Source: Candidatus Marinacidobacterium sp.
GTDB taxonomy: Bacteria; Acidobacteriota; Vicinamibacteria; Marinacidobacterales; Marinacidobacteraceae
Assembly (NCBI GenBank): GCA_965204755.1
Contig: OZ242011.1
Span: 896,001-960,000 of the forward strand
Direction: 5' to 3'
DNA length: 64,000 nucleotides
Part shown: piece after piece, positions 1-64,000 of the stretch
Position numbering within the stretch: the stretch's first letter is position 1
Layout: every line of letters starts with the position of its first letter
Program-made: the position numbers and the translations under genes
The notes under the pieces: generated by a model
Told to the model about the DNA's origin: nothing
Database searches by the model: none
What the model saw: only the letters and a program-made list of their open reading frames with translations

Positions 1-2710
1 CCGTCGGGGCGACCGCGTCGGCGGCGGCGCCGTCCACCCGAAAGTCGGCGGCGTTCGCGATCGCGTGGGCGCCGAGGCCGAGCGCCGCGTCGTTCGGCGC
101 CGGGTCGCCCTGCGCGTCGGTCGCGTCGTCCCGGATCGTCCCGCCGTTCAGCCGGAGCGCCGAGGCGCCGACGCCGATCCCGTCGGCGTCCCGGTCGCCG
201 GCGGCCACGGTGTAGCGGAAGACCAGCGAGCGCCCGCCGCTGCCGGAGGAGGCGTAGTCCGCCCGGCGGGTGTCCGCCCCGACGGTGAGGGCGGCCTGCG
301 GGGTCCCGGTAACGGTCACCGGCTCGTGGAACTCGACCGTTACTTCGAGGAGGTCGCCGGCGATGAAGACGCCGCCCGCGCCCTGCGCCCGGCCCGAAAG
401 GGTTACCCCGACGACCGTCGGCGCGACCGCGTCGGCGCCGTCGCCGTCGATCCGGAAGTCGGCGGCGTCGGTGATGTCGTAGGGGCCCGCGGCGAACGAC
501 GGGGCGTTGCCGGCGGCGTCCGCGATCGTCGCGCTCCCCAGACTGATCCCGAACGGGCTCACGCCGATCCCGTTCGAGTCCAGGTCGAGGGCGCCCACCG
601 TGTGGCGGAACACCAGGGAGGTCGTCCCGCTGCCGGAGACCGGGTCGGCGAACTGGTCGCCGGAGGCGATGTGGAACACCAACAGCGGGGTTCCGGTAAC
701 CGTTACCGGCTCGTCGAACTCGAGGACCGCTTCGATCCGGTCGCCGGCGATGAAGACGCCGTTCGCGCCGTTGCCGGTTCCCCGCAGGGAGAGGCCGGTA
801 ACCCTCGGCGCGACCCGGTCGGCGGCGGCGCCGTCCACCGGGAAGGCGGCGGCGTTCGCCACCGCGTGGGCGCCGAGGCCGGTCTCGGCGGCGTTGCCGC
901 CGGCGTCCACGATCCGCCCGCCGGCCAGCGTGAGCGCCGAAACCGGGACGGAGATCCCGTCGGGGTCGGTGTCCCCGCCGGCCACGGCGTAGCGGAAGAC
1001 CAACTCCGCCGAGCCGCTGCCGGAGGCGTAGTCCGCCCGGCGGGTCGCCGAGCCGACGACGAGCGCCAACTGCGGGGTCCCGGTAACCGTTACCGGCTCG
1101 CTGAAGGTGACCGTGGCTTCGATGGCGTCGCCTTCGATGTAGGCGCCGTTCGCGCCCTGCGGCGCCGGGGCCGCCCCGGCGAGCGCGAGCCCGGTAACCG
1201 TCGGCGCCACCGAGTCGCGGGCGCTCCCGTCCACCGCCGGGCCGCCGTCGGTTACCGCGTGGTCGCCGAGGCCGATCTCGGCGGCGTTGCCGGCGGCGTC
1301 CTCGACGGTCCCGCCGTTCAGGCCCAGCGCGTCGGCGGCGACGGAGATCCCGTTCGCGTCGGCGTCGGCGGCGCCCACGGTGTAGCGGAAGACCGCCTCG
1401 TCCGTCCCGCTGCCGGAGGAATACTCCGCGTAGCGGGTGGCCGTCCCGACGGCGAGCGCCAGCCGCGGAATCCCGGTAACCGTTACCGGCTCGTCGAACG
1501 CGACGGTTACCCCGATCGCGTCCCCGGCGATGAAGACGCCGTTCGCGCCGCGCGCCACGCCGGAAACCGTTACCCCGGTAACCGCCGGCGCGCGGACATC
1601 GGCGGCGCCGCCGTCCACCGGGAAGGCGGCGTCGTTCGCCACGGCGTGGGTTCCGAGGCCGAGCGCGGCCGCGTTGCCCGAACCGTCGGCGATCGTCCCG
1701 CCGTTCAGCGCGAGCGCCGAAGCCCCGACGGAGATCCCGTCGGCGTCGGCGTCGCCGGCCGCCACCAGGTAGCGGAACACCGGCGAGTCGGTCCCGCCGC
1801 CGAGCGCGTAGTCGGCGTAGCGGGTGGCCGTCCCGATGGTCAGCGCCACCCGCGGCGTCCCGGTAACCGTTACCGCTTCGTGGAACTCGACGGTTACCTC
1901 GAGGGCGTCGCCGGCCACGAAGACGCCGCCCGCGCCCTGCGGCCGGCCGGAGAGCGAGACCCCGGTAACCGTCGGCTCGATGCGGTCGGCCCCGCTCCCG
2001 TCCATCCGGAAGCCGCGGTCGTAGGAATGCCGGTCGGTAACCGCGTGGTCGCCGAGGTCGAGCGCGGCGTCGTTGCCGGCGGCGTCGACGATCGTCCCGC
2101 CGTTCAGCGTGAGCGCCGAGGCGCCGATGCCGATCCCGTCGGTGTCCCGGTCGAACGACTGCACCCGGTAGCGGAACACCGGCGCCCCGTCCCCGAGGCC
2201 CGGGACATAGGCCGCCGCCCGGGTCCCGTTGCCGACGGAGAGCGACAACTGCGGGGTTCCGGTAACGGTTACCGCTTCGCTGAACTCCACCGTTACGAAG
2301 ATCTCGTCGCCGGCGATGAACATCGCGCCGATCGCGCCGTTGGCGATGCCGGAGAGCGAGACCCCGGTAACCGTCGGGCCCACCGTGTCCGGGGCGCTCC
2401 CGTCCACCGTGACCTCCCCGTCGGTGATCGCGTGGGCGCCGAGGCCGAGGGCCGCGGCGTTGCCGGCGGCGTCGGCGATCGATCCGCCGGCCGGGGTCAG
2501 CGCCGGGGCGGCGACGGAGATCCCGTCCGGGTCGGCGTCCTCGGCGACGACGGCGTAGCGGAAGACCAGCGAGGCCGAGCCGCTGCCGGAGACATACCCG
2601 GCCGGCCGGGTGTTCGCCCCGATCGCGAGGGCCAACTCCGGCGTCCCGGTAACGGTCACGGTCTCGCTGAACTCGACCGTCGCTTCGACGGCGTCGCCGG
2701 CGAGGAAGAC
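1..2710 (-). CDS. Giant adhesin segment 4 (about 7 repeats, open to the window edge)
   Basis: Manual translation from 2710 gives VFLAGDAVEATVEFSETVTVTGTPELALAIGANTRPAGY..., and the repeats continue to position 1. It is absent from the ORF track, consistent with no stop codon inside the window. Confidence 0.85.
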
Positions 2711-5700
2711 CCGTTCGCGCCGCGCGGCGCCGGGGCGACCCCGGCGAGCGAGAGCCCGGTAACCGTCGGCGCCACCGCGTCCGCCGCCGACCCGTCCACC
2801 GTGAAGGCGGCGTCGTCGGTGATGGCGTGACTCCCGAGGCCGAGCGACGCCGGGTTCCGCCTTGGCGAGGCGTCCCGGATCGTCCCGCCGTTCAGGGTGA
2901 GCGCCGAGGCCCAGACGCTGATCCCGTCGGAGTCCGCGTCGCCGGAGGCCACGGTGTAGCGGAAGACCAGCGAAGTCGTCCCGCTGCCGGAGACATACCC
3001 CGCCTGCCGGACGGCGCTCCAGATGGTGAGGGCCACCTGCGGGGTCCCGGTAACCGTGGCCGCTTCGTCGAACTCGACGGTTACCTCGATCTCGTCGCCG
3101 GCGATGAAGACGCCGTTCGCGCCCTCGGCGGCCCCGGCGAGCGAGACGCCGGTAACCGCCGGGCCGAGCGCGTCCGGGAAGTTCCCGGCCACGAGCGCCG
3201 CGCCGTCGTCGGTTACGGCGCGGGTTCCGAGGCCGAGCGCGGCGGCGTTGCCGTTGGCGTCCCGGATCGTCCCGCCGTTCAGCGCGAGCGCCGAGGCCCC
3301 GACGCTGATCCCGTTCGGGTCGTGGTCCGCGCTCACCACCGTGTAGCCGAACACCAGGGCGGTCGTCCCGCTGCCGGAGAGAAGGTCCGCCTGCCGGGTG
3401 TTCGCGCCGATGGTGAGCGCCAACTGCGGCGTCCCGGTAACCGTCACCGTTTCGCTGAACTCGACGGTGACGCGGATCTCGTCCCCGCCGACGAAGTAGC
3501 CGCCCTGGACGCCCTGCTTCCGGCCCGAGATCGTTACCCCGGTAACCGTCGGCGCGACCGCTTCCGTCGCGTCGTGGGCCACCGCCGCGCCGCCGTCGGT
3601 GATCGCGTGCCGGCCGAGGCCCAGCGCGGCGGGGTGGGCGAGGGCCGAGCGGTCCACGATGTTCCCGCCGTTCAGCGAGAGCGCCGAGGCGCCGATGCTG
3701 ATCCCGTCCGGGTCGGAGTCGGGGGCGGCCACGGTGTAGCGGAAGACCAGCGAAGCCGTCCCGCTGCCGGAGGCGTAGCCGGCGTGGCGGGTCCCGGCGC
3801 CGATCTCGAGCGCCAGGCGCGGCGCGCGGAGGACCGCCACCGGCTCGCTGAACTCCACGGTTACCTCGATCGCGTCCCCGGCGATGAAGACGCCCTGCGG
3901 GCCGCTGGCCGCCCCGCCGACGGTTACGGCGACGACCGACGGGGCGACCACATCCACGCCGTCCCCGTCCACCGTGAAGTCGGGGTCGTCGTCGAGCCGG
4001 CGGGTTCCGAGGCCGAGCGCCGCGTCGTTCCCCGCGTCGTCCCGGATCGTCCCGCCGGCCAGCGAGAGCGCGCTGGCCGGGACGCTGACGCCGTCGGCGT
4101 CCTCGTCGGAGGCGGACACCGCGGCGCGGAAGACCAGCGAGCGGGTCCCGCTGCCGGAGGCGTAGGCCGCCGGCGACAGGAGGCCGACGAGCGCCAACTC
4201 CGGGGTCCCGGTAACCGTTACCGGCTCGTCGAAGTCCACGGTGGCCGCGATCTCGTCCCCGGCGAGGAAGTCGCCGCCCGGGCCCTGCCCGTCGCCGGAG
4301 AGCGCCACCCCGACGACCGTCGGCCCCACCTCGTCGGCGGCGGCCGCGTCCACCGGGAAGCCGGGGTCGTCGGTGATCGCGCGGGTTCCGAGGCCGAGCG
4401 CGGCGGCGTTCCCCGCGGCGTCCCGGATCGTCCCGCCGGCCAGCCCGAGCGCCGAGGCGGGGACCGAGACGCCGTTCGCGTCCGAGTCGCCGGAGGCCAC
4501 CGTGTAGCGGAAGACCAGCGAGCGCGTTTCGCTGCCGGAGACATACGCCGCCTGCCGGGTGGCCGCGCCGATCTCGAGCCCCACCCGCGGCGTCCCGGTA
4601 ACGATCACTTCCTCGCTGAAGGTGAGCGTCGCCCGGATCCCGTCGCCGGCGACGAAGACGCCGCCCGCGCCCTGCGGCGCCGGGGCGGCGGCGGAGAGGG
4701 CCACCCCGGTAACCGTCGGCGCGACCCGGTCCGCCAGGTTCCCGGCCACCGCGAAGCCCGCGGCGTCCGCCGCCGCGTGGGCGCCGAGGCCGAGCGCGGC
4801 GTCGTTGCCGGCGGCGTCCCGGATCGTCCCGCCGTTCAACCCGAGCGCCGAAGCCGGGACGGAGATCCCGTCGGGGTCGGAGTCCCCGGCGGCCACGGCG
4901 TAGCGGAAGACCAGCGAAGTCGTCTCGCTGCCGGAGTGGTAGTTCGCGCGGCGGGCGGCGCTCCCGATCCCGATCTCCAGTTGCGGGGTCCCGGTAACCG
5001 CCGCCGCTTCGTCGAAGGCGACCGTCGCCTCGATCACATCGCCGGCGAGGAAGACGCCGTCCGGGCCGCGCCCCTCCCCGGCCAGGGTCAGCCCGGTTAC
5101 CGCCGGCCCCCGCGCGTCGGCGGCGCCGCCGTTCACCCGGAAACCGGCCAGGGCCTGGTCCTCGTTGCCGAAGATCTGGGGCTGGTTGTTGGCGCGGTCC
5201 GTGAAATTGGCGCTGGAGACCCCGAGCCGAATCCGCCCGCCGGCATACCGGTCGGCCGACTGCACCACCTGGCGGAAGCGGAACAGGGCCGTGTCCGACC
5301 CGGAGAGGTACGGCGCCCGTCGGACGGGGCTGCCGCTGGTCGGCATTTGGATCTGGAGGTCCGGCCGGGCGATCGTCTTGCGGACCGGCTCGTCGAACCG
5401 GACTTCCCAGACGATCACATCGCCGGCGATGAAGACGCCGCCGGCGCCCGAGGGGATCCCGGTGGGAGTGACGAGGACCGCCTTCGGCCGGCGGGTGTCC
5501 CGGGCGCCGCCGTTCAGCCGGAAGTCCGGGTCGTTCCTCACCGCGTGCGCCCCGAGTTCGAGCGCCGCCGCGTTGTTCGCCAGGTCGCGGATCAGCCCGG
5601 CGTTCCGGGTCAGCGCCGAGGCGGCGACGGTGAGCCCGTCGCTGTCCCGGTCGGCGGCCCCCACGGTGTAGCGGAACCGCAGCGTCGGCGTCCCGCCGCC

Positions 5701-8700
5701 GGAGCGGTAGTCCGCCTGGCGGGTGCTCCAGCCCACGGTGAGCGCCAACTGCGGCGGCCCGCTGACCGTTACCGGCTCGCTGAAGGTGACCGCCACCTCG
5801 ATGGCCTCGCCGGCGCGGTAGAGGCCGGCCCCGGCCTGCGGCGCCGGCGGGACCCCGGCGAGTTCGAGCCGGGTGACCGTCGGGGCGGTCCCGTCCCGGG
5901 CGGTCCCGTCCACCTTCGGGCCGCCGTCCGGGAAGGCGTGGACGCCCAGGTCGAGCGAGGCGGCGTCGCCGCCGGCGTCCGCGATGGTCCCGCCGTTCAG
6001 CGTCAGCGCCGAGGCGCCGACGCCGATCCCGTCCGGGTCCCGGTCGTCCGCCGCCACGGTGTAGCGGAAGACCGGCGAAGCGGTCCCGCCGCCGGAGGAC
6101 TCGTAGTCCGCCTGCCGGGTGGCCGCGCCGATCGTCAGGGCCAACTGCGGCGTCCCGGTAACCGTTACCGCCGAGTCGAAGTCCACGGTCGCCTCGATCA
6201 CATCGCCGGCGAGGAGGACCCCGCCCGGCCCGCGCCCGGCCCCGGAGACGGTTACCCCGGTTACCGCCGGGGCGCGGCGGTCGGCGGCGGCGCCGTTCAC
6301 CCGGAAGTCGGCGTCGTTCGCCGCCGCGTGCGCCCCGAGCGAGAGCGCGGCGGCGTTCGGCGTCCCCACCAGCGCCCCCGAGATGTCCAGGATCGTCCCG
6401 CCGTTCAGCGCGAGCGCCGAAGCGCCGAAGCCGACCCCGTCCGCATCGAGGTCGCCGGCCGCCACCAGGTAGCGGAACGAGAGCGAGGAGGTCCCGCTGC
6501 CGGAGGCGTAGTCCGCCTGCCGGGTGGCCGCGCCGACGGCGAGGGCGACCTGCGGGACGCCGGTAACCGCCACCGGCTGGTCGAAGTCCACGGTTACCCC
6601 GAGGGCGTCGCCGGCGATGAAGACGCCGTTCGCGCCCTGCCCGGTCCCCGAGAGCGCCGCCCCGACCACCGCCGGCGCCACCGCGTCCGCCGCCGCCCCG
6701 TTCACCGGGAAGGCGGCGGCGTTCGCCACCGCGTGGGCCCCGAGGCCGAGCGCGGCGCCGCCGCCGGCGGCGTCCCGGATGGCGCCGCCGTTCAGGGTGA
6801 GCGCCGAGGCGCCGACGCCGATCCCGTCCGCGTCCGAGTCCCCGGCCGCCACCGCGTAGCGGAAGACCGCCGTGGTCGTCCCGCTGCCGGAGACATACCG
6901 GGCGTACCGGGTGGCGCTGCCGATGGTGAGCGCCGCGCGCGGGCGCCCGGCGACGGTTACCGGCTCGCTGAAGGCGACGGCGACCCGGATCACCTGGCCG
7001 GCGATGTAGGTCCCGCCGGCGCCCTGCGGCGCGCCGTCGGCGGAGAGGGTGAGGCCGGTTACCGAGGCTTCGGCGCTCACCGCGAAGGCGCCGTCGGCGG
7101 CGATCGCGTGGGCGCCGAGGCCGAGCGCGGCGGCGTTGCCCGAGGCGTCCCGGATGGTCCCGCCGTTCAGCGAGAGCGCCGAGGCCGGGACGCTCACGCC
7201 GTCCGGGTCGGAGTCCCCGCTCGCCACGGTGTAGCGGAAGACCAGCGAAGTCGTCCCGCCGCCGGAGACATACCGGGCGTGGCGGGTGGCGGCGCCGACG
7301 GCGAGGGCGACCACCGGGGTCCCGGTAACGGTCGCCTCCTCGTGGAAGTCCACGGTTACGGTGAGGAGGTCGCCGGCCCGGAAGACCCCGTCCCGGCCGC
7401 TCCCGGTCCCGGACAGCGCCGCGCCGGTGACCCGGGGCGCGGCCACATCCGAGCCGTCCCCGTCCACGGTGAACGGCGACGAAGAGAGGTTGCTGTCGAG
7501 GAAGAGGGAGGCGTTGCCGGCGCGGTCCTCGATGGCCGACAGGTGTATGCGGAGGCCCAGGTTCCCGCCGGAGTACTCGTCGCCCGCCGCCACTTCGTAG
7601 CGGTAGCGGAGCAGGGTCGAACCCGACCCCGAGGCGTAGGTCGCGGTCCTCTTGTTCGCCTCCGAGCGGGCGCCGAAGTACAGGTCGATGGTCGGCGTCC
7701 CCGTAACCGTCACCGGCTCCGTGAACCGGACCTCCCAGGTGATCACATCGCCGGCGATGAAGGCGCCGCCCGCGCCGGAGCCGGTCCCGGTCGGGGTTAC
7801 GGAAACGATCCCCGGCGGGGTCCCGTCGGCGGCGGCCGCGCCGTCCACCCGGGCGGCGGCGTGGTTCGCCACCGCCTGCGTCCCGAGGCCCGGCGTGGCG
7901 GCGCCGGTGGCCGGGTTCCGGATCGTCCCGCCGGCCAGGGTGAGCGCGGTCGCCGCGATGCCGATCCCGTCGGCGTCCCGGTCCGCCGCCGCCACGGTGT
8001 AGCGGAACGCCAGCGCGGTCGTCCCGCTGCCGGAGGCGTAGTCCGCCTGCCGGGTGGCCGCGCCGACGGTGAGGGCCAGTTGCGGGGTCCCGGTAACCGT
8101 CACCGCCTGGCTGAACTCGACCGTTACTTCGATCCGGTCGTTCTCCCGGAACACCCCGCCGGCGCCGGTGGGGCGGCCCCCGATCGCGAGGCCGGTGACC
8201 ATCGGCCGGACCGCCGGGGCGGCGCTCCCGTCCACCGCCGCGTCCCCGTCGCTGACCGCGTGGGCGCCGAGGTCGAGCGCGGCGGCGTTCTCGCCGTTCG
8301 CGGCGTCGGCGATCGTCCCGCCGTTCAGGGTCAGCGCCGAAGCCCCGATGCTGATCCCGTCGGCGTCCCGGTCGGCCCGCGCCACCCGGTAGCGGAAGGA
8401 GAGCGAAGCGGTCCCGCTGCCCGAGCGGTAGTCCGCCTGCCGGAGGGCGCTCCCGACCGCGATCCCGACCTGCGGGATCCCGGTAACGGTTACCGCTTCG
8501 CTGAACGCCACGGCCACCTCGATCCGGTCGCCGGCGACGAAGACCCCGTTCTCGCCCCGCGCCGCGCCGGAGACCGTTACCCCGGTTACGAAGGCCGGCG
8601 AGGCGTCGGCGCCGTCCCCGTCCACCGCGAAGCCGGCGGCGTCTTCGATCGCGTGGGCGCCGAGGGCCAGGGCCGCCGCGTTGGGCGCCGCCGCGCCGTC

Positions 8701-11700
8701 GGTGATCCTCCCGCCGTTCAGCGCGAGCGAGGAGACGGAGACCCCGTCGGGGTCGGAGTCGCCGGCGGCCACGGTGTAGCGGAAGACCAGCGAAGTCGTC
8801 CCGCTGCCGGAGGCGTAGGCCGCCGGCCGGGTGTGCGCCCCGACCGCGAGCGCCGCCTGCGGCATCCCGGTAACGGTTACCGCCTCGTCGAACGCGACGG
8901 TTACCTCGATCCGGTCGCCGGCGATGAAAGCGCCGTTCGCGCCCTGCCCGGTCCCGGAGAGCGCCGCGCCGACCACCGCCGGCGCGACCGCGTCGGCGGC
9001 GGCGGCGTCCACCGTCAGGTCGCCGTCGGTGATCGCGCGGGTTCCGAGGCCGAGCGCGGCGTCGTTCCCCGAAGCGTCCTCGATGTCCCCGCCGTTCAGC
9101 GTGAGCGCGGAGGCGCCGACGGAGATCCCGTCGGGGTCGGAGTCGCCGGCGGCCACGGTGTAGGCGAAGACCAGCGCGGAGGTCCCGCTGCCGGACGCGT
9201 AGTCCGCCTGCCGGGTGGCCGCGCCGATCCCGAGCGCCAGCCGGGGCGTCCCGGTAACGGTTACCGGCTCGTGGAACTCGACCGTCGCCTCGATCCGGTC
9301 GCCGACCCGGAAGTGCGCCGCGCCCTGGCGGCGGCCGCCGAGGGTCAGGCCGGTAACCGTCGGCCCCCGGGTGTCGGCGCCGTCGCCGTCCACCACCAGG
9401 TCGCCGTCGGTGACCGCGTGGTCGCCGAGGCCGAGCGCGGCGGCGTTCCCCGCGGCGTCGGCGATGGTCCCCTCGTTCAGCGAGAGCGCCGAAGCGGCCA
9501 CGCTGATCCCGTTCGCGTCGTCGTCGGCGGTTACCACGGTGTAGCGGAAGACCGCCGAAGCGGTCCCGCTGCCGGAGGCGTAGTCGGCCTGGCGGGTCTC
9601 CCCGCCCACCCCGAGCGCGAGGCGCGGCGTCCCGGTAACGGTTACCGGTTCGTCGAAGGTGACCGTCGCCTCGATCCCGTCGCCGGCGATGAAGACGCCG
9701 CCCGCCCCCGAGCCGGTCCCGGAGAGGGCGAAGCCGGAGACGGCGGGGGAGACCAGGTCGCCGGGAATGATGAAGTCCGGGTCGGCGGCGGGGGCGTGGC
9801 CTCGCAGGTAGATGGACCCGTCCCGGCCGGCGGCGTCCCTCAGCCGGCCGCCGTTCCGGTCGATCCAGTCCTCGACGCCGACCCCGTCGTCGTCGGCGTC
9901 GCCGACGGCCACGGTGTAACGGAAGGTGACCGAAGCCGTCCCGCTGCCGGAGGCGTAGTCCGCGAGGCGGCGCTCCCCGCCGATGCTGAGCCGCCCCCGG
10001 GGCGCGCCGGTAACCGTTACCGGCTCGTGCCAGGTAACGGTCAGCGAGATCACATCGCCGGGGAGGAAGACCCCGTTCGCGCCCGACCCGGTTCCCGAGA
10101 GCGAGGCCGCGAGCACCCTCGGCTCGACGCTGTCGGGCCAGGTCCCCCGCACCGGGTAGCCCCTCCTCGCGGTTCCCAGGCCGAGCGCCGCGGCGTTCCC
10201 GGAGGCGTCGACGATGCTCCCGCCGTTCAGGGTCAGCGCGGAAGCGCCGACGACGACGGCGGACGGAGCCTCGTGGCTCGCCTCCACGGTGTAGGCGAAG
10301 GAGAGCGAGTCGGTCCCGCTGCCCGAGGCATGGACCGCCTGCGCGGCGCCGCCCTGCAGGGTCACTTCCAGTTGCGGCGAGCCGGTGACGGTTACCGGTT
10401 CGTCGAACGCGACCGTGATGGTCATGACATCGCCGGCGATGAAGACCCGGCCGCCCCCGGAGTTGCCGATCCCGCTGAAGGAGACGCCGGTTACCGTCGG
10501 CCCGGCGACATCGGTGACGCTCCCGTCCACCACCGCCCCGCCGGCGGCGGCCGCGTGGGCGCCGAGGCCGATCTCCGCGGCGTTCCCGGAGGCGTCGGCG
10601 ATGCTCCCGCCGTTCAGCGAGAGCGCCGAGGCGCCGACGGCGAGCCCGTCCGGGTCGGCGTCGGCGGCGGCCACGGTGTAGCGGAAGACCGCCGAGGCGG
10701 TCCCGCTGCCGGAGGCGTAGTCCGCGTGGCGGGTGGCGCTCCCGATGACCAGCGCCACCCGCGGCGTCCCGGTAACCACCGCCGCTTCGTGGAACTCCAC
10801 GGTCACCTCGATGGCGTCCCCGGCGATGAAGACCCCGTTCGCGCCGCTGGCCGCGCCGCCGACCGTTACCCCGGTAACCGTCGGGCCGACCACATCGGCC
10901 GCCGACCCGTCCACCGGGAAGTCGGCGGGGTCGAGGATCTCGTGGGCCCCGAAGCCGAGCGCCGCCGCGTTGCCCGCGGCGTCCCGGATCGTCCCGCCGT
11001 TCAGCAGGAGCGCCGAGGCGCCGACGCTGACCCCGTTCCGGTCGCGGTCCCCGGAGACCGCGGCGTAGCGGAAGACCAGCGAAGCGGTCCCGCTGCCGGA
11101 GGCGTAGGCGGCGTACCGGGTCGCCGACCCCACCCACAGCGCCACGCTCGGCGGCCCGGCGACCGTAACCGGCTCGTCGAAGTCCACCCGGACCTCGATG
11201 GCGTCGCCGGCGATGAAGACGCCGTTCGCGCCGTTCCCCCGGCCGGCGAGCGCCACCCCGGTTACCGCCGGGCCGCGGGCGTCCGCGCCGGGCCCGTCCA
11301 CCCGGAAGCGGCGGTCGTCCACCACCTCGTGGGCGCCGAAGTCGACGACGGTGGAGGTGGAAGCGCCCCCGGGGGCGTTGCCGGCGGCGTCGAGGACGCT
11401 CCCGCCGTTCAGCCGGAGCGCGAATCTCTGGATGCTCGGCGTGGAAGTCCGGTCGCCGGCGACGACGGTGTAGGCGAACACCGCGAAGTCGGCGCCCGAC
11501 TCCGCCGCCGAGTACGGGGCGAGGCGGGTCGTCCCGAGGACCATTTGGAGGAACGGGGCGCCGGTAATCGTTACCGGCTCCGAGAACCGCACCCGCGCGC
11601 GGAGCACATCCCCGGCGATGAAGGCGCCCCCGGCGCCCTGGCCCCGCCCGAAGAAGGCCACCCCGGTAACCGTCGGCCGGGTGGTGTCGCGCCCGTCCCC

Positions 11701-14700
11701 GTCCACCCTGAAGTTCGCGTCGTCGGCGACCGCGTGGGCGCCGAGGTCCGGCGCCGCCGCATTCCCGGCGGCGTCGGCGATCGTCCCGCCGACCGGGGCC
11801 AGCGCCCCGTCGCCGACGGATATCCCGTCCGCGTCCTCGTCGGCCCGGCCGACCGTATAGCGGAAGACCAGCCGGCGGGGGCCGTCGCGCGCCCGGAAGA
11901 CCGCCGGCCGGGAGGCGCTGCCCACGGTGAGCGCCAGTTGCGGCGACCCGGTAACCGTTACCGCTTCGTCGAATTCCACCGTCGCCTCGATGAAGTCGTC
12001 GGCGAGGTAGGTCGTCCCGCCGGCGCCCCGCCCGGAACCGGAGAGGGTCAGGCCGGTAACCGCCGGCCCCCGGCGGTCCGCGCCGCCGCCGTCCACCCGG
12101 AGCCCGGCGAGTTCGTGGGTCCCGCCGGTCCGGCCGGCGGCGTTCCCGGCGGCGTCCTCGATCCGGTCGGCGGCGGTGAGCCACAGCGCGTCGGTGATCG
12201 CCCCGCCGGAGTAGCGGTCGGCGGCCTGCACGGCGTAGCGGAAGCGCAGGAGCGTCGAGCCCGAGCCGGAGAGGTAGGCCGCGGACCGCTCCGGGGCGCC
12301 GGAGGCGAAGTGGAACCGGTACTCCGGCGAGCCGGCGACCGTCGCCGCCTCGTCGAACCGGATCTCCCAGACGATCTCCTCGCCGGCGATGAGGGCGCCC
12401 CCCTCGCCCGACCCGGTCCCGACCGGGGTCTTCGAGGTCATGCCCGGGCCCCGGGTGTCCGCCGCCGCCCCGGCCACCCGGAAGTTCGCGTCGTTCGCCA
12501 CCGCGTTCGTCCCGAGGCCGAGGACCGCCGCGTTGCCGGCGGGGTCGGCGATCGACCCGCCGTTCAGCGAGAGCGCCGAGGCGCCGAGGGAGAGCCCGTC
12601 GGCGTCGGCGTCGGCGGAGGCCACCGCGTAGGTGAAGGTCAGCGAGCGCGAGCCGCCGCCGGCGGCGTAGTCCGCCTGCCGGGCGGCGCTGCCGACGGTG
12701 AGGGCCGCCTGCGGGGTCCCGGTTACCGAGACGGTCTCGCTGAACGCGACGGTTACCGTGATCCGCTGCCCTTGCCGGTAGGCCCGGTTCGCGCCGGAGC
12801 GGCCCTGCGGCGGGCCGCTGCCGGAGAGCGAGACCCCGGTAACCGTCGGCCGGATGGTGTCCGTCGCGCGCCCGTCCACCTCCGGGCCGCCGCTTTCGAG
12901 GGCGTGGGCGCCGAGGCCCAGCACGGCGGCGTTCCCGGCGGCGTTCCCGCCGGCGTTCCCGCCGGCGTTCCCGCCGACCCCGCCGGCGTTCCCGGCGACC
13001 CCGCCGCCGTTCCCGCCGACCCCGCCGGCGTTCCCGCCGGCCTCGACGATCGTCCCGCCGTTCAGCGCCAGCGCCGAGGGGCCGACCCGGATCCCGTCCG
13101 GGGCCCGGTCCCCCATCGCCACGGTGTAGCGGAAGACCAGCGAAGTCGTCCCGCTGCCGAGCGCGTAGGCCGCCTGGCGGGCGGCCGCCCCCATCTCCAG
13201 CGCCACCCGGGGCGCCCCGGTAACGGTTACCGCCCGGTCGAACTCCAGGGTCACTTCGATCACATCGTCCACCACGAAGACGCCGTTCGCGCCCCGCGCC
13301 TCGCCGCCGAGCGAGACGCCGACGATCCGGGGCCGGGCGGTCTCGTCGGCGGCGCCGCCGTCCACCGCCGGGCCGCCGGCGGTTACGGCGTGGCTGCCGA
13401 GGCCGAGCGCGGCGGGGTGGGCGGCGGCGGAGCGGTCGAGGATGGTCCCGCCGTTCAACCGGAGCGCCGAGGCGCCGAGGGTGATCCCGTCCGGGGCCCG
13501 GTCCCCGGCGGCGACGGTGTAGCGGAAGACCGGCGACCTCGTCCCGCCGCCGGCGGCGTAGTCCGCGTAGCGGGTGGCCGCGCCGATGGAGACCGCCGCC
13601 TGCGGGGTCCCGGTAACCGCCACCGGCTCGCTGAAGTCCACGGTTACCGAGAGGACATCGCCGGCGATGAGCGCGCCGCGCGCGCCGCGCCCCGCGCCGG
13701 AGAGCGTTACGCCGGTAACCGTCGGGGCGACCGCGTCGGCGGCGGCGCCGTCCACCCGGAAGCCGGCGGCGTTCGTTATGGCGTGGGCGCCGAGGCCCAG
13801 CGGCGCGGCGTTCCCCGCCGGGTCGGCGACGGACCCGCCGTTCCGCCGGAGCGCGGCGGGGACGACGGAGATGCCGTCCCGGTCCTCGTCGCCGGCGGCC
13901 ACCGTGTAGCGGAAGACCAGCGCGGTCGTCCCGCTGCCGGAGGCGTAGTCCGCGTAGCGGACGGCGGTCCCGATGGAGAGCGCCGCCTGCGGCGTCCCGG
14001 TAACCGTTACCGCTTCGGTGAAGGTGACTTCGGCTTCGATTTCGTCGCCGGCGATGAAGACGCCGCCCGCGCCCTGGGCGCTTCCCCGGAGGGCGAGGCC
14101 GGTAACCGTCGGGACGGCGGCGTCGGCGACCGAGCCGTCCACCCGGAAGGCGGCGGCGTCGGTTACCGCGTGGTCGCCGAGGTCGAGCAGGGCCGGGCGG
14201 CCCGAGCGGTCGGCGATCCGCCCGCCGTTCAGCGAGAGCGCCGAGGCGCCGACGGAGAGGCCGTCCGGGTCGGCGTCGCCGGCGGCCACGGCGTAGCGGA
14301 AGACCAGCGAAGAGGTCCCGCTGCCGGAGGCGAAGTCCGCCGGCCGGGCGGAGGACCCGATCCCGAGCGTCAACTGCGGGAGCCCGGTAACGGTTACCGG
14401 CCCGCTGAAGTCCACGGTCGCTTCGACGAGGTCGCCGGCGATGAGGAGGCCGCCGGCGCCCCGGGGCGCCGCCGCCGCCCGGAGGGCGAGCCCGGTTACC
14501 GCCGCCTCGGCCGCCCCCGGCCCGTCCACCACCGCCTCGCCGTCGGCGACGGCGTGGGGCCCGAGGTCGAGCGAAGCGGCGTTGCCGTCGGCGTCGCCGA
14601 TGCTCCCGCCGTTCAGCGCGAGGGCGTCGGCGGCGACGGAGACCCCGTCCGGGTCGGCGTCGGAGGCGGCGACGAGGTAGGCGAAGACCAGCGAGGAGGT

Positions 14701-17700
14701 CCCGCTGCCGGAGGCGTAGTTCGCGTGGCGGACGGCGCTCCCGATCCCGAGCGCCACCCGCGGCGTCCCGCCGACCGTTACCGGGCGGTTGAAGGCCACG
14801 GTTACCTCGAGCCGGTCGCCGGCGATGAAGACGCCGCTCCCGCCGCCGGCTTCGCCGCCGACGGTTACCCCGGCAACCGCTTCGGCCACCACATCCGCGG
14901 CCGCGCCGTTGACCACGATGCGTTCGAGGTCGTTGACCGTGGAGCCCAGGCCGAGAGTCGCGGCGTTGTTCGCGCCGTCCGCGATCGTCCCGCCGTTCAG
15001 GGAAATCGCGGTGGAATCGGCGGAGATCCCGTCCGCATCGGCGTCCGTCGCCGCCACGGTGTAGCGGAACACCAACGAATCCGTCGCGCTGCCGGAGACA
15101 TACGCCGCCTGGCGGAGGTCTTGGCCGATGGCGAGCGCGAACTGCGGCGTCCCGGTAACGACTACCGGTTCGCGGAACTCGACGGTTACCTCGATCTCGT
15201 CGCCGGCGACGAACACCCCGCCCGCGCCGTGCCCCCTTCCCGACAGCGAGACATCGACGGCGTCGGGGGCGCGGACATCGGCGCCCCCGCCGTTCACCTC
15301 CCGCCCCCTGGTGGTTCTCGGGGACCGGTTTCTGGCGTCGTTGCCGCCGGCGTCGCGGATGGAGGCGCCCGGCGGGAACACGAAGGCGGGGTTGACCACC
15401 CGAAGCGTGGCGATCGAGTCCGTCGGCTGCACCGTGTAGCGGAAGACCAGCGCGGTCGCGCCCGAACCCGAGTGGTAGTCCATGTTGACGAGGTTGGTGC
15501 GGAGTTGCGGCGTCCCGACGACCGTCACCGGCTCGTCGAAGGTGATCTCGAAAACGACCGCATCCCCGGCGATGAGAGACCCGTCCGCACCCTCGCCGGG
15601 TTGCGTGACCAACCCGGTCTGCGGTCTCGGACCGACCGCATCCGCCCCGCTGCCGTTCACCACATAGTCGCCGTCGTCGGTGACGGTGTGTTCCGCGGGG
15701 ATCCGCAGGTCGGCCGCCTGCCCGGCGCTCCCGGTGATGGCGCCGCCGTTCAGGGTCAGGGCGGAGGCCCCGACGCTGACCCCGTTCGGGTCGGCGTCCG
15801 CCGCCTGCACCGTGTAGGAGAAAGTGAGGCCGTCGAATCCCGAGTTCGAGGCGTCGTAGGCGGCCTGCCGCGTGTCGGCGCCGACGGCGAGCGCCAACTG
15901 CGGCGCTCCCGAGACCGTGATCGCCGAGTCGAAGTCCACCTGCACCCGGATCACATCCCCGGCGATGAAGGAGTCGCCCGCCCCCTGACCGGTCTGGAAC
16001 CCGAGCATCGTCAGGTCGCTGACCACCGGGGCGCGGGCGGCGGCGCCGTTCACGATGAAGTCGGCGGCGGCGGCGACGGCGTGGGGCCCGAAGCCCAGCG
16101 CGGCGGCGACGCTCCCGGCGCCGGCGATCGTCCCGCCGTTCAGGGCCAGCGCGGAGGCGCCGACGGAGACCCCGTCGGCGTCCCGGTCCGCCGAGACCAC
16201 GGTGTAGCGGAAGACCAGCGAGGCGGTCCCGCTGCCGGAGGCGTAGGCCGCCTGGCGGGTGTTCGCGCCGACGGTGAGCGCCACCTGCGGCGTCCCGGTA
16301 ACCGTTACCGGCTGGGAGTAGTCCACGGTTACCGAGATCGCGTCCCCGGCGCGGAAGACCCGGTTCCCGCCGGTCCCGCTGCCCGAGAGCGCCACCCCGG
16401 TAACCTGCGCGGCGACGGCCCCGTCCACCACGATGTCGGGGTCGTTCGCGACGGCGTGGTCGGCCAGCGCGTTCTCCAGGGTGACGGAGGTGTGCCGCCG
16501 GTTCCCGGCGTCGGCGATCGTCCCGCCGTTCAGGGCGAGGGCCGAAGCGCCCACGCCGATCCCGTTCACATCGGAGTCCGCCGCCGCCACCGTGTAGCGG
16601 AAGACCAGCGAAGTCGTCCCGCTGCCCGAGGAGTAGGCCGCCTGCCGGGTGGTCGCCCCGATCACCAGCGCCAACTGCGGCGTCCCGGTAACCGTCGCCG
16701 CCTCGTGGAACTCGAGGGTGGCCACGATCGCGTCCCCGGCGATGAACACCCCGCCGGGGCCGTTCGCGGTCCCGGAGAGGGTGAGCCCGGTAACCGCCGG
16801 GGGCCGCCGGTCGTTCCGGGCGCCGGAGTAGATGATGAAACCGCGGTATTGCGGCCGGACCAGCGTTCCCAGGCCGAGCGCCGCGGCGTTGTTCGCGCCG
16901 TCCCGGATCGTCCCGCCGTTCAGGGTCAGCGCCGAAGAAGCGATGCCGATCCCGTTGTGGTCCAGGTCCGAGGAGCCCACGGTGTAGCGGAACTCCGGGG
17001 TCGTCGTCCCGCTGCCGGAGGAATAGTCCGCCTGCCGGGTCGCCGAGCCGACGGTGAGCGCCACCTGCGGCGTCCCGGTAACCGTCACCTCCTCGTCGAA
17101 CTCGACCTCGACGACGATCACATCCCCCTGGGTGAAGGTCCCGCCCTCCTCGCTTCCCTCCCCGATTCCCGAGACGGTCACCCCGGCCACCGTCGGCGGC
17201 CGGGCGTCGGTCCCGTCCCCGTCCACCGCGATCTCGCCGTCGGTGATCGCGTGGGAACCCAGCCGCCGGTCGGCGTCGTTGCCCCCCCGGTCGCGGATCG
17301 TCCCGCCGTTCAGGTCGAGCGCGCTCGCCCCGATCCCGTTCGCGTCCTCGTCCCCGGAGGCCACGGTATAGACGAACTCGTGCGTCCGGCGGCGGCCGGT
17401 GGCGCTCACCCAGGCGGCGTGGCGGGTGGCGGCGGCCCCGGCCCCCACGGTCAGCGCCAGCCGGGGCGACCCGGTTACCGCCACCGGCTCGGAGAAGGTG
17501 ACCGTCGCCCGGATGCGGTCGCCGGCGATGAGCGCCCCGCCGGCGCCGTTCCCCGGGCCGTCGGAGGCCAGCGCCAGCCCGGCCACCTTCGCCGCCCGGG
17601 TGTCGGCGCCGTCGCCGTCCACCACCTGCAGGCCGAAGGTGGAGCCGCCGTCCCGCAGGGCGTTCTGGCCGCTGTCCACGATCCTCCCGCCGTTCAGCCG

Positions 17701-20700
17701 GAACTTCGGGTCGGCCAGGCGCAGTTCGGTCGTGGCGTCCGCGGTCTGCACCTCGTAGCGGAACCGGAGCATCGCGGTCTCGTCGCCGGAGGCGTAGTCG
17801 GCGTAGCGGGCGCCGCCGATGGTCAGCGCCAACTGCGGATAGAGCGATGTCCCCCGGCTGATGAAGACCGGCTGGGTGGTCTCGACCACGAACTCGATGA
17901 CATCCCCGGCGATGAAGGCCCGGTTCGCGTCGGTCCCCCCGTTGGCCGCGCCGCCCCAGGTGATGGTCCTGATTTCCGCCGGGTCGGCGTCCCCGGCGTC
18001 GCCGTCCACCTTGAAGGCGGGGTCGTCGGAAACCGCGTGGTCTCCCAGGTCGAGCGCGGCGGCGTTGCCGGCGGCGTCGGCGAGCGCCGCGCCCGAGAGG
18101 TCGTGCCCGGTGGCCGGGATGCTGATCCCGTTCGCGTCCTCGGTGTTGTAGTAGCCCACCTGGTAGCGGAAGACCAACTCCCTCGTCCCGCTGCCCGACT
18201 GGTACACCGCCCGGTAGGCCCGCGTCCCGACCATGACGGTGAGCCGCGGCTGTCCGGTAACCGTCACCGGCTCGTGGAACTCGACGGTGATCCGGATCCG
18301 GTCCCGGTCGATATAGACCCCGTCCGCGCCCTGCGGCGCCGGCTCGACCTTCGCCAGCGACACCCCGACCACCTTCGGGGCGACGGTGTCCGTCCCGCCC
18401 CCGGCGACCGCGTAGCCGGCCTGGTCGGGGAGGGCGTGGCTGCCGAGGCCGAGGACCGCCGCGTTCCCGGCGTCGTCGGCGATCGATCCGCCGTTCAGCG
18501 TGAGCGCCGAAGCGCCGACGGAGACGCCGTTCGCGTCGGCGTCGCCGGAGACGACGGCGTAGCGGAAGACCAGTTCGTCGGTCCCGCTGCCGGAGGCGTA
18601 GTCCGCCTGCCGGGCGTTCGCGCCGATCGTGAGCGCCAGTTGCGGGGTCCCGGTAACCGTTACCGGTTCGTGGAACTCCACGGTTACCTCGATCCGGTCG
18701 CCGGCGATGAAGGCGCCGCCGGCGGCGTTCCCGGTCCCGGAGAGCGCCACCCCGGTAACCGTCGGGTGGGCGAGTTCCGCCGCGCTCCCGTCCACCGTGA
18801 AGTCCGGGTCGTCGGCGATCGCGTGGGTCCCGAGCGCCGGGGCCGCGTCGTTCGGCGTGGCCGCCCCGTCGGTGATCGCGCCGCCGTTCAGGGCGAGCGC
18901 CGAAGCGCCGACGGAGACCCCGTTCGCGTCGGTGTCGGTGGCGGCGACGGCGTAGCGGAAGACCAGCGCGGTCGTCCCGCTGCCGGAGGCGTAGTCCGCC
19001 TGCCGGGTGGCCGCGCCGATCGTCAGCGCGACCTGCGGGGTCCCGGTAACCGTCGCCGCCTCGTCGAACTCCACGGTTACCTCGATCTCGTCGCCGGCGC
19101 GGAAGACCCCGGAGTCCGCCGTCCCGGTTCCCGAAAGGGAGACGCCGGACACCTTCGGGCCGCGGGCGTCGGCGGCGCCCCCGTCCACCCGGAAGCCGGC
19201 CCGGTCGCGGATCGCGTGGAGGCCGAGGCCGAGCGCCGCGTCGTTCGGCGCCGGGTCGCCCTGCGCGTCGGTCGCGTCGTCCCGGATCGTCCCGCCGTTC
19301 AGCCCGAGCGCCGAGGAGGGGACGCTGACCCCGTTCGGATCGAGGTCCCCGGCGACCACGGCGTAGGCGAAGACCAGCGCCGCCGTCCCGCTGCCGGAGG
19401 AGTAGGCCGCCTGCCGGATCGTCGTCCCCACGGTGAGGGCCAACTGCGGGGTCCCGGTAACCGTTACCGCTTCGCTGAAGGTGACCGTCGCCTCGATCCG
19501 GTCGCCGGCGCGGAAGACGCCGCCCGCGCCCTGCGGCGCCGGGGCGGCGCCCGAGAGCGCGACCCCGGTAACCGTCGGCGACCGGGTGTCCGTCCCGTCC
19601 CCGTCCACCACCCGGTCGCCGTCGGTGATCGCGCGGGTTCCGAGGCCCAGCGCGGCGGCGTTCCCGCCGGCGTCGGCGATCGACCCGCCGTTCAGGGCGA
19701 GCGCCGAAGCGGCCACGCTGACCCCGTCCCCGTCCTCGTCCCCGGAGACGACGGTGTAGGCGAAGACCAGCGACGCCGTCCCGCTGCCCGAGGCGTAGTC
19801 CGCCTGCCGGGTGGCCGCCCCGATCCCGAGCGCCACCTGCGGCGTCCCGGTAACCGTTACCGGCTCGCTGAAGGTGACCGCCGCTTCCAGCCGGTCGCCG
19901 GCGATGAAGGCGCCGGAAGTTCCCGACCCGGTCCCGGAGAGGGCCAGGCCGGTAACCGTCGGGGCGACCGCGTCCGCCGCGGCCCCGGCCACCGTGAAGT
20001 CCGCGTCGTCGGCGACCGCGTGGGCGCCGAGGCCGAGCGAGGCGGCGTTCCCGGCGGCGTCGGCGATCGTCCCGCCGTTCAGCGAGAGCGCCGAGGCGCC
20101 GACGCTGATCCCGTCGGGGTCGGAGTCCCCGGCGGCCACGGTGTAGGCGAAGACCGGCGAACTCGCCCCGCCGCCGGGGACGAACGCCGCCGTCCGGGCG
20201 GCCGCCCCGACGGTGAGCGTCAACTGCGGGCTGCCGGTAACGGTCAGCGCTTCGTGGAAGTCCACGGCGGCCTCGATCCGGTCGCCGGCCCGGAACGCGC
20301 CGCCCGCGCCGGTCCCGGTCCCGGAGAGCGAGACGCCGGTGACCCGGGGGCCGACCAGGTCCTGCCGGGCCCCCGCCACCCGGAAGCGGAAGTCGTCCGC
20401 CGCCGCGAACCGGGCGAGGGAGAGGGTGGCGCCGGTCCCGGCGTCGGTCGCGGCGTTCCCGGCGGCGTCGGCGATCGTCCCGCCGTTCAGCGAAAGCGCC
20501 GAAGCGCCGACCGAGATCCCGTCGGGGTCGGCGTCGGCGGCCGCCACGGCGTAGGTGAACCGCAGGGTGGTCGTCCCGCTGCCGGAGGCGTAGGCCGCCT
20601 GCCGGGTGTTCGCGCCGACGCCCAGCGCCACCTGCGGGGTTCCGGTAACGGTGGCCGCCTCGTTGAACTCCACTTCCACGGTGATCTCGTCGCCGGCGAT

Positions 20701-23700
20701 GAAGACCTCGCCGTCCCCGGCGTTCCCCACCCCGGAGAGCGCCAGCCCGACCACCGCCGGGCCGGTGGCGTCGGCGGCGGCGCCGTCCACCGCCAGCGCC
20801 GGGTTGTTGTGGACCGGGGCGCTGCCGACCAGGAGCAGGTTCGCGGCGCCGTCGGAGTCGCCGATCGTCCCGCCGTTCAGCGCGAGCGCCGAGACGCCGA
20901 TCCCGATCCCGTCGGGGTCGGAGTCGGCGGCGGCCACGGTGTAGCGGAAGGCCAGGGTGGTCGTCCCGCTGCCGGCGGCGTAGGCCGCCTGCCGGAAGAC
21001 CGCCCCGATTTCGATCTCCACCTGCGGGGTCCCGCCGGCGGTGTCCACCGTCGCCGGCTGGTCGAACTCCACCCGGACCTCGATCGCGTCCCCGGCGAGG
21101 AAGGAGCCGCCGGGGCCCCGCCCGCTCCGGGGGACGCTGACGCCGACCACCCGGGGCGGGCCGCCGTCCCCGTCCACGACAGTCCCCGGGTCGTTCGTAA
21201 CGGCGTAGCCGGCGAGGCTCGGGTTCACCGGGACGCCGCCGCCGGTGATCGAGCCGCCGGCCGGGTCGAGCGCCGAGGCGCCGATGCTGACGCCGTCCGC
21301 GTCCCGGTCCTCCACCCGGACCCGGTAGCCGAAGGCGACCAGGGCCGAGTGGCTGGAGGCCGGGTTGTACGCCGCGTAGCGGGTCTCGTCCCCGATCTGC
21401 AGCGCCACCCGCGGCGAGCCGGTTACGACCAGCGGGGTGGAGGAGAAGACCAGCCGGACGGTGATCCGGTCGCCGCCCACCAGCGTCCCGGAGGGCCCGG
21501 AGGCGCGCCGGTCGAGGGTCAGCGAGGTCAGCGTCGGCCCCACCGAGGCCGCCGCGCCGTCCACCTCGAAGTCGTCGTCGTCGGCGACGGCGTGGGCGCC
21601 GAGGCCGAGGAGCGCCGGGTGGGCCGCGCTCGAGCGGTCGAGGATGGTCCCGCCGTTCAGGGTCAGCGCCGAGGCGCCCACGGAGATCCCGTTCGGGTCG
21701 GCGTCGGCGGCGGCCACGGTGTAGCGGAAGACCAGGGCGGTCGTCCCGCTCCCGGCGGCGTAGTCCGCCTGCCGGGTCGCCGCCCCGACGGTGAGCGCGA
21801 GTTGCGGGGTCCCGGTTACCGCCACCGGCTCGCTGAAGGTGATCGTGGCCGAGACCAGGTCCCCGGCGCGGAAGACCCCGTCGGCGGCGCTCCCGGTCCC
21901 GCAGGCCGCGACCGGGCAGAGCGCCGCGTCGACGACCGTCGGGGCGGTCGCGTCCGCCGCGGCGCCGTCCACGGTGAAGGCGGGGGCGTCGGGGATCGCG
22001 TGGACGCCGAGGCCGAGTTCCGCGGCGTTGCCGTCGGCGTCGGAGATCGTCCCGCCGTTCAGCGCGAGCGCCGAAGCGCCGACGGAGACGCCGTCCGGGT
22101 CGGCGTCGGCGGCGGCCACCGCGTAGCGGAACTCCAGCGTGGTCGTCCCGTCGCCGCGGCGGTAGTCCGCCTGCCGGGCGGCCGCCCCGACGGTGATCGC
22201 CAACTGCGGGGTCCCGACCACCTCCACCGGCTGGTCGAACTCCACCAGGACTTCGATCGCGTCGCCGGCGATGAAGACCCCGTTCGCGCCCTGGCCGGTC
22301 CCCGACAGATTCGCCCCGGCCACCTTCGGGGCGCCGCCGTCCCCGTCCACGACGAAGGCCGGGTCGTCGGCCATCGCCGGGACGGGCGCGCCCGGGGCGA
22401 GGTCGCCGTCGGAGTCCCCGATGCTCCCCCCGTTCAGGGTCAGCGCGTCGGCGGCGACGCTGACGCCGTTCGCGTCTTCGTCCGCCCCGGCCACGGTGTA
22501 GCGGAACGAGAGCGCGGTCGTCCCGCTGCCGGAGGCGTAGTCCGCCGGCCGGGCGGCGGCGCCGACGGTGAGCGCCAGCCGCGGGGTCCCGCCCGAGGTG
22601 TCCACCGTCGCCGGCTGGTCGAACGCCACCCGCGCTTCGAGGAGGTCGCCGGCGAGGAAGACGCCGCCCGGCCCGCTCCCGGTCCCCGAGAGGGTGACCC
22701 CGGTGGCCCGGGGGACGCCGGCGTCCCCGTCCACCCGGAAGTCCCGGTCCGCCGCCGCCGAGTGGCCGCCCAGGTCGAGCGTCGGGTTCCCCGCCCGGTC
22801 GGCGATCCGCCCCCCGTTCAGCAGGAGCGCCCAGGTCCCCACCGCGACCCCGTCCGGGGCGGCGTCGGAGGCGGCCACCCGGTAGCGGAAGACCAGCGAG
22901 GCGGTCCCGCTGCCGGAGGCGTAGGAGGCCCGGCGGGTCCCGGTCCCGACGGTTACCGCCACCTGCGGGGTCCCGGCAACCGCCGCCGGCTCGTCGAGGG
23001 CCACCCGGACCTCGAGGGCGTCCCCGGCGACGAAGACGCCGCCGGCGCCGGTCCCGGTCCCCGAGAGCGAGACGCCGGTGACCCTCGGGGAGCGGACATC
23101 GTCGCCGCCCCCCCGCACCGAGAAGCCGACCGCGTCCCGGACCGCGTGGGCGCCGAGGCCGAGCGCGGCGGCGTTGTCGGCGCGGTCCCGGATCGCCGCG
23201 CCGTCCGGCAGCGTGAGCGCCGAAGCGCCGACGGAGACGCCGTCCGGGTCGGCGTCGGAGGCGGCCACGGCGTAGCGGAAGAGCAGCGAGGCGGTCCCGC
23301 CGCCGGAGGCGTAGGCCGCCTGGCGGACGGCGCCGCCGACGGCCAGCGCCAGCCGGGGGCTTCCGGTGACGCTCACCGGCTCGCTGAACTCGACGGCGGC
23401 CTCGATCCGGTCGCCGGCGATGAAGACGCCGCTCGCGCCCTGGCCGGTCCCGCGGAGCGAGAGGCCGACCACCGCGGGGCCGGTCCGGTCGGCGGCGGCG
23501 CCGTCCACCGGGAAGCCCGGGGCGTTCGCCGCCGCGTGGTCACCGAGGCCGAGGACCGCGGCGTTCCCCCCGGCGTCCCGGATCGCCGCGCCGTCCGGCA
23601 GCGTGAGCGCCGCCGCCGCGACGCCGATCCCGTTCGGGGCCCGGTCCGCCGAGACCACCTCGTAGGCGAAGACGGCGGTCGTCGTCCCGCTGCCGGAGGC

Positions 23701-26700
23701 GTACGCCGCCGGCCGGGTGTTCGCGCCGACGGTGATCCCGACCTGCGGCGCCCCGGTAACGGTTACCGGCTCGGAGAACTCCACGGCCACCTCGATCCGG
23801 TCGCCGGCGATGAAGGCGCCGCCCGGCCCCTGCGGGCGGCCCCCGATCTCCAGGCCGGTAACCGTCGGGGCGAGGGCGTCCGCCGCGCTCCCGTCCACGA
23901 CCGGGCCGCCGTCCCCGATCCGGTGCTCGCCGAGGCCGAGCCTCGCCGGGTTGTTCGCGGCGTCCACGATGGCCCCGCCGGCGGCGGTCAGCGCCGAGGC
24001 CGGGACCCCGACCCCGTCCGGGTCGGCGTCGGAGGCGGCCACCTGGTAGCGGAACAGGAGCGAAGTCGTCCCGCTGCCGGAGAGGTAGGCCGCCCGGCGG
24101 GTGGCCGCCCCGACCGAGAGCGCGAGCCGGGGGCTCCCGGTAACGGTTACCCGCTCGCTGAACTCCACGGCGGCCTCGATCCGGTCGCCGGCGAGGAGGA
24201 CGCCCCCCGCGCCCCGCCCCCGGCCGGAGAGCGTGAGGCCGGTTACCGCCGGGCGGACCGCGTCGGCGGCGGTCCCCTCCACCGGGAAGTCCGGGTGGTC
24301 GGCCACCGCGTGGGCGCCGAGGCCGAGCGAGGCGGCGTTCCCGGAGGCGTCGGCGATCGTCCCGCCGTTCAGCGACAGCGCCGAGGCGGGGACGCCCACC
24401 CCGTTCGGGTCGGCGTCGGAGGCGGCCACCCGGTAGCGGAACGAGAGGGCGGCGGTCCCGCCGCCGGCGGCGTAGTCCGCCCGGCGGGCGTTCGCCCCGA
24501 CGGTGATCTCCGCCTGCGGGGTCCCGGTAACGGTTACCGGCTCGGCGAACTCGACCGTTACCGCGATCTCGTCCCCGGCGATGAAGACGCCGTTCGCGCC
24601 CTGGGCGGCCCCGGAGAGCGAGACGCCGACCACCGCCGGCCCGAGGGCGTCGGCGGCGGCGCCGTCCACCGTGAAGTCCGGGTCGGCGGTGATGGAGCGC
24701 TCGCCGAGGCCGAGCGCCGCGGCGTTCCCCGCGGCGTCGCGGATCGTCCCGCCGCTGCGGGTGAGCGCCGCCGCGCCGACCCCGATCCCGTCGAGGTCCC
24801 GGTCGCCGGCGGCCACCGCGTAGCGGAACGAGAGCGCGGTCGTCCCGCCGCCGGCGGCGTAGTCCGCCCGGCGGGCCGCCGCCCCGACGGTGATCTCTAC
24901 CTGCGGCGTCCCGGTAACCGCCACCGCCTCGTCGAACTCGACGGTTACCCCGATTTCGTCGCCGGCGATGAAGACGCCGTTCGCGCCCTGCCCGGCCCCG
25001 GAGAGCGAGACCCCGACCACCTTCGGGGCGACCGTGTCCCGGAGGCCGCCGTTGACCGGGAAGTCGGGGTGGCGCGGCGACGCGTGGGCGCCCAGGCCGA
25101 GCGCGGCGGCGTTCCCGGCGGCGTCGGCGATGCTCCCGCCGTCCGGCGAGAGCGCGGAGGCCCCGAGGCCGATCCCGTTCGGGTCGGCGTCGCCGGCGGC
25201 CACGGTGTAGCGGAAGACCGGCGAAGCGGTGCCGCTGCCGGAGGCGTACGGCGCGCGGCGGGTGGCCGCTCCGACGGAGACGGAAAGGCGCGGCGTCCCG
25301 CTGACCGTTACCGGTTCGTCGAACTCCACGGTGATCTCGATCCGGTCGCCGGCGACGAAGACGCCGTCGGCGCCGTTCGGGCGGCCGGCCAGCGAGACGC
25401 CGACCACCGCCGGGGCGCGCCGGTCGGCGGCGCCGCCGGACACCCGGACCCGGCGGTCGTCGGTTACCGCGTGGGCGCCGAGGTCGAGGACGGCGGCGGT
25501 GTTCGCGGCGTCCAGGATCGTCCCGCCTTCCAGCGTCAGCGCGGACGCGGCGACGCCGACCCCGTCGAGGTCGGCGTCGGCGGCGACCACTTCGTAGGCG
25601 AAGACCAGGGTCGTCGTCCCGCTGCCGGAGGCGTAGTCGGCGCGGCGGGCGGTCCGGTCCACCGCGATCTCCACCTGCGGCGCCCCGGTAACGGTTACCG
25701 GCTCGCTGAACTCCACGGCTACCTCGATCCGGTCGCCGGCGCGGAACACCCCGCCGACGCCCTGCGGGGTCCCGGACAGGCCCACCCCGACCACCGTCGG
25801 CGCGGCGGCGTCGGCGGCGCTCCCGTCCACCGCCGGGCCGCCGTCGCTCACCGCGTGGGCGCCGAGGCCGGGCGAGGCGTCGTTCCCGGCGGCGTCGGCG
25901 ATGCTCCCGCCGCCGAGGGCGAGCGCCGAGGGGCCGATGCTGATCCCGTCCGGGTCGGCGTCCGTCCCGGCCACGGCGTAGCGGAAGAGCGCCGAAGCGG
26001 TCCCGCTCCCGGAGACATACGCCGCGTAGCGGACGGCGGCGCCGACGGAGAGCGCGAGGCGCGGCGTCCCGGTAACGGTTACCGGCTCGCTGAACTCGAC
26101 GGTTACCTCGATGGCGTCGCCGGCGATGAAGACCTCGGCGCCCTCCCGGCGGCCCCGCGCCGTCCCGGAGACCGTTACCCCGACCACCGCCGGGGCCGCC
26201 TCGTCCGCCTTCGACCCGTCCACCCGGAGGTCGGGGTCGGCGGCGAAGGCGTGGTCGCCGAGGCCGATCTCCGCCGCCCGGCCCGAGGCGTCGGCGATCG
26301 TCGCGCCGGCGAGGACCAGCGCGGCGGGGGCGATCCCGATCCCGTCCGGGGCCCGGTCGGCCCGCGCCACCCGGTAGCGGAACACCAGAGCGGTCGTCCC
26401 GCTGCCGGAGACATACGCCGCCCGGCGGACGGCGGCGCCGACCCGGACTTCCAGTTGCGGCGTCCCGCTGACCGTTACCGGCTCGTGGAACTCCACGGTC
26501 GCCTCGAGGGCGTCGCCGGCGATGAAGACGCCGCCTTCGCCCTGCGGGGTCCCGGAGACGCCGAGCCCGACCACCGCCGGGGCGCGGACATCGGCGGCGC
26601 TCCCGTCCACCCGGATTTCGGGGTCGGCGGCGACGGCGTGGCTCCCGAGGCCGAGGGACGCGGCGTTCCCTGCGTCGTCGGCGATGCCGCCGCCGTTCGG

Positions 26701-29700
26701 GGTGAGCGCCGAAGCGCCGGCGCCGATCCCGTCGGCGTCCCGGTCGGCGGCGGCCACGGTGTAGCGGAAGACCAGCGCCGCCGTCCCGCTGCCGGAGGCG
26801 TAGTCCGCCTGCCGGGTGGCCGCGCCGACGGCGAGGGCGAGCCGCGGGGTCCCGGTAACCGTTACCGGCTCGCTGAACCCGACGGTCGCTTCGATCCCGT
26901 CCCCGGCGATGAAGAGGCCGCCGGCGCCTTCGGCGGACCCGGAGAAGGCCAGCGAGACCACCGTCGGCGCGAGGTCCGCCCCGCCCCCGTCCACCGCCGG
27001 GCCGCCGCCGTTCGCGACGGCGTGGCTGCCGAGGGCGAGGACCGCCGGGTTGTTCGAGCGGTCGGCGACGGCGCCGAGCCCCGGGTCGAGCCCGGTAACG
27101 GCGATCCCGTCGGAGTCCCGGTCGGCGCGGGTGACGGTGTAGCGGAAGACCGGCGAGCGGGTCCCGCTGCCGGAGGCGTAGGCCGCGCGGCGGGCGGCGG
27201 CGCCGATCGTCAACTCCGCCCCGGGAGCGCCGGTTACGACCACCGGCTCGTCGAACTCGACGGTTACCTCGATCCCGTCCCCGGCGATGAAGACGCCGTT
27301 CGCGCCCCGGGCGGTCCCGGAGACCGAGACGCGGACCACCGCCGGGGGCCGGGCGTCGCGGAGGTCGCCGTCCACCCGGAAGCCGGCGGCGCCGGCGACC
27401 GCGTGGCGGCCCAGGCCGAGCGCGGCGTCGTTGCCGGCGGCGTCGCGGATCGTCCCGCCGTTCGGCGCGAGCGCCGAGGCGGGGAGGCCGATGCCGTCGG
27501 AGTCCTCGTCGGCGGCGGCCACGAGGTAGCGGAAGACCGCGGTGGCCGTCCCGCTGCCGGAGACGAAGTCCGCGCGGCGGGTCGAGCGGCCGACGGCGAG
27601 GGCCGCCTGCGGGGTTCCGGTAACGAACACCGGCTCGTCGAAGGTGACCGCGACTTCGACGGCGTCGCCGGCGATGAAGACGCCGCCGGCGCCCTGCGCC
27701 TCGCCGGAGAGCGCGGCCCCGGCGACCGCCGGCCCCACCGCGTCGCCGAAAGCGCCGCTCACCGCCGGGCCGCCGGCGGCGAGGGCGTGGCCGCCGAGGT
27801 CGAGCGCCGCGTCGTTCGGCGGATCCACCAGGTCGCGGATCGTCCCGCCGTTCAGCGTCAGCGCCGAAGCGGGGACTTCGAGGCCGTCCGGGTCGCGGTC
27901 GGCGCTGACCACGGTGTAGCGGAAGACCAACTCGGAGGTCCCGGAGCCGGCGGCGTAGTCCGCCTGGCGGGTGGCCGCGCCGATCGTGAGCGCCAGTTGC
28001 GGGGTCTCGGTAACCGCCACCGGCTCGGAGAACTCCACCGCGGCTTCGATGGCGTCGCCGGCGATGAAGAGCCCGCCGGCGCCCTGCGAGCGGCCCCCGA
28101 CGGTGAGGCCGACGACCGTCGGCGCGGCGGTGTCCGCGAGGTCCCCGTCCACCCGGAAGTCGGCGGCGTCGGTTACCGCGTGGGCGCCGAGGTCGAGGGC
28201 GGCGGCGTTCCCCGAGGCGTCCCCGATGCTCCCGCCGTTCAGGACGAGGGCGGTTACGCCGATCCCGTCCGGGTCGTCGTCCCCGGACTGCACGGTGTAG
28301 CGGAAGACCGGCGAAGTCGTCCCGCCGCCGGACGCGTAGTCGGCGTAGCGGGTGGCCGCGCCGACGGCCAGCGCCGCCTGCGGGGTCCCGCCGGCGGTGT
28401 CCACCGTGGCCGCTTCGTCGAACTCGACGGTTACCTCGATCAGGTCGCCGGCGATGAAGACGCCGCCGGCGCCTTCGGGGGTCCCCGAGAGCGAGACCCC
28501 GACCGCCGCCGGCCCGACGGCGTCCGCCGCCGACCCGGCCACCCGGAAGTCCGGGGCGGCGTCGACCGCGTGGACGCCGAGGTCGAGCCGGGCGTCGTTC
28601 CTCGCCGCGTCGCGGATCGCCCCGCCGTTCAGCCTCAGCGCGAGCGCCCCGAGCCCGATGCCGTTCGGGTCGGAGTCGCCGGCCTGCACGGTGTAGCGGA
28701 AGACCAGCCGGGTGGTCCCGCTGCCGGAGACATAGGCCGCCCGGCGGGGCCCGGCGCCGACGGTGAGGTCGAGGCCCGGGGCGCCGGTAACCGTCGCCGC
28801 CTCGTCGAAGTCCACCGCGGCTTCGATCTCGTCCCCGGCGATGAACAGCCCGTCCCGCGCCCCGTTCGCCCGGCCCGAGAGCGAGACCCCGGCCACCGCC
28901 GGCCCGATCCGGTCGGCGGCGGCGCCGTCCACCCGGGCTTCGGGGTCGTTCGTAACCGCTTCGGCGCCGAGGCCGGTCTCCGCGCCGTTCCCGGCGGCGT
29001 CCTCGATCGTCCCGCCGTTCAGCGCCAGCGCCGGGGCGGCGATGCTGATCCCGTTGGCGTCCCGGTCGCCCCGGGCGACGGTGTAGGCGAAGGCCAGCGT
29101 TTCGCTCCCGCTGCCGGACGCGTAGTCCGCCCGGCGGGGGGTCAGCCCGACCAGGAGGGTCAACTGCGGGGTCCCGGTAACGGTTACCGGCTCGCTGAAC
29201 TCGACGGTTACCTCGATGACATCGCCGGCGATGAAGACGCCGCCGGCCCCCTGCTGGCGGCCGGCGATGGTCACCCCGGTAACCGTGGGGGCCACCGCTT
29301 CCGCCGCGCTCCCGGTAACCGCCGGGCCGGCGTCGGCGAGCGCGTGGTCGCCGAGGCCGAGTTCGGCGGCGTTCGGCGGGGTCGCGCGGTCCGCGATCGT
29401 CCCGCCGTTCAGCGTCAGCGCGGAGGCGCCGACGGTGATCCCGTCGGGGTCGGCGTCGGCGGCGACCACGGTGTAGCGGAAGAGCGCCGAGGAAGTCCCG
29501 GTGCCGGAGACATAGGCCGCCTGCCGGGTGGCCGCCCCGATCTCCAGCGCCAACTGCGGGGTCCCGCCGGCGGTGTCCACCGTTACCGGCTCGTGGAACT
29601 CGACCGCCGCCTCGATCCGGTCGCCGGCGATGAAGGCCCCGCCGGCGCCCCGCGCGGTCCCGCCGAGCGTGAGGCCGGTGACCCGGGGCGGCGCGGCGTC

Positions 29701-32700
29701 CGCCGCGCTCCCGGCCACCCGGAAGGCGGCGGCGGCGGCCACCGCGTGGGCGCCGAGGGGGAGCGCCGCGTCGTTGCCCGAGGCGTCCCGGATCGTCCCG
29801 CCGGCCGCCGTCAGCGCCGAGGCCCCGACGGAGACGCCGTCCGCGTCGGCGTCGTCGCGGACCACGGTGTAACGGAACACCGCCGCGGAGGTCCCGCTGC
29901 CGGAGACATACCCCGCCGGCCGGGTGTTCTCGCCGACGGCGAGCGCCACCTGCGGGGTCCCGGCGACCGTTACCGGCTCGTCGAACTCCACGGTTACTTC
30001 GAGCGCGTCGCCGGCGACGAACTCGCCTCCCGCGCCCTGCCCGGTCCCCGAAAGCGAGACCCCGGCGACCGCCGGCCCCACCCGGTCGGGGGCGGCGCCG
30101 TCCACCCGGGCGCGGCGGTGGTTGCTCACCGCGCGGGGGCCGAGGCCGAGTTCGGCGGCGTTCCCGTCGGCGTCGGCGATGCTCCCGCCGTTCAGCGTCA
30201 GCGCCGAGACCCCGACGCTCACCCCGTCCCGGTCCCGGTCGCCCGGCGCGACGGTGTAGCGGAACGCCAGCGAGTCCGTCCCGCTGCCGGAGAGGTAGTC
30301 CGCCGTCCGGGTGGAGAAGCCCACCGCCAGCGCGATCCGCGGGGTCCCGGTAACCGTTACCGGCTCGCTGAACCGCAGGGTCACCTCGAGGGCGTCGCCG
30401 GCGATGAAGACCCCGCCGGCGCCCTGCGGGCGGCCCCCGACCGCCACCCCGGCGACCGTCGGCGCCCGGCCCCGGCTCCCGTCCACCCGGAAGGCGGCGT
30501 CGTTCGTGATCGCGTGGGCGCCCAGCGGGACTTCGCCGTCGGCGGCGGCGGGGTTCCCGGCGGCGTCGGCGATCCCTTCGCCGGCGTCCACCCGGAGCGC
30601 GGTTACGCCGATCCCGTCGGGGTCGGCGTCGGGGTCGGCGTCGCCGCCGGCCACCTCGTAGCGGAAGACCAGGACGGTCGTCCCGGTCCCGGAGACATAG
30701 AGCGCCCGGCGGGAGGCCTCCCCGACGGCGAACTCCAGCCGGGGCGTCCCGGTAACCGTCGCCGCCTCGTGGAACTCCACCGCGGCCTCGATCCGGTCCC
30801 CGGCGAGGAAGGTCCCGTCCGCCCCGCTCGCCGTCCCGGAGAGCGTGAGCCCGGTAACCGCCGGGCCGAAGGCGTCCCCCCCGGTCCCGCGCACCTCGTA
30901 GGCGGCGAGGTCGCCCACCGCGTGGGTCCCCAGGTCGAGCGCGGCGGCGTTCCCGGCGGCGTCGTCGATCGACCCGCCGTTCAGCGAGAGCGCCCCGGCC
31001 CCGACGCCGAGCCCGTCGGCGTCGAGGTCCGTCCGGACGACGGTGTAGCCGAACGAGAGGGAGGCCGTCCCGCTGCCGGAGAGGTAGTCCGCGTGGCGGA
31101 ACCTCGTCCCGATGGACAGCGCCGCCCGCGGGGTCCCGGCAACGGTTACCGGCTCGCTGAACTCCACGGTGAGCCCGATCGGGTCGCCGGCGATGAAGAC
31201 CCCGCCCGGCCCCTCCGCCCGGCCCGAGAGCGAGAGGCCGGTAACCGTCGGCGGGACGGCGTCGGCGGCGGCCCCGTCCACCCGGAAGCCGGAGGCGGCG
31301 GCCACCGCGTGGGTCCCCAGGCCGAGCGCCGCGGCGTTCCCCGCCCGGTCGGCGATCGTCCCGCCGTTCCGGGTCAGCGCCGCCGCGGGGACGCCGATCC
31401 CGTCGGCGTCGGCGTCGCCGGCGGCCACCGTCCAGCCGAACTCCAGTTCCCTCGTCCCGCCGCCGGAGCGGTAGTCCGCGTAGCGGGTGGCCGTCCCGAC
31501 GGTCAGCGCCAGCCGGGGCGTCCCGGTAACCGTGACTTCCTCGTCGAAGGTAACGGTGATCCGGAGTTCGTCCCCGGCCACATGGACGCCGGCCGCGCCC
31601 TGCGGCGCCGGGGCCGCCGAGGCGAGCGCCACCCCGGCGACCGTCGGCGCGGCGGTGTCGGTCGCGCTCCCGTCCACCGGGAAGTCGGGGTGGTCGGCCA
31701 CCGCGTGCTCGCCGAGGGCGAGCGCCGCGTCGTTGCCGAAGACATCGCGGATCGTCCCGCCGGCCGGCGTCAGCGCCGAAGCGCCGACGGCGATCCCGTT
31801 CGGGTCGGCGTCGGCGGCGTCCACGGTGTAGTCGAAGACCAGCGCGGTCGTCCCGTGGCCGGAGTCGTAGGCGGCCTGCCGGACGGCGCCGCCGACGGTG
31901 AGAGCCACTTGGGGGGTCCCGCCCACATGGACCGGTTCGTCGAAGGCGACCGTTACCGAGACTTCGTCGCCGGCGACCAGGACCTCCCCGGCGGCCTTCG
32001 GCCCGGAGAGGGCCACCCCGGCGACCTCCGGCCCCCGGACATCGAGCGCGCCCCCGTCCACCCGGAAGTCCGGGTCGGCGGCGGCCGCCGGGAGGGCGAG
32101 CGCGGCGGCGTTCCCGGCGGCGTCGGCCATCGCCCCGCCGTTCAGGGAGAGCGCCGAGGCGGAGACGGCGATCCCGTCGGCGTCCCGGTCGCCCCGCGCC
32201 ACCGCGTAGCGGAACACCAGGTCGGTCGTCCCGCCGCCGGAGGAGTAGTCCGCGTAGCGGAGGGCGCTGCCGATCGTGAGCGCGACCCGCGGCGTCCCGG
32301 TAACCGCTACCGGCTCGTCGAAGGAGACGGTTACCGAGACGAGGTCGTCCTCGACGAAGACGCCGCCCGCGCCCTGCCCGGTCCCGGAGAGCGCGAGGCC
32401 GGTTGCGGTCGGGCCGGCCCGGTCGGCGCCGGCGCCGTTCACGATGATCCCCCCGGAGGCGTGGCCCCATCTCGGCCCGCCGAGCGCGGCGGCGTTGCCG
32501 GCGGCGTCCCGGATCGTCCCGCCGTTCAGCGTCAGCGCGGCCATGACGATCCCGTCGGCATCGAGGTCCCCCGACTGCACGGTGTAGGCGAACCGCAACT
32601 CGGAGGTCCCGCTGCCGGAGACATAGGCCGCCTGCCGGGTGGCCGCGCCGATGGTGAGCGCCACCCGCGGGCTGCCGGTAACGGTTACCGGCTCGGTGAA

Positions 32701-35700
32701 CGCGACCACCGGCGCGATCTCGTCGCCGGCGATGAAGGCGCGCGCGACTCCGCCCTGGGGCACCGCGCCCTGCCCGCTGGCGGCAACGACCAAATGGGAA
32801 ATCGTCGGCGCGGCGGTGTCCGCCCTTCCGCCGTCCACCCGGAAGCCGGGCGGGGCGGCCGGCGGCGGGGTGGACGCCGCCGAGGGCCGGTTGCCGGAGC
32901 GGTCGGTCACCGCCCACCCGCTCCCGCTCCAGGGGAAGGTGACCGTTACCGGCCCGCCGGGGTGGCGGTCGTCGGCGTGGACCGCGTAGCGGTAGCGCAG
33001 CGTCTTCGAGCCGGAACCGGAGTGGTAGAGCGCCTCCCGGACGGCGAAGGCGCGGGCCGGGAAGGCGAACCGGAAGGACGGCGTCCCGGCCCCGGCCACG
33101 GTTACCGGCTCGGAGAACTCCACCTCCCACTCGATCGTTTCCCCGGCGAGGAAGAGGCCGCCCGGCCCCCCGCCGCTCCCGACGGGGGTCGCCCGGACGA
33201 CCTCCGGCGGAACCAGGTCGGGAGCGCGCCGTTGACCCGGAGGCGGGGGTCGTCGGTGAAGGCGTAGGCGCGAAGATTCCAATCCGGCCCACGAATCTGG
33301 ATGCCGTCCAGAATCCTCTCGCCCAGGCTGATCCCGTTCAGGTCGCGGTCCGCGGCGACCACGGTGTAGCGGAAGACCAGCGAGGAGGTCCCGCTCCCGG
33401 AGGCGTAGTCCGCATGCCGGGTGGCGCTGCCGATCGTGAGCGGCACCTGCGGCGTCCCCCCGGTAACTTCTACTGCGCGGTTATAGGTAATGGTTACCTC
33501 GAGCGCATCCCCGGCGGTATAGAACCCGCCGGCGCCCTGCGGCGCGCCGGTGACGGAGACCCCGGTCATCAGGTAACTGCCGGCGCCGTACACCAGGAAG
33601 TTGCTGTCGTTGTAAATCCGATAGTCCGTCTCCGGTTGGTGATCGGGATGCCATCGGTTGCCGGCGCTGTCCCTGGGCGCTGCGTACGCCGCAACCAACG
33701 ACGTTAGGGAGAGCCCGTCTGCGTCGTAATGGCCGTATCCCACCGTATATCGGTACACCAAGGAAGTCGTCCCGCTTCCCGACAGGTACGGCGCACCCAA
33801 AGTTCGGGAGCCGGCGATAACGACGACATCGGTCGTTGACGAAACGGTTACCGCTTCGTTGAATTCGATCGTGATGTCGATCGTGTCGCCGACTCCGAAA
33901 GCACCGACCGCGAGCGATCCGGCGCCCGAGAAAGTTGTCCCGGTAACTCGCGGCGGCGCCGCGTCCGCGGCCGCCGCGTTCACCGGAACGCGGCCGTCGT
34001 TCGCGATCGCGTGGGTTCCGAGGCCGAGCGCGGCGTCCCGGTTCGCGCCGTCCCGGATCGTCCCGCCGTTCAGCGTGAGCGCCGCCGCGGAGACGCCGAT
34101 CCCGTTCGCGTCGGCGTCGCCGCTCGCCACGATGTAACGGAAGAGCAGCGTACGCGCGCCGCTGCCCGAGGCGTAGTTCGCCTGCCGGGTGGCGGTACCG
34201 ATGGTGAGCGCCAACCGGGGGGTCCCGGTAACCGTTACCGGCTCGTTGAAGGTAACCGCCGCTTCGATCGCGTCGCCGGCGCGGAACACGCCGCGCGCAC
34301 CCTGCGGGTTGCCGGAGAGGATGAGCCCGGTAACCGTCGGCGCGTCCCCGTCGGTTCCGCCGCCGTCCACCGGATGGTCACCGTCGGTGATGGCGTGGTC
34401 TCCCAGACCGAGGGCGGCGGCCTGGCCCGAGGCGTCCGCGACGGTCCCGCCGTTCAGGGAAAGGGCCGAAGCGCCGATACCCAACCCGTTCGCGTCGGCG
34501 TCCGTCGAGAACACGGTGTAACGGAAGACCAGCGAGGGCGTGCCGCTGCCGAGCGCGTAGTTCGCGTAGCGGGTGGCGCCGCCGATGTCGAGCGCCAACT
34601 GCGGGGTCCCGGTAACGGTTACCGCTTCGTGGAACTCGACGGTTACCTCGATCACATCGTCGAGGATGAAGGTCCCGTTCGCGCCGCGCGCCGTTCCGCC
34701 GACGCTTACCCCGGTTACCGCGGGGACGACCCCGTCCGCCGCGCCGCCGTCCACGATGAAGTCGCCGTCGTCGACGATGGAGTTCGTCCTTCCCAGGGTG
34801 AGCGCCGCCTGGTTGCCCGCGGCGTCCACGATCCGGGCGGTCGCGACCAGGTTCCCGAGACCGCCGGGGTTCACGGAGACCCCGTCCGCGTCGCGGTCGC
34901 CCGCCCCGACCCGGTAGCGGAAGACCAGCGAAGCGGTCCCGCTGCCGGAGGCGTAGGCCGCCCGCCGGGTATCGCTGCTGCGGGGCCCGACCTGGAGCAC
35001 GACCTGCGGCCCGGCCCCGGCGACGAGCACCGCTTCGCTGTACTCCACCGTTACGAAGATCACATCGCCGGCGACGAAGACGCCGCCCGGGCCCTGCCCG
35101 GTTCCGGAGAGCGATATCCCGACCACCGTCGGCGCGACCGAGTCCGCCACCGCGCCGTCCACCACGAAGCGGCGGTCGTCGGTGATCGCGTGGGCGCCGA
35201 GGGAGAGCGCCGCGGCGTGGCCGGCGGCGTCGGCGATCGTCCCGCCGGCCAGCGCCAGCGCCGAGGCGGCGACGCCGAGGCCGCTCGGGGCGGCGTCGCC
35301 GGCGGCGACGGTGTAGCGGAAGACCGGCGAGCGCGTCCCGCCGCCGGAGACATACCCCGCGTGGCGGGTGGCCGTCCCGACGGTCAGCGCCAACCGGGGA
35401 CTCCCGGTAACGGTTACCGGTTCGCTGAACTCCACGGCGGCGAAGATCTCGTCACCGGCGACGAAGACGCCGTTCGCGCCGTTCGCGCGGCCCGAGAGCG
35501 CGACGCCGGTAACCACCGGCCCGACGGCGTCGGCGGCGGCGCCGTCGACCCGGAAGTCGGCGTCGTTCGCGATCTCGCGGGTTCCGAGGGGGAGATTCGC
35601 GGCGCGGTTCGCGGCGTCGGCGATCTTCCCGCCGTTCAGGTCGAGCGCGGAAGCGCCGACGGAGACCCCGTCCGCGTCCCGGTCGGCGCGGGCCACCGTG

Positions 35701-38700
35701 TAGCGGAAGACCGGCGAAGTCGTCCCGCCGCCGGAGACATACGCGGCGTAGCGGGTGGCCGCGCCGACGGTGAGCGCGACCCGCGGCGTCCCGGTAACGG
35801 TTACCGGCTCGTCGAAGACCACCGTTACCTCGAGCCGGTCGCCGGCGATGAAGACGCCGTTCGCGCCGTTCGCCGCGCCGGAGAGCCGGACGCCGACCAC
35901 CGACGGGGCGCGGGTGTCGGCCCCGGCGCCGTCCACCACGAAGGCGGCGTCGGCGGCGACGGCGTGCTCACCGAGGTCGAGCGCGGCGGCGTTCCCGGCG
36001 GCGTCGGCGATCGTCCCGCCGGCCGGCGTCAGCGCGGAGGCCGGGACCTCGATCCCGGCCGGGGCTTCGTCCCCCCGGACGACGGCGTAGCGGAAGCGCA
36101 GCGAGTCCGTCCCGCTGCCGGAGACATACGCCGCCCGGCGGGTGTCCTCGCCGACCACCAGCGCCAACCGCGGCGTCCCGGTAACGGTTACCGGCTCGGT
36201 GAACTCCACCACCGCCTCGATCCGGTCGCCGGCGAGGAAGGCGCCGCCGGCGCCCCGCCCGCTGCCGGAGAGCGCCAGCCCGGCCACCGTCGGGCCGACG
36301 CCGTCGGCCAGGTTCGGCACCACGAAGTGGAGGCCGGGGACCGTCCCCAGGCCGAGCGCCGCGGCGTTCCCGTGGGCGTCGGCGATCGTCCCGCCGTTCA
36401 GCGAGAGCGCCGAGGCGCCGACGGTGAAGCCGGCCTGGGTGTCCCCGGCCAGCACCTCGTAGCGGAATTCCAGGGAGGCGGTCCCGCTGCCGGAGACATA
36501 CCCGGCCAGGGTGTCGCCGCCGAAGCCGAGGTCCACCTGCGGGGTCCCGGACACCGTTACCGGCTCGCTGAAGGTGACGGTTACCACGATCTCGTCGCCG
36601 GCGATGAAGACCGGCCCGGTCGCCCGGACGCCCTGCTTGTCGCCGGAGACGACCACGCCGGTGACCGTCGGCGCGACGGCGTCCGCCGCGTCCCCGTCCA
36701 CCTCGAAGTCGTCGTCGTTCGTTACCGCGTGGGCGCCGAGGTCGAGGGAGGCGGCGTTCGGCGTCGGGGTCGCCCGGTCGCGGATCGTCCCGCCGTTCAG
36801 CCCGAGCGCCGAGGCGGCGATCGTGATCCCGTCCGCGTCGGCGTCGGCGCGGACGACGGTGTAGCGGAAGACCAGCGAAGCGGTCCCGCTGCCGGAGGCG
36901 TAGGCGGCGGGGCGGGCGGCGGCCCCGACGGTGAGCGCGAGTTGCGGCGCCCCGGTAACCGTTACCGGTTCGTGGAACGAGACGGTCGCCCGGATCACAT
37001 CGCCGGCGACGAAGACCCCGTCCGCGCCCTGGCCGGTTCCGGAGAGGGACACGCCGGTAACCGTCGGCCCGGTGGCGTCCGCCCCCGCGCCGTTCACCGG
37101 GAAGTCGCCGTCGCTCGCCACCGCGTGGGCGCCGAGGCCGAGCGCGGCGGCGTTGCCGGCGGCGTCGGCGATGCTCCCGCCGTTCAGCGCCAGCGCCGAA
37201 GCGCCGACGGAGACCCCGTCCCGGTCGAAGTCGGCGGCGGCCACGGCGTAGCGGAAGGCGAGCGCGGTCGTCCCGCTCCCGGAGGCGTAGTCCGCCTGCC
37301 GGGTGGCGGCGCCGACGGCGAGCGCCACCCGCGGGGTCCCGGTAACCGTTACCGCTTCGTCGAATTCCACGGTTACGACCAGGGCGTCGCCGGCGACGAA
37401 GAGGCCCCCGGCGCCCCCGCCGGCGCCGCGGAACGGGAGGACGCCCTGCGCCCGCCCGGAGAGGGTCACGCCGACCACCGCCGGCGCCCGGGAGTCGGGG
37501 AAGGCGCCGGCCACCCGGAAGGCGGCGGCGTTCGCCACCGCGTGCGTCCCGAGGCCGAGCGCGGCGGCGTTCCCGGCGGCGTCGGCGATGCTCCCCTCGT
37601 TCAGCGTCAGCGCGGAGGCGGCGACGCCGATCCCGTCGGCGTCGCTGTCCGGGGCGGTCCCGCCGACCACGGTGTAGCGGAAGACCAGGGCGCTCGTCCC
37701 GCTGCCGGAGGCGTAGTCCGCCTGCCGGGTGAAGGTCCCGACCGTGAGCGCCAGCCGCGGGGTCCCGGTAACGGTTACCGGCTCGCTGAAGGAGACCGCC
37801 GCCTCGATCGCGTCGCCCTCGCGGTAGGCGCCGCCGTCGCCCTGCGGGCGGCCGGAGAGGGCCAGCCCGGTAACCGTCGGGGCCACGGCGTCGGTCCCGG
37901 CGCCGGTCACCACCGGCCCGCCGGAGGCGACCGCGTGGGCGCCGAGGCCGATCCCGGCGTCGTTCCCCGCCCGGTCCCGGATCCTCCCGCCGTTCAGCGC
38001 CAGCGCCGAAGCGCCGACGGTGATCCCGTCCGGGGCGGCGTCCCCGGCGGCCACGGCGTAGCGGAAGAGGAGCGACCGCGTCCCGCTGCCGGAGGCGTAG
38101 TCCGCCTGCCGGGCGGCGGCGCCGACGGCGAGGGCCAGCCGCGGCGTCCCGGTAACCGTTACCGGTTCGTGGAACTCCACGGTTACCTCGATCCGGTCGC
38201 CGGCGATGAAGACCCCGTTCGCGCCGCTCGCCGCCCCGGCGACCCGGACCCCGGTAACCGTCGGGGCGACCGCGTCGGGGGCGCTCCCGCGCACCGGGAA
38301 CCGGGGGTCGTTCGCCGCGGCGTGGGCCCCGAGGTCGAGCGCCGCGGGGTTCGGCGGCGCGGCGCCGTCGGTGATCTTCCCGCCGGCGAGGGAGAGCGCG
38401 GAGACCCCGACCCCGTCGGCGTCGGCGTCGCCCCGCGCCACCCGGTAGCGGAAGGTCAGCGCCGTCGTCCCGCCGCCGGAGACATACGCCGCCGACCGGG
38501 AGGCGCGGCCGACCGCCAGCGCCACCCGGGGCGTCCCGGTAACCGTTACCGCTTCGTGGAACTCCACGGTTACCGCGATCCCGTCCCCGGCGATGAAGAC
38601 GCCCCGCGCGCCGTTCGGCGTCCCCGAGAGCGAGACGCCGGTAACCGTCGGGCCCTGCTTGTCCACCGAGTTGCCGAGCACCCGGGAGTCGCCGTCGTTC

Positions 38701-41700
38701 GTTACCGCATGCGCCCCGAGGCCGAGCGCGGCGGCGTTGCCGGCGCGGTCGGCGATCGTCCCGTCGTTCAGCGCGAGCGCCGAGGCGGCGACGGAGAGCC
38801 CGTCGGCGTCGCTGTCCGGGTCGGTCCCGCCGGCCACGGTGTAGCGGAAGACCAGGGCGCCCGTCCCGCTGCCGGAGGCGTAGTCCGCCTGGCGGGTGTT
38901 CGCGCCGACGGTGAGCGCCAACCGCGGCGTCCCGGTAACGGTTACCGGCTCGCTGAACTCGACGGTTACCTCGATCCGGTCGCCGCCGGCGAAGTGGGCG
39001 CCGCCGGCGTCCGAGCCCTGCCGGACGCCGCCGACGGCGAGCCCGGTAACCGTCGGCGCGGCGGCGTCCGCCCCGTCCCCGTCCACCGCCGGGCCGCCGG
39101 CGGTTACGGCGTGGGCGCCCAGCCCGAGCGCCGCGTCGTTCCCCGCGTCGTCCCGGATCGTCCCGCCGTTCAGCGCGAGGGCCGAAGCGAGCACGGTGAG
39201 CCCGTCCGGGTCCTCGTCCGCCGCCGCCGCGGCGTAGCGGAAGCGGAGCGAAGCCGTCCCGCTCCCGGAGGCGTAGGCCGCCGGGCGGGTGTTCGCGCCG
39301 ACTTCGAGCGCGACCTGCGGCGCGCCGGTAACCGTCACCCGCTCGTCGAAGGCCACCGCCACCTCGATCGCGTCGCCGGCGATGAAGACGCCGTTCGCGC
39401 CGGAGGCGCCGCCGGAGACGGTGAGCCCGGTTACCGCCGGCCCCCGGCGGTCGGCGGCGGCGCCGTTCACCCGGAAGCCGGCGGCGTTCGCCACCGCGTG
39501 GGCGCCGAGCGAGAGCGAGGCGGCGTTCCCGGCGGCGTCCCGGATCGTCACGCCGGCCGGCAGGGTGAGCGCCGAGGCCGGGACGCCGATCCCGTCGGCG
39601 TCCCGGTCCCCGGCGGCGACGGCGTAGCGGAAGGTGAGCCGCTTCGTCCCGCTGCCGGAGGCGCGGTAGTCCGCCCGGCGGGCGGCCGCGCCGACGGCGA
39701 GGGCCAACCGCGGGGTCCCGCCGGCGACCGTGACCTCCTCGTGGAACTCGACGGTTGCCTCGATGGCGTCGCCGGCGATGAACGCGCCGTCCGCCGCCTG
39801 CCCGGTCCCGGAGAGCGAGACGCCGGTAACCGCCGGGCCGAGGGTGTCGGGGGAGGCGCCCTGCACCCGGGCGCGGGTGTCTCCCGCCACCGCATGGCGC
39901 GAAAGGCCGAGCGCCGCCGGATTGTCCGCGAGGTCCCGGATGGAGCCGCCGTTCCGGGTGAGCGCCGAGGCGCCGATGCCGATCCCGTTCGCGGCGGCGT
40001 CGGCGGCGACCACGGCGTAGCGGAACTCCAGCGAGGAGGTCCCGCTGCCGCCCGCATACCGGGCTTGCCGGACGCCCGTGACGAGGGTGAGGGCGACCTG
40101 CGGTCTCCCGCTGACCACCACGACTTCGCTGAACGAGACGGTTACCGCGATCTCGTCGCCGGCGATGAATTCCGGGTTGCCGGACGCGCTCCCCTGCGGG
40201 CGGCCGGAGATGGCGAGCCCGGTTACCGTCGGGACGACCCGGTCGCGGGCGCTCCCGTCCACGACGAGGCCGCCGACGACGGCGCCGCCTTCGACCGCGT
40301 GGGCGCCGAGGCCGAGGGAGGCGTCGTTGCCCGAGGAGTCCTCGATGCTCCCGCCGTTCAGCGAAAGCGCCGAGGCCGGGACGGAGACCCCGTCGTCGTC
40401 CCGGTCGTCCGCGGCGACCGCGTAGCGGAAGACCAGCGAAGTCGTCCCGCTCCCGGACTCGTAGGCGGCTTGGCGGGTGTTCGCGCCGACGGCGAGCGCC
40501 AGGCGCGGCGCCCCGGTAACCGCCGCCGGCTCGTCGAACTCCACCGTCGCCTCGATCCGGTCCCCGGCCAGGAAGACGCCGCCGGCGCCCCGGCCGTTTC
40601 CGGAGAGCGCGAGGCCGACCACCGCCGGCCCCCGGCGGTCGGCGGCGGCGCTGTCCACCCGGAAGCCGGCGGCGTCCTCGACGGCGCCGCTCCCCAGGGC
40701 CAGCGCGGCGGCGTTCGTCCCGTCGCCGATCGACCCGCCGTTCAGGGCCAGCGCCGAGGCGCCGACGCTGACCCCGTTCCGGTCGTAGTCCTCCCGGACG
40801 ACGGCGTAGCGGAAGACCAGCGACCTCGTCCCGCTCCCGGAGGCGTAGGCGGCGTAGCGGGTGGCCCGCCCCACGCCGAGGGCCAGCCGCGGGGTCCCGG
40901 TGACGGTTACCGGCTCGGTGAACTCCACGGTCGCCGCGATCGCGTCGCCGGCGATGAACACCCCGCCGGCCCCGTCGGCCCGGCCGGAGAGCGCGAGCCC
41001 GGAGACCGCCGGCGCCACCGAGTCGGCGGCCGACCCGTCCACCCGGAAGCGGCGGTCGTTGTCCACGGCGGCGCCGGGCGGCAGGGGGAGCCGGGCGTTG
41101 TGGGTGACCCGGTCGGTGATCGTCCCGTCGTCCAGGTTGAGCGCGCCGCCGCCGATGGTGACCCCGTCCGGGTCCCGGTCGCCGGCGGCCACGGTGTAGC
41201 GGAAGACCAGCGAAGTCGTCCCGCTGCCGCGCACATAGGGCGCCTGCCGGATCTCCCCGAGGGTGAGGAAGAAGGCCAGCCGGGGCGTCCCGGTAACCAG
41301 TACCGCTTCGCTGAACTCCACCGTGGCCTCGATCGCGTCGCCGGTCGTGTGGACGCCGCCGGCGCCCTGCGGCGCCGGGGCGAGACTCGCCAGGGTGAGC
41401 CCGGTAACCGTCGGCGCCACCGTGTCCCGGGCGCCCCCGTCCACCGCCGGGCCCTCGCCGTCGGCGACCGCGTGGGCGCCGAGGCCGAGGAGGGCGTCGT
41501 TCCCCGCGCCGTCCTTCAGGGTCCCGCCGTTCAGCGAGAGCGCCCCGGCGCCGACGGCGAGGCCGTCCCGGTCCCGGTCCGCCGCCCCGACGGCGTAGCG
41601 GAAGAGGAGCGAGGAGGTCCCGCTGCCGGAGACATACCCGGCCTGCCGCGTGTCCGCGCCGATGGTCAGGGCGGCCTGCGGCGTCCCGGTAACCGTTACC

Positions 41701-44700
41701 GGCTGGTCGAAGTCCACGGTCGCCTCGATCTCGTCGCCGGCGAGGAAGACCCCGCCCGCGCCGTGCGCCCGCCCGCCGACCGTTACCCCGGCCACCGTCG
41801 GCGCCAAGGTGTCCGGGTCGCTGCCCTTCACGACGAAGCCGGCGGCGTTTTCGACGGCGTGGGATCCGAGCGCGAGGGCGGCGGCGTTGCCGGCGGCGTC
41901 GGCGATCGTCCCGCCGTTCAGGGCGAGGGCCGAGGCGCCGATCGAGGGCCCGTCGGGGTCGGCGTCGGCGCGGACCACTTCGTAGCGGAAGACCGGCGAG
42001 TCCGTCCCGCTGCCGGAGGCGTAGGCCGCGTGGCGGGTGTTCGCGCCGACCCCGAGCGCCACCCGCGGCGTCCCGGTAACCGTTACCGGCTCGTCGAAGG
42101 CCACGGTTACCTCGAGGGCGTCGCCGGCGATGTACTTCCCGTTCGCGCCCTGCGCCCCCGGCGCCCCGCCGGCGAGGGTGAGCCCGATCACCGCCGGGCG
42201 GCGGGAGTCGCCCTGGCCGCCGAGCACCACCGTGCCCCGGAGGTCGGAGACGGCATGCGCCCCGAGGTCGAGGTTCGCGGCGTTCCCCGCGGCGTCCGCC
42301 AGCGTCCCGCCGTTCAGCGAGAGCGCCGAGGCGCCGACGCCGACCCCGTTGCCGTCGCTGTCGGAGGCGGCCACGGTGTAGCGGAACTCCAGGGAGGAGG
42401 TCCCGCTGCCGGAGACATACGCCGCCTGGCGGGTGGAAGCGCCGACGGTGAGGGCGGCCTGCGGGGTCCCGGTAACCGTTACCGCTTCGTTGAAGGCGAT
42501 CGTTACGACGATCCGGTCGCCGGCGGTGAAGACCGGGACCCCGGAGGAGACCGCCTGCCGGTCGCCGGAGACGGCGACCCCGGTAACCACCGGGCCGGCG
42601 GCGTCGGCGCCGCCGCCGTCCACCGCCGGGCCGCCGGCGGTTACCGCGTGGGGCCCGAGGTCGAGCGCGGCGTCGTTCCCCGCCCCGTCCCGGATCGTCC
42701 CGCCGGCCAGGGCGAGCGCCGAGGCGGCGACGGTGACCCCGTCCGCGTCCTCGTCGGCGGCGGCGACGAGGTAGCGGAAGAGGAGCGAGGAGGTCCCGCC
42801 GCCGGAGGACTCGTAGTCGGCGTAGCGGGTGGCGGCGCCCACCGAGAGCGCGAGGCGCGGGGTCCCGGTAACCGTTACCGCTTCCCGGAAGTCCACGGTC
42901 GCTTCGAGGATGTCCCCGGCGATGAACGCCCCGTTCGCGCCGTTCGCGAGGCCGGAGAGCGCGAGCCCGGTCACCGGCGGCGCCAGCACATCGGCGCCGC
43001 CGCCGTTCACGACGAGGCCGCCGTCGGTGATGGCGTGGGCGCCGAGGCCGACCGCCGCGTTGTTCCCGGCGGCGTCGGCGATCGAAGCGGCGGTGATCGC
43101 CGTGGCGCTGATCCCGTCCGCGTCGGCGTCGGCGGCCACGACGGTGTAGCGGAAGACCAGCGAAGTCGTCCCGCTCCCGGAGGCGTAGTCCGCCGGCCGG
43201 CTGGCCGCCCCCACCGTCAGGACCACCCTCGCCTGCCCGGTAACCGTTACCGCCTCGTCGAACTCGACGGTCGCCTCGATCAGGTCCCCGGCGACGAACA
43301 CGCCGTTCGCGCCCTGCCCGATCCCGCCTAGGGTCAGCCCGGCAACCGCCGGCGCCCGGACATCGGCGGCGGCGCCGTTGACGATGATGGCGGGGATCGG
43401 CCCCGAGACCCCGGGGGCCAAGGCGGGGACATCGTGGCCGCCGCGGTCCCGGATCGTCGCCGAACCCGGGTCCCACGAATGGGCGCTGACCCCGTCGGCG
43501 TCGGAGTCCCCCGCCTGCACGGTGTAGCGGAACAGCACCACCTCGCCGCCGGAACCCCCGGCGTAGTCGGCGTAGCGGGTCGCCGAACCGACGGTGAGCC
43601 GCACCCGCGGGCTTCCGGTTACGAAGACCGGCTCCGAGAACCGGTACCCGAAGGTGAACGAGTCCCCGGCGACATAGACGCCGCCCGCGCCGTTCGGCCG
43701 GCCCGACGCGCGCCAGTTGAAGCCTTGCGCTGAAATCGTGGGCGGCGTCGCGTCGGCCCCGCTCCCGTCCACCACGACCGCGGGGTGGTCGGTGATCGCG
43801 TGGCGGGAAAGGTCGAGCGAGGCGGCCCGGCCCCCGCCGTCGGTGATCGCCCCGCCGTCCAGGGTCAGCGCCGAGCCGCCGATGCTGATCCCGTCCGCGT
43901 CGGAGTCCTCCGCCCGTACGACATACGAGAAACGCAGCCACCGCCTGGTGGAATTGATCGCGGTCAGGGGCACCTGCCGGGTCGCGCTCCCGATGTCGAG
44001 GGCCAACTGCGGGGTCCCGGTAACCGTCACCGGTTCGTGGAACTCGAGGCGGACAGTGATGTCGTCCCCGGCGATGTAGGTCCCGTTCGCCCCCTGCGTG
44101 GTGTAGGGGTCCAAATGCAGGCTGACGACCGCCGGCCCCGCCGCGTCGGCGGCGGCGCCGTCCACCCGGAAGCCGGTCAGGTCGATCTCCGGGCTGCCGG
44201 TCGTGGAGACCCGGTTGCCGGCGGCGTCCGAGCCCCGCAGTCCGGAGAAATCGAACCGGATGGTCCCGCCGGTGTAGGCGTCGCCCGCGGCGACCGCGTA
44301 GCGGTAGCGGTACCGGTCCGTTGCCCGGCGGGGGGCCGTCCGATAGTCGAATGCCGCCGTCCGCGGAACCCCGTTGGGGAAGGCGAAGGTGAAACTCCCC
44401 TGGCCGAACCGGGGCAGGACCACCGGCTCCGAGAACCGCACCTCCCAGAAGATGAAGTCGCCGGCGGTGAAGACGCCGCCGGCGCCGTTGCCGAACCCGC
44501 CGGGGGTCACCGAGAGGATCGTCGGGGCCACCGTGTCGGAGAGCGACCCGTTCACCGGGAAGGCGGCGGCGGCGGTGAGCGCGTGGGTTCCCAGGCCGAG
44601 CGCGGCGGCGTTGCCGGCGGCGTCGGCGATCGACCCGCCGTTCAGGGTGAGCGCGGAAGCGCCGACGCCGATCCCGTCGGAGTCGGAGTCCCCCGACGCC

Positions 44701-47700
44701 ACGGCGTAGCGGAAGGTGAGCGAAGCGGTCCCGCTGCCGGAGACATAGGCCGCCTGGCGGGTGAGGGCGCCGACGGTGAGCGCCAACTGCGGGGTCCCGG
44801 TAACCGTTACCGGCTCGCTGAAGGCGACCGCGGCTTCGATCCGGTCGCCTTCCCGGTAGGCGCCGTCGGCGCCCTGCGGGGCGCTGCCGGAGAGGGTGAG
44901 CCCGGTTACCGTCGGCGCGGTCCCGTCCGTTCCGGCGCCGTTGACGACCAGGTCGCCGTCGGTGATCGCGTGGGCCCCGAGGCCGAGCGCGGCGGCGTTG
45001 CCCGTGCTGTCGGCGATCGACCCGCCGTTCAGCGCGAGCGCGGAAGCGCCGACGCCGATCCCGTTCGGGTCGGCGTCCCCGGCGGCGACGGTGTAGCGGA
45101 AGACCAGCGAACTCGTCCCGCTGCCCGAGGCGTAGGCGGCCCGGCGGGCGGCGCTCCCGACCGCGAGGGCCAGCCGGGGCGTCCCGGTAACCGTCGCCGC
45201 CTCGTGGAACTCGACGGTCGCCTCGATCTCGTCGCCGGCGATGAAGACCCCGTTCGCGCCGCTCGCCGTCCCGCCCAGCGTCAACCCGACGACCCCCGGC
45301 CCGACCCGGTCCGCGGCGGTCCCGTCCACATGGAAACCGCGCCGCTCGACCCGGTGGCCGGCGAGCAGGTCCACGGCGTTGCCGGCGCGGTCCCGGACCG
45401 TCGACGAGGCGGTGATCTCGGCGACCAGCGGCCCGCCGGCGGAGTACGAGTCGCCCGACTGGACGGTGGAGCGGAAGCGGAGCCGGGAGGTGCCCGATCC
45501 CGAGTGGTAGCCCGCGACCCGGGTCGGCGGGTCGAGGCTCAATCGGTAAGTCATCCTCGGCGACCCGGCAACCGTCACCGGCTCCGAGAACCGGGCCTCC
45601 CAGACGATCACATCGCCGGCGATGAAGACCCCGTTCGCGCCGTTGGGCGTCCCGCCCGGAACGATGTGGGTGAGCGTCGGGCGGACCGTGTCCGAGAGCG
45701 AGCCGTTCACGACGAAGCCGGAGGCGTTCGCCACCGCGTGGGTCCCGAGGTCGAGGGCGGCGGCGTTGCCGTCCCGGTCGGCGATGCTCCCGCCGTTCAG
45801 CCCCAGGGCGGAGGCGCCGACGCCGATGCCGTCCGCGTCGGCGTCGGAGGCCACCACCGCGTAGCGGAAGACCAGCGAAGTCGTCCCGCCGCCGGAGGCG
45901 TAGGCCGCCGCCCGGGCGGCGGCGCCGACGGTGAGCGTCAACTGCGGGGCGCCGGCGACGGTTACCGGCTCGCTGAAGGTGACCGCCGCTTCGAGGACAT
46001 CGCCGGCGATGTACGCCCCGGCGGCGCCCTGCGGCGAGCCGGCGGCGAGGGTCAGGCCGGTTACCGTCGGGGCGACGGTGTCCCGGAGGCTGCCGTCCAC
46101 CGCCGGGCCGCCGCCCTCGGTCGCGTGGTCGCCGAGGCCCCGGGAGGCGGCGTTCCCGGCGGCGTCGGCGATCGTCCCGCCGCCCGGCGCGAGCGCCGAG
46201 GCGCCGATCCCGTCCGCGTCGGCGTCGCTCGCCCGGACGGCGTAGCGGAAGACCAGGCGGGTCGTCCCGCTGCCGGAGGCGTAGTCGGCGTGGCGGACCG
46301 CGCTCCCGACGGCCAGCGCGAGCCGCGGCGTCCCGGTAACCGCCGCCGGTTCGTGGAACTCCACGGTCGCCTCGATCTCGTCGCCCCGGAGGAAGACCCC
46401 GTTCGCGCCCCGCGCCGTCCCGCCGAGGGTCACCCCGACCACCTTCGGGCCGACCACATCCGCGAGCGACCCGTCCACCCGGAACCCGGCCGGCAGGGAG
46501 TGGGCGCCGCCGACGGGGTTCGCGTCGTTGCCCCCCTGGTGGGTCTCGCGGTCCTTGATCCGGTTCGCGTTGTCGGTTACCAGCGTGTCGGGGATCGTCC
46601 CGGAGGAGTACCGGTCGGCCGCCTGCGTCACATAGCGGAAGCGGAGGAGGGTGGAGCCGGAGCCGGAGAGGTAGTCCGCTTCCCGCGCCGTCCCGCCGCC
46701 GAGGGTGAACCGGTAGCGCGGCGAGCCGACCACCAGCACCGGCTCGTCGAAGCCGATCTCCCAGTAGAGGGCGTCCCCGGCGGTGAAGACCCCGCCGGCG
46801 CCGGAGGGGATCCCGCCGGGGGTCTTGACGGTCATGCTCGGGCGGCGCGGGTCCTGGCTGTTCGCGTTGATCGAGAAGTCGCCCCGGTTCGTGAAGGCGT
46901 GCGCTCCGAGACCCAGCGCCGCCGCGTGGTTCGCGGCGTCCCGGATCGTCCCGCCGTTCAGGGTCAGCGCCGAGGCGCCGATGCTGATCCCGTCGAAGTC
47001 GAAAAGGGCGCCGCGCGGGATGTCCCAGTGGAACCGCAGCGTCGTCCCGCCGCTGCCGGATGCATAGGGGGCCGGGAGCGTCCCCCGGAAGTTGTTGGGG
47101 TTGGTGTCACCCAGGGTTATCGCGACCTGCGGGGTCCCGGTAACCGTTACCGGCTCGCTGAACGCGACCGCCACCACGATGGTCTCGTAAGCGCCATAGA
47201 CGCCGGCGGAGAAATGCGGCGGCCGGAGCGAGGAGAGCGAGACGCCGGTTACCACCGGCGCGACGGCGTCGGCGTTCGCCCCGGCCACCGGGAAGCCGGC
47301 GGCGTCGGGGATCGCGCCGAGGGCGAGCGCCGCGGCGTTGCCGGCGGCGTCCCGGATCGTCCCGCCGCCGAGGGTGAGCGCCGAGGCGGGGACCGCCACC
47401 CCGTTCGGGTCGGCGTCCCCGGCGGCGACGGTGTAGCGGAACACCAGCGAGGCCGTCCCGCTGCCGAGCGCGTAGGCGGCCTGCCGGGTGGCGGCGCCGA
47501 CGGCGAGCGCCACCCGGGGGGTCCCGGTAACCGTTACCGGCTCGTCGAACTCCACGGTTACTTCGAGGTCGTCGCCGGCGATGAACCGCCCGTTCGCGCC
47601 CTCCGGGCGGCCCCCGAGGCGCGCGCCGGCGACCGCCGGGCGGCGGGCGTCCGTCCCGCCCCCGGCCACCGCCGGGCCGCCGGCGGTTACGGTGCGCGTC

Positions 47701-50700
47701 CCCAGGCCCAGCCGGGCGTCGGTGTCCCGGGCGTCGGCGATCGTCCCGCCGTTCAGCGCGAGCGCCGAGGCGGCGACGGTGATCCCGTCGGCGTCCGCGT
47801 CGCCGGCGGCGACGGCGTAGGCGAAGACCAGGTCCCTCGTCCCGCTGCCGGAGGCGTAGGCCGCCTGCCGGGTGTTCGCGCCGACCGTGAGCGCCAGTCG
47901 GGGGGTCCCGGTAACCGTCACCTCTTCGCTGAAGGTCACCGTCGCCTCGATCCGGTCGCCGGCGATGAAGACCCCGTTCGCGCCCTGGGCGAGGCCCCCG
48001 AGGGAGAGGCCGGTCACCGTCGGCGGGACCGCCTCCGGGGCGCTCCCGTTCACCGCCGGGCCGCCGGCGGCGAGGGCGTGCTCGCCGAGGCCGAGGGAGG
48101 CGGCGTTCGGCGGGGTCGCCAGGTCGCGGATCGTCCCGCCGTTCGATTCGAGCGCCGAGGCGGAGACGGTGATCCCGTCGGCGTCGGTGTCGGAGCGGAC
48201 GACGGTGTAGCGGAAGACCGGCGAAGAGGTCCCGCTGCCGGAGTGGTAGGCCGCGTACCGCGTCCCGCTGGCGAGGGTGAGGGCCACCCGCGGGGTCCCG
48301 GTAACCGTTACCGGCTCGTCGAACTCGACGGTGAGGTCGAGGTGGTCGCCGGCGATGAAGACGCCGCCGGGGCCGGTCCCGGTCCCGCCGGCGGCGAGCC
48401 CGACCACCGTCGGGGCGCGGGCGTCGGCCCCCCGGCCGTTCACCCGGGCGCCGGCGTCGTCGGTCAGCGCGTGGGATCCGAGGGAGAGCGCGGCGGCGTT
48501 CCCCGAGGCGTCGGCGAGCGTCCCGCCGTTCAGCGAAAGCGCCGAGCCCCCGACGGAGACGCCGCTCGGGTCGGAGTCGCCGGAGACGACGGTGTAGCGG
48601 AAGACCAGTTCGGAAGTCCCGCCGCCGGAGGAGTAGTCGGCGCGGCGCGCCCCGCTGGCGAGGATGAGGGTGACCTGCGGGGTCCCGGTAACCGTTACCG
48701 GCTCGTCGAAGGCGAGGGTCGCCTCGATCGCGTCGCCGGCGATGAAGACGCCGCCCGCGCCCTGGGCCAGGCCCCCGAGGGTCGCGCCGGTTACCGCCGG
48801 GCCGGCGAGGTCCGCGCCGTCCCCGTCCACGAGGAAGCCGGCCGGGCGGTAGTTCAGGTCCTGCGCCGAAGGGCCCCGGTTGCCGGCGCGGTCCTCGATG
48901 CCCCAGGAGGTGGCCGACTGGAACAGGACCCAGGTCATGCTCCCGCCGGCGTACTCGTCGGCGGAAGCGACCGCGTAGCGGTAGCGGAGCAGCGCCGAAC
49001 CCGATCCCGAGGAGTACCGGACGCGCCGCTGGTTCGCGAGCGTGTCGGCGCCGAAGTACACGGTGAGGTGGGGCGTCCCGGTCCCGGTAACCGTTACCGG
49101 CTCCGAGAACCGCACTTCCCAGACGATCACATCGCCGGCCACGAAGGCGCCGCCGGGGCCGGAGCCGGTCCCGGTCGGGGTAACCGAGAGGACCCGCGCC
49201 CCGACCGAGTCCACGAAGGCGCCGTTCACCGGGAAGTCGCTGTTGTCGCTGATCGCGTGGCTTCCGAGGGCCAGGGCCGCGTCGTTCGGCGTAGCCGCGC
49301 CGTCCCGGATGGTCCCGCCGTTCAGGGTGAGCGCCGAGGCGGTAACGGAGATGCCGTCCCCGTCGGTGTCCCCGGCGACCACCTGGTAGCGGAAGACCAG
49401 CGCGGCGGTCCCGCTGCCGGAGGCGTAGTCCACCTGGCGGATATCCGCGCCGATCCCGAACGCCAACTGCGGGGTCCCGGTAACCGTTACCGGCTCGCTG
49501 AAGGTGACCGTCGCCTCGATCTCGTCGCCGGCCCGGTAGGTCCCGCCGGCGCCCTGCGGCGCCGGGGGGACCCCGGCGAGGGTCAGCCCGGTAACCGTCG
49601 GGCTGAGGGTGTCCGCCGCGCTCCCGTCCACGACCGAGTTCGGGGCGGCGGTTACGGCGTGGTCGCCGAGGGCGAGGGCGGCGGCGTTCCCCGAGGCGTC
49701 CTCGATCCTCCCGCCGTTCAGGGAGAGCGCGGAGACGCCGATCCCGTCGGCGTCGGCGTCGGCGGGGACGACGGTGTAGCGGAAGACCGCCGCGGCCGTC
49801 CCGCTGCCGGAGGACTCGTAGTCCGCCCGGCGGGTGTTCGCGCCGACGGCGAGGACCGCCTGCGGGTTCCCGGTAACCGTTACCGGCTCGCTGAAGGCCG
49901 CGGTGATTTCGAGGGCGTCCCCGGCGATGAAGACGCCGTTCCGCCCCCGGCCCGAACCGGAGACCGTTACGCCGGTAACCGTCGGGGCGGCGGCGTCGGC
50001 GGCGGCCCCGGCCACGACGAAGCCGGCGGCGTCCGCCGCCGCGTGGGCGCCGAGGCCGAGCGCGGCGGCGTTCCCCGCGGCGTCGCGGATCGTCCCGCCG
50101 TTCAGGGCGAGCGCCGAAGCGCCGACGGAGATCCCGTCCGCGTCGGCGTCGGCGGCCGCGACGGTGTAGCGGAAGACCAGTTCCTCGTCCCCGGTCCCGG
50201 ACACATAACCCGCCTGCCGGGTGTTCGCGCCGACGGTGAGGGCGAGTTGCGGGGGCCCGGTTACCAGGGCCGCCTCGTCGAAGCGCACCGTGGCTTCGAT
50301 CCGGTCCCCGGCGATGAACGCGCCGCCGGCGCCCTGCCCGCTCCCGGAGAGCCGGAGGCCGACCACCCTCGGCCCGGTCCCGTCCGCCGCCGAGCCGCTC
50401 ACCACGAAGTTCGAGTCGTTCGCGACGGCGTGGGTCCCGAGGCCGAGCGCCGCGTCGTTCGGGGTCGCCCCGTCGGGCGCGAGGTCCTGGATCGTCCCGC
50501 CGTTCAGCGCGAGCGCGGTCGCGGCGACGGAGATCCCGTCGGCGTCGGCGTCCCCGGAGACCACCGCGTACCGGAAACGCAGGGTGGCGGTCCCGCTGCC
50601 GGAGGCGTAGTCGGCCTGCTTGTCGGTCGTCCCGATGGTGAGGGCGACCTGCGGCGTCCCGGTAACGGTTACCGCTTCGCTGAAGGTGACCGCCGCTTCG

Positions 50701-53700
50701 ACGGCGTCGCCGGCCCGGTAGGCCCCGCCCGCGCCCTGCGGCGCCGGCGGGACCCCGGCGAGGGCCAGCCCGGTAACCGTCGGCGCCGGGTCGGCGGCGC
50801 CGCCGTTCACCACCGCGTCCCCGTCGGCGATCGCGTGGGCGCCGAGGCCGAGCGCGGCGGCGTTGCCCGAGGCGTCCCGGATCGTCGCGCCGTTCAGCGC
50901 GAGGGCCGCCGCGCCGACGGAGACCCCGTCCGCGTCGGCGTCCCCGGCGGCGACGGTGTAGCGGAAGACCAGCGAAGCGGTCCCGCTGCCGGAGAAGTAG
51001 TCCGCCCGGGGCGTCCCGCCGGTGGTGGTGAGGCCGAGCGCGACCTGCGGGGTCCCGCCGACCGTAACGGGCTCGCTGAACTCGAGCGTTACCGCGAGGA
51101 CATCGCCGGCGAGGAAGACGCCGCCCGCGCCCCGGCCCGTCCCGGAGACCGCCGCCCCGGTTACCGAGGGGCCGACCGCGTCGGCGGCGTTCCCGTTCAC
51201 CGGGAAGTCGGCGGCGCGGGCCACCGCGTGGACGCCGAGGCCGAGGGCGGCGGCGTTGCCGCCGGCGTCGCCGATCGTCCCGCCGTTCAGCGCGATCTCC
51301 GAAACGCCGATCCCGTCGGCGTCCACTTCCCCGGCGCCCACCGCGTAGCGGAAGACCAGCCGGGCCGAACCGCTGCCGGAGGACTCGTAGTCCGCGTAGC
51401 GGGAGTACGCGCCGACGGCGAGCAGGAGCCGCGGCGTCCCGCCGGTCGCGTCCACCGTTACCGGCTCGCTGAAGGTGACCGCCGCCTCGATGGCGTCGCC
51501 GGCGATGTACGCGCCGTTCGCGCCCTGCGGCGCCGGCGGGACGCCGGCGAGCGAGAGCCCGGTAACCGTCGGGGCCACCGCGTCCCCGGCGGCGGCGTCC
51601 ACCGCCGGGCCGCCGGCGGTTACCGCGTGGGCGCCGAGGCCGCGCGCCGCGTCGTTCGGAGTCGCCGCCCCGTCCCGGATCGTCCCGCCGGTGAGCGCCG
51701 CCGCGCCGATGCCGATCCCGTCCGCGTCGGCGTCGCCGGAGGCCACGGTGTAGCGAAGACCAGCGAAGTCGTCCCGCTCCCGGAGGCGTAGGCGGCCTGG
51801 CGGATGGCGCTGCCGATGGTGAGCGCCACCTGCGGGGACCCGGTAACCGTTACCGGCTCGCTGAACTCGACCGTGACTTCGAGGACATCGCCGAGGACGA
51901 AGGTCCCGTTCGCGCCCTGCGCCTCGCCGCCGACGGTGACCCCGGTAACCGTCGGGGCGGCGGCGTCGGCGCCGCCCCCGGCCACCACGAAGCCGCCGTC
52001 GTCCGCGATCCCGTCCCTGCTGGTCGCGCCGCCGGCGAGGTCGGCGGCGTTGCCGGAGGCGTCGGTGATGCTCCCGCCGTTCAGCGCGAGCGCGGAGGCG
52101 GGGACGGCCACGCCGTCGGCGTCGGCGTCCCCGGAAACGACGGTGTAGCGGAAGACCAACGATCTCGTCCCGCTGCCGGAGGCGTAGTCGGCCTGGCGGG
52201 TGGGCGCGCCGACGCCGACGCCGACGGCGAGGGCCAGCCGCGGCGTCCCGGTAACCGTTACCCGCTCGCTGAACTCCACCGCCGCCTCGATCGCGTCCCC
52301 GGCGATGAAGGCGCCGCCCGCGCCCTGCCCGGTTCCCGAGAGGGTCACGCCGGTAACCGTCGGCGCCTGCAGGTCCGCCGCCGCCCCGTCCACCGGGAAG
52401 TCCGGGTGGTCGGCGACCGCGTGGGGCCCGAGGCCGAGCGCCGCCGCGTTGCCGGAGGCGTCCGCGATCGTCCCGCCGTTCAGGGCGAGCGCGGAGGCGG
52501 GGAGGCCCGCGCCGTTCGGGTCGGCGTCCCCCCGGACGACGAGGTAGCGGAAGGTCAGCGAGTCCGTCCCGCTGCCGGCGGCGTAGTCGGCGAGGCGGGT
52601 GGCCGCGCCGACGGTGATCGCCGCCTGCGGGGTCCCGGTAACCGTTACCTCCTCGCTGAAGACCACCACCGCCTCGAGTTCGTTTCCGGCGACGAAGACG
52701 ACGCCTTCGCGGCCGCCGCTGCCGCCGTCCGGGTTCCCGGCGAGCCGGGCCCCGACCACCGTCGGGCCCACCCGGTCGCCGGCGGCGGCGTCCACCGGGA
52801 AGCCGGCGGCGTCGGCGACCGCGTGGGCGCCGAGCCCCAGCGCCGCGTCGTTCCCCGCGTCGTCCCGGATCGTCCCGCCGTTCCGGGTGAGCGCGGCGGC
52901 GGGGACGCCGAGCCCGTTCGGGTCGGAGTCGCCGGCGGCGACGGCGTAGGCGAAGACCAGCCGGGTCGTCCCGCTGCCGGATTGGTAGGCCGCCGGGCGG
53001 GTGAGCAGGCCGACCGCCAACTCCAACTGCGGGGTGCCGGTAACCGTTACCGGCTCGCTGAAGGAGACCGTCGCCTCGAAGGCGTCGCCGGCGATGAAGA
53101 CGCCGTTCGCGCCCTGCGGCGCGGTCCCGACGGCGGAGAGGCTCACCCCGGTCACCGTCGGCGCGACGGTGTCGGAGCCGCTCCCGTCCACCGGCCGGGC
53201 CGCCAGGTCTCCGTCGGCGATCGCGTGGGCGCCGAGGCCGCGCTCGGCGGCGTTCCCCGCGGCGTCGCGGATCGTCCCGCGGTTCAGTTCGAGGGCATCG
53301 GCGGCGACGCTGACCCCGTTCGCGTCGGTGTCCCCGGCGGCGACGGTGTAGCGGAAGAGCAGCGAGGAAGGCCCGCTGCCGGCGGCGCGGTAGTTCGCGT
53401 AGCGGGTGGCCGCGCCGACGGTGAGGACCAGCCGCGGCGTCCCGGTAACGGTTACCGGCTCGTCGAAGTCCACCGTGAACTCCAGGAAGTCGCCGGGGAC
53501 GGAGGTCCGGGCCGGGCCCGACGGCTCGCCGCCGGCGGTGAGCCCGGTCACCGTCGGCGGCCTCCGGTCGGCGCCGTCCCCGTCCACCGGGAAGGCGGCG
53601 GCGTCCGGGATCGCGTGGCTGCCGAGGTCGAGGGCGGCGAGGTTGCCCGCCGGGTCGGCGATCGTCCCGCCGTTCGTCCCGCCGTTGCGGGAGAGCGCCG

Positions 53701-56700
53701 AGGCGGCGACGGACACGCCGTTCGCGTCCTCGTCCCCGGCGGCGACGGTGTAGCGGAAGACCAGCGAGGAGGTCCCGCTCCCGGAGGCGTAGTCCGCCCG
53801 GCGGGCGGCCTCGCCGACGGTCAACGCCGCCTGCGGCGTCCCGGTAACGGTTACCGGCTCGCTGAACTCCACGGTGAGCGCGATCTCGTCCCCGGCGATG
53901 AAGGCGCGCGGAGCGTTGACCGAGGGGGCGGCGCCCTGGCCGGTCCCGGAGAGCGCGGCGCCGGTGACCCGGGGGGCGATCCGGTCCACCGACCCGTCCA
54001 CCCGGAAGGCGGCGTCGTCCGGGAGGGCGCGGGCGCCGAGGCCGAGCGCCGCGTTCCGGCCGGCGCGGTCGGTGATCGTCCCGCCGTTCAGCGCGAGCGC
54101 CGAGGCGGCGACGGCGACGCCGTCCGGGTCGGCGTCCCCCCGGGCGACGGTGTAGCGGAAGGTGAGCGTGGTGGAGCCGCTTCCGGAGCGGTAGTCCGCC
54201 GGCCGGGCGGCGCTCCCCACGGTGAGCGCCAGCCGGGGGGTCCCGCCGGTCGCGTCCACCGTTACCGGCTCGCTGAAGGTGACCGCCGCGTCGATGGCGT
54301 CGCCGGAGATGAAGACGCCGTTCGCGCCCTGCGGCGCGGTCCCGACGGCGGAGAGGGTGACGCCGGTTACCGAGGCCGCGGCGCGCCCGGCCCCGTCCAC
54401 CACCGCGCCGCCGGCGGCGGCGGCGTGCTCGCCGAGGTCGAGGTCGGCGGCCAGCGAGCCGTCGGCGATCCGCCCGCCGTTCGCCCGGAGCGCCGAGGCG
54501 GCGAGGGTGATCCCGTCCGCGTCGGCGTCCGCCCGGACCACGGCGTAGCGGAAGACCAGGGAGGCGGTCCCGCTGCCGGAGGCGTAGGTCGCGTAGCGGG
54601 TGGCCGACCCGATCCCGAGCGCCACCCGCGGGGCGCCGGTAACCGTCACCTCCTCGCTGAAGTCCACGGTTACTACCAGGGCGTCCCCGGCGAGGAAGGC
54701 GCCGTCCGCGCCCCGCGCCGTCCCGGAGACGGTCACCCCGGCCACCGCCGGGGCGCGGACATCGGCGGCGGCGGTGTCCACCCGGAAGCGGGGGGCGCCG
54801 ACGATGAACCCGTGGTGGAGGTGGGCCGAAAGGTCGAGCGAGGCGGCGTTGCCGGCGGCGTCCACGATGGGCCCGGCGCTCCGGCCCGGCCCTGCCTCCA
54901 CCCCCAGCGAATTGGCGAGGAATCCGATCCCGTCCGCGTCCAGGATCCGGTCGCCGGGGGCGGGGGTGGGCACCGTCCAGCGGAAGGTCAGGGAACTCGT
55001 CCCGCTGCCCGACGGCCGGCGCGCGGTACCGGTGTGGCCGGTCAGGAAGACCAGGAGGTTCGCGCCGGTGGTAACGGTTACCGGTTCGCTGAACTCGACG
55101 GTGATGGAGATCCGGTCGCCGGAGGTGAACACCCCGCCGGCGGCGCTCCCCGTCCCCGCCAGCCGGAGCCCGGTAACCCTCGGGGCGACGGTGTCCTCCG
55201 CCCCGCCCTCCACCCGGAAGCGGCGGTCGTCCGTCACCGCGTGGGCGCCGAGGCCGGGCAGCGCGTCGCGGTTCGCGCGGTCCCGGATCGTCCCGCCGCT
55301 GCGGTCGAGCGCGGAGGCGGCGACGCTGATCCCGTCGTCGTCGGCGTCGCCGCGGGCCACCCGGTAGCGGAAGCGGAGGGTGCGCGTCCCGCTGCCGAGC
55401 GCGTAGTCGGCGTAGCGGGCGGCGGTCCCGACGGTGAGCGCGAGGCGCGGGGCGCCGGTAACCGTTACCCGCTCGCTGAAAGTCACCGCCGCTTCGACGA
55501 GGTCGCCGGCGGTGAAGACGCCGCCCTCGCCCTGCCCGCTCCCGGAGAGCGCGAGCCCGGTAACCGTCGGGGCGGCGGCGTCCGTCCCGCTCCCGTCCAC
55601 CGCCGCGCCGCCGTCGGTTACGGCGTGCTCCCCGAGGCCGAGCGCGGCGGCGTTCCCGGAGGCGTCGGCGACGGTCCCGCCGTTCAACCGCAGGGCCGAG
55701 TCGCCGAGGCTGACCCCGTTCGGGTCGCGGTCCTCCGGCGCCACGGTGTAGCGGAAGACCAGGGCGGAGGTCCCGCTGCCGCGCGCGTAGTCGGCGTAGC
55801 GGAGGACCCGGCCGACGGCGAGGGCCGCCCGCGGGGTCCCGGTAACCGTCGCCGGTTCGTGGAACTCGACGGTGATCTCGAGGTCGTCGCCGGCGATGAA
55901 GACCCCTCCGGCGCCGCTGGCCACGCCGCCGACGGTTACCCCGGTTACCGCCGGCCCCTCCGCGCCGCCCCGCACCACGAAGTCGGGGTCGCTGGTTATG
56001 GCGTGGCTGCCCAGGTCGAGCGCGGCGTCGTTCCCGGCGGCGTCCCGGATGTGGCCGGCGCCGGGGATGCGGATCCCGCTGGCGCCGACCCCGGACGGGG
56101 CGGAGTGGAACCGGCTCACCTCGAGGACGAAACCCAGGTGACTCGTCCCGCTGCGGATCCCCTGCATGTAGGCGGGAGTGCTCGGGGACAGGGAGGAAAC
56201 GACCAGTTCCGGAACCCCTCCCACGGAGTGCTCGGTGATCCGCTCGCTGAACTCGACGGTGAACAGGATCTCGTCCCCGTTGACGAAGACGCCGCCGGGG
56301 CCGGAGCCGGTTCCCGAAATCGTCAGCCCGGTGATCGTCGGCGCCGCCGTGTCCGCCGCCGCGCCGTTCACCGTGGCGCCGGAGTCGTCCGCGATCGCGT
56401 GGGCGCCGAGGCCGAGCGCGGCGTTGTTGTTCGCCCGGTCCCTGATGGTCCCGCCGGCCAGCGAGAGCGCCGAGGCGCCGGCGGAGACCCCGTTCGCGTC
56501 GGCGTCGCCGGCAACCACGGCGTAGCGGAACACCAGCGCGCTCGTCCCGCTGCCGGAGGCGTAGGACGCGTACCGGGTGGCGGTCCCCACGGCGAGCGCG
56601 AGCCGGGGGGTCCCGGTAACCGTTACCGGCTCGCTGAAGGACACCGTCGCTTCCAGCACATCGCCGGCGATGAAGACGCCGTTCGCGCCCTGCGGCGCCG

Positions 56701-59700
56701 GCGCGGCGCCGGAGAGGGCCGCCCCGGTTACCGTCGGGACGACGGTGTCCGTCGCGCCCCCGGCCACCACCGGGCCGCCGTCGGTTATGGCGTGGGTCCC
56801 GAGGCCGAGCGCGGCGGCGTTCCCGGCGGCGTCGGCGATCGTCCCGCCGTTCAGGGTCAGCGCCGAAGCGCCGATCCCGACGCCGTTCGCGTCGGTATCG
56901 CCGGCGGCCACGGCGTAGCGGAAGACCAGCGCGTTCGTCCCGCTGCCGGAGGCGTAGTCCGCCCGGCGGGTGTCCGCGCCGACGGTCAGCGCCGCCTGCG
57001 GGGTCCCGGTAACCGTTACCGCTTCGGTGAAAGTGACGGTTACCTCGATTTCGTCGCCGGCGATGAAGACGCCGTTCGCGCCGCGCCCGCTGCCGGAGAG
57101 CGTCACCCCGGCCACCGTCGGCGAAGTCGCGTCCGCCCCGTCCCCGTCCAGTACGAAGTCGGGGTGGTTCGCGACGGCGTGGCTTCCCGGGTCGAGCGAC
57201 GCGTCGTTGCCGGCGGCGTCCCGGAGGGTGACGCCCCGCCACAGTTGGAGGATGCCGGTGCTGATCCCGTCCGCGTCGGCGTCGGTCGCGAGCACGGTGT
57301 AGCGGAACACCAGGGAACTCGTCCCGCTGCCGGAAACGAGTTCCGCGAGTTGCGTGTTGTGGTTGAGGTGCACGAACGCGGCGCCGCTCCCGGTCTTGGT
57401 TACCGGTTCGCTGAACTCGACGGTTACGGTGATCTCGTCCCCGGCGACGAAGACGCCGCCCGGGCCGGTTCCGGTTCCCGAAAGCGTTACCCCGGTGATC
57501 GTCGGGGCGGCCCCGTCCGCCGCGGCGCCGTTCACCGTGAAGGCGGCGTCGTTCGCGATCGCGTGGGTCCCGAGGCCGAGCGCCGCGTCGTTCGGCGTCG
57601 CGTGCTGCGACCAGTCCCCGTCGCCGATGAAGTCCTTGATCGTCCCGCCGTTCAGGGCGAGCGCCGAGGCGCCGACGCCGATGCCGTTCGCGTCGGCGTC
57701 GCCGGAGGCGACGGTGTAGCGGAACGCCAGCGTGGCCGTCCCGCTGCCGGAGGCGTAGTCGGCCTGGCGGGTGGCGCTCCCGATGGTGAGCGCCAACTGC
57801 GGGGCCCCGGTTACCCGGACCGGCTCGTCGAACTCCACCGCCGCTTCGATCGCGTCGCCGGCGCGGAAGACCCCGCCCGCGCCGGTCCCGGCGCCCGACA
57901 GCGTGAGCCCGACCACCGTCGGCGCCACCTGGTCCCGGTTCTGCCCCCGCAGGGAGAAGTCCCCGTCGCGCGCGAGCGCGTGCGACCCGAGGTCGAGCGC
58001 GGCGGCGTTCCCCGCGGCGTCCAGGATCGTCCCGCCGTTCAGCGCGAGCGCCGAGGCGCCGACGCTGAGGCCGTTCCGGAACCAGTCCCGCGCCTCCACG
58101 CGGTAGCGGAACACCAGCGAGGCCGTCCCGCTGCCGGACGCATAGTTCGCGTGGCGCGTCCCCCGGGTGTTGCCTTCGTGGCCGGTGAGCGCGAGCCGGG
58201 GCGTCCCGGTAACCGTTACCGGCTCGCTGAAGGTGATCGTCGCTTCGAGCACATCGCCGGCGATGTAGTTGTTCCGGTCGTTCTTCTTGACGCCCGCCAG
58301 CGCGGCGCCGACGACCGCGGGTTGGGCCGCGCCGGCGCTCCCGTCCACCTTGAAGTCGGGGTGGTCGGTGATGGCGTGGGTTCCGAGCGCGAGCGCCGCG
58401 TCGTTCGGCGTGGCCGCCCCGTCGGCGATCGTCCCGCCGTTCAGCGCGAGGGCCGAAGCGGTAACGGAGATCCCGTTCGCGTCGGTGTCCGCCGCCGCCA
58501 CCGTGTAGCGGAAGACCAGCGAAGTCGTGCCGCTGCCGGAGGCGTAGTCCGCCTGTTTCGTGGCCGCGCCGACGGTGAGCGCGACCTGCGGGGTCCCGGT
58601 AACGGTCACGATCTCGTCGAAGCGCGCGGTTACCTCGATCCCGTCCCCGGCGCGGAAGGCGCCGTAGTCGGCGGTCCCGGTTCCCGAGAGCGAAACGCCG
58701 ACCACCGTCGGGCTGCGGGTATCGGCGGCGGTCCCGTCCACGGTGTAGCCGCCTTGGTCGCGCAGCGCGTGGCCGCCGAGGGCGAGCGCGGCGTCGTTCC
58801 CGGCGCGGTCCCGGACGGTGGCGCCGGGCGGAGCGGCGAGCGCCGAGGCGGTAACGCTGATCCCGTTGGTATCGGTATCCCCGGAGGCGACGGTGTAGGC
58901 GAAGACCAGTTCGGTCGTCCCGCTCCCGGAGGCGTAGTCCGCCTGCCGGGTGGCGCTGCCGACGGTGAGCGCCAACTGCGGCGTCCCGGTAACGGTTACC
59001 GCTTCGCTGAAGGTTACGGTCGCTTCGATGGCGTCGCCGGGGACGAAGGCGCCGCCCGCGCCGTTCGCCACCCCGGAGAGCGAAAGGCCGGTAACCGTCG
59101 GCGCGAGGGTGTCGCTCCCGTCCCCGTCCACCGCGAGGTCGCCGTCGGTGATGGCGTGGCTCCCGAGGCCGAGCGAGGCGGCGTTCCCGGAGGCGTCGGC
59201 GATCGTCCCGCCGTTCAGCGAGAGCGCCGAAGCGGCGACGGAGATGCCGTTCGCGTCGTCGTCCGCCGTTACCACGGTGTAGGCGAACGCGAGCGAAGTC
59301 GTCCCGCTGCCGGAGGAATAGTCCGCCGGTTTCGTCGCCGCGCCGATGGTGAGCGCCAACTGCGGGGTCCCGGTAACCGTTACCGCCTCGCTGAAGGTAA
59401 CGCTCGCTTCGAGCCGGTCGCCGGCGACGAGGACGCCGCCGGTTCCCGACCCGCTTCCCGAAAGCGTCAGTCCGGTAACGGTCGGGCCGGCGGCGTCCGC
59501 CGCGCCGCCGTCCACGGTGTAGTCGTCGTCGTCGGCGATCGCGTGGGCGCCGAGGCCGAGCGAGGCGGCGTTGCCGGCGGCGTCGGTGATCGTCCCGCCG
59601 TTCAGGGCGAGCGCCGAGGCGCCGACCGAGACGCCGTCGGAGTCGGCGTCGCCGGCGGCGACGGTGTAGCGGAAGGCCAGCGAGGCCGTGCCGCTTCCGG

Positions 59701-62700
59701 AGGCGTAGTCGGCCTGGCGGGTGGCGGCGCCGACGGCGAGGGCGGCCCGCGGGGTCCCGGTAACCGTGGCCGCTTCGTGGAAGTCCACGGTTACGGTGAT
59801 CCGGTCGCCGGCGGTGAAGACGCCGTTCGCGCCGGTGCCGGTCCCGGAGAGCGAAACGCCGGTCACCCGGGGGCCGGAGAGGTCCTGGTAACTCCCCTGC
59901 ACCCGGAAGCGGAAGTCGTTCGTTACCGCGCGCGAGCCGAGGGAGAGGGTTTCGGCGGTGGCGGCGTTGCCGTCGGCGTCGGCGATGGTCCCGCCGTTCA
60001 GGGTGAGCGCCGATGCGCCGATGGAGATGCCGTCGGCGTCGGCGTCGCCGGCGGCGACGGTGTAGGTGAAGCGCAGGGTGGTCGTCCCGCTGCCGGAGGC
60101 GTAGGAGGCCTGGCGGGTGGCGGTCCCTATGGCGAGGGCCAACTGCGGGGTCCCGGTAACCGTCGCCGCCCGGTTGAACTCCACGGCGGCGGTGATCTCG
60201 TCGCCGGCGCGGAAGATGGCGCCGCCGGCGCCGCCGTTCCCCTGCCCGGAGAGCGAGACCCCGGTTACCGTCGGGCCGGAGACCGCCGCCGCGCCGCCGT
60301 CCACCAGCAGGGCGGGGTCGTCGGCGATCGCGTGGTCACCGAGGCCGAGGCTCGCGGCGCCGTCCTCGTCGGCGATGCTCCCGCCGTTCAGGGTCAGCGC
60401 CGAGGCGCCGACGGAGACGCCGTCGGTGTCGGTGTCGCCGGCGGCCACGGTGTAGCGGAAGACCAGGGTGGTCGTCCCGCTGCCGAGTGAGTAGGCCGCG
60501 TGGCGGGTGGCGCCGCCGACGGTGAGGGCGACCTGCGGGGTCCCGGTAACCGTTACCGGCTGGTCGAACGCCACCCGGACTTCGAGGGTGTCCCCGGCGA
60601 TGAAGGAACCGCTCGGCCCCCTCCCGGCCCCGGACACCGTTACCCCGGCCACGCTCGGCGGAGCGCCGTCCCCGTCCACCATGAGCGGCCCGTCGGTAAA
60701 CGCGTAGGCGGAGAGACTCAGGTTCGCCTTGACGCCGCCGGCGGTTTGGATCGTTCCGCCGTTCAACTCGAGGGCGGACGCCCCCATGCTGATGCCGTTC
60801 GCATCTTCGTCCTCCGCCTGCACCCGGTATTGGAAGTAGAGGATGGGTGCGGCGTAGGTGACGAAACTGGCGTAGCGGGTCGCGGTCCCGATACCCAGCG
60901 CCACTCGCGGCGTGCCGGTGACCACGACCGTTTGGGACGCAGACATCGAGATCTGGATACGGTTTCCGGCGATGGCGACTGCATTGCTGTGTTGGCCGTC
61001 GTAATTCGACACATGAATGTTGGTCATCGTCGGCCCGGCCGGCGCCGCGGCGCCGTCCACCGTGAAGCGGGGGTCGTCGGTGATCGCGTGGTTTCCGAGG
61101 TCGAGCGCCGCGTTGTGCGCCGCGGCCGAGGTATCCCGGATCGTCCCGCCGTTCAGCGCGAGCGCCGAAGCGCCGACGCTCACCCCGTTCGGGTCGGCGT
61201 CCCCGGTTGCCACGGTGTAGCGGAAGACCAGCGCGTTCGTGCCGCTGCCGGAGGCGTAGGCCGCCTGCCGGGTGTTCGCGCCGATCGCGAGCGCCGCCTG
61301 CGGGGTCCCGGTTACCGCCACCGGCTCGCTGAAGTCCACGGTTACCGCCAGGGAGTCCCCGGCGCGGAAGACGCCGCCGGCCCCGCTCGGCGACCCGGAG
61401 AGCGCCGCCCCGGTAACCGTCGCCCCGGTAACCGTCGGCGCGGTCTCGTCCGCCGCGCCGCCGTCCACGACGAAGGCCGGGTCGTCGGTGATCGCGTGAC
61501 CCGAAAGGTCGATCTCCGCCGCGCCGTCGGAGTCCCCGATCGTCCCCCCGTTCAGCGCCAGCGCCGAAGCGGAAACGGAGATGCCGTCGGCGTCGGAGTC
61601 GCCGGCGGCCACGGTGTAGCGGAACGCCAGCGTCGTCGTCCCGCTGCCCGAGGAGTACGGCGCCTGCCGGGTTCCGTCGCCGAGCCCGAGCGCCACCTGC
61701 GGCGCCCCGGTAACCGCCGCCGCCTGGTCGAACTCCACCCGGACCTCGACGGCGTCGCCGGCGATGAAGACCCCGTTCGCGCCCTGCCCGGTCCCCGCGA
61801 GGGACACGCCGACCACCTTCGGGACGCCGCCGTCCCCGTCCACGACGAAGGAGGAGTCGTCGGTGATCGCGTAACTGCCGAGGTCGAGCGCCGCGGCGCC
61901 TTCGGAGTCCCCGATACTCCCCCCGGCCAGCGTCAGCGCCGAAGCCCCGACGGAGACGCCGTCGGGGTCGGCGTCGGAGGCGGCCACCGTGTAGCGGAAC
62001 GCCAGCGTCGCCGTCCCGCTGCCGGAGGCGTAGTCCGCCTGCCGGGCGGTCGTCCCGACGGTGATCTCGACCTGCGGCGTCCCGCTCACCGTCGCCGGCT
62101 GGTCGAACTCCACCCGGACTTCGAGCGCGTCGCCGGCGACGAAGGCGCCGCCGGAACCGGTCCCGGTCCCCGCGAGCGTCACCCCGGCCACCCGCGGGGC
62201 GCCGCCGTCGCCGTCCACCGTGAAGTTCGGGTCGCCGGAGATCTCGTAACCGGAGAGGCCGAGCGCCGCGTTGCCGTCCGCGTCCCGGATGGCCCCCCCG
62301 TTCAGGGTCAGCGCCGCAGCCGGGACGCCCACCCCGTCGGAGTCGGCGTCGGAGGCGGCCACCGTGTAGCGGAACGCCAGCGTGGTCGTCCCGCTGCCGG
62401 AGGCGTAGTCCGCCTGCCGGGTCCGGGTCCCGACGGTGAGCGCGGCCTGCGGCGTCCCGATCACCGCCGCCGGCTGGTCGAACGACACCCGGACTTCGAT
62501 GGCGTCCCCGGCGATGAAGGCCCCGCCCGCGCCGGTCCCGCTCCCGGCGAGCGAGACCCCGGTTACCCGCGGCGGGCCGCCGTCCCCGTCCACCACCGCG
62601 TTGCCGTCGGTGATCGCGTAGCCGGAGAGGCTCAGGTCGGCGGCGACCCCGTTGGAGGAGATCGTCCCGCCGTTCGCCTCGAGCGCCGAGGCCCCGATGC

Positions 62701-63175
62701 TGAGGCCGTCCGCGTCCTCGTCCTCGACCACCACCCGGTAGGTGAACGCCAGCACCCCCGACCCCCGGTTCGCCGACCAGCCGGCGTACCGCGTCCGGCT
62801 CCCGATGCCGAGCGCCACCCGCGGCGCGCCGACCGCGGCCACCAGCGGGTCGTTGAACCGCACCCGCACCTCGATGTCGTCCCCCGCCACGAACACCCCG
62901 CCCGACCCGCTCCCGCTCCCCACCAGGTCCACCCCGCTCACCCGCGCCGGCGTCGCCTGCGCCGCCCCCGCGCGAGCGCCCGTTCCGGCCGTCCCGGCCG
63001 TCCCGGCGCCGGCGGACGAAACCGCCCCCGAAACCGCCCCCGAAGCCGCCCCCGAAACCCCCGCCGAAACGGCCAGCCCCAGGACGGCGCCGGCGAACGC
63101 CGACGCCCCCCGAAGTCCCCGGAGCCCCCGGAGCCCGAGGAGCCCGCGGACGGCCCCGAACATCGGCCCCGACAC
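1..63175 (-). CDS. Giant repetitive surface protein or adhesin (>21,000 aa, about 160 Ig-like repeats), 3'-truncated by the window edge and interrupted by three apparent 1-nt deletions
   Basis: The same ~128-aa repeat (PTVTGVSLSG..GGVFIAGD.IEVTVEFSEPVTVTGTPQLALTVG..TRQADYASGSGT..LVFRYTV..GD.D.DGISVGASAL.LNGGTI.D.AGN.A.L.LG.HA.....VDG) runs continuously through successive minus-strand frames (codon-start position mod 3 goes 1, 2, 0, 1). Each frame switch falls mid-repeat at a single missing base. There is a signal-peptide-like N-terminus and no stop before position 1. The Ig-like fold is inferred from the alternating beta-strand pattern and resemblance to bacterial Ig-like adhesin repeats. Confidence 0.88.
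2711..33225 (-). CDS. Giant adhesin segment 3 (about 79 repeats); ORF-track 2656..33282
   Basis: The 10,208-aa ORF has its true frame from APDLVPPEVV... to ...APRGANG, then goes out of frame (SSSPATP...). Confidence 0.88.
12925..13040 (-). repeat. In-frame 12-bp minisatellite (GGNA/GGVG units) inserted in one Ig repeat
   Basis: About 9 units of ggcgttcccgcc and variants, encoding EAGGNAGGVGGNGGGVAGNAGGVGGNAGGNAGGNAAGNAA. Confidence 0.85.
18770..22740 (-). repeat. Super-repeat block, copy B
   Basis: Collinear with 58330-62230. For example, cacccggaagcggaagtcg occurs near 20377 and near 59900, an offset of about 39.5 kb. Confidence 0.75.
33225..51755 (-). CDS. Giant adhesin segment 2 (about 48 repeats); the in-frame part of ORF-track 33102..57242
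   Basis: The ORF is Arg-rich nonsense until ...FAGL, then reads RYTVASGDADADG... as repeats up to ...DDPRLRVNGA, where the frame is lost again. Confidence 0.85.
51755..63175 (-). CDS. Giant adhesin segment 1 (signal peptide plus about 29 repeats); ORF-track 51620..63175
   Basis: The 3851-aa ORF reads as repeats until ...SGTTSLVF, then goes out of frame (ATPWPP...). Candidate starts are GTG at 63175 and ATG at 63163, or further upstream (see the leader feature). Confidence 0.85.
58330..62230 (-). repeat. Super-repeat block, copy A (about 10 Ig repeats)
   Basis: The order of diagnostic motifs matches block 18770-22740 (FDQP, DGDGG.P.V, AH.A, TTTLRFTY, DFRFRV.G..QDL.GPRV, SGTGTAD.G.FRAGD, GAATPNDAA). 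Confidence 0.75.
62955..63175 (-). other. Signal-peptide-like, low-complexity N-terminus with short in-frame tandem repeats
   Basis: MFGAVRGLLGLRGLRGLRGASAFAGAVLGLAVSAGVSGAASGAVSGAVSSAGAGTAGTAGTGARAGAAQA has a basic n-region, a hydrophobic h-region and several AxA sites. It includes 9-nt (GLR, AGT) and 12-nt (SGAV) repeats. Confidence 0.6.
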
Positions 63176-63308
63176 CGGACGGACCCCCGGCCCCCGCCCT
63201 ACCGGCGCGGGGCGGGGCGAACCCCCTCCCCGCGCCCTGCCCCGCGCGACCCCCTGCGCGATTCCCCGACCGACTCGCCGACCGGCGCCCCGCGCCGCCC
63301 GGCGCGCC

Positions 63309-63542
63309 CTACCGGATGATTTTCCGGGGGGGGGGGGGGGGGGGGGGGGTAGCCCTGTTACCCATCACCGGACGAAACCGCGCCCCCAAGACGACCGCCG
63401 CGACCGCCGCGACCGCCGCGCCGACCGCGCCGGGGCGCCGCCCCCCGCGAAGACCACCCCGCCCTCCCCGCGCCGCCCGGCGAGCCCTACCGGCAGTTTT
63501 TTCCGGGGGGGGGGGGGGGGGGGGGGCAGCCCTGAGCCTCAT
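63309..63542 (-). CDS. Leader ORF (77 aa, two poly-Pro runs); probably the out-of-frame 5' portion of the giant gene
   Basis: MRLRAA-P7-EKTAGRARRAARG...AVGAAVAAVAAVVLGARFRPV-MGNRAT-P7-RKIIR*. Removing one base from the second C tract fuses it in frame with the giant ORF. Confidence 0.5.
   Translation of the reverse strand: MRLRAAPPPPPPPEKTAGRARRAARGGRGGLRGGRRPGAVGAAVAAVAAVVLGARFRPVMGNRATPPPPPPPRKIIR
63326..63349. repeat. G24 homopolymer (C24 on the coding strand), candidate phase-variation tract
   Basis: 24 consecutive G, beginning 16 nt downstream of the ATG at 63365 on the minus strand. Confidence 0.85.
63505..63526. repeat. G22 homopolymer (C22 on the coding strand), candidate phase-variation tract
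   Basis: 22 consecutive G, beginning 16 nt downstream of the ATG at 63542 on the minus strand, with the same flanks as the G24 tract (tttcc[G]n(t/c)agccctg). Confidence 0.85.
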
Positions 63543-63816
63543 CGCAAGGCGAAGACGCGCGGCGCGTGGTCATGTGCGGCAGGTATCGGAAAACGCCCGC
63601 CCGCGCCGCCGCGCGGCCTTTCCCCGGCCCGACCCCGACGCGCCGGCGGGCGAGCCGCCCAAAATACCGGAATCCCCCCCGAATTTCCACCCCTAACCCC
63701 CGCGGCCCCTCCCCCGCCCCGAGGAGAGCGCCCTCTCCGGGCCCTGCCGCGAATCGCCGCGCGATTCCCCCCGCCGTCTTTCGCCGGAAGGGGGACACCC
63801 CTCCCCGCGCGCCTCC

Positions 63817-63838
63817 CGGCGACCCTCCCCGGTCGCCG
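63817..63838 (-). terminator. GC-rich hairpin directly after the upstream gene's stop codon (possible terminator or stabiliser; no U-tract)
   Basis: cggcgacc-ctcccc-ggtcgccg forms a perfect 8-bp stem with a 6-nt loop, adjacent to the TAG at 63841-63839. Confidence 0.3.
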
Positions 63839-64000
63839 CTACCCGCCGACGGACGCTCCCCCGATGTTCTCGTTGTCGCCGTCGTCCTCCGGCGGCGGCG
63901 CGTTCTCCAGGATGAAGTCCATCAGGCTGGGAATCCCCGGCTCCCAACTCAGCGTCCCCCGCGCCTGCCAAACGAACCCGAGACGCTCCAGCGCCTCCGC
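63839..64000 (-). CDS. 3' end of an upstream gene; probable AAA/P-loop ATP-binding protein C-terminus (partial)
   Basis: The frame is open from the window edge: AEALERLGFVWQARGTLSWEPGIPSLMDFILENAPPPEDDGDNENIGGASVGG*. The composition is protein-like. The LG(F/Y)VW...WEPGIPSLMD motif resembles C-termini I recall from AAA-family ATPases, but that assignment is from memory and unverified. Confidence 0.6.
   Translation of the reverse strand, partial: AEALERLGFVWQARGTLSWEPGIPSLMDFILENAPPPEDDGDNENIGGASVGG

Follow-up and report, generated by a model that had tools for sequence, protein, structure and literature searches.

A giant minus-strand gene of tandem Ig-like repeats in a sponge-associated acidobacterium most likely specifies an outer-membrane-anchored fibre of 37,000 residues

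The stretch of DNA analysed here (the window, 64,000 nt of the chromosome of a sponge-associated acidobacterium, Candidatus Marinacidobacterium sp.) is dominated by part of a single minus-strand gene. The portion inside the window spans positions 1..63175, contains about 21,059 codons interrupted by three one-base breaks, and appears in the ORF list as four minus-strand pieces (63175..51620, 57242..33102, 33282..2656 and 12184..2, the last open leftwards). The original prediction had joined these four fragments into one open frame of about 21,060 codons that was still open at the window edge. The joined frame was recovered, and leftward extension reached its end at genome position 847,146. The whole gene runs on the minus strand from genome position 959,175 to 847,146 (window 63175 to −48,854), 49 kb past the left window edge, and two further breaks of a like kind lie in this outer part. 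If one unknown base is inserted at each of the five breaks (three in the window), the reading frame stays open for 37,345 codons, and the gene measures 112,035 nt. The predicted protein has a mass of approximately 3.64 MDa, a pI of approximately 4.3 and two cysteine residues.

Because the DNA of the locus is about 75% GC, and the plus strand also holds an ORF of 10,146 aa, bare open frames carry little weight here. The GC content of the coding frame was 0.93–0.98 at codon position 3, about 0.58 at position 2 and about 0.74 at position 1, and this pattern picked out a single minus-strand frame at any point over 112 kb, with switches of frame near window positions 51.7 kb, 33.2 kb and 2.7 kb. 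Matches to the repeat HMM in the window always fell in the frame picked by codon-position GC. The giant gene is continuous across its breaks, and most likely encodes one outer-membrane-anchored fibre of 37,000 residues.

The gene product is built from tandem Ig-like β-sandwich domains of approximately 130 aa, which in the window extend over 41..62968 (minus strand). An HMM built from the giant locus gave 164 hits in the window (E<1e-5), covering 97.5% of bases 1..63175, and 285 hits in the whole gene, covering 96.4% of its length and corresponding to about 280 domains, and all gaps are shorter than 150 nt; the earlier description of a protein made almost entirely of one repeat family thus extends to the complete gene. 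The structural model of two adjacent repeats was confidently predicted (pLDDT 95.7) to be all-β, and its fold matches included the tandem Ig-like domains of SiiE, Bap, FdeC, invasin and the extender domains of an ice adhesin. An acidic loop with the motif Dx[DN]x[DN]G, present in 238 of 276 domains, probably binds calcium. A three-repeat piece matched no Pfam and no NCBIfam family at E≤0.01; the degenerate last repeats alone reached Big_7 (25.9 bits vs a cutoff of 24.1). Look-alikes in the Atlas, which offer a lead only, carried Big_5 or Big_12 in 11–24% of members and SWM_repeat in 68–89%. Repeat-unit lengths vary, which blurs any three-domain super-repeat in an ungapped lag analysis. At 4–5 nm per domain, about 280 domains would form a filament of about 1.1–1.4 µm, longer than the 0.6–0.8 µm put forward originally.

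No read is as long as the array, and the number of units could in part have been over- or under-called during assembly. Such miscounting would be easiest to envisage in the barrel-proximal block of approximately 30 units, where neighbours are 86% alike and exact repeats reach 1,390 nt. Outside that block, however, adjacent units are just 63–65% alike at the DNA level, and exact repeats in window 33000–52000 reach no more than 45 nt; this low similarity makes collapse or expansion unlikely over most of the array. Eight listed contigs of the public run X10 (416–875 nt) showed no substitutions, and one had a one-base gap. An array length that is partly an assembly artefact seems highly improbable to us. 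Contig ‘joints’ within the array, with sides of 20–41 letters, were considered as deletion variants and rejected, and are read as k-mer-graph hops between repeats.

The original prediction had placed an anchor or translocator to the left of the window, and there, 49 kb leftwards, the gene ends in a helix and a 12-stranded barrel. In the structural model of the C-terminal module, the helix occupies residues 5–35 and the 12 strands residues 114–362, with a low-confidence or disordered linker of about 75 aa between the helix and barrel strand 1. The 12th strand is followed by a 120-aa β extension of six strands that is family-specific and conserved. Comparison of the model with Hbp gave a VIA Z of 28.9 (rmsd 2.4 Å, 264/277 residues), and the VIA Z was 28.6 for NalP, about 28 for EspP, 27.5 for AIDA-I and 26.3 for EstA; the alignments with Hbp, EspP and AIDA-I took in the helix, spanning 1..364. 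A Foldseek search with the same model returned autotransporter β-domains in its best 15 rows. As modelled, the C-terminus is a type Va-like pore helix plus a 12-stranded outer-membrane barrel.

Sequence profiles were far less informative about this module. The last 485 aa had no Pfam hit, including PF03797 even at E≤10, and no NCBIfam hit, and a search of PDB sequences with the profile of the C-terminal family retrieved no autotransporter, just two weak Ig hits. The module nevertheless had 4,665 relatives at E≤0.001, with varied passengers in front, and stood at or near the protein C-terminus in most of the 150 relatives listed; one relative (P0013) passes PF03797 at 37.9 bits vs a cutoff of 26. 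The module represents a widespread variant of the C-terminal translocator, barely recognized by Pfam, that carries an extra β module.

The resemblance to type Va autotransporters (Hbp, NalP, EspP, AIDA-I, BrkA and EstA) lies in the pore helix and 12-stranded barrel, with Z values of 25–29, rmsd of 2.1–2.9 Å and 235–274 residues across the comparisons overall. The giant protein also ends in an aromatic residue and has a signal-like N-terminus. That final residue, a Phe, closes the extension, on strand 18 of the prediction and not on the 12th. The giant protein further differs from type Va in its 120-aa six-strand extension, its linker of approximately 75 aa and the absence of a PF03797 hit, in being 10–30 times larger, and in carrying approximately 280 Ig-like domains as passenger where theirs is a β-helix. 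Type Ve proteins (intimin, invasin and FdeC) likewise pass Ig-like passengers through a 12-stranded barrel, and were recovered as fold matches both of the repeat (4e9l and 1cwv) and of the C-terminal model (4e1s and 4e1t), but their barrel is N-terminal whereas that of the giant protein is C-terminal. Long Ig-like rods with acidic, probably calcium-binding loops are also shared with adhesins secreted by type 1 secretion systems (T1SS; SiiE 2yn3, ice adhesin 4p99 and LapA-type 6xi3) and with Bap (7dm0 and 6m3a), although the fold matches to these proteins were weak. Giant Ig-repeat adhesins of the T1SS class have a C-terminal RTX/T1SS signal and are not known to carry a signal peptide. The giant protein instead ends in a barrel, its N-terminus, repeats and C-terminus gave no match to an RTX family in Pfam, and no T1SS genes flank it.

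At the other end of the gene, two candidate start codons (GTG 63175 and ATG 63163; 63163..63175, minus strand) are in the giant frame, and no clear Shine–Dalgarno sequence was seen by eye at either. Ahead of the first repeat lies a signal-peptide-like hydrophobic segment of 15 residues (63056..63100, minus strand) preceded by an Arg/Gly-rich stretch; its mean Kyte–Doolittle value of 2.0 is the highest in the first 215 aa. A paralogue with 77 domains has an equivalent hydrophobic segment (2.19) in a matching layout. The N-terminal 443 aa, comprising the signal-like segment and repeats, had no Pfam or NCBIfam family hit. The proposal that the protein is exported by Sec is made plausible by these features, with the segment standing as a putative signal.

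The true start codon is uncertain owing to two poly-C modules further upstream. The proximal module (63326..63365, minus strand) consists of an ATG (63365..63363), 13 nt and a run of 24 C (63349..63326); its ATG would join the frame of the giant ORF at 23 or 26 C, and as assembled, at 24 C, ends after 18 codons. The distal module (63505..63542, minus strand) has an ATG (63542..63540) and 22 C (63526..63505), and as assembled reads in-frame into the proximal ATG. The 77-domain paralogue also has an ATG and a poly-C run in front, with fusion at 30 or 33 C and 32 C in the assembly. At both loci, in-frame fusion is one or two bases from the assembled run length. This arrangement before both the giant gene and its paralogue suggests phase-variable expression, as read from the run lengths in the assembled sequence.

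Upstream of the giant gene, the 3′ end of a gene for an AAA_16/AAA_22 ATPase (63842..64000, minus strand) marks the first of three upstream copies, and another two directly adjoin the giant gene on its downstream side. Pairs of AAA ATPases accompany both giant loci, the gene and the 77-domain paralogue. Other flanking genes encode an S9 peptidase, a symporter, an ECF sigma factor and TerB.

All five frame breaks have the same form: a short G/C run lacks one base. All need the same −1 correction. J1 (51752..51755, minus strand) falls at about position 80 of the domain HMM, at read-through codon 3,808; J2 (33219..33222, minus strand) sits between a pair of divergent domains, within a short run of C; and J3 (2704..2716, minus strand) lies in a G run at about HMM position 27. 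Four of the five breaks cut a repeat domain (at HMM positions of about 80, 27, 90 and 25), and breaks that bisect domains imply that the pieces are not separate genes.

The fall of the frame by one at each junction is also what 4-base stop/start overlaps would produce, as in an operon of separately translated genes. We inspected all junctions for this arrangement and ruled it out: no start overlaps a stop, the downstream frame already reads a recognizable domain before the upstream stop, and the later pieces have neither a start of their own nor a signal peptide, while all except the last have no anchor. Among the observations that the original prediction took to count against a single gene were confirmed breaks with an independent start for each piece; no such start was seen. 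We consider a separately translated operon very improbable. The uniform −1 correction at all five breaks could also point to programmed −1 ribosomal frameshifting or transcriptional slippage as a means of bypassing them. No canonical slippery heptamer was seen by eye, however, the runs are 2–5 bases long, and at J2 the extra base is present in DNA contigs; bypass during expression is, in our estimate, the least probable reading of the five breaks.

The most direct evidence on the nature of the breaks comes from contigs of public sequencing runs. At J2, an extra base behind 33219 was present in X10 (depth 201.9/201.9) and in X12, which belongs to a separate study (28.1/28.1). The extra base puts the frame right, the flanks of J2 are unique in the genome, and the X10 contig over the site has single-copy depth and no other listed differences nearby. 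The extra base at J2 is present in contigs from two independent public studies. X1 (0/25.3) and X5 (0/16.6) also cover the site and have no listed insertion, and a frameshifted allele may therefore truly exist in some populations. At J1, an extra base behind 51754 was found in one contig each of X10, X12 and X1. This agrees with a missing base, but the ±40-nt flanks of J1 resemble 10 paralogous units at 90% or more, and since short contigs of such units could supply the base, the signal is ambiguous; the X5 contigs have zero depth at J1 and are uninformative there. For J3, a break-spanning pattern with an optional base gave no matches in JGI metagenome contigs, from which records of this genome or of near ones were possibly excluded, and none of the 474 pattern matches from a protein-based locus search of those contigs, with the same possible exclusion, was confirmed.

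We also scanned the rest of the chromosome for similar changes of frame. Of 26 strong mid-gene candidates, one splits a Pfam family, 14 are ordinary two-family junctions and 11 are uninformative; the strict scan recovers just one of the five known breaks, and a negative result elsewhere is thus weak in absolute terms. No frame changes were found across approximately 78 kb of other giant autotransporter genes. The chromosome has no general excess of errors, and the breaks cluster in the giant gene.

Breaks confined to one gene would also fit real decay. In that case some or all of the breaks would be true mutations, and the locus would be a recent pseudogene or would yield an unanchored N-terminal product of approximately 3,800 residues in this strain, with intact alleles in other cells or strains. 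The cleanness of ordinary genes and of the other giant genes favours this possibility, as do the X1 and X5 contigs without a listed insertion over J2, and short homopolymers are natural indel hotspots as well. Against it, the sole contig over J2 from X10, the run in which this DNA is best represented, has the extra base at full depth; there is no nonsense codon in 37,345 codons, and the high third-position GC of the coding frame persists past every break; and the five events are identical, each a single-base loss in a G/C run. On balance we regard real mutation as unlikely, though a good deal less so than an operon or a frameshifting mechanism. The five breaks are most likely one-base assembly undercalls of short G/C runs, a status that we infer for J1 and J3–J5.

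Our data are consistent with a model, which we consider probable, where the locus is one gene with artefactual breaks that encodes an acidic surface fibre of approximately 37,345 residues (3.6 MDa) of type Va-like architecture and is switched by its poly-C runs. From the N- to the C-terminus, the protein would comprise a signal-like N-terminus, approximately 280 Ig-like domains, a pore helix, a 12-stranded barrel and the 120-aa extension. It would be exported by Sec, and the BAM machinery would insert the barrel, through which the passenger would be threaded outwards with its C-terminal end first, driven by domain-by-domain folding. The cell of this sponge-associated acidobacterium would then carry a firmly attached fibre of micrometre length, with a role probably in attachment within the host matrix, and with on/off expression probably set by changes in the length of the 5′ poly-C runs. 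We infer the export route, calcium binding, adhesion role and phase variation.

As the barrel is made last, the periplasm must hold the waiting 3.6-MDa passenger until then, and we know of no precedent for such waiting. If intact, the gene would provide a sharp test of the size limit of type V secretion, the whole passenger being made before the C-terminal barrel. A bolder and more tentative proposal, which we judge possible though rather less likely than not to hold in full, is that the gene is both intact and expressed, and yields by far the largest autotransporter, a phase-variable, calcium-stiffened fibre of more than 1 µm. With the barrel translated after the 3.6-MDa passenger, export would then have to depart from the textbook route, and the six-strand extension, perhaps together with the pairs of AAA ATPases, would belong to a modified type V pathway suited to very long passengers.

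The new element is one of scale. BigE, a BrkA-like betaproteobacterial protein of 10,429 aa, has been described as ‘the largest known autotransporter’ (Celik et al. 2012, PMC3419190). As reported there, it is likewise an autotransporter that has grown by repetition of an internal passenger module; the giant gene is approximately 3.6 times longer and uses another repeat, the 130-aa Ig-like domain. Larger bacterial proteins of other architectures have already been published. Cag_663 of the ‘Chlorochromatium’ epibiont (110,418 bp; 36,806 aa) is presented as among the largest prokaryotic ORFs known (bioRxiv 10.64898/2026.03.19.712371); it falls in an equal size class, the giant protein being slightly longer, and also originates from a symbiosis, but is described as having mixed domains and export of the TolC/HlyD type, where the giant protein is built from one repeat family and carries its own barrel. 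Omnitrophota proteins are reported to reach 85,804 aa (bioRxiv 10.1101/2023.11.21.568195) and, in one case, 147,155 aa (10.64898/2026.06.07.730766). They too have at least 30,000 aa and a proposed role in attachment, but they are larger and, in those accounts, have mixed domains and many transmembrane helices or an inner-membrane anchor, unlike the one repeat and outer-membrane barrel found here. The claim that the protein ranks among the largest in bacteria therefore stands for the class of 30,000 aa and over, within which the Omnitrophota proteins exceed it. Literature searches on sponge Acidobacteriota with Ig-like proteins or autotransporters returned no prior description of the gene.

For sponge symbiosis, the locus suggests that about 3% of a 4-Mb chromosome is given over to one surface fibre, which is probably under stochastic on/off control. 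Long-read metagenome-assembled genomes can conceal such genes through one-base breaks, from which gene callers yield fragments only.

Because the GC content of the window is approximately 75% and both of its strands carry giant open ORFs, an open frame alone is no proof of coding. Across the whole window, codon-position GC was 0.93–0.98 at third and approximately 0.58 at second positions, an arrangement that fits minus-strand coding, and the coding phase shifted three times, near 51.7, 33.2 and 2.7 kb. An HMM of the approximately 130 aa Ig-like repeat domain, built from the giant gene itself, gave 164 matches starting in the window, which covered 97.5% of bases 1–63175 and all fell in the frame shown by codon-position GC. 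The four minus-strand pieces of the original prediction were all present among the ORFs, and one giant repeat ORF across the window is confirmed. The gene had also been predicted to be still open at the window edge, and it is: within the single host contig (3,975,858 bp, of which the window is 896001–960000), the minus strand is coding throughout to the left of the window, with two further frame changes, as far as a TAG stop after genome base 847,146 (window −48,854). With the frame restored by one unknown base per break (five in all), the gene read from GTG 63175 comprises 112,035 nt and 37,345 codons with no stops, occupies 2.8% of the chromosome and encodes a predicted protein of approximately 3.64 MDa with a pI of approximately 4.3 and two cysteines. 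The giant gene is real, and is almost certainly one single gene.

The frame index drops by one at each of the five junctions (J1 near window position 51754, J2 near 33219, J3 at approximately 2.7 kb, and J4 and J5 left of the window), a pattern that either 4-base stop/start overlaps or one-base losses could produce. No start codon overlaps any of the stops, which rules out the overlaps, and the junction sequences point to one-base losses. Each break site is one base short in a short G/C run, compared with intact paralogous units, and at the junctions the shifted frame already encodes recognizable repeat motif ahead of the stop of the upstream frame. On the repeat HMM map, four breaks cut a domain across two frames (profile positions approximately 80, 27, 90 and 25); J2, the remaining one, separates two divergent domains. 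The domains flanking J2 (window 32881–33986) are atypical, with HMM scores of 88–107 versus a typical 150–190, and third-position GC falls to 0.82 over 33001–34500; this region may be a hinge or the junction of two older sub-arrays.

Public sequencing runs bear on whether the lost bases are artefacts. The stretch 46000–55999 was present in 15 runs from five studies, drawn from metagenomes of sponges and of marine samples and from two coded organisms, and contigs from one run in each of four studies (X1, X5, X10 and X12) were compared with window 33000–52000. At J2, an extra base behind 33219, which brings the frame back, was carried at full depth in X10 (201.9/201.9) and X12 (28.1/28.1). Since the J2 flanks occur nowhere else in the genome (0 paralogous matches at ≥90%) and the X10 contig has single-copy depth, without other differences among those listed around the site, the discrepancy is locus-specific. 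The full-depth base argues against real mutations at the breaks in at least some cells, a reading that we consider unlikely, but to which the X1 (0/25.3) and X5 (0/16.6) contigs lend some weight, as they span J2 with no insertion among the indels listed. At J1, one contig each of X10 (386/1,634), X12 (32/127) and X1 (43/203) had an extra base behind 51754. Ten paralogous units match the ±40 nt flanks of J1 at ≥90%, each having the extra base, so a short paralogous contig could imitate this signal; the J1 base is consistent with an artefact without proving it. Scans of JGI metagenome contigs gave nothing for J3–J5.

Genome-wide controls relied on a seven-state decoder of codon-position GC, whose strict criterion has low sensitivity, recovering one of the five known breaks. 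It returned 26 strong mid-gene frame-switch candidates outside the giant gene. Judged by Pfam, 14 of these were junctions of two different families, 11 were uninformative and one was a single family split, namely a DDE_Tnp_1 transposase in two frames (profile 26–108, then 138–200; L023, genome 438482–440482, switch near 439482). Despite the low sensitivity, a break rate like that of the giant gene should have yielded approximately 30 true hits. No frame change was detected across 31.8 kb of the 77-domain paralogue, a second giant autotransporter gene in the same genome, or in approximately 46 kb of three other such genes. The breaks are thus concentrated in the giant array. Such concentration fits real decay, but it also fits consensus trouble within a 110 kb array, and our judgement is that the giant gene is probably intact.

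The repeat units have a median length of approximately 129 aa, share 41–66% protein identity with a reference pair, and show a 63–65% DNA match between adjacent units in the window. A barrel-proximal block of approximately 30 units (L002:4869–16595; genome 850869–862595) is far more homogeneous, with neighbours matching at 86% and exact repeats of up to 1,390 nt, which suggests recent amplification or homogenization/gene conversion; nowhere else in the assembly is copy number so uncertain. The array has no gap of at least 150 nt, and hence no separate head domain. The strict DxDxDG motif was present in 149 of the 276 domains, a count that rises to 238 when the motif is relaxed; it probably binds calcium.

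A two-unit model was all-beta (pLDDT 95.7). Foldseek matched it, at low TM-scores, to tandem Ig-like proteins, SiiE and Bap among them, and a wider structural aligner gave a best Z of 8.5, with SbsC (S-layer), filamin, invasin, FdeC, Bap and ice-adhesin extender domains at Z 5–7. Pfam and NCBIfam searches with the repeat found no family, and its Atlas look-alikes tend to Big_5, Big_12 and SWM_repeat, which serves as a lead only. As modelled, the repeat is a generic Ig-like sandwich without a specific family. It is common in metagenomes, with 2,535 matches, nearly all unnamed, among 8,000 scored candidates in a search limited to proteins of 460–2,000 aa.

The anchor or translocator that had been placed to the left of the window was located at the C-terminus, as a helix and a predicted 12-strand barrel like those of Hbp, NalP and EspP. 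The last 485 aa, modelled from 43 sequences (pLDDT 78.4), comprise a helix at residues 5–35, a low-confidence linker at 40–101 and 18 strands. The first 15 Foldseek rows were autotransporter beta-domains, and VIA-align gave Z 28.9 for Hbp (rmsd 2.4 Å, 264/277 residues), 28.6 for NalP, approximately 28 for EspP, 27.5 for AIDA-I and 26.3 for EstA, in alignments spanning residues 1–364, that is, the helix and first 12 strands. These 485 aa had no Pfam Autotransporter match, even at E≤10. Unlike the canonical autotransporter fold, the giant protein continues after the barrel with six more predicted beta-strands (residues ~365–485; L002:1146–1511, genome 847146–847511), which are conserved in the family alignment and end in Phe; a larger barrel, a second sheet and a periplasmic module are candidate places for this extension.

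The C-terminal module has 4,665 relatives at E≤0.001. Among the 150 listed, most matches end at or near the C-terminus of proteins of approximately 220 to 5,938 aa, with passengers as varied as Calx-beta, fn3, Big_5 and cadherin-like; one relative exceeds the Pfam Autotransporter threshold. The module occurs in 16 of 31 genomes searched (the host and 30 relatives), closing open frames as long as 11,413 aa (in the relative G012). Four further genes in the host genome carry it, at 507404–539073 (−; open frame 10,696 aa), 3526870–3549609 (+; 10,308 aa), 205468–222888 (+; 6,628 aa) and 3836872–3843285 (−; 2,215 aa), and two of these have other passenger repeats, unmatched by the repeat HMM. On the strength of the structural model, the giant protein is an extreme member of an uncharacterized, widespread autotransporter variant.

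BigE (10,429 aa) was named the largest known autotransporter by Celik et al. 2012 (PMC3419190), and a preprint describes Cag_663 of the Chlorochromatium epibiont at 36,806 aa (bioRxiv 10.64898/2026.03.19.712371). West-Roberts et al. document proteins as long as 85,804 aa and describe those of at least 30,000 aa as rare outside Omnitrophota (bioRxiv 10.1101/2023.11.21.568195), and a 2026 preprint reports a protein of 147,155 aa (10.64898/2026.06.07.730766). Literature searches linking sponge Acidobacteria to autotransporters or Ig-like proteins turned up no account of the giant gene. What makes it notable is its scale, together with the extra barrel module and the problem that such size poses for type V secretion.

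The genome contains 37 homopolymer runs of at least 12 bases, all C/G. Two poly-C runs lie upstream of the giant gene, each 12–13 nt past an ATG (modules at window 63326–63365 and 63505–63542), and two modules arranged alike precede the 77-domain paralogue (genome 539246–539292 and 539458–539495), with 22–32 C across the four modules. A run of 23 or 26 C would put the proximal ATG of the giant gene (window 63365) in the frame of the giant ORF, the assembled 24 C giving an 18-codon dead end; that of the paralogue would fuse at 30 or 33 C, with 32 assembled. In both genes, therefore, run lengths one or two bases off those assembled would bring the proximal ATG into frame with the giant ORF, and as assembled homopolymer lengths are unreliable, the on/off state cannot be read. 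In each gene, the first repeat is preceded by a hydrophobic segment and a stretch rich in Arg and Gly.

Five paralogous AAA_16/AAA_22 ATPase genes flank the giant gene on the same strand, three upstream (window 63842–64000 and genome 959881–963393) and a pair directly downstream (genome 844702–847056). The genome contains 38 matches to this family, the closest copies being the pairs directly downstream of both giant loci (genome 503936–506257 for the 77-domain paralogue). Since the AAA pair and the poly-C modules recur at both loci, the poly-C modules, giant gene and AAA pair look, from their arrangement, to have been duplicated as a block, and the ATPases are perhaps functionally linked to the giant genes. 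Elsewhere, an AAA_16 match (profile 5–60) is cut off by a frame switch beyond which no family was recognized (L035, genome 2568968–2570968), and is possibly another broken copy of this expanded family. Divergent from the AAA/giant-gene block lies an ECF-type sigma factor gene (Sigma70_r2, r4_2; L007:4659–5333, genome 963659–964333, +), with a TerB-domain gene further along.

What the first reader, a model, noticed from the sequence alone, without database searches (positions are those of the whole stretch)
63173..63542. Tandem double poly-C leader: two slipped-strand switches in series controlling a >63-kb gene
Seen: the region upstream of the giant ORF is a diverged tandem duplication (unit A 63542-63366, unit B 63365-63173). 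Each unit reads ATG-N6-AGGGCT(G/A)-(C)22 or (C)24-GGAAAA...CCGGTAGGGC.CGCCGGGCGGCGCGGGG...CGTCCGGTG. Unit A is in frame into the ATG of unit B. Unit B with C24 stops at RKIIR*. With C23 (or C20, C26) it reads MGNRAT-Pn-GKSSGRARRAARG...RPVSGPMFGAVRG... directly into the adhesin, reproducing the GRARRAARG and RPV peptides of unit A. That conservation argues the fused frame is the real one. Established: long poly-C/G tracts just after start codons cause ON/OFF phase variation of surface genes in Neisseria, Campylobacter and Helicobacter. Inference: two tracts in series act as an AND gate if translation starts at 63542. If both ATGs are used, they select between N-termini with one or two basic-plus-hydrophobic signal-like segments. 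Either way a very costly ~2-MDa protein would be expressed in only part of the population. The G-runs on the template strand could also form G-quadruplexes.
Basis: partly seen in the sequence, partly recalled or inferred. Interest (0 to 1): 0.85.

Follow-up and report, generated by a model that had tools for sequence, protein, structure and literature searches.

The report
Twin poly-C switches before giant adhesin
Two long runs of C, each just after its own start codon, sit in front of an enormous surface-adhesin gene of a sponge-associated acidobacterium and most likely flip its translation on and off by slipping in length, as dozens of similar runs seem to do elsewhere in this genome.

Summary
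The sequence observation is right. ATG-N13-C22 (tract 63505-63526) and ATG-N13-C24 (tract 63326-63349) lie on the minus strand in a diverged tandem duplication, with the frames as described.

The ">63-kb gene" is not one ORF. It is a ~112-kb array of 286 Ig-like repeats with an autotransporter-type C-terminus, cut by five frameshifts in this assembly. The first piece is 3851 aa.

Context favours phase variation:
- The genome (sponge-associated Vicinamibacteria) has 37 G/C runs of 14-34 nt and none of 10-13.
- 20 of 24 same-family genomes have such runs, against 2 of 16 in sister families.
- Many runs sit 9-30 nt after a start codon of envelope genes, in mixed in-frame and out-of-frame states.
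- A paralogous, intact 10,601-aa adhesin carries the same double leader.
- The peptide GRAR(V)RAARG recurs in both units and in a sister-species leader ORF. All 6 variable sites are synonymous, so that frame is probably translated.
- In all three, that frame delivers ribosomes to the next start codon, by fusion or by a stop/start overlap.

Tract-length heterogeneity could not be measured, because the read tool masks the tracts. Start-codon use and gene integrity remain open.

Verdict: a probable translational contingency switch, a new variant of a known kind.

The parts
63664..63674 (-). Conserved 11-mer GATTCCGGTAT, a candidate promoter or operator element about 120 nt upstream of ATG_A
   Evidence: It occurs 2 times in the genome, and both copies are at the homologous place of the two adhesin leaders. 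No sigma-70 consensus was found by the scan.
63556..63573 (-). Second upstream ATG within the block ATGACCACGCGCCGCGCG, 31 nt before ATG_A and in another frame
   Evidence: The block is present only at the two adhesin leaders and is aligned.
63540..63542 (-). ATG_A, start of leader ORF A (MRLRAA-Pn...)
   Evidence: The ATG is invariant in all four leader units.
63505..63526 (-). Poly-C tract A (C22 as assembled)
63465..63491 (-). Codons for GRARRAARG in unit A
   Evidence: The sites that vary among the three copies are all third codon positions.
63392..63430 (-). 9-nt tandem repeat (GCGGCGGTC) that encodes the hydrophobic AAV run of leader ORF A
   Evidence: family D4. The contig of run X7 has 9 nt more behind 63415.
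63363..63367 (-). TGATG: the stop of leader ORF A in its C21/C24 frame overlaps ATG_B (63365-63363)
63326..63349 (-). Poly-C tract B (C24 as assembled, one base out of the adhesin frame)
63287..63313 (-). Codons for GRARRAARG in unit B, in the adhesin frame
63164..63325 (-). 162-nt spacer between tract B and the adhesin's own ATG. It is open only in the adhesin frame and lacks the GC3 signature of coding DNA.
   Evidence: GC by codon position is 0.85/0.85/0.78, against 0.74/0.63/0.96 in the gene.
63155..63178 (-). Two copies of a 12-nt repeat (P-V-S-G / P-M-F-G) that contains the adhesin's own ATG at 63163
   Evidence: The contig of run X7 carries 24 nt more here, an in-frame addition.
63059..63163 (-). 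Own ATG plus a signal-peptide-like N-terminus (MFGAVRGLLGLRGLRGLRGASAFAGAVLGLAVSAG)
   Evidence: Translation. The signal-peptide reading was made by eye; no signal-peptide predictor was run.
51620..63175 (-). First ORF piece of the adhesin (3851 aa) made of ~130-aa Ig-like repeats
51603..51979 (-). Frameshift 1: one repeat unit is split between two frames (profile positions 2-76, then 76-127)
32887..33569 (-). Frameshift 2, located between repeat units
2414..2796 (-). Frameshift 3: one repeat unit is split (profile positions 1-27, then 25-125)
1..51757 (-). Remainder of the repeat array inside the window. It runs on to genome position 847146, where it ends in an autotransporter-type C-terminal domain.

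Best explanation
Both tracts are hypermutable homopolymers of the contingency-locus kind. They lie inside short leader ORFs in the 5' leader of a giant autotransporter-type adhesin gene. Each unit is a start codon, 4-5 codons, a poly-C (poly-Pro) tract and an Arg-rich peptide (GRARRAARG). Slipped-strand gain or loss of a C sets the frame of the leader ORF. One frame in three, the one that encodes GRARRAARG, carries ribosomes on. For unit A this frame reads in phase into ATG_B; a second frame of unit A ends at a TGA that overlaps ATG_B. For unit B this frame reads straight through the adhesin's own ATG and signal peptide. The other frames of unit B stop 145 or about 40 nt short of that ATG. As assembled, A is in the carrying frame (C22) and B is one base out (C24), so the gene reads as OFF. 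Shown here: the anatomy, the frames, the genome-wide and family-wide tract system, the paralogous double leader, and the synonymous-only variation of the peptide. Inferred: that tract lengths actually vary, that these ATGs are used, and that frame decides adhesin output.
For: (1) G/C runs are bimodal: at most 9 nt, or 14-34 nt (37 tracts). Runs of 14 nt or more occur in 20 of 24 same-family relatives but in only 2 of 16 genomes from two sister families. G001 has 48.
(2) 9 of 37 tracts have an ATG 9-30 nt upstream at the 5' end of a GC3-rich ORF, against 903 of 20,000 random positions.
(3) Twelve such tract-headed genes were read. Five are in frame and seven are out of frame as assembled, including paralog sets in different states. 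Those scanned are envelope proteins: GDSL hydrolase and PMT_2 glycosyltransferase above the Pfam cut-off, and lipoproteins. A further tract-associated ORF with no start codon close to its tract is an arylsulfotransferase above the cut-off.
(4) The intact 10,601-aa paralog has the same double leader, and its proximal tract fuses at C30/C33.
(5) In G001 a giant Calx-beta ORF has ATG-43 nt-C22 followed by a signal-peptide-like segment, with no start codon between the tract and that segment.
(6) GRAR(V)RAARG occurs only at units A and B in the six-frame translation of G000 (2 hits). Its DNA pattern occurs in 2 of 28 family genomes, the third copy being a G001 leader ORF. All 6 variable sites lie on third codon positions (P = 2.8e-4).
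(7) In all 3 copies the motif frame delivers ribosomes to the next start: in phase to ATG_B, fused to the adhesin, or an ATGA overlap with the UDP-glucose-dehydrogenase-like gene start in G001.
(8) Length differences between strains in the leader are 9 and 24 nt, both multiples of 3.
Against: - No read-level tract lengths were obtained, because masks both tracts.
- The 162-nt spacer has no GC3 excess (0.78 against 0.96 in the gene). It would be open in the needed frame by chance about 60% of the time.
- The adhesin has its own ATG and a plausible signal peptide; fusion would place about 75 extra basic residues in front of it.
- No Shine-Dalgarno-like sequence precedes ATG_A or ATG_B, whereas three tract-headed lipoprotein genes have one.
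- The in-phase A-to-B relation is not kept in the paralog.
- The third CCGGTAGGGC copy (63205) is read in a different frame, so the repeat is partly a DNA-level feature.
- The synonymous-site test used a frame and a 3-nt gap chosen after seeing the data.
- The gene carries five frameshifts in this assembly, while three other ORFs of 6,628-10,696 codons (stop to stop) in the same genome have none.
Confidence: 0.6

Rival explanations
1. The tracts act before translation. They lie in the promoter or 5' untranslated leader and change transcription or RNA fate, for example by the spacing of promoter elements, a C-rich Rho loading site, or G-runs on the template strand. The adhesin always starts at ATG 63163 or GTG 63175, so the reading frame of the leader is irrelevant.
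For: The adhesin has its own ATG and a signal-peptide-like start. The spacer lacks coding composition. No Shine-Dalgarno sequence precedes ATG_A or ATG_B. A conserved 11-mer upstream could be a promoter element. Promoter homopolymers that tune adhesin transcription are known: sabA has a poly-T tract in its promoter besides CT repeats in its 5' coding region (PMC3960876, passages read).
Against: The ATG 15-16 nt before the tract is invariant in all four units, while the codons after it vary. GRARRAARG varies only at synonymous sites. Tracts of 22-34 nt are too long for a -35/-10 spacer (general knowledge). No sigma-70-like promoter was found around either tract. The native leader RNA folds less well than its shuffles, z = +3.9.
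Confidence: 0.15
2. The locus is a relic. The adhesin is a decaying pseudogene in this strain, and the duplicated leader no longer controls anything.
For: There are five frameshifts in 112 kb, and four of them split a repeat unit. Three other stop-to-stop ORFs of 6,628-10,696 codons in the same assembly are uninterrupted. The proximal tract is out of frame as assembled.
Against: GC3 stays at 0.93-0.98 in each piece, and no in-frame stops accumulate inside the pieces. Leader motifs are conserved. The same locus is abundant in contigs of several runs. The frameshifts could be consensus errors in a highly repetitive array; this was not tested.
Confidence: 0.12
3. There is no switching. The tracts have one fixed length and simply encode poly-proline, C24 is a consensus miscall of an in-frame C23, and the gene is constitutively read from ATG_B or ATG_A.
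For: Homopolymers of 22-24 nt are error-prone on every sequencing platform (general knowledge). Only one base separates the assembled state from the in-frame state.
Against: Seven of the twelve tract-headed genes read are out of frame, by +1 or by +2, including members of paralog sets. The gap in run lengths between 9 and 14 nt, with a broad spread from 14 to 34, is not what a conserved poly-Pro or poly-Gly motif would give. In Neisseria, mutability is reported to rise with tract length, with a modal length of only 9 and ranges such as G(9-21) (PMC5953494, passages read).
Confidence: 0.08
4. RNA polymerase slips on these very long runs. Every cell then makes transcripts in all three frames, and each tract works as a fixed attenuator (about one third passes) rather than as a heritable ON/OFF switch.
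For: The tracts are far longer than an RNA-DNA hybrid, so slippage without mismatch is conceivable (general knowledge, not tested here).
Against: Slippage is best documented on A/T runs (recalled).
Confidence: 0.05

Closest known systems
Homopolymeric-tract contingency loci in the 5' coding region of surface genes (Neisseria pilC, pglA, lgt genes; Campylobacter and Helicobacter poly-G/C genes)
   Same: A G/C run shortly after the start codon of an envelope or adhesion gene. The frame depends on run length. Many such loci occur per genome, in mixed ON and OFF states. PMC5953494 (passages read) gives pilC with tracts within the reading frame, ranges such as G(9-20) and G(9-21), and a modal length of 9.
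   Different: The host is a sponge-associated acidobacterium. Tracts are 14-34 nt, with none of 10-13 nt. In this locus the tract sits in a leader ORF about 160 nt before the signal peptide, not inside it, and there are two such units in tandem. Switching itself was not observed.
Helicobacter pylori sabA: two repeat tracts on one adhesin gene
   Same: Two independent slippery tracts act on one adhesin gene (PMC3960876, passages read).
   Different: In sabA one tract is a promoter poly-T that tunes transcription and the other is a CT repeat in the coding 5' end. Here both are poly-C tracts behind start codons, arranged as a tandem duplication.
Bordetella fim promoter poly-C stretches and Moraxella uspA1 poly-G leader tract
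   Same: A G/C homopolymer upstream of a surface-structure gene changes its expression.
   Different: Those act on transcription and have no associated start codon or conserved peptide frame.
Leader ORFs translationally coupled to the downstream gene by overlapping stop and start codons (ATGA, TGATG); general bacterial mechanism
   Same: Leader ORF A in its C21/C24 frame stops at a TGA overlapping ATG_B. The paralog's proximal leader ORF at C32 stops at a TGA overlapping the adhesin ATG. The G001 leader ORF at C24 ends in ATGA at the start of a UDP-glucose-dehydrogenase-like gene.
   Different: Here a hypermutable tract inside the leader ORF would decide whether the coupling frame is read. I found no description of this combination, but my searches were few (see Tried and rejected).
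Type Va autotransporter and fibrillar adhesins with long Ig-like repeat stalks
   Same: A signal-peptide-like N-terminus, hundreds of beta-sandwich repeats, and a C-terminal domain whose homologs carry PF03797.
   Different: The size is about 37,300 codons if read as one gene. The repeat unit matches no Pfam or NCBIfam family. The gene is interrupted by five frameshifts in this assembly.

Membership tests
Simple-sequence contingency locus (slipped-strand phase variation) | A repeat tract long enough to slip, beyond what base composition gives | tested here: met
   C22 and C24. The genome has 37 runs of 14-34 nt and none of 10-13 nt, while counts fall 1955, 266, 45, 5 for 6-9 nt.
Simple-sequence contingency locus (slipped-strand phase variation) | The tract lies within or just upstream of the 5' end of a gene, so that its length alters expression | tested here: met
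   The tract lies 16 nt after an ATG, and one length class in three joins that ATG to the adhesin ORF. The same layout is found at 9 of 37 tracts against 903 of 20,000 random positions.
Simple-sequence contingency locus (slipped-strand phase variation) | Tract length differs among cells or strains | tested here: inconclusive
   Read laying masks 63316-63357 and 63492-63535, so no length could be read. Two metagenome scans found no other copy.
Simple-sequence contingency locus (slipped-strand phase variation) | Expression state follows tract length | not testable with these tools
   This needs RNA or protein data, or reporter constructs.
Type Va (classical) autotransporter | C-terminal beta-barrel translocator (Pfam PF03797) | tested here: inconclusive
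   Direct Pfam and NCBIfam scans of the last 800 aa gave no hit at E <= 0.1, and the AlphaFold model was unusable (pLDDT 35.5). Indirect support: 4,558 homologs, in which the domain lies at or near the C-terminal end in nearly all of the 150 listed; 4 of 10 homologs scanned carry PF03797 above the cut-off in the aligned part; the language-model search gave 28 of 30 nearest clusters as autotransporter, best score 0.97.
Type Va (classical) autotransporter | N-terminal Sec signal peptide | not tested
   Read by eye only: a basic stretch, then AFAGAVLGLAV, then SAG. No predictor was available.
Type Va (classical) autotransporter | Passenger and barrel encoded in one polypeptide | tested here: not met
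   Five frame changes separate the signal peptide from the C-terminal domain in this assembly. The paralog meets the criterion, with 10,601 aa uninterrupted.
Translationally coupled leader ORF | An upstream ORF whose stop overlaps or abuts the downstream start codon | tested here: met
   Met for A to ATG_B (TGATG, C21/C24 frame), for the paralog's proximal unit (TGATG at C32) and for the G001 leader (ATGA at C24). Not met for unit B to ATG 63163, where only in-frame fusion exists.

The most novel reading that the evidence does not exclude
A whole family of sponge-symbiotic Acidobacteriota runs a genome-wide contingency system on unusually long poly-C/G tracts. In this locus the system takes a compound form: two tract-bearing leader ORFs in series, each with three outcomes (fused, stop/start-coupled, uncoupled) and a selected Arg-rich leader peptide. 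Together they would make a multi-state translational rheostat for a ~37,000-residue autotransporter, which would be one of the largest bacterial genes if intact.
Probability: 0.25. Interest if true: 0.75.

Novelty: new variant of a known kind. Interest (0 to 1): 0.6.

Why it matters
Phase variation through simple repeats is textbook biology for a few animal pathogens. If it holds here, uncultured sponge symbionts of the phylum Acidobacteriota use the same bet-hedging on their envelope (adhesins, lipoproteins, glycosyl- and sulfo-transferases, acyl-hydrolases). That bears on how symbionts escape host phagocytosis and phages.

The tandem leader adds a testable design: a slippery tract inside a leader ORF that decides whether ribosomes are handed to the next start codon.

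There is also a practical point. Such tracts break assemblies and create apparent frameshifts, so gene calls in these genomes need care.

Tried and rejected
**Read-level test**
- Four runs from four studies, all held as contigs, were laid on 62000-64000.
- The tool skipped 63316-63357 and 63492-63535, so no tract length can be stated.
- The listed contigs of X5 and X7 end at both tracts.
- One depth-2 contig of X10 spans tract A with one gap.
- A k-mer graph behaves this way either with mixed lengths or with read errors, so this counts for nothing.

**Searches for other copies**
- Two exact-pattern scans of metagenome contigs for the leader found 0 hits each.

**RNA and promoter checks**
- Rfam on 62000-64000 gave only a chance microRNA hit.
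- The RNA fold of the leader had z = +3.9, so there is no special structure.
- The sigma-70 promoter scan found 0 sites at both paralog leaders.

**Protein family and structure**
- Pfam and NCBIfam on the repeats and the C-terminus gave nothing above cut-off.
- A PDB sequence search of the C-terminus gave nothing meaningful.
- The AlphaFold model of the C-terminal 330 aa from a two-sequence alignment had pLDDT 35.5 and was unusable.
- Foldseek on the repeat model found no match at E <= 0.001.
- VIA-align gave only generic Ig-like beta-sandwich matches, Z 5-8.

**Orthologs and relatives**
- The adhesin N-terminus (200 aa) matched 1 of 5 relatives searched, and only at 31-44% identity. No orthologous leader could therefore be compared.
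- Double tracts in the fragmented genome G007 lie next to gaps and G/C palindromes and were judged unreliable.

**Literature (search listings only)**
- 'Marinacidobacter' returned 0 papers.
- Five further term sets each returned only unrelated papers: homopolymeric + phase variation + Planctomycetes; sponge + symbiont + phase variation + homopolymeric; Acidobacteria + sponge + poly-G; contingency loci + Acidobacteria; sponge + Vicinamibacteria + symbiont.
- I found no description of these tracts, but the searches were few, and supplements were not open.

**Other**
- Loss of mismatch repair as a cause was rejected: MutS (2 matches) and MutL (1 match) are present.
- Earlier notes of this scan on this genome concern unrelated loci.
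Full report
**What is there**

On the minus strand the region reads ATG (63542)-AGGCTCAGGGCTG-C22-GGAAAAAACTGCCGGTAGGGC..., and 177 nt further on ATG (63365)-GGTAACAGGGCTA-C24-GGAAAATCATCCGGTAGGGC.... The tracts are 63505-63526 and 63326-63349. The repeat finder reports the duplication as two families spaced 177-178 nt apart: 61 nt at 90% identity and 56 nt at 80%.

- Unit A at C22 reads MRLRAAP7EKTAGRARRAARG...AVGAAVAAVAAVVLGARFRPV and enters ATG_B in phase.
- Unit B at C24 stops at MGNRATP7RKIIR*.
- Unit B at C23 or C26 continues through GKSSGRARRAARG...RPVSGP into MFGAVRG..., the adhesin.

**The gene behind it**

There is no single >63-kb ORF. The ORF that follows the leader is 51620-63175 (3851 aa). 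Third-position GC (0.93-0.98) shows the coding frame jumping at window ~51.7k, ~33.2k and ~2.7k, and twice more beyond the window.

A profile built from the ~130-aa repeat finds 286 units between genome positions 959400 and 846900, with exactly five frame changes. Four of the five split a unit between two frames. The first looks like a missing C in TTCCGC. These are therefore frameshifts inside one gene, not gene boundaries.

The array ends at genome 847146 in a 330-aa domain that is 75% identical to the C-terminus of a paralog. Evidence on that domain:
- It has 4,558 homologs, and in nearly all of the 150 listed it lies at or near the C-terminal end of the protein.
- 4 of 10 homologs scanned carry Pfam PF03797 (autotransporter beta-domain) above the cut-off in the aligned part.
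- A language-model search puts 28 of 30 nearest clusters in that family.
- Direct Pfam and NCBIfam scans and an AlphaFold model were negative or unusable.

The repeat unit folds confidently (pLDDT 90.8) as a beta-sandwich, with only generic Ig-like matches that include bacterial adhesin stalk repeats.

The locus is best read as one autotransporter-type fibrillar adhesin of about 37,300 codons that is broken five times in this assembly. Three other ORFs of 6,628-10,696 codons (stop to stop) in the same genome are unbroken. The breaks are therefore either real decay or consensus errors specific to this very repetitive array. I could not tell which.

**Organism and genome-wide context**

The window lies in a 3.98-Mb, 71.7% GC, single-contig genome. 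The nearest named relatives, at 85-86% identity of a flavoprotein, are metagenome-assembled Vicinamibacteria or 'Candidatus Marinacidobacterium' genomes. Runs that hold the locus are labelled sponge metagenome or carry coded organism names.

G/C runs number 1955, 266, 45 and 5 at 6, 7, 8 and 9 nt. There are none at 10-13 nt and 37 at 14-34 nt. Runs of 14 nt or more occur in 20 of 24 same-family relatives but in only 2 of 16 genomes of two sister families. The sister species G001 has 48.

In G000, 9 of 37 tracts pass a strict test: an ATG 9-30 nt upstream, a GC3-rich ORF leaving the tract, and no coding sequence running in. Only 903 of 20,000 random positions pass.

Reading the frames of twelve tract-headed genes shows five in frame and seven out of frame as assembled. 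Examples:
- Three tandem lipoprotein paralogs (MRFT-Pn-...LTVGC) stand in different states.
- Two neighbouring GDSL-type hydrolase genes stand in different states.

Pfam labels among the tract-associated genes scanned include Lipase_GDSL_2, PMT_2 and arylsulfotransferase above the cut-off. MutS and MutL are present. This is the signature of a contingency-locus system acting mostly on translation of envelope genes.

**The same leader elsewhere**

The pattern ATG-N5-10-GCTR-C12+ occurs in 2 of 28 family genomes: four times in G000 and once in G001.

The other two G000 copies form a second double leader (C23 and C32, 203 nt apart). It stands in front of an intact 10,601-aa paralog with the same repeats and the same C-terminus. 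There the proximal tract is only 39 nt from the adhesin's ATG. Its three frames behave as follows:
- C30/C33 fuse the leader ORF to the adhesin.
- C32, the assembled state, ends the leader ORF at a TGA that overlaps the adhesin's ATG.
- C31/C34 stop at once.

The distal unit of the paralog does not read in phase into the proximal ATG, so the strict series relation is not conserved.

An 11-mer, GATTCCGGTAT, occurs only at the two leaders, about 120 nt upstream of the distal ATG. This suggests that both tracts lie in the transcribed leader.

**Is the leader translated?**

Against translation:
- The 162-nt spacer after tract B has GC 0.85/0.85/0.78 by codon position, against 0.74/0.63/0.96 in the gene. 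The first 150 nt of the gene show 0.80/0.68/0.86.
- Its open frame is expected by chance about 60% of the time.

For translation:
- GRAR.?RAARG occurs in the six-frame translation of G000 only at units A and B (2 hits, against ~0.66 expected for any given order of that composition).
- Its DNA pattern is found once more in 28 family genomes, in the G001 leader.
- Across the three copies all 6 variable sites are third codon positions and synonymous, and the one length difference is a whole codon (P = 2.8e-4, though the frame was chosen after seeing the data).
- The G001 copy lies in a 68-codon leader ORF (MTFRCP8EMK...GGRARVRAARG...). As assembled (C24), this ORF ends in ATGA on the start codon of a UDP-glucose-dehydrogenase-like gene. 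No frame is open into that gene.
- In 3 of 3 copies the motif frame is therefore the frame that hands ribosomes to the next start.
- Leader ORF A also has a second frame (C21/C24) that stops at a TGA overlapping ATG_B.
- In the contigs of run X7 the leader differs by +9 nt in the AAV repeat of unit A and by +24 nt in the 12-nt repeat around ATG 63163. Both changes keep the frame.
- In G001 a giant Calx-beta/LapA-domain ORF has ATG-43 nt-C22 directly before a signal-peptide-like segment, with no start codon between them. In G015 and G010, tracts sit between the ATG and such a segment.

**Conclusion**

The most likely reading (0.6) is that both tracts are slipped-strand frame switches inside translated leader ORFs. 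The proximal one decides whether ribosomes run into the adhesin. The distal one modulates delivery to the proximal start.

Rivals are:
- a transcription-level or RNA-level effect with a fixed start at 63163 (0.15);
- a relic leader on a dead gene (0.12);
- fixed-length tracts with a one-base consensus error (0.08);
- transcriptional slippage (0.05).

The key missing datum is the length distribution in reads.

**Comparison with known systems**

The kind is known:
- Poly-G/C tracts in reading frames, such as Neisseria pilC, have a modal length of 9 and ranges up to about 20-21 (PMC5953494, passages).
- Two repeat tracts on one adhesin gene are known for sabA (PMC3960876, passages).

What is new here:
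- the host lineage;
- the run-length regime (14-34 nt, nothing between 10 and 13);
- the placement of the tract in a leader ORF with a selected peptide and stop/start overlaps;
- the tandem arrangement;
- the size of the controlled gene.

The six literature searches listed under Tried and rejected returned nothing on such tracts in Acidobacteriota or sponge symbionts. They were listings only, and supplements were not open.

Noticed in passing
window ~51757, ~33270, ~2712; genome ~876190 and ~869700: Five frameshifts interrupt the 286-repeat adhesin array, and four of them fall in the middle of a repeat unit. The intact paralog (10,601 aa) and two other giant ORFs in the same genome have none.
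   Followed up: partly
L009 839-4393 (genome 959839-963393) and genome 844702-845910: Three tandem paralogs of a ~380-aa AAA_16/STAND-like ATPase lie directly upstream of the adhesin leader, and a fourth lies just downstream of the adhesin's end. A different P-loop protein (554 aa) precedes the paralogous adhesin.
   Followed up: partly
genome 70820-95779 (outside the window): Seven long G/C tracts lie within 25 kb. The genes there include a PMT_2 glycosyltransferase and arylsulfotransferase-like proteins. G001 has a similar cluster of six tracts within 28 kb (3253501-3281310). These look like islands of phase-variable envelope-modification genes.
   Followed up: partly
L002, L004, L006, L008 (G015, G005, G006, G010) and window 63320-63355: Across genera the tracts share a local context, CT(A/G) or TTA before the run and G(G)AAA after it, whatever the gene. 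The reason is unknown.
   Followed up: no
L005 1491-1697 (G001): A 68-codon leader ORF with a C24 tract and the GRARVRAARG motif ends in ATGA on the start codon of a UDP-glucose-dehydrogenase-like gene. This looks like a tract-dependent translational coupling device on a cytoplasmic enzyme gene.
   Followed up: partly
window 63155-63178 and 63392-63430: In the contigs of run X7 this strain's relative carries 24 nt more (two extra copies of a 12-nt unit that holds the ATG, giving three in-frame ATGs) and 9 nt more in the AAV repeat. The N-terminal region is built from 9- and 12-nt tandem repeats.
   Followed up: partly
L003, L007, L111-L114 (G017, G016, G007): In fragmented relatives many long runs lie at contig ends, beside scaffold gaps, or as G-run/C-run palindromes. 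The tracts evidently break short-read assemblies, and some of them may be artefacts.
   Followed up: no
window 449-61462 (repeat units): The ~130-aa repeat folds confidently as a beta-sandwich (pLDDT 90.8) but matches no Pfam or NCBIfam model and has only generic Ig-like structural neighbours. It may be an undescribed adhesin stalk domain family.
   Followed up: partly
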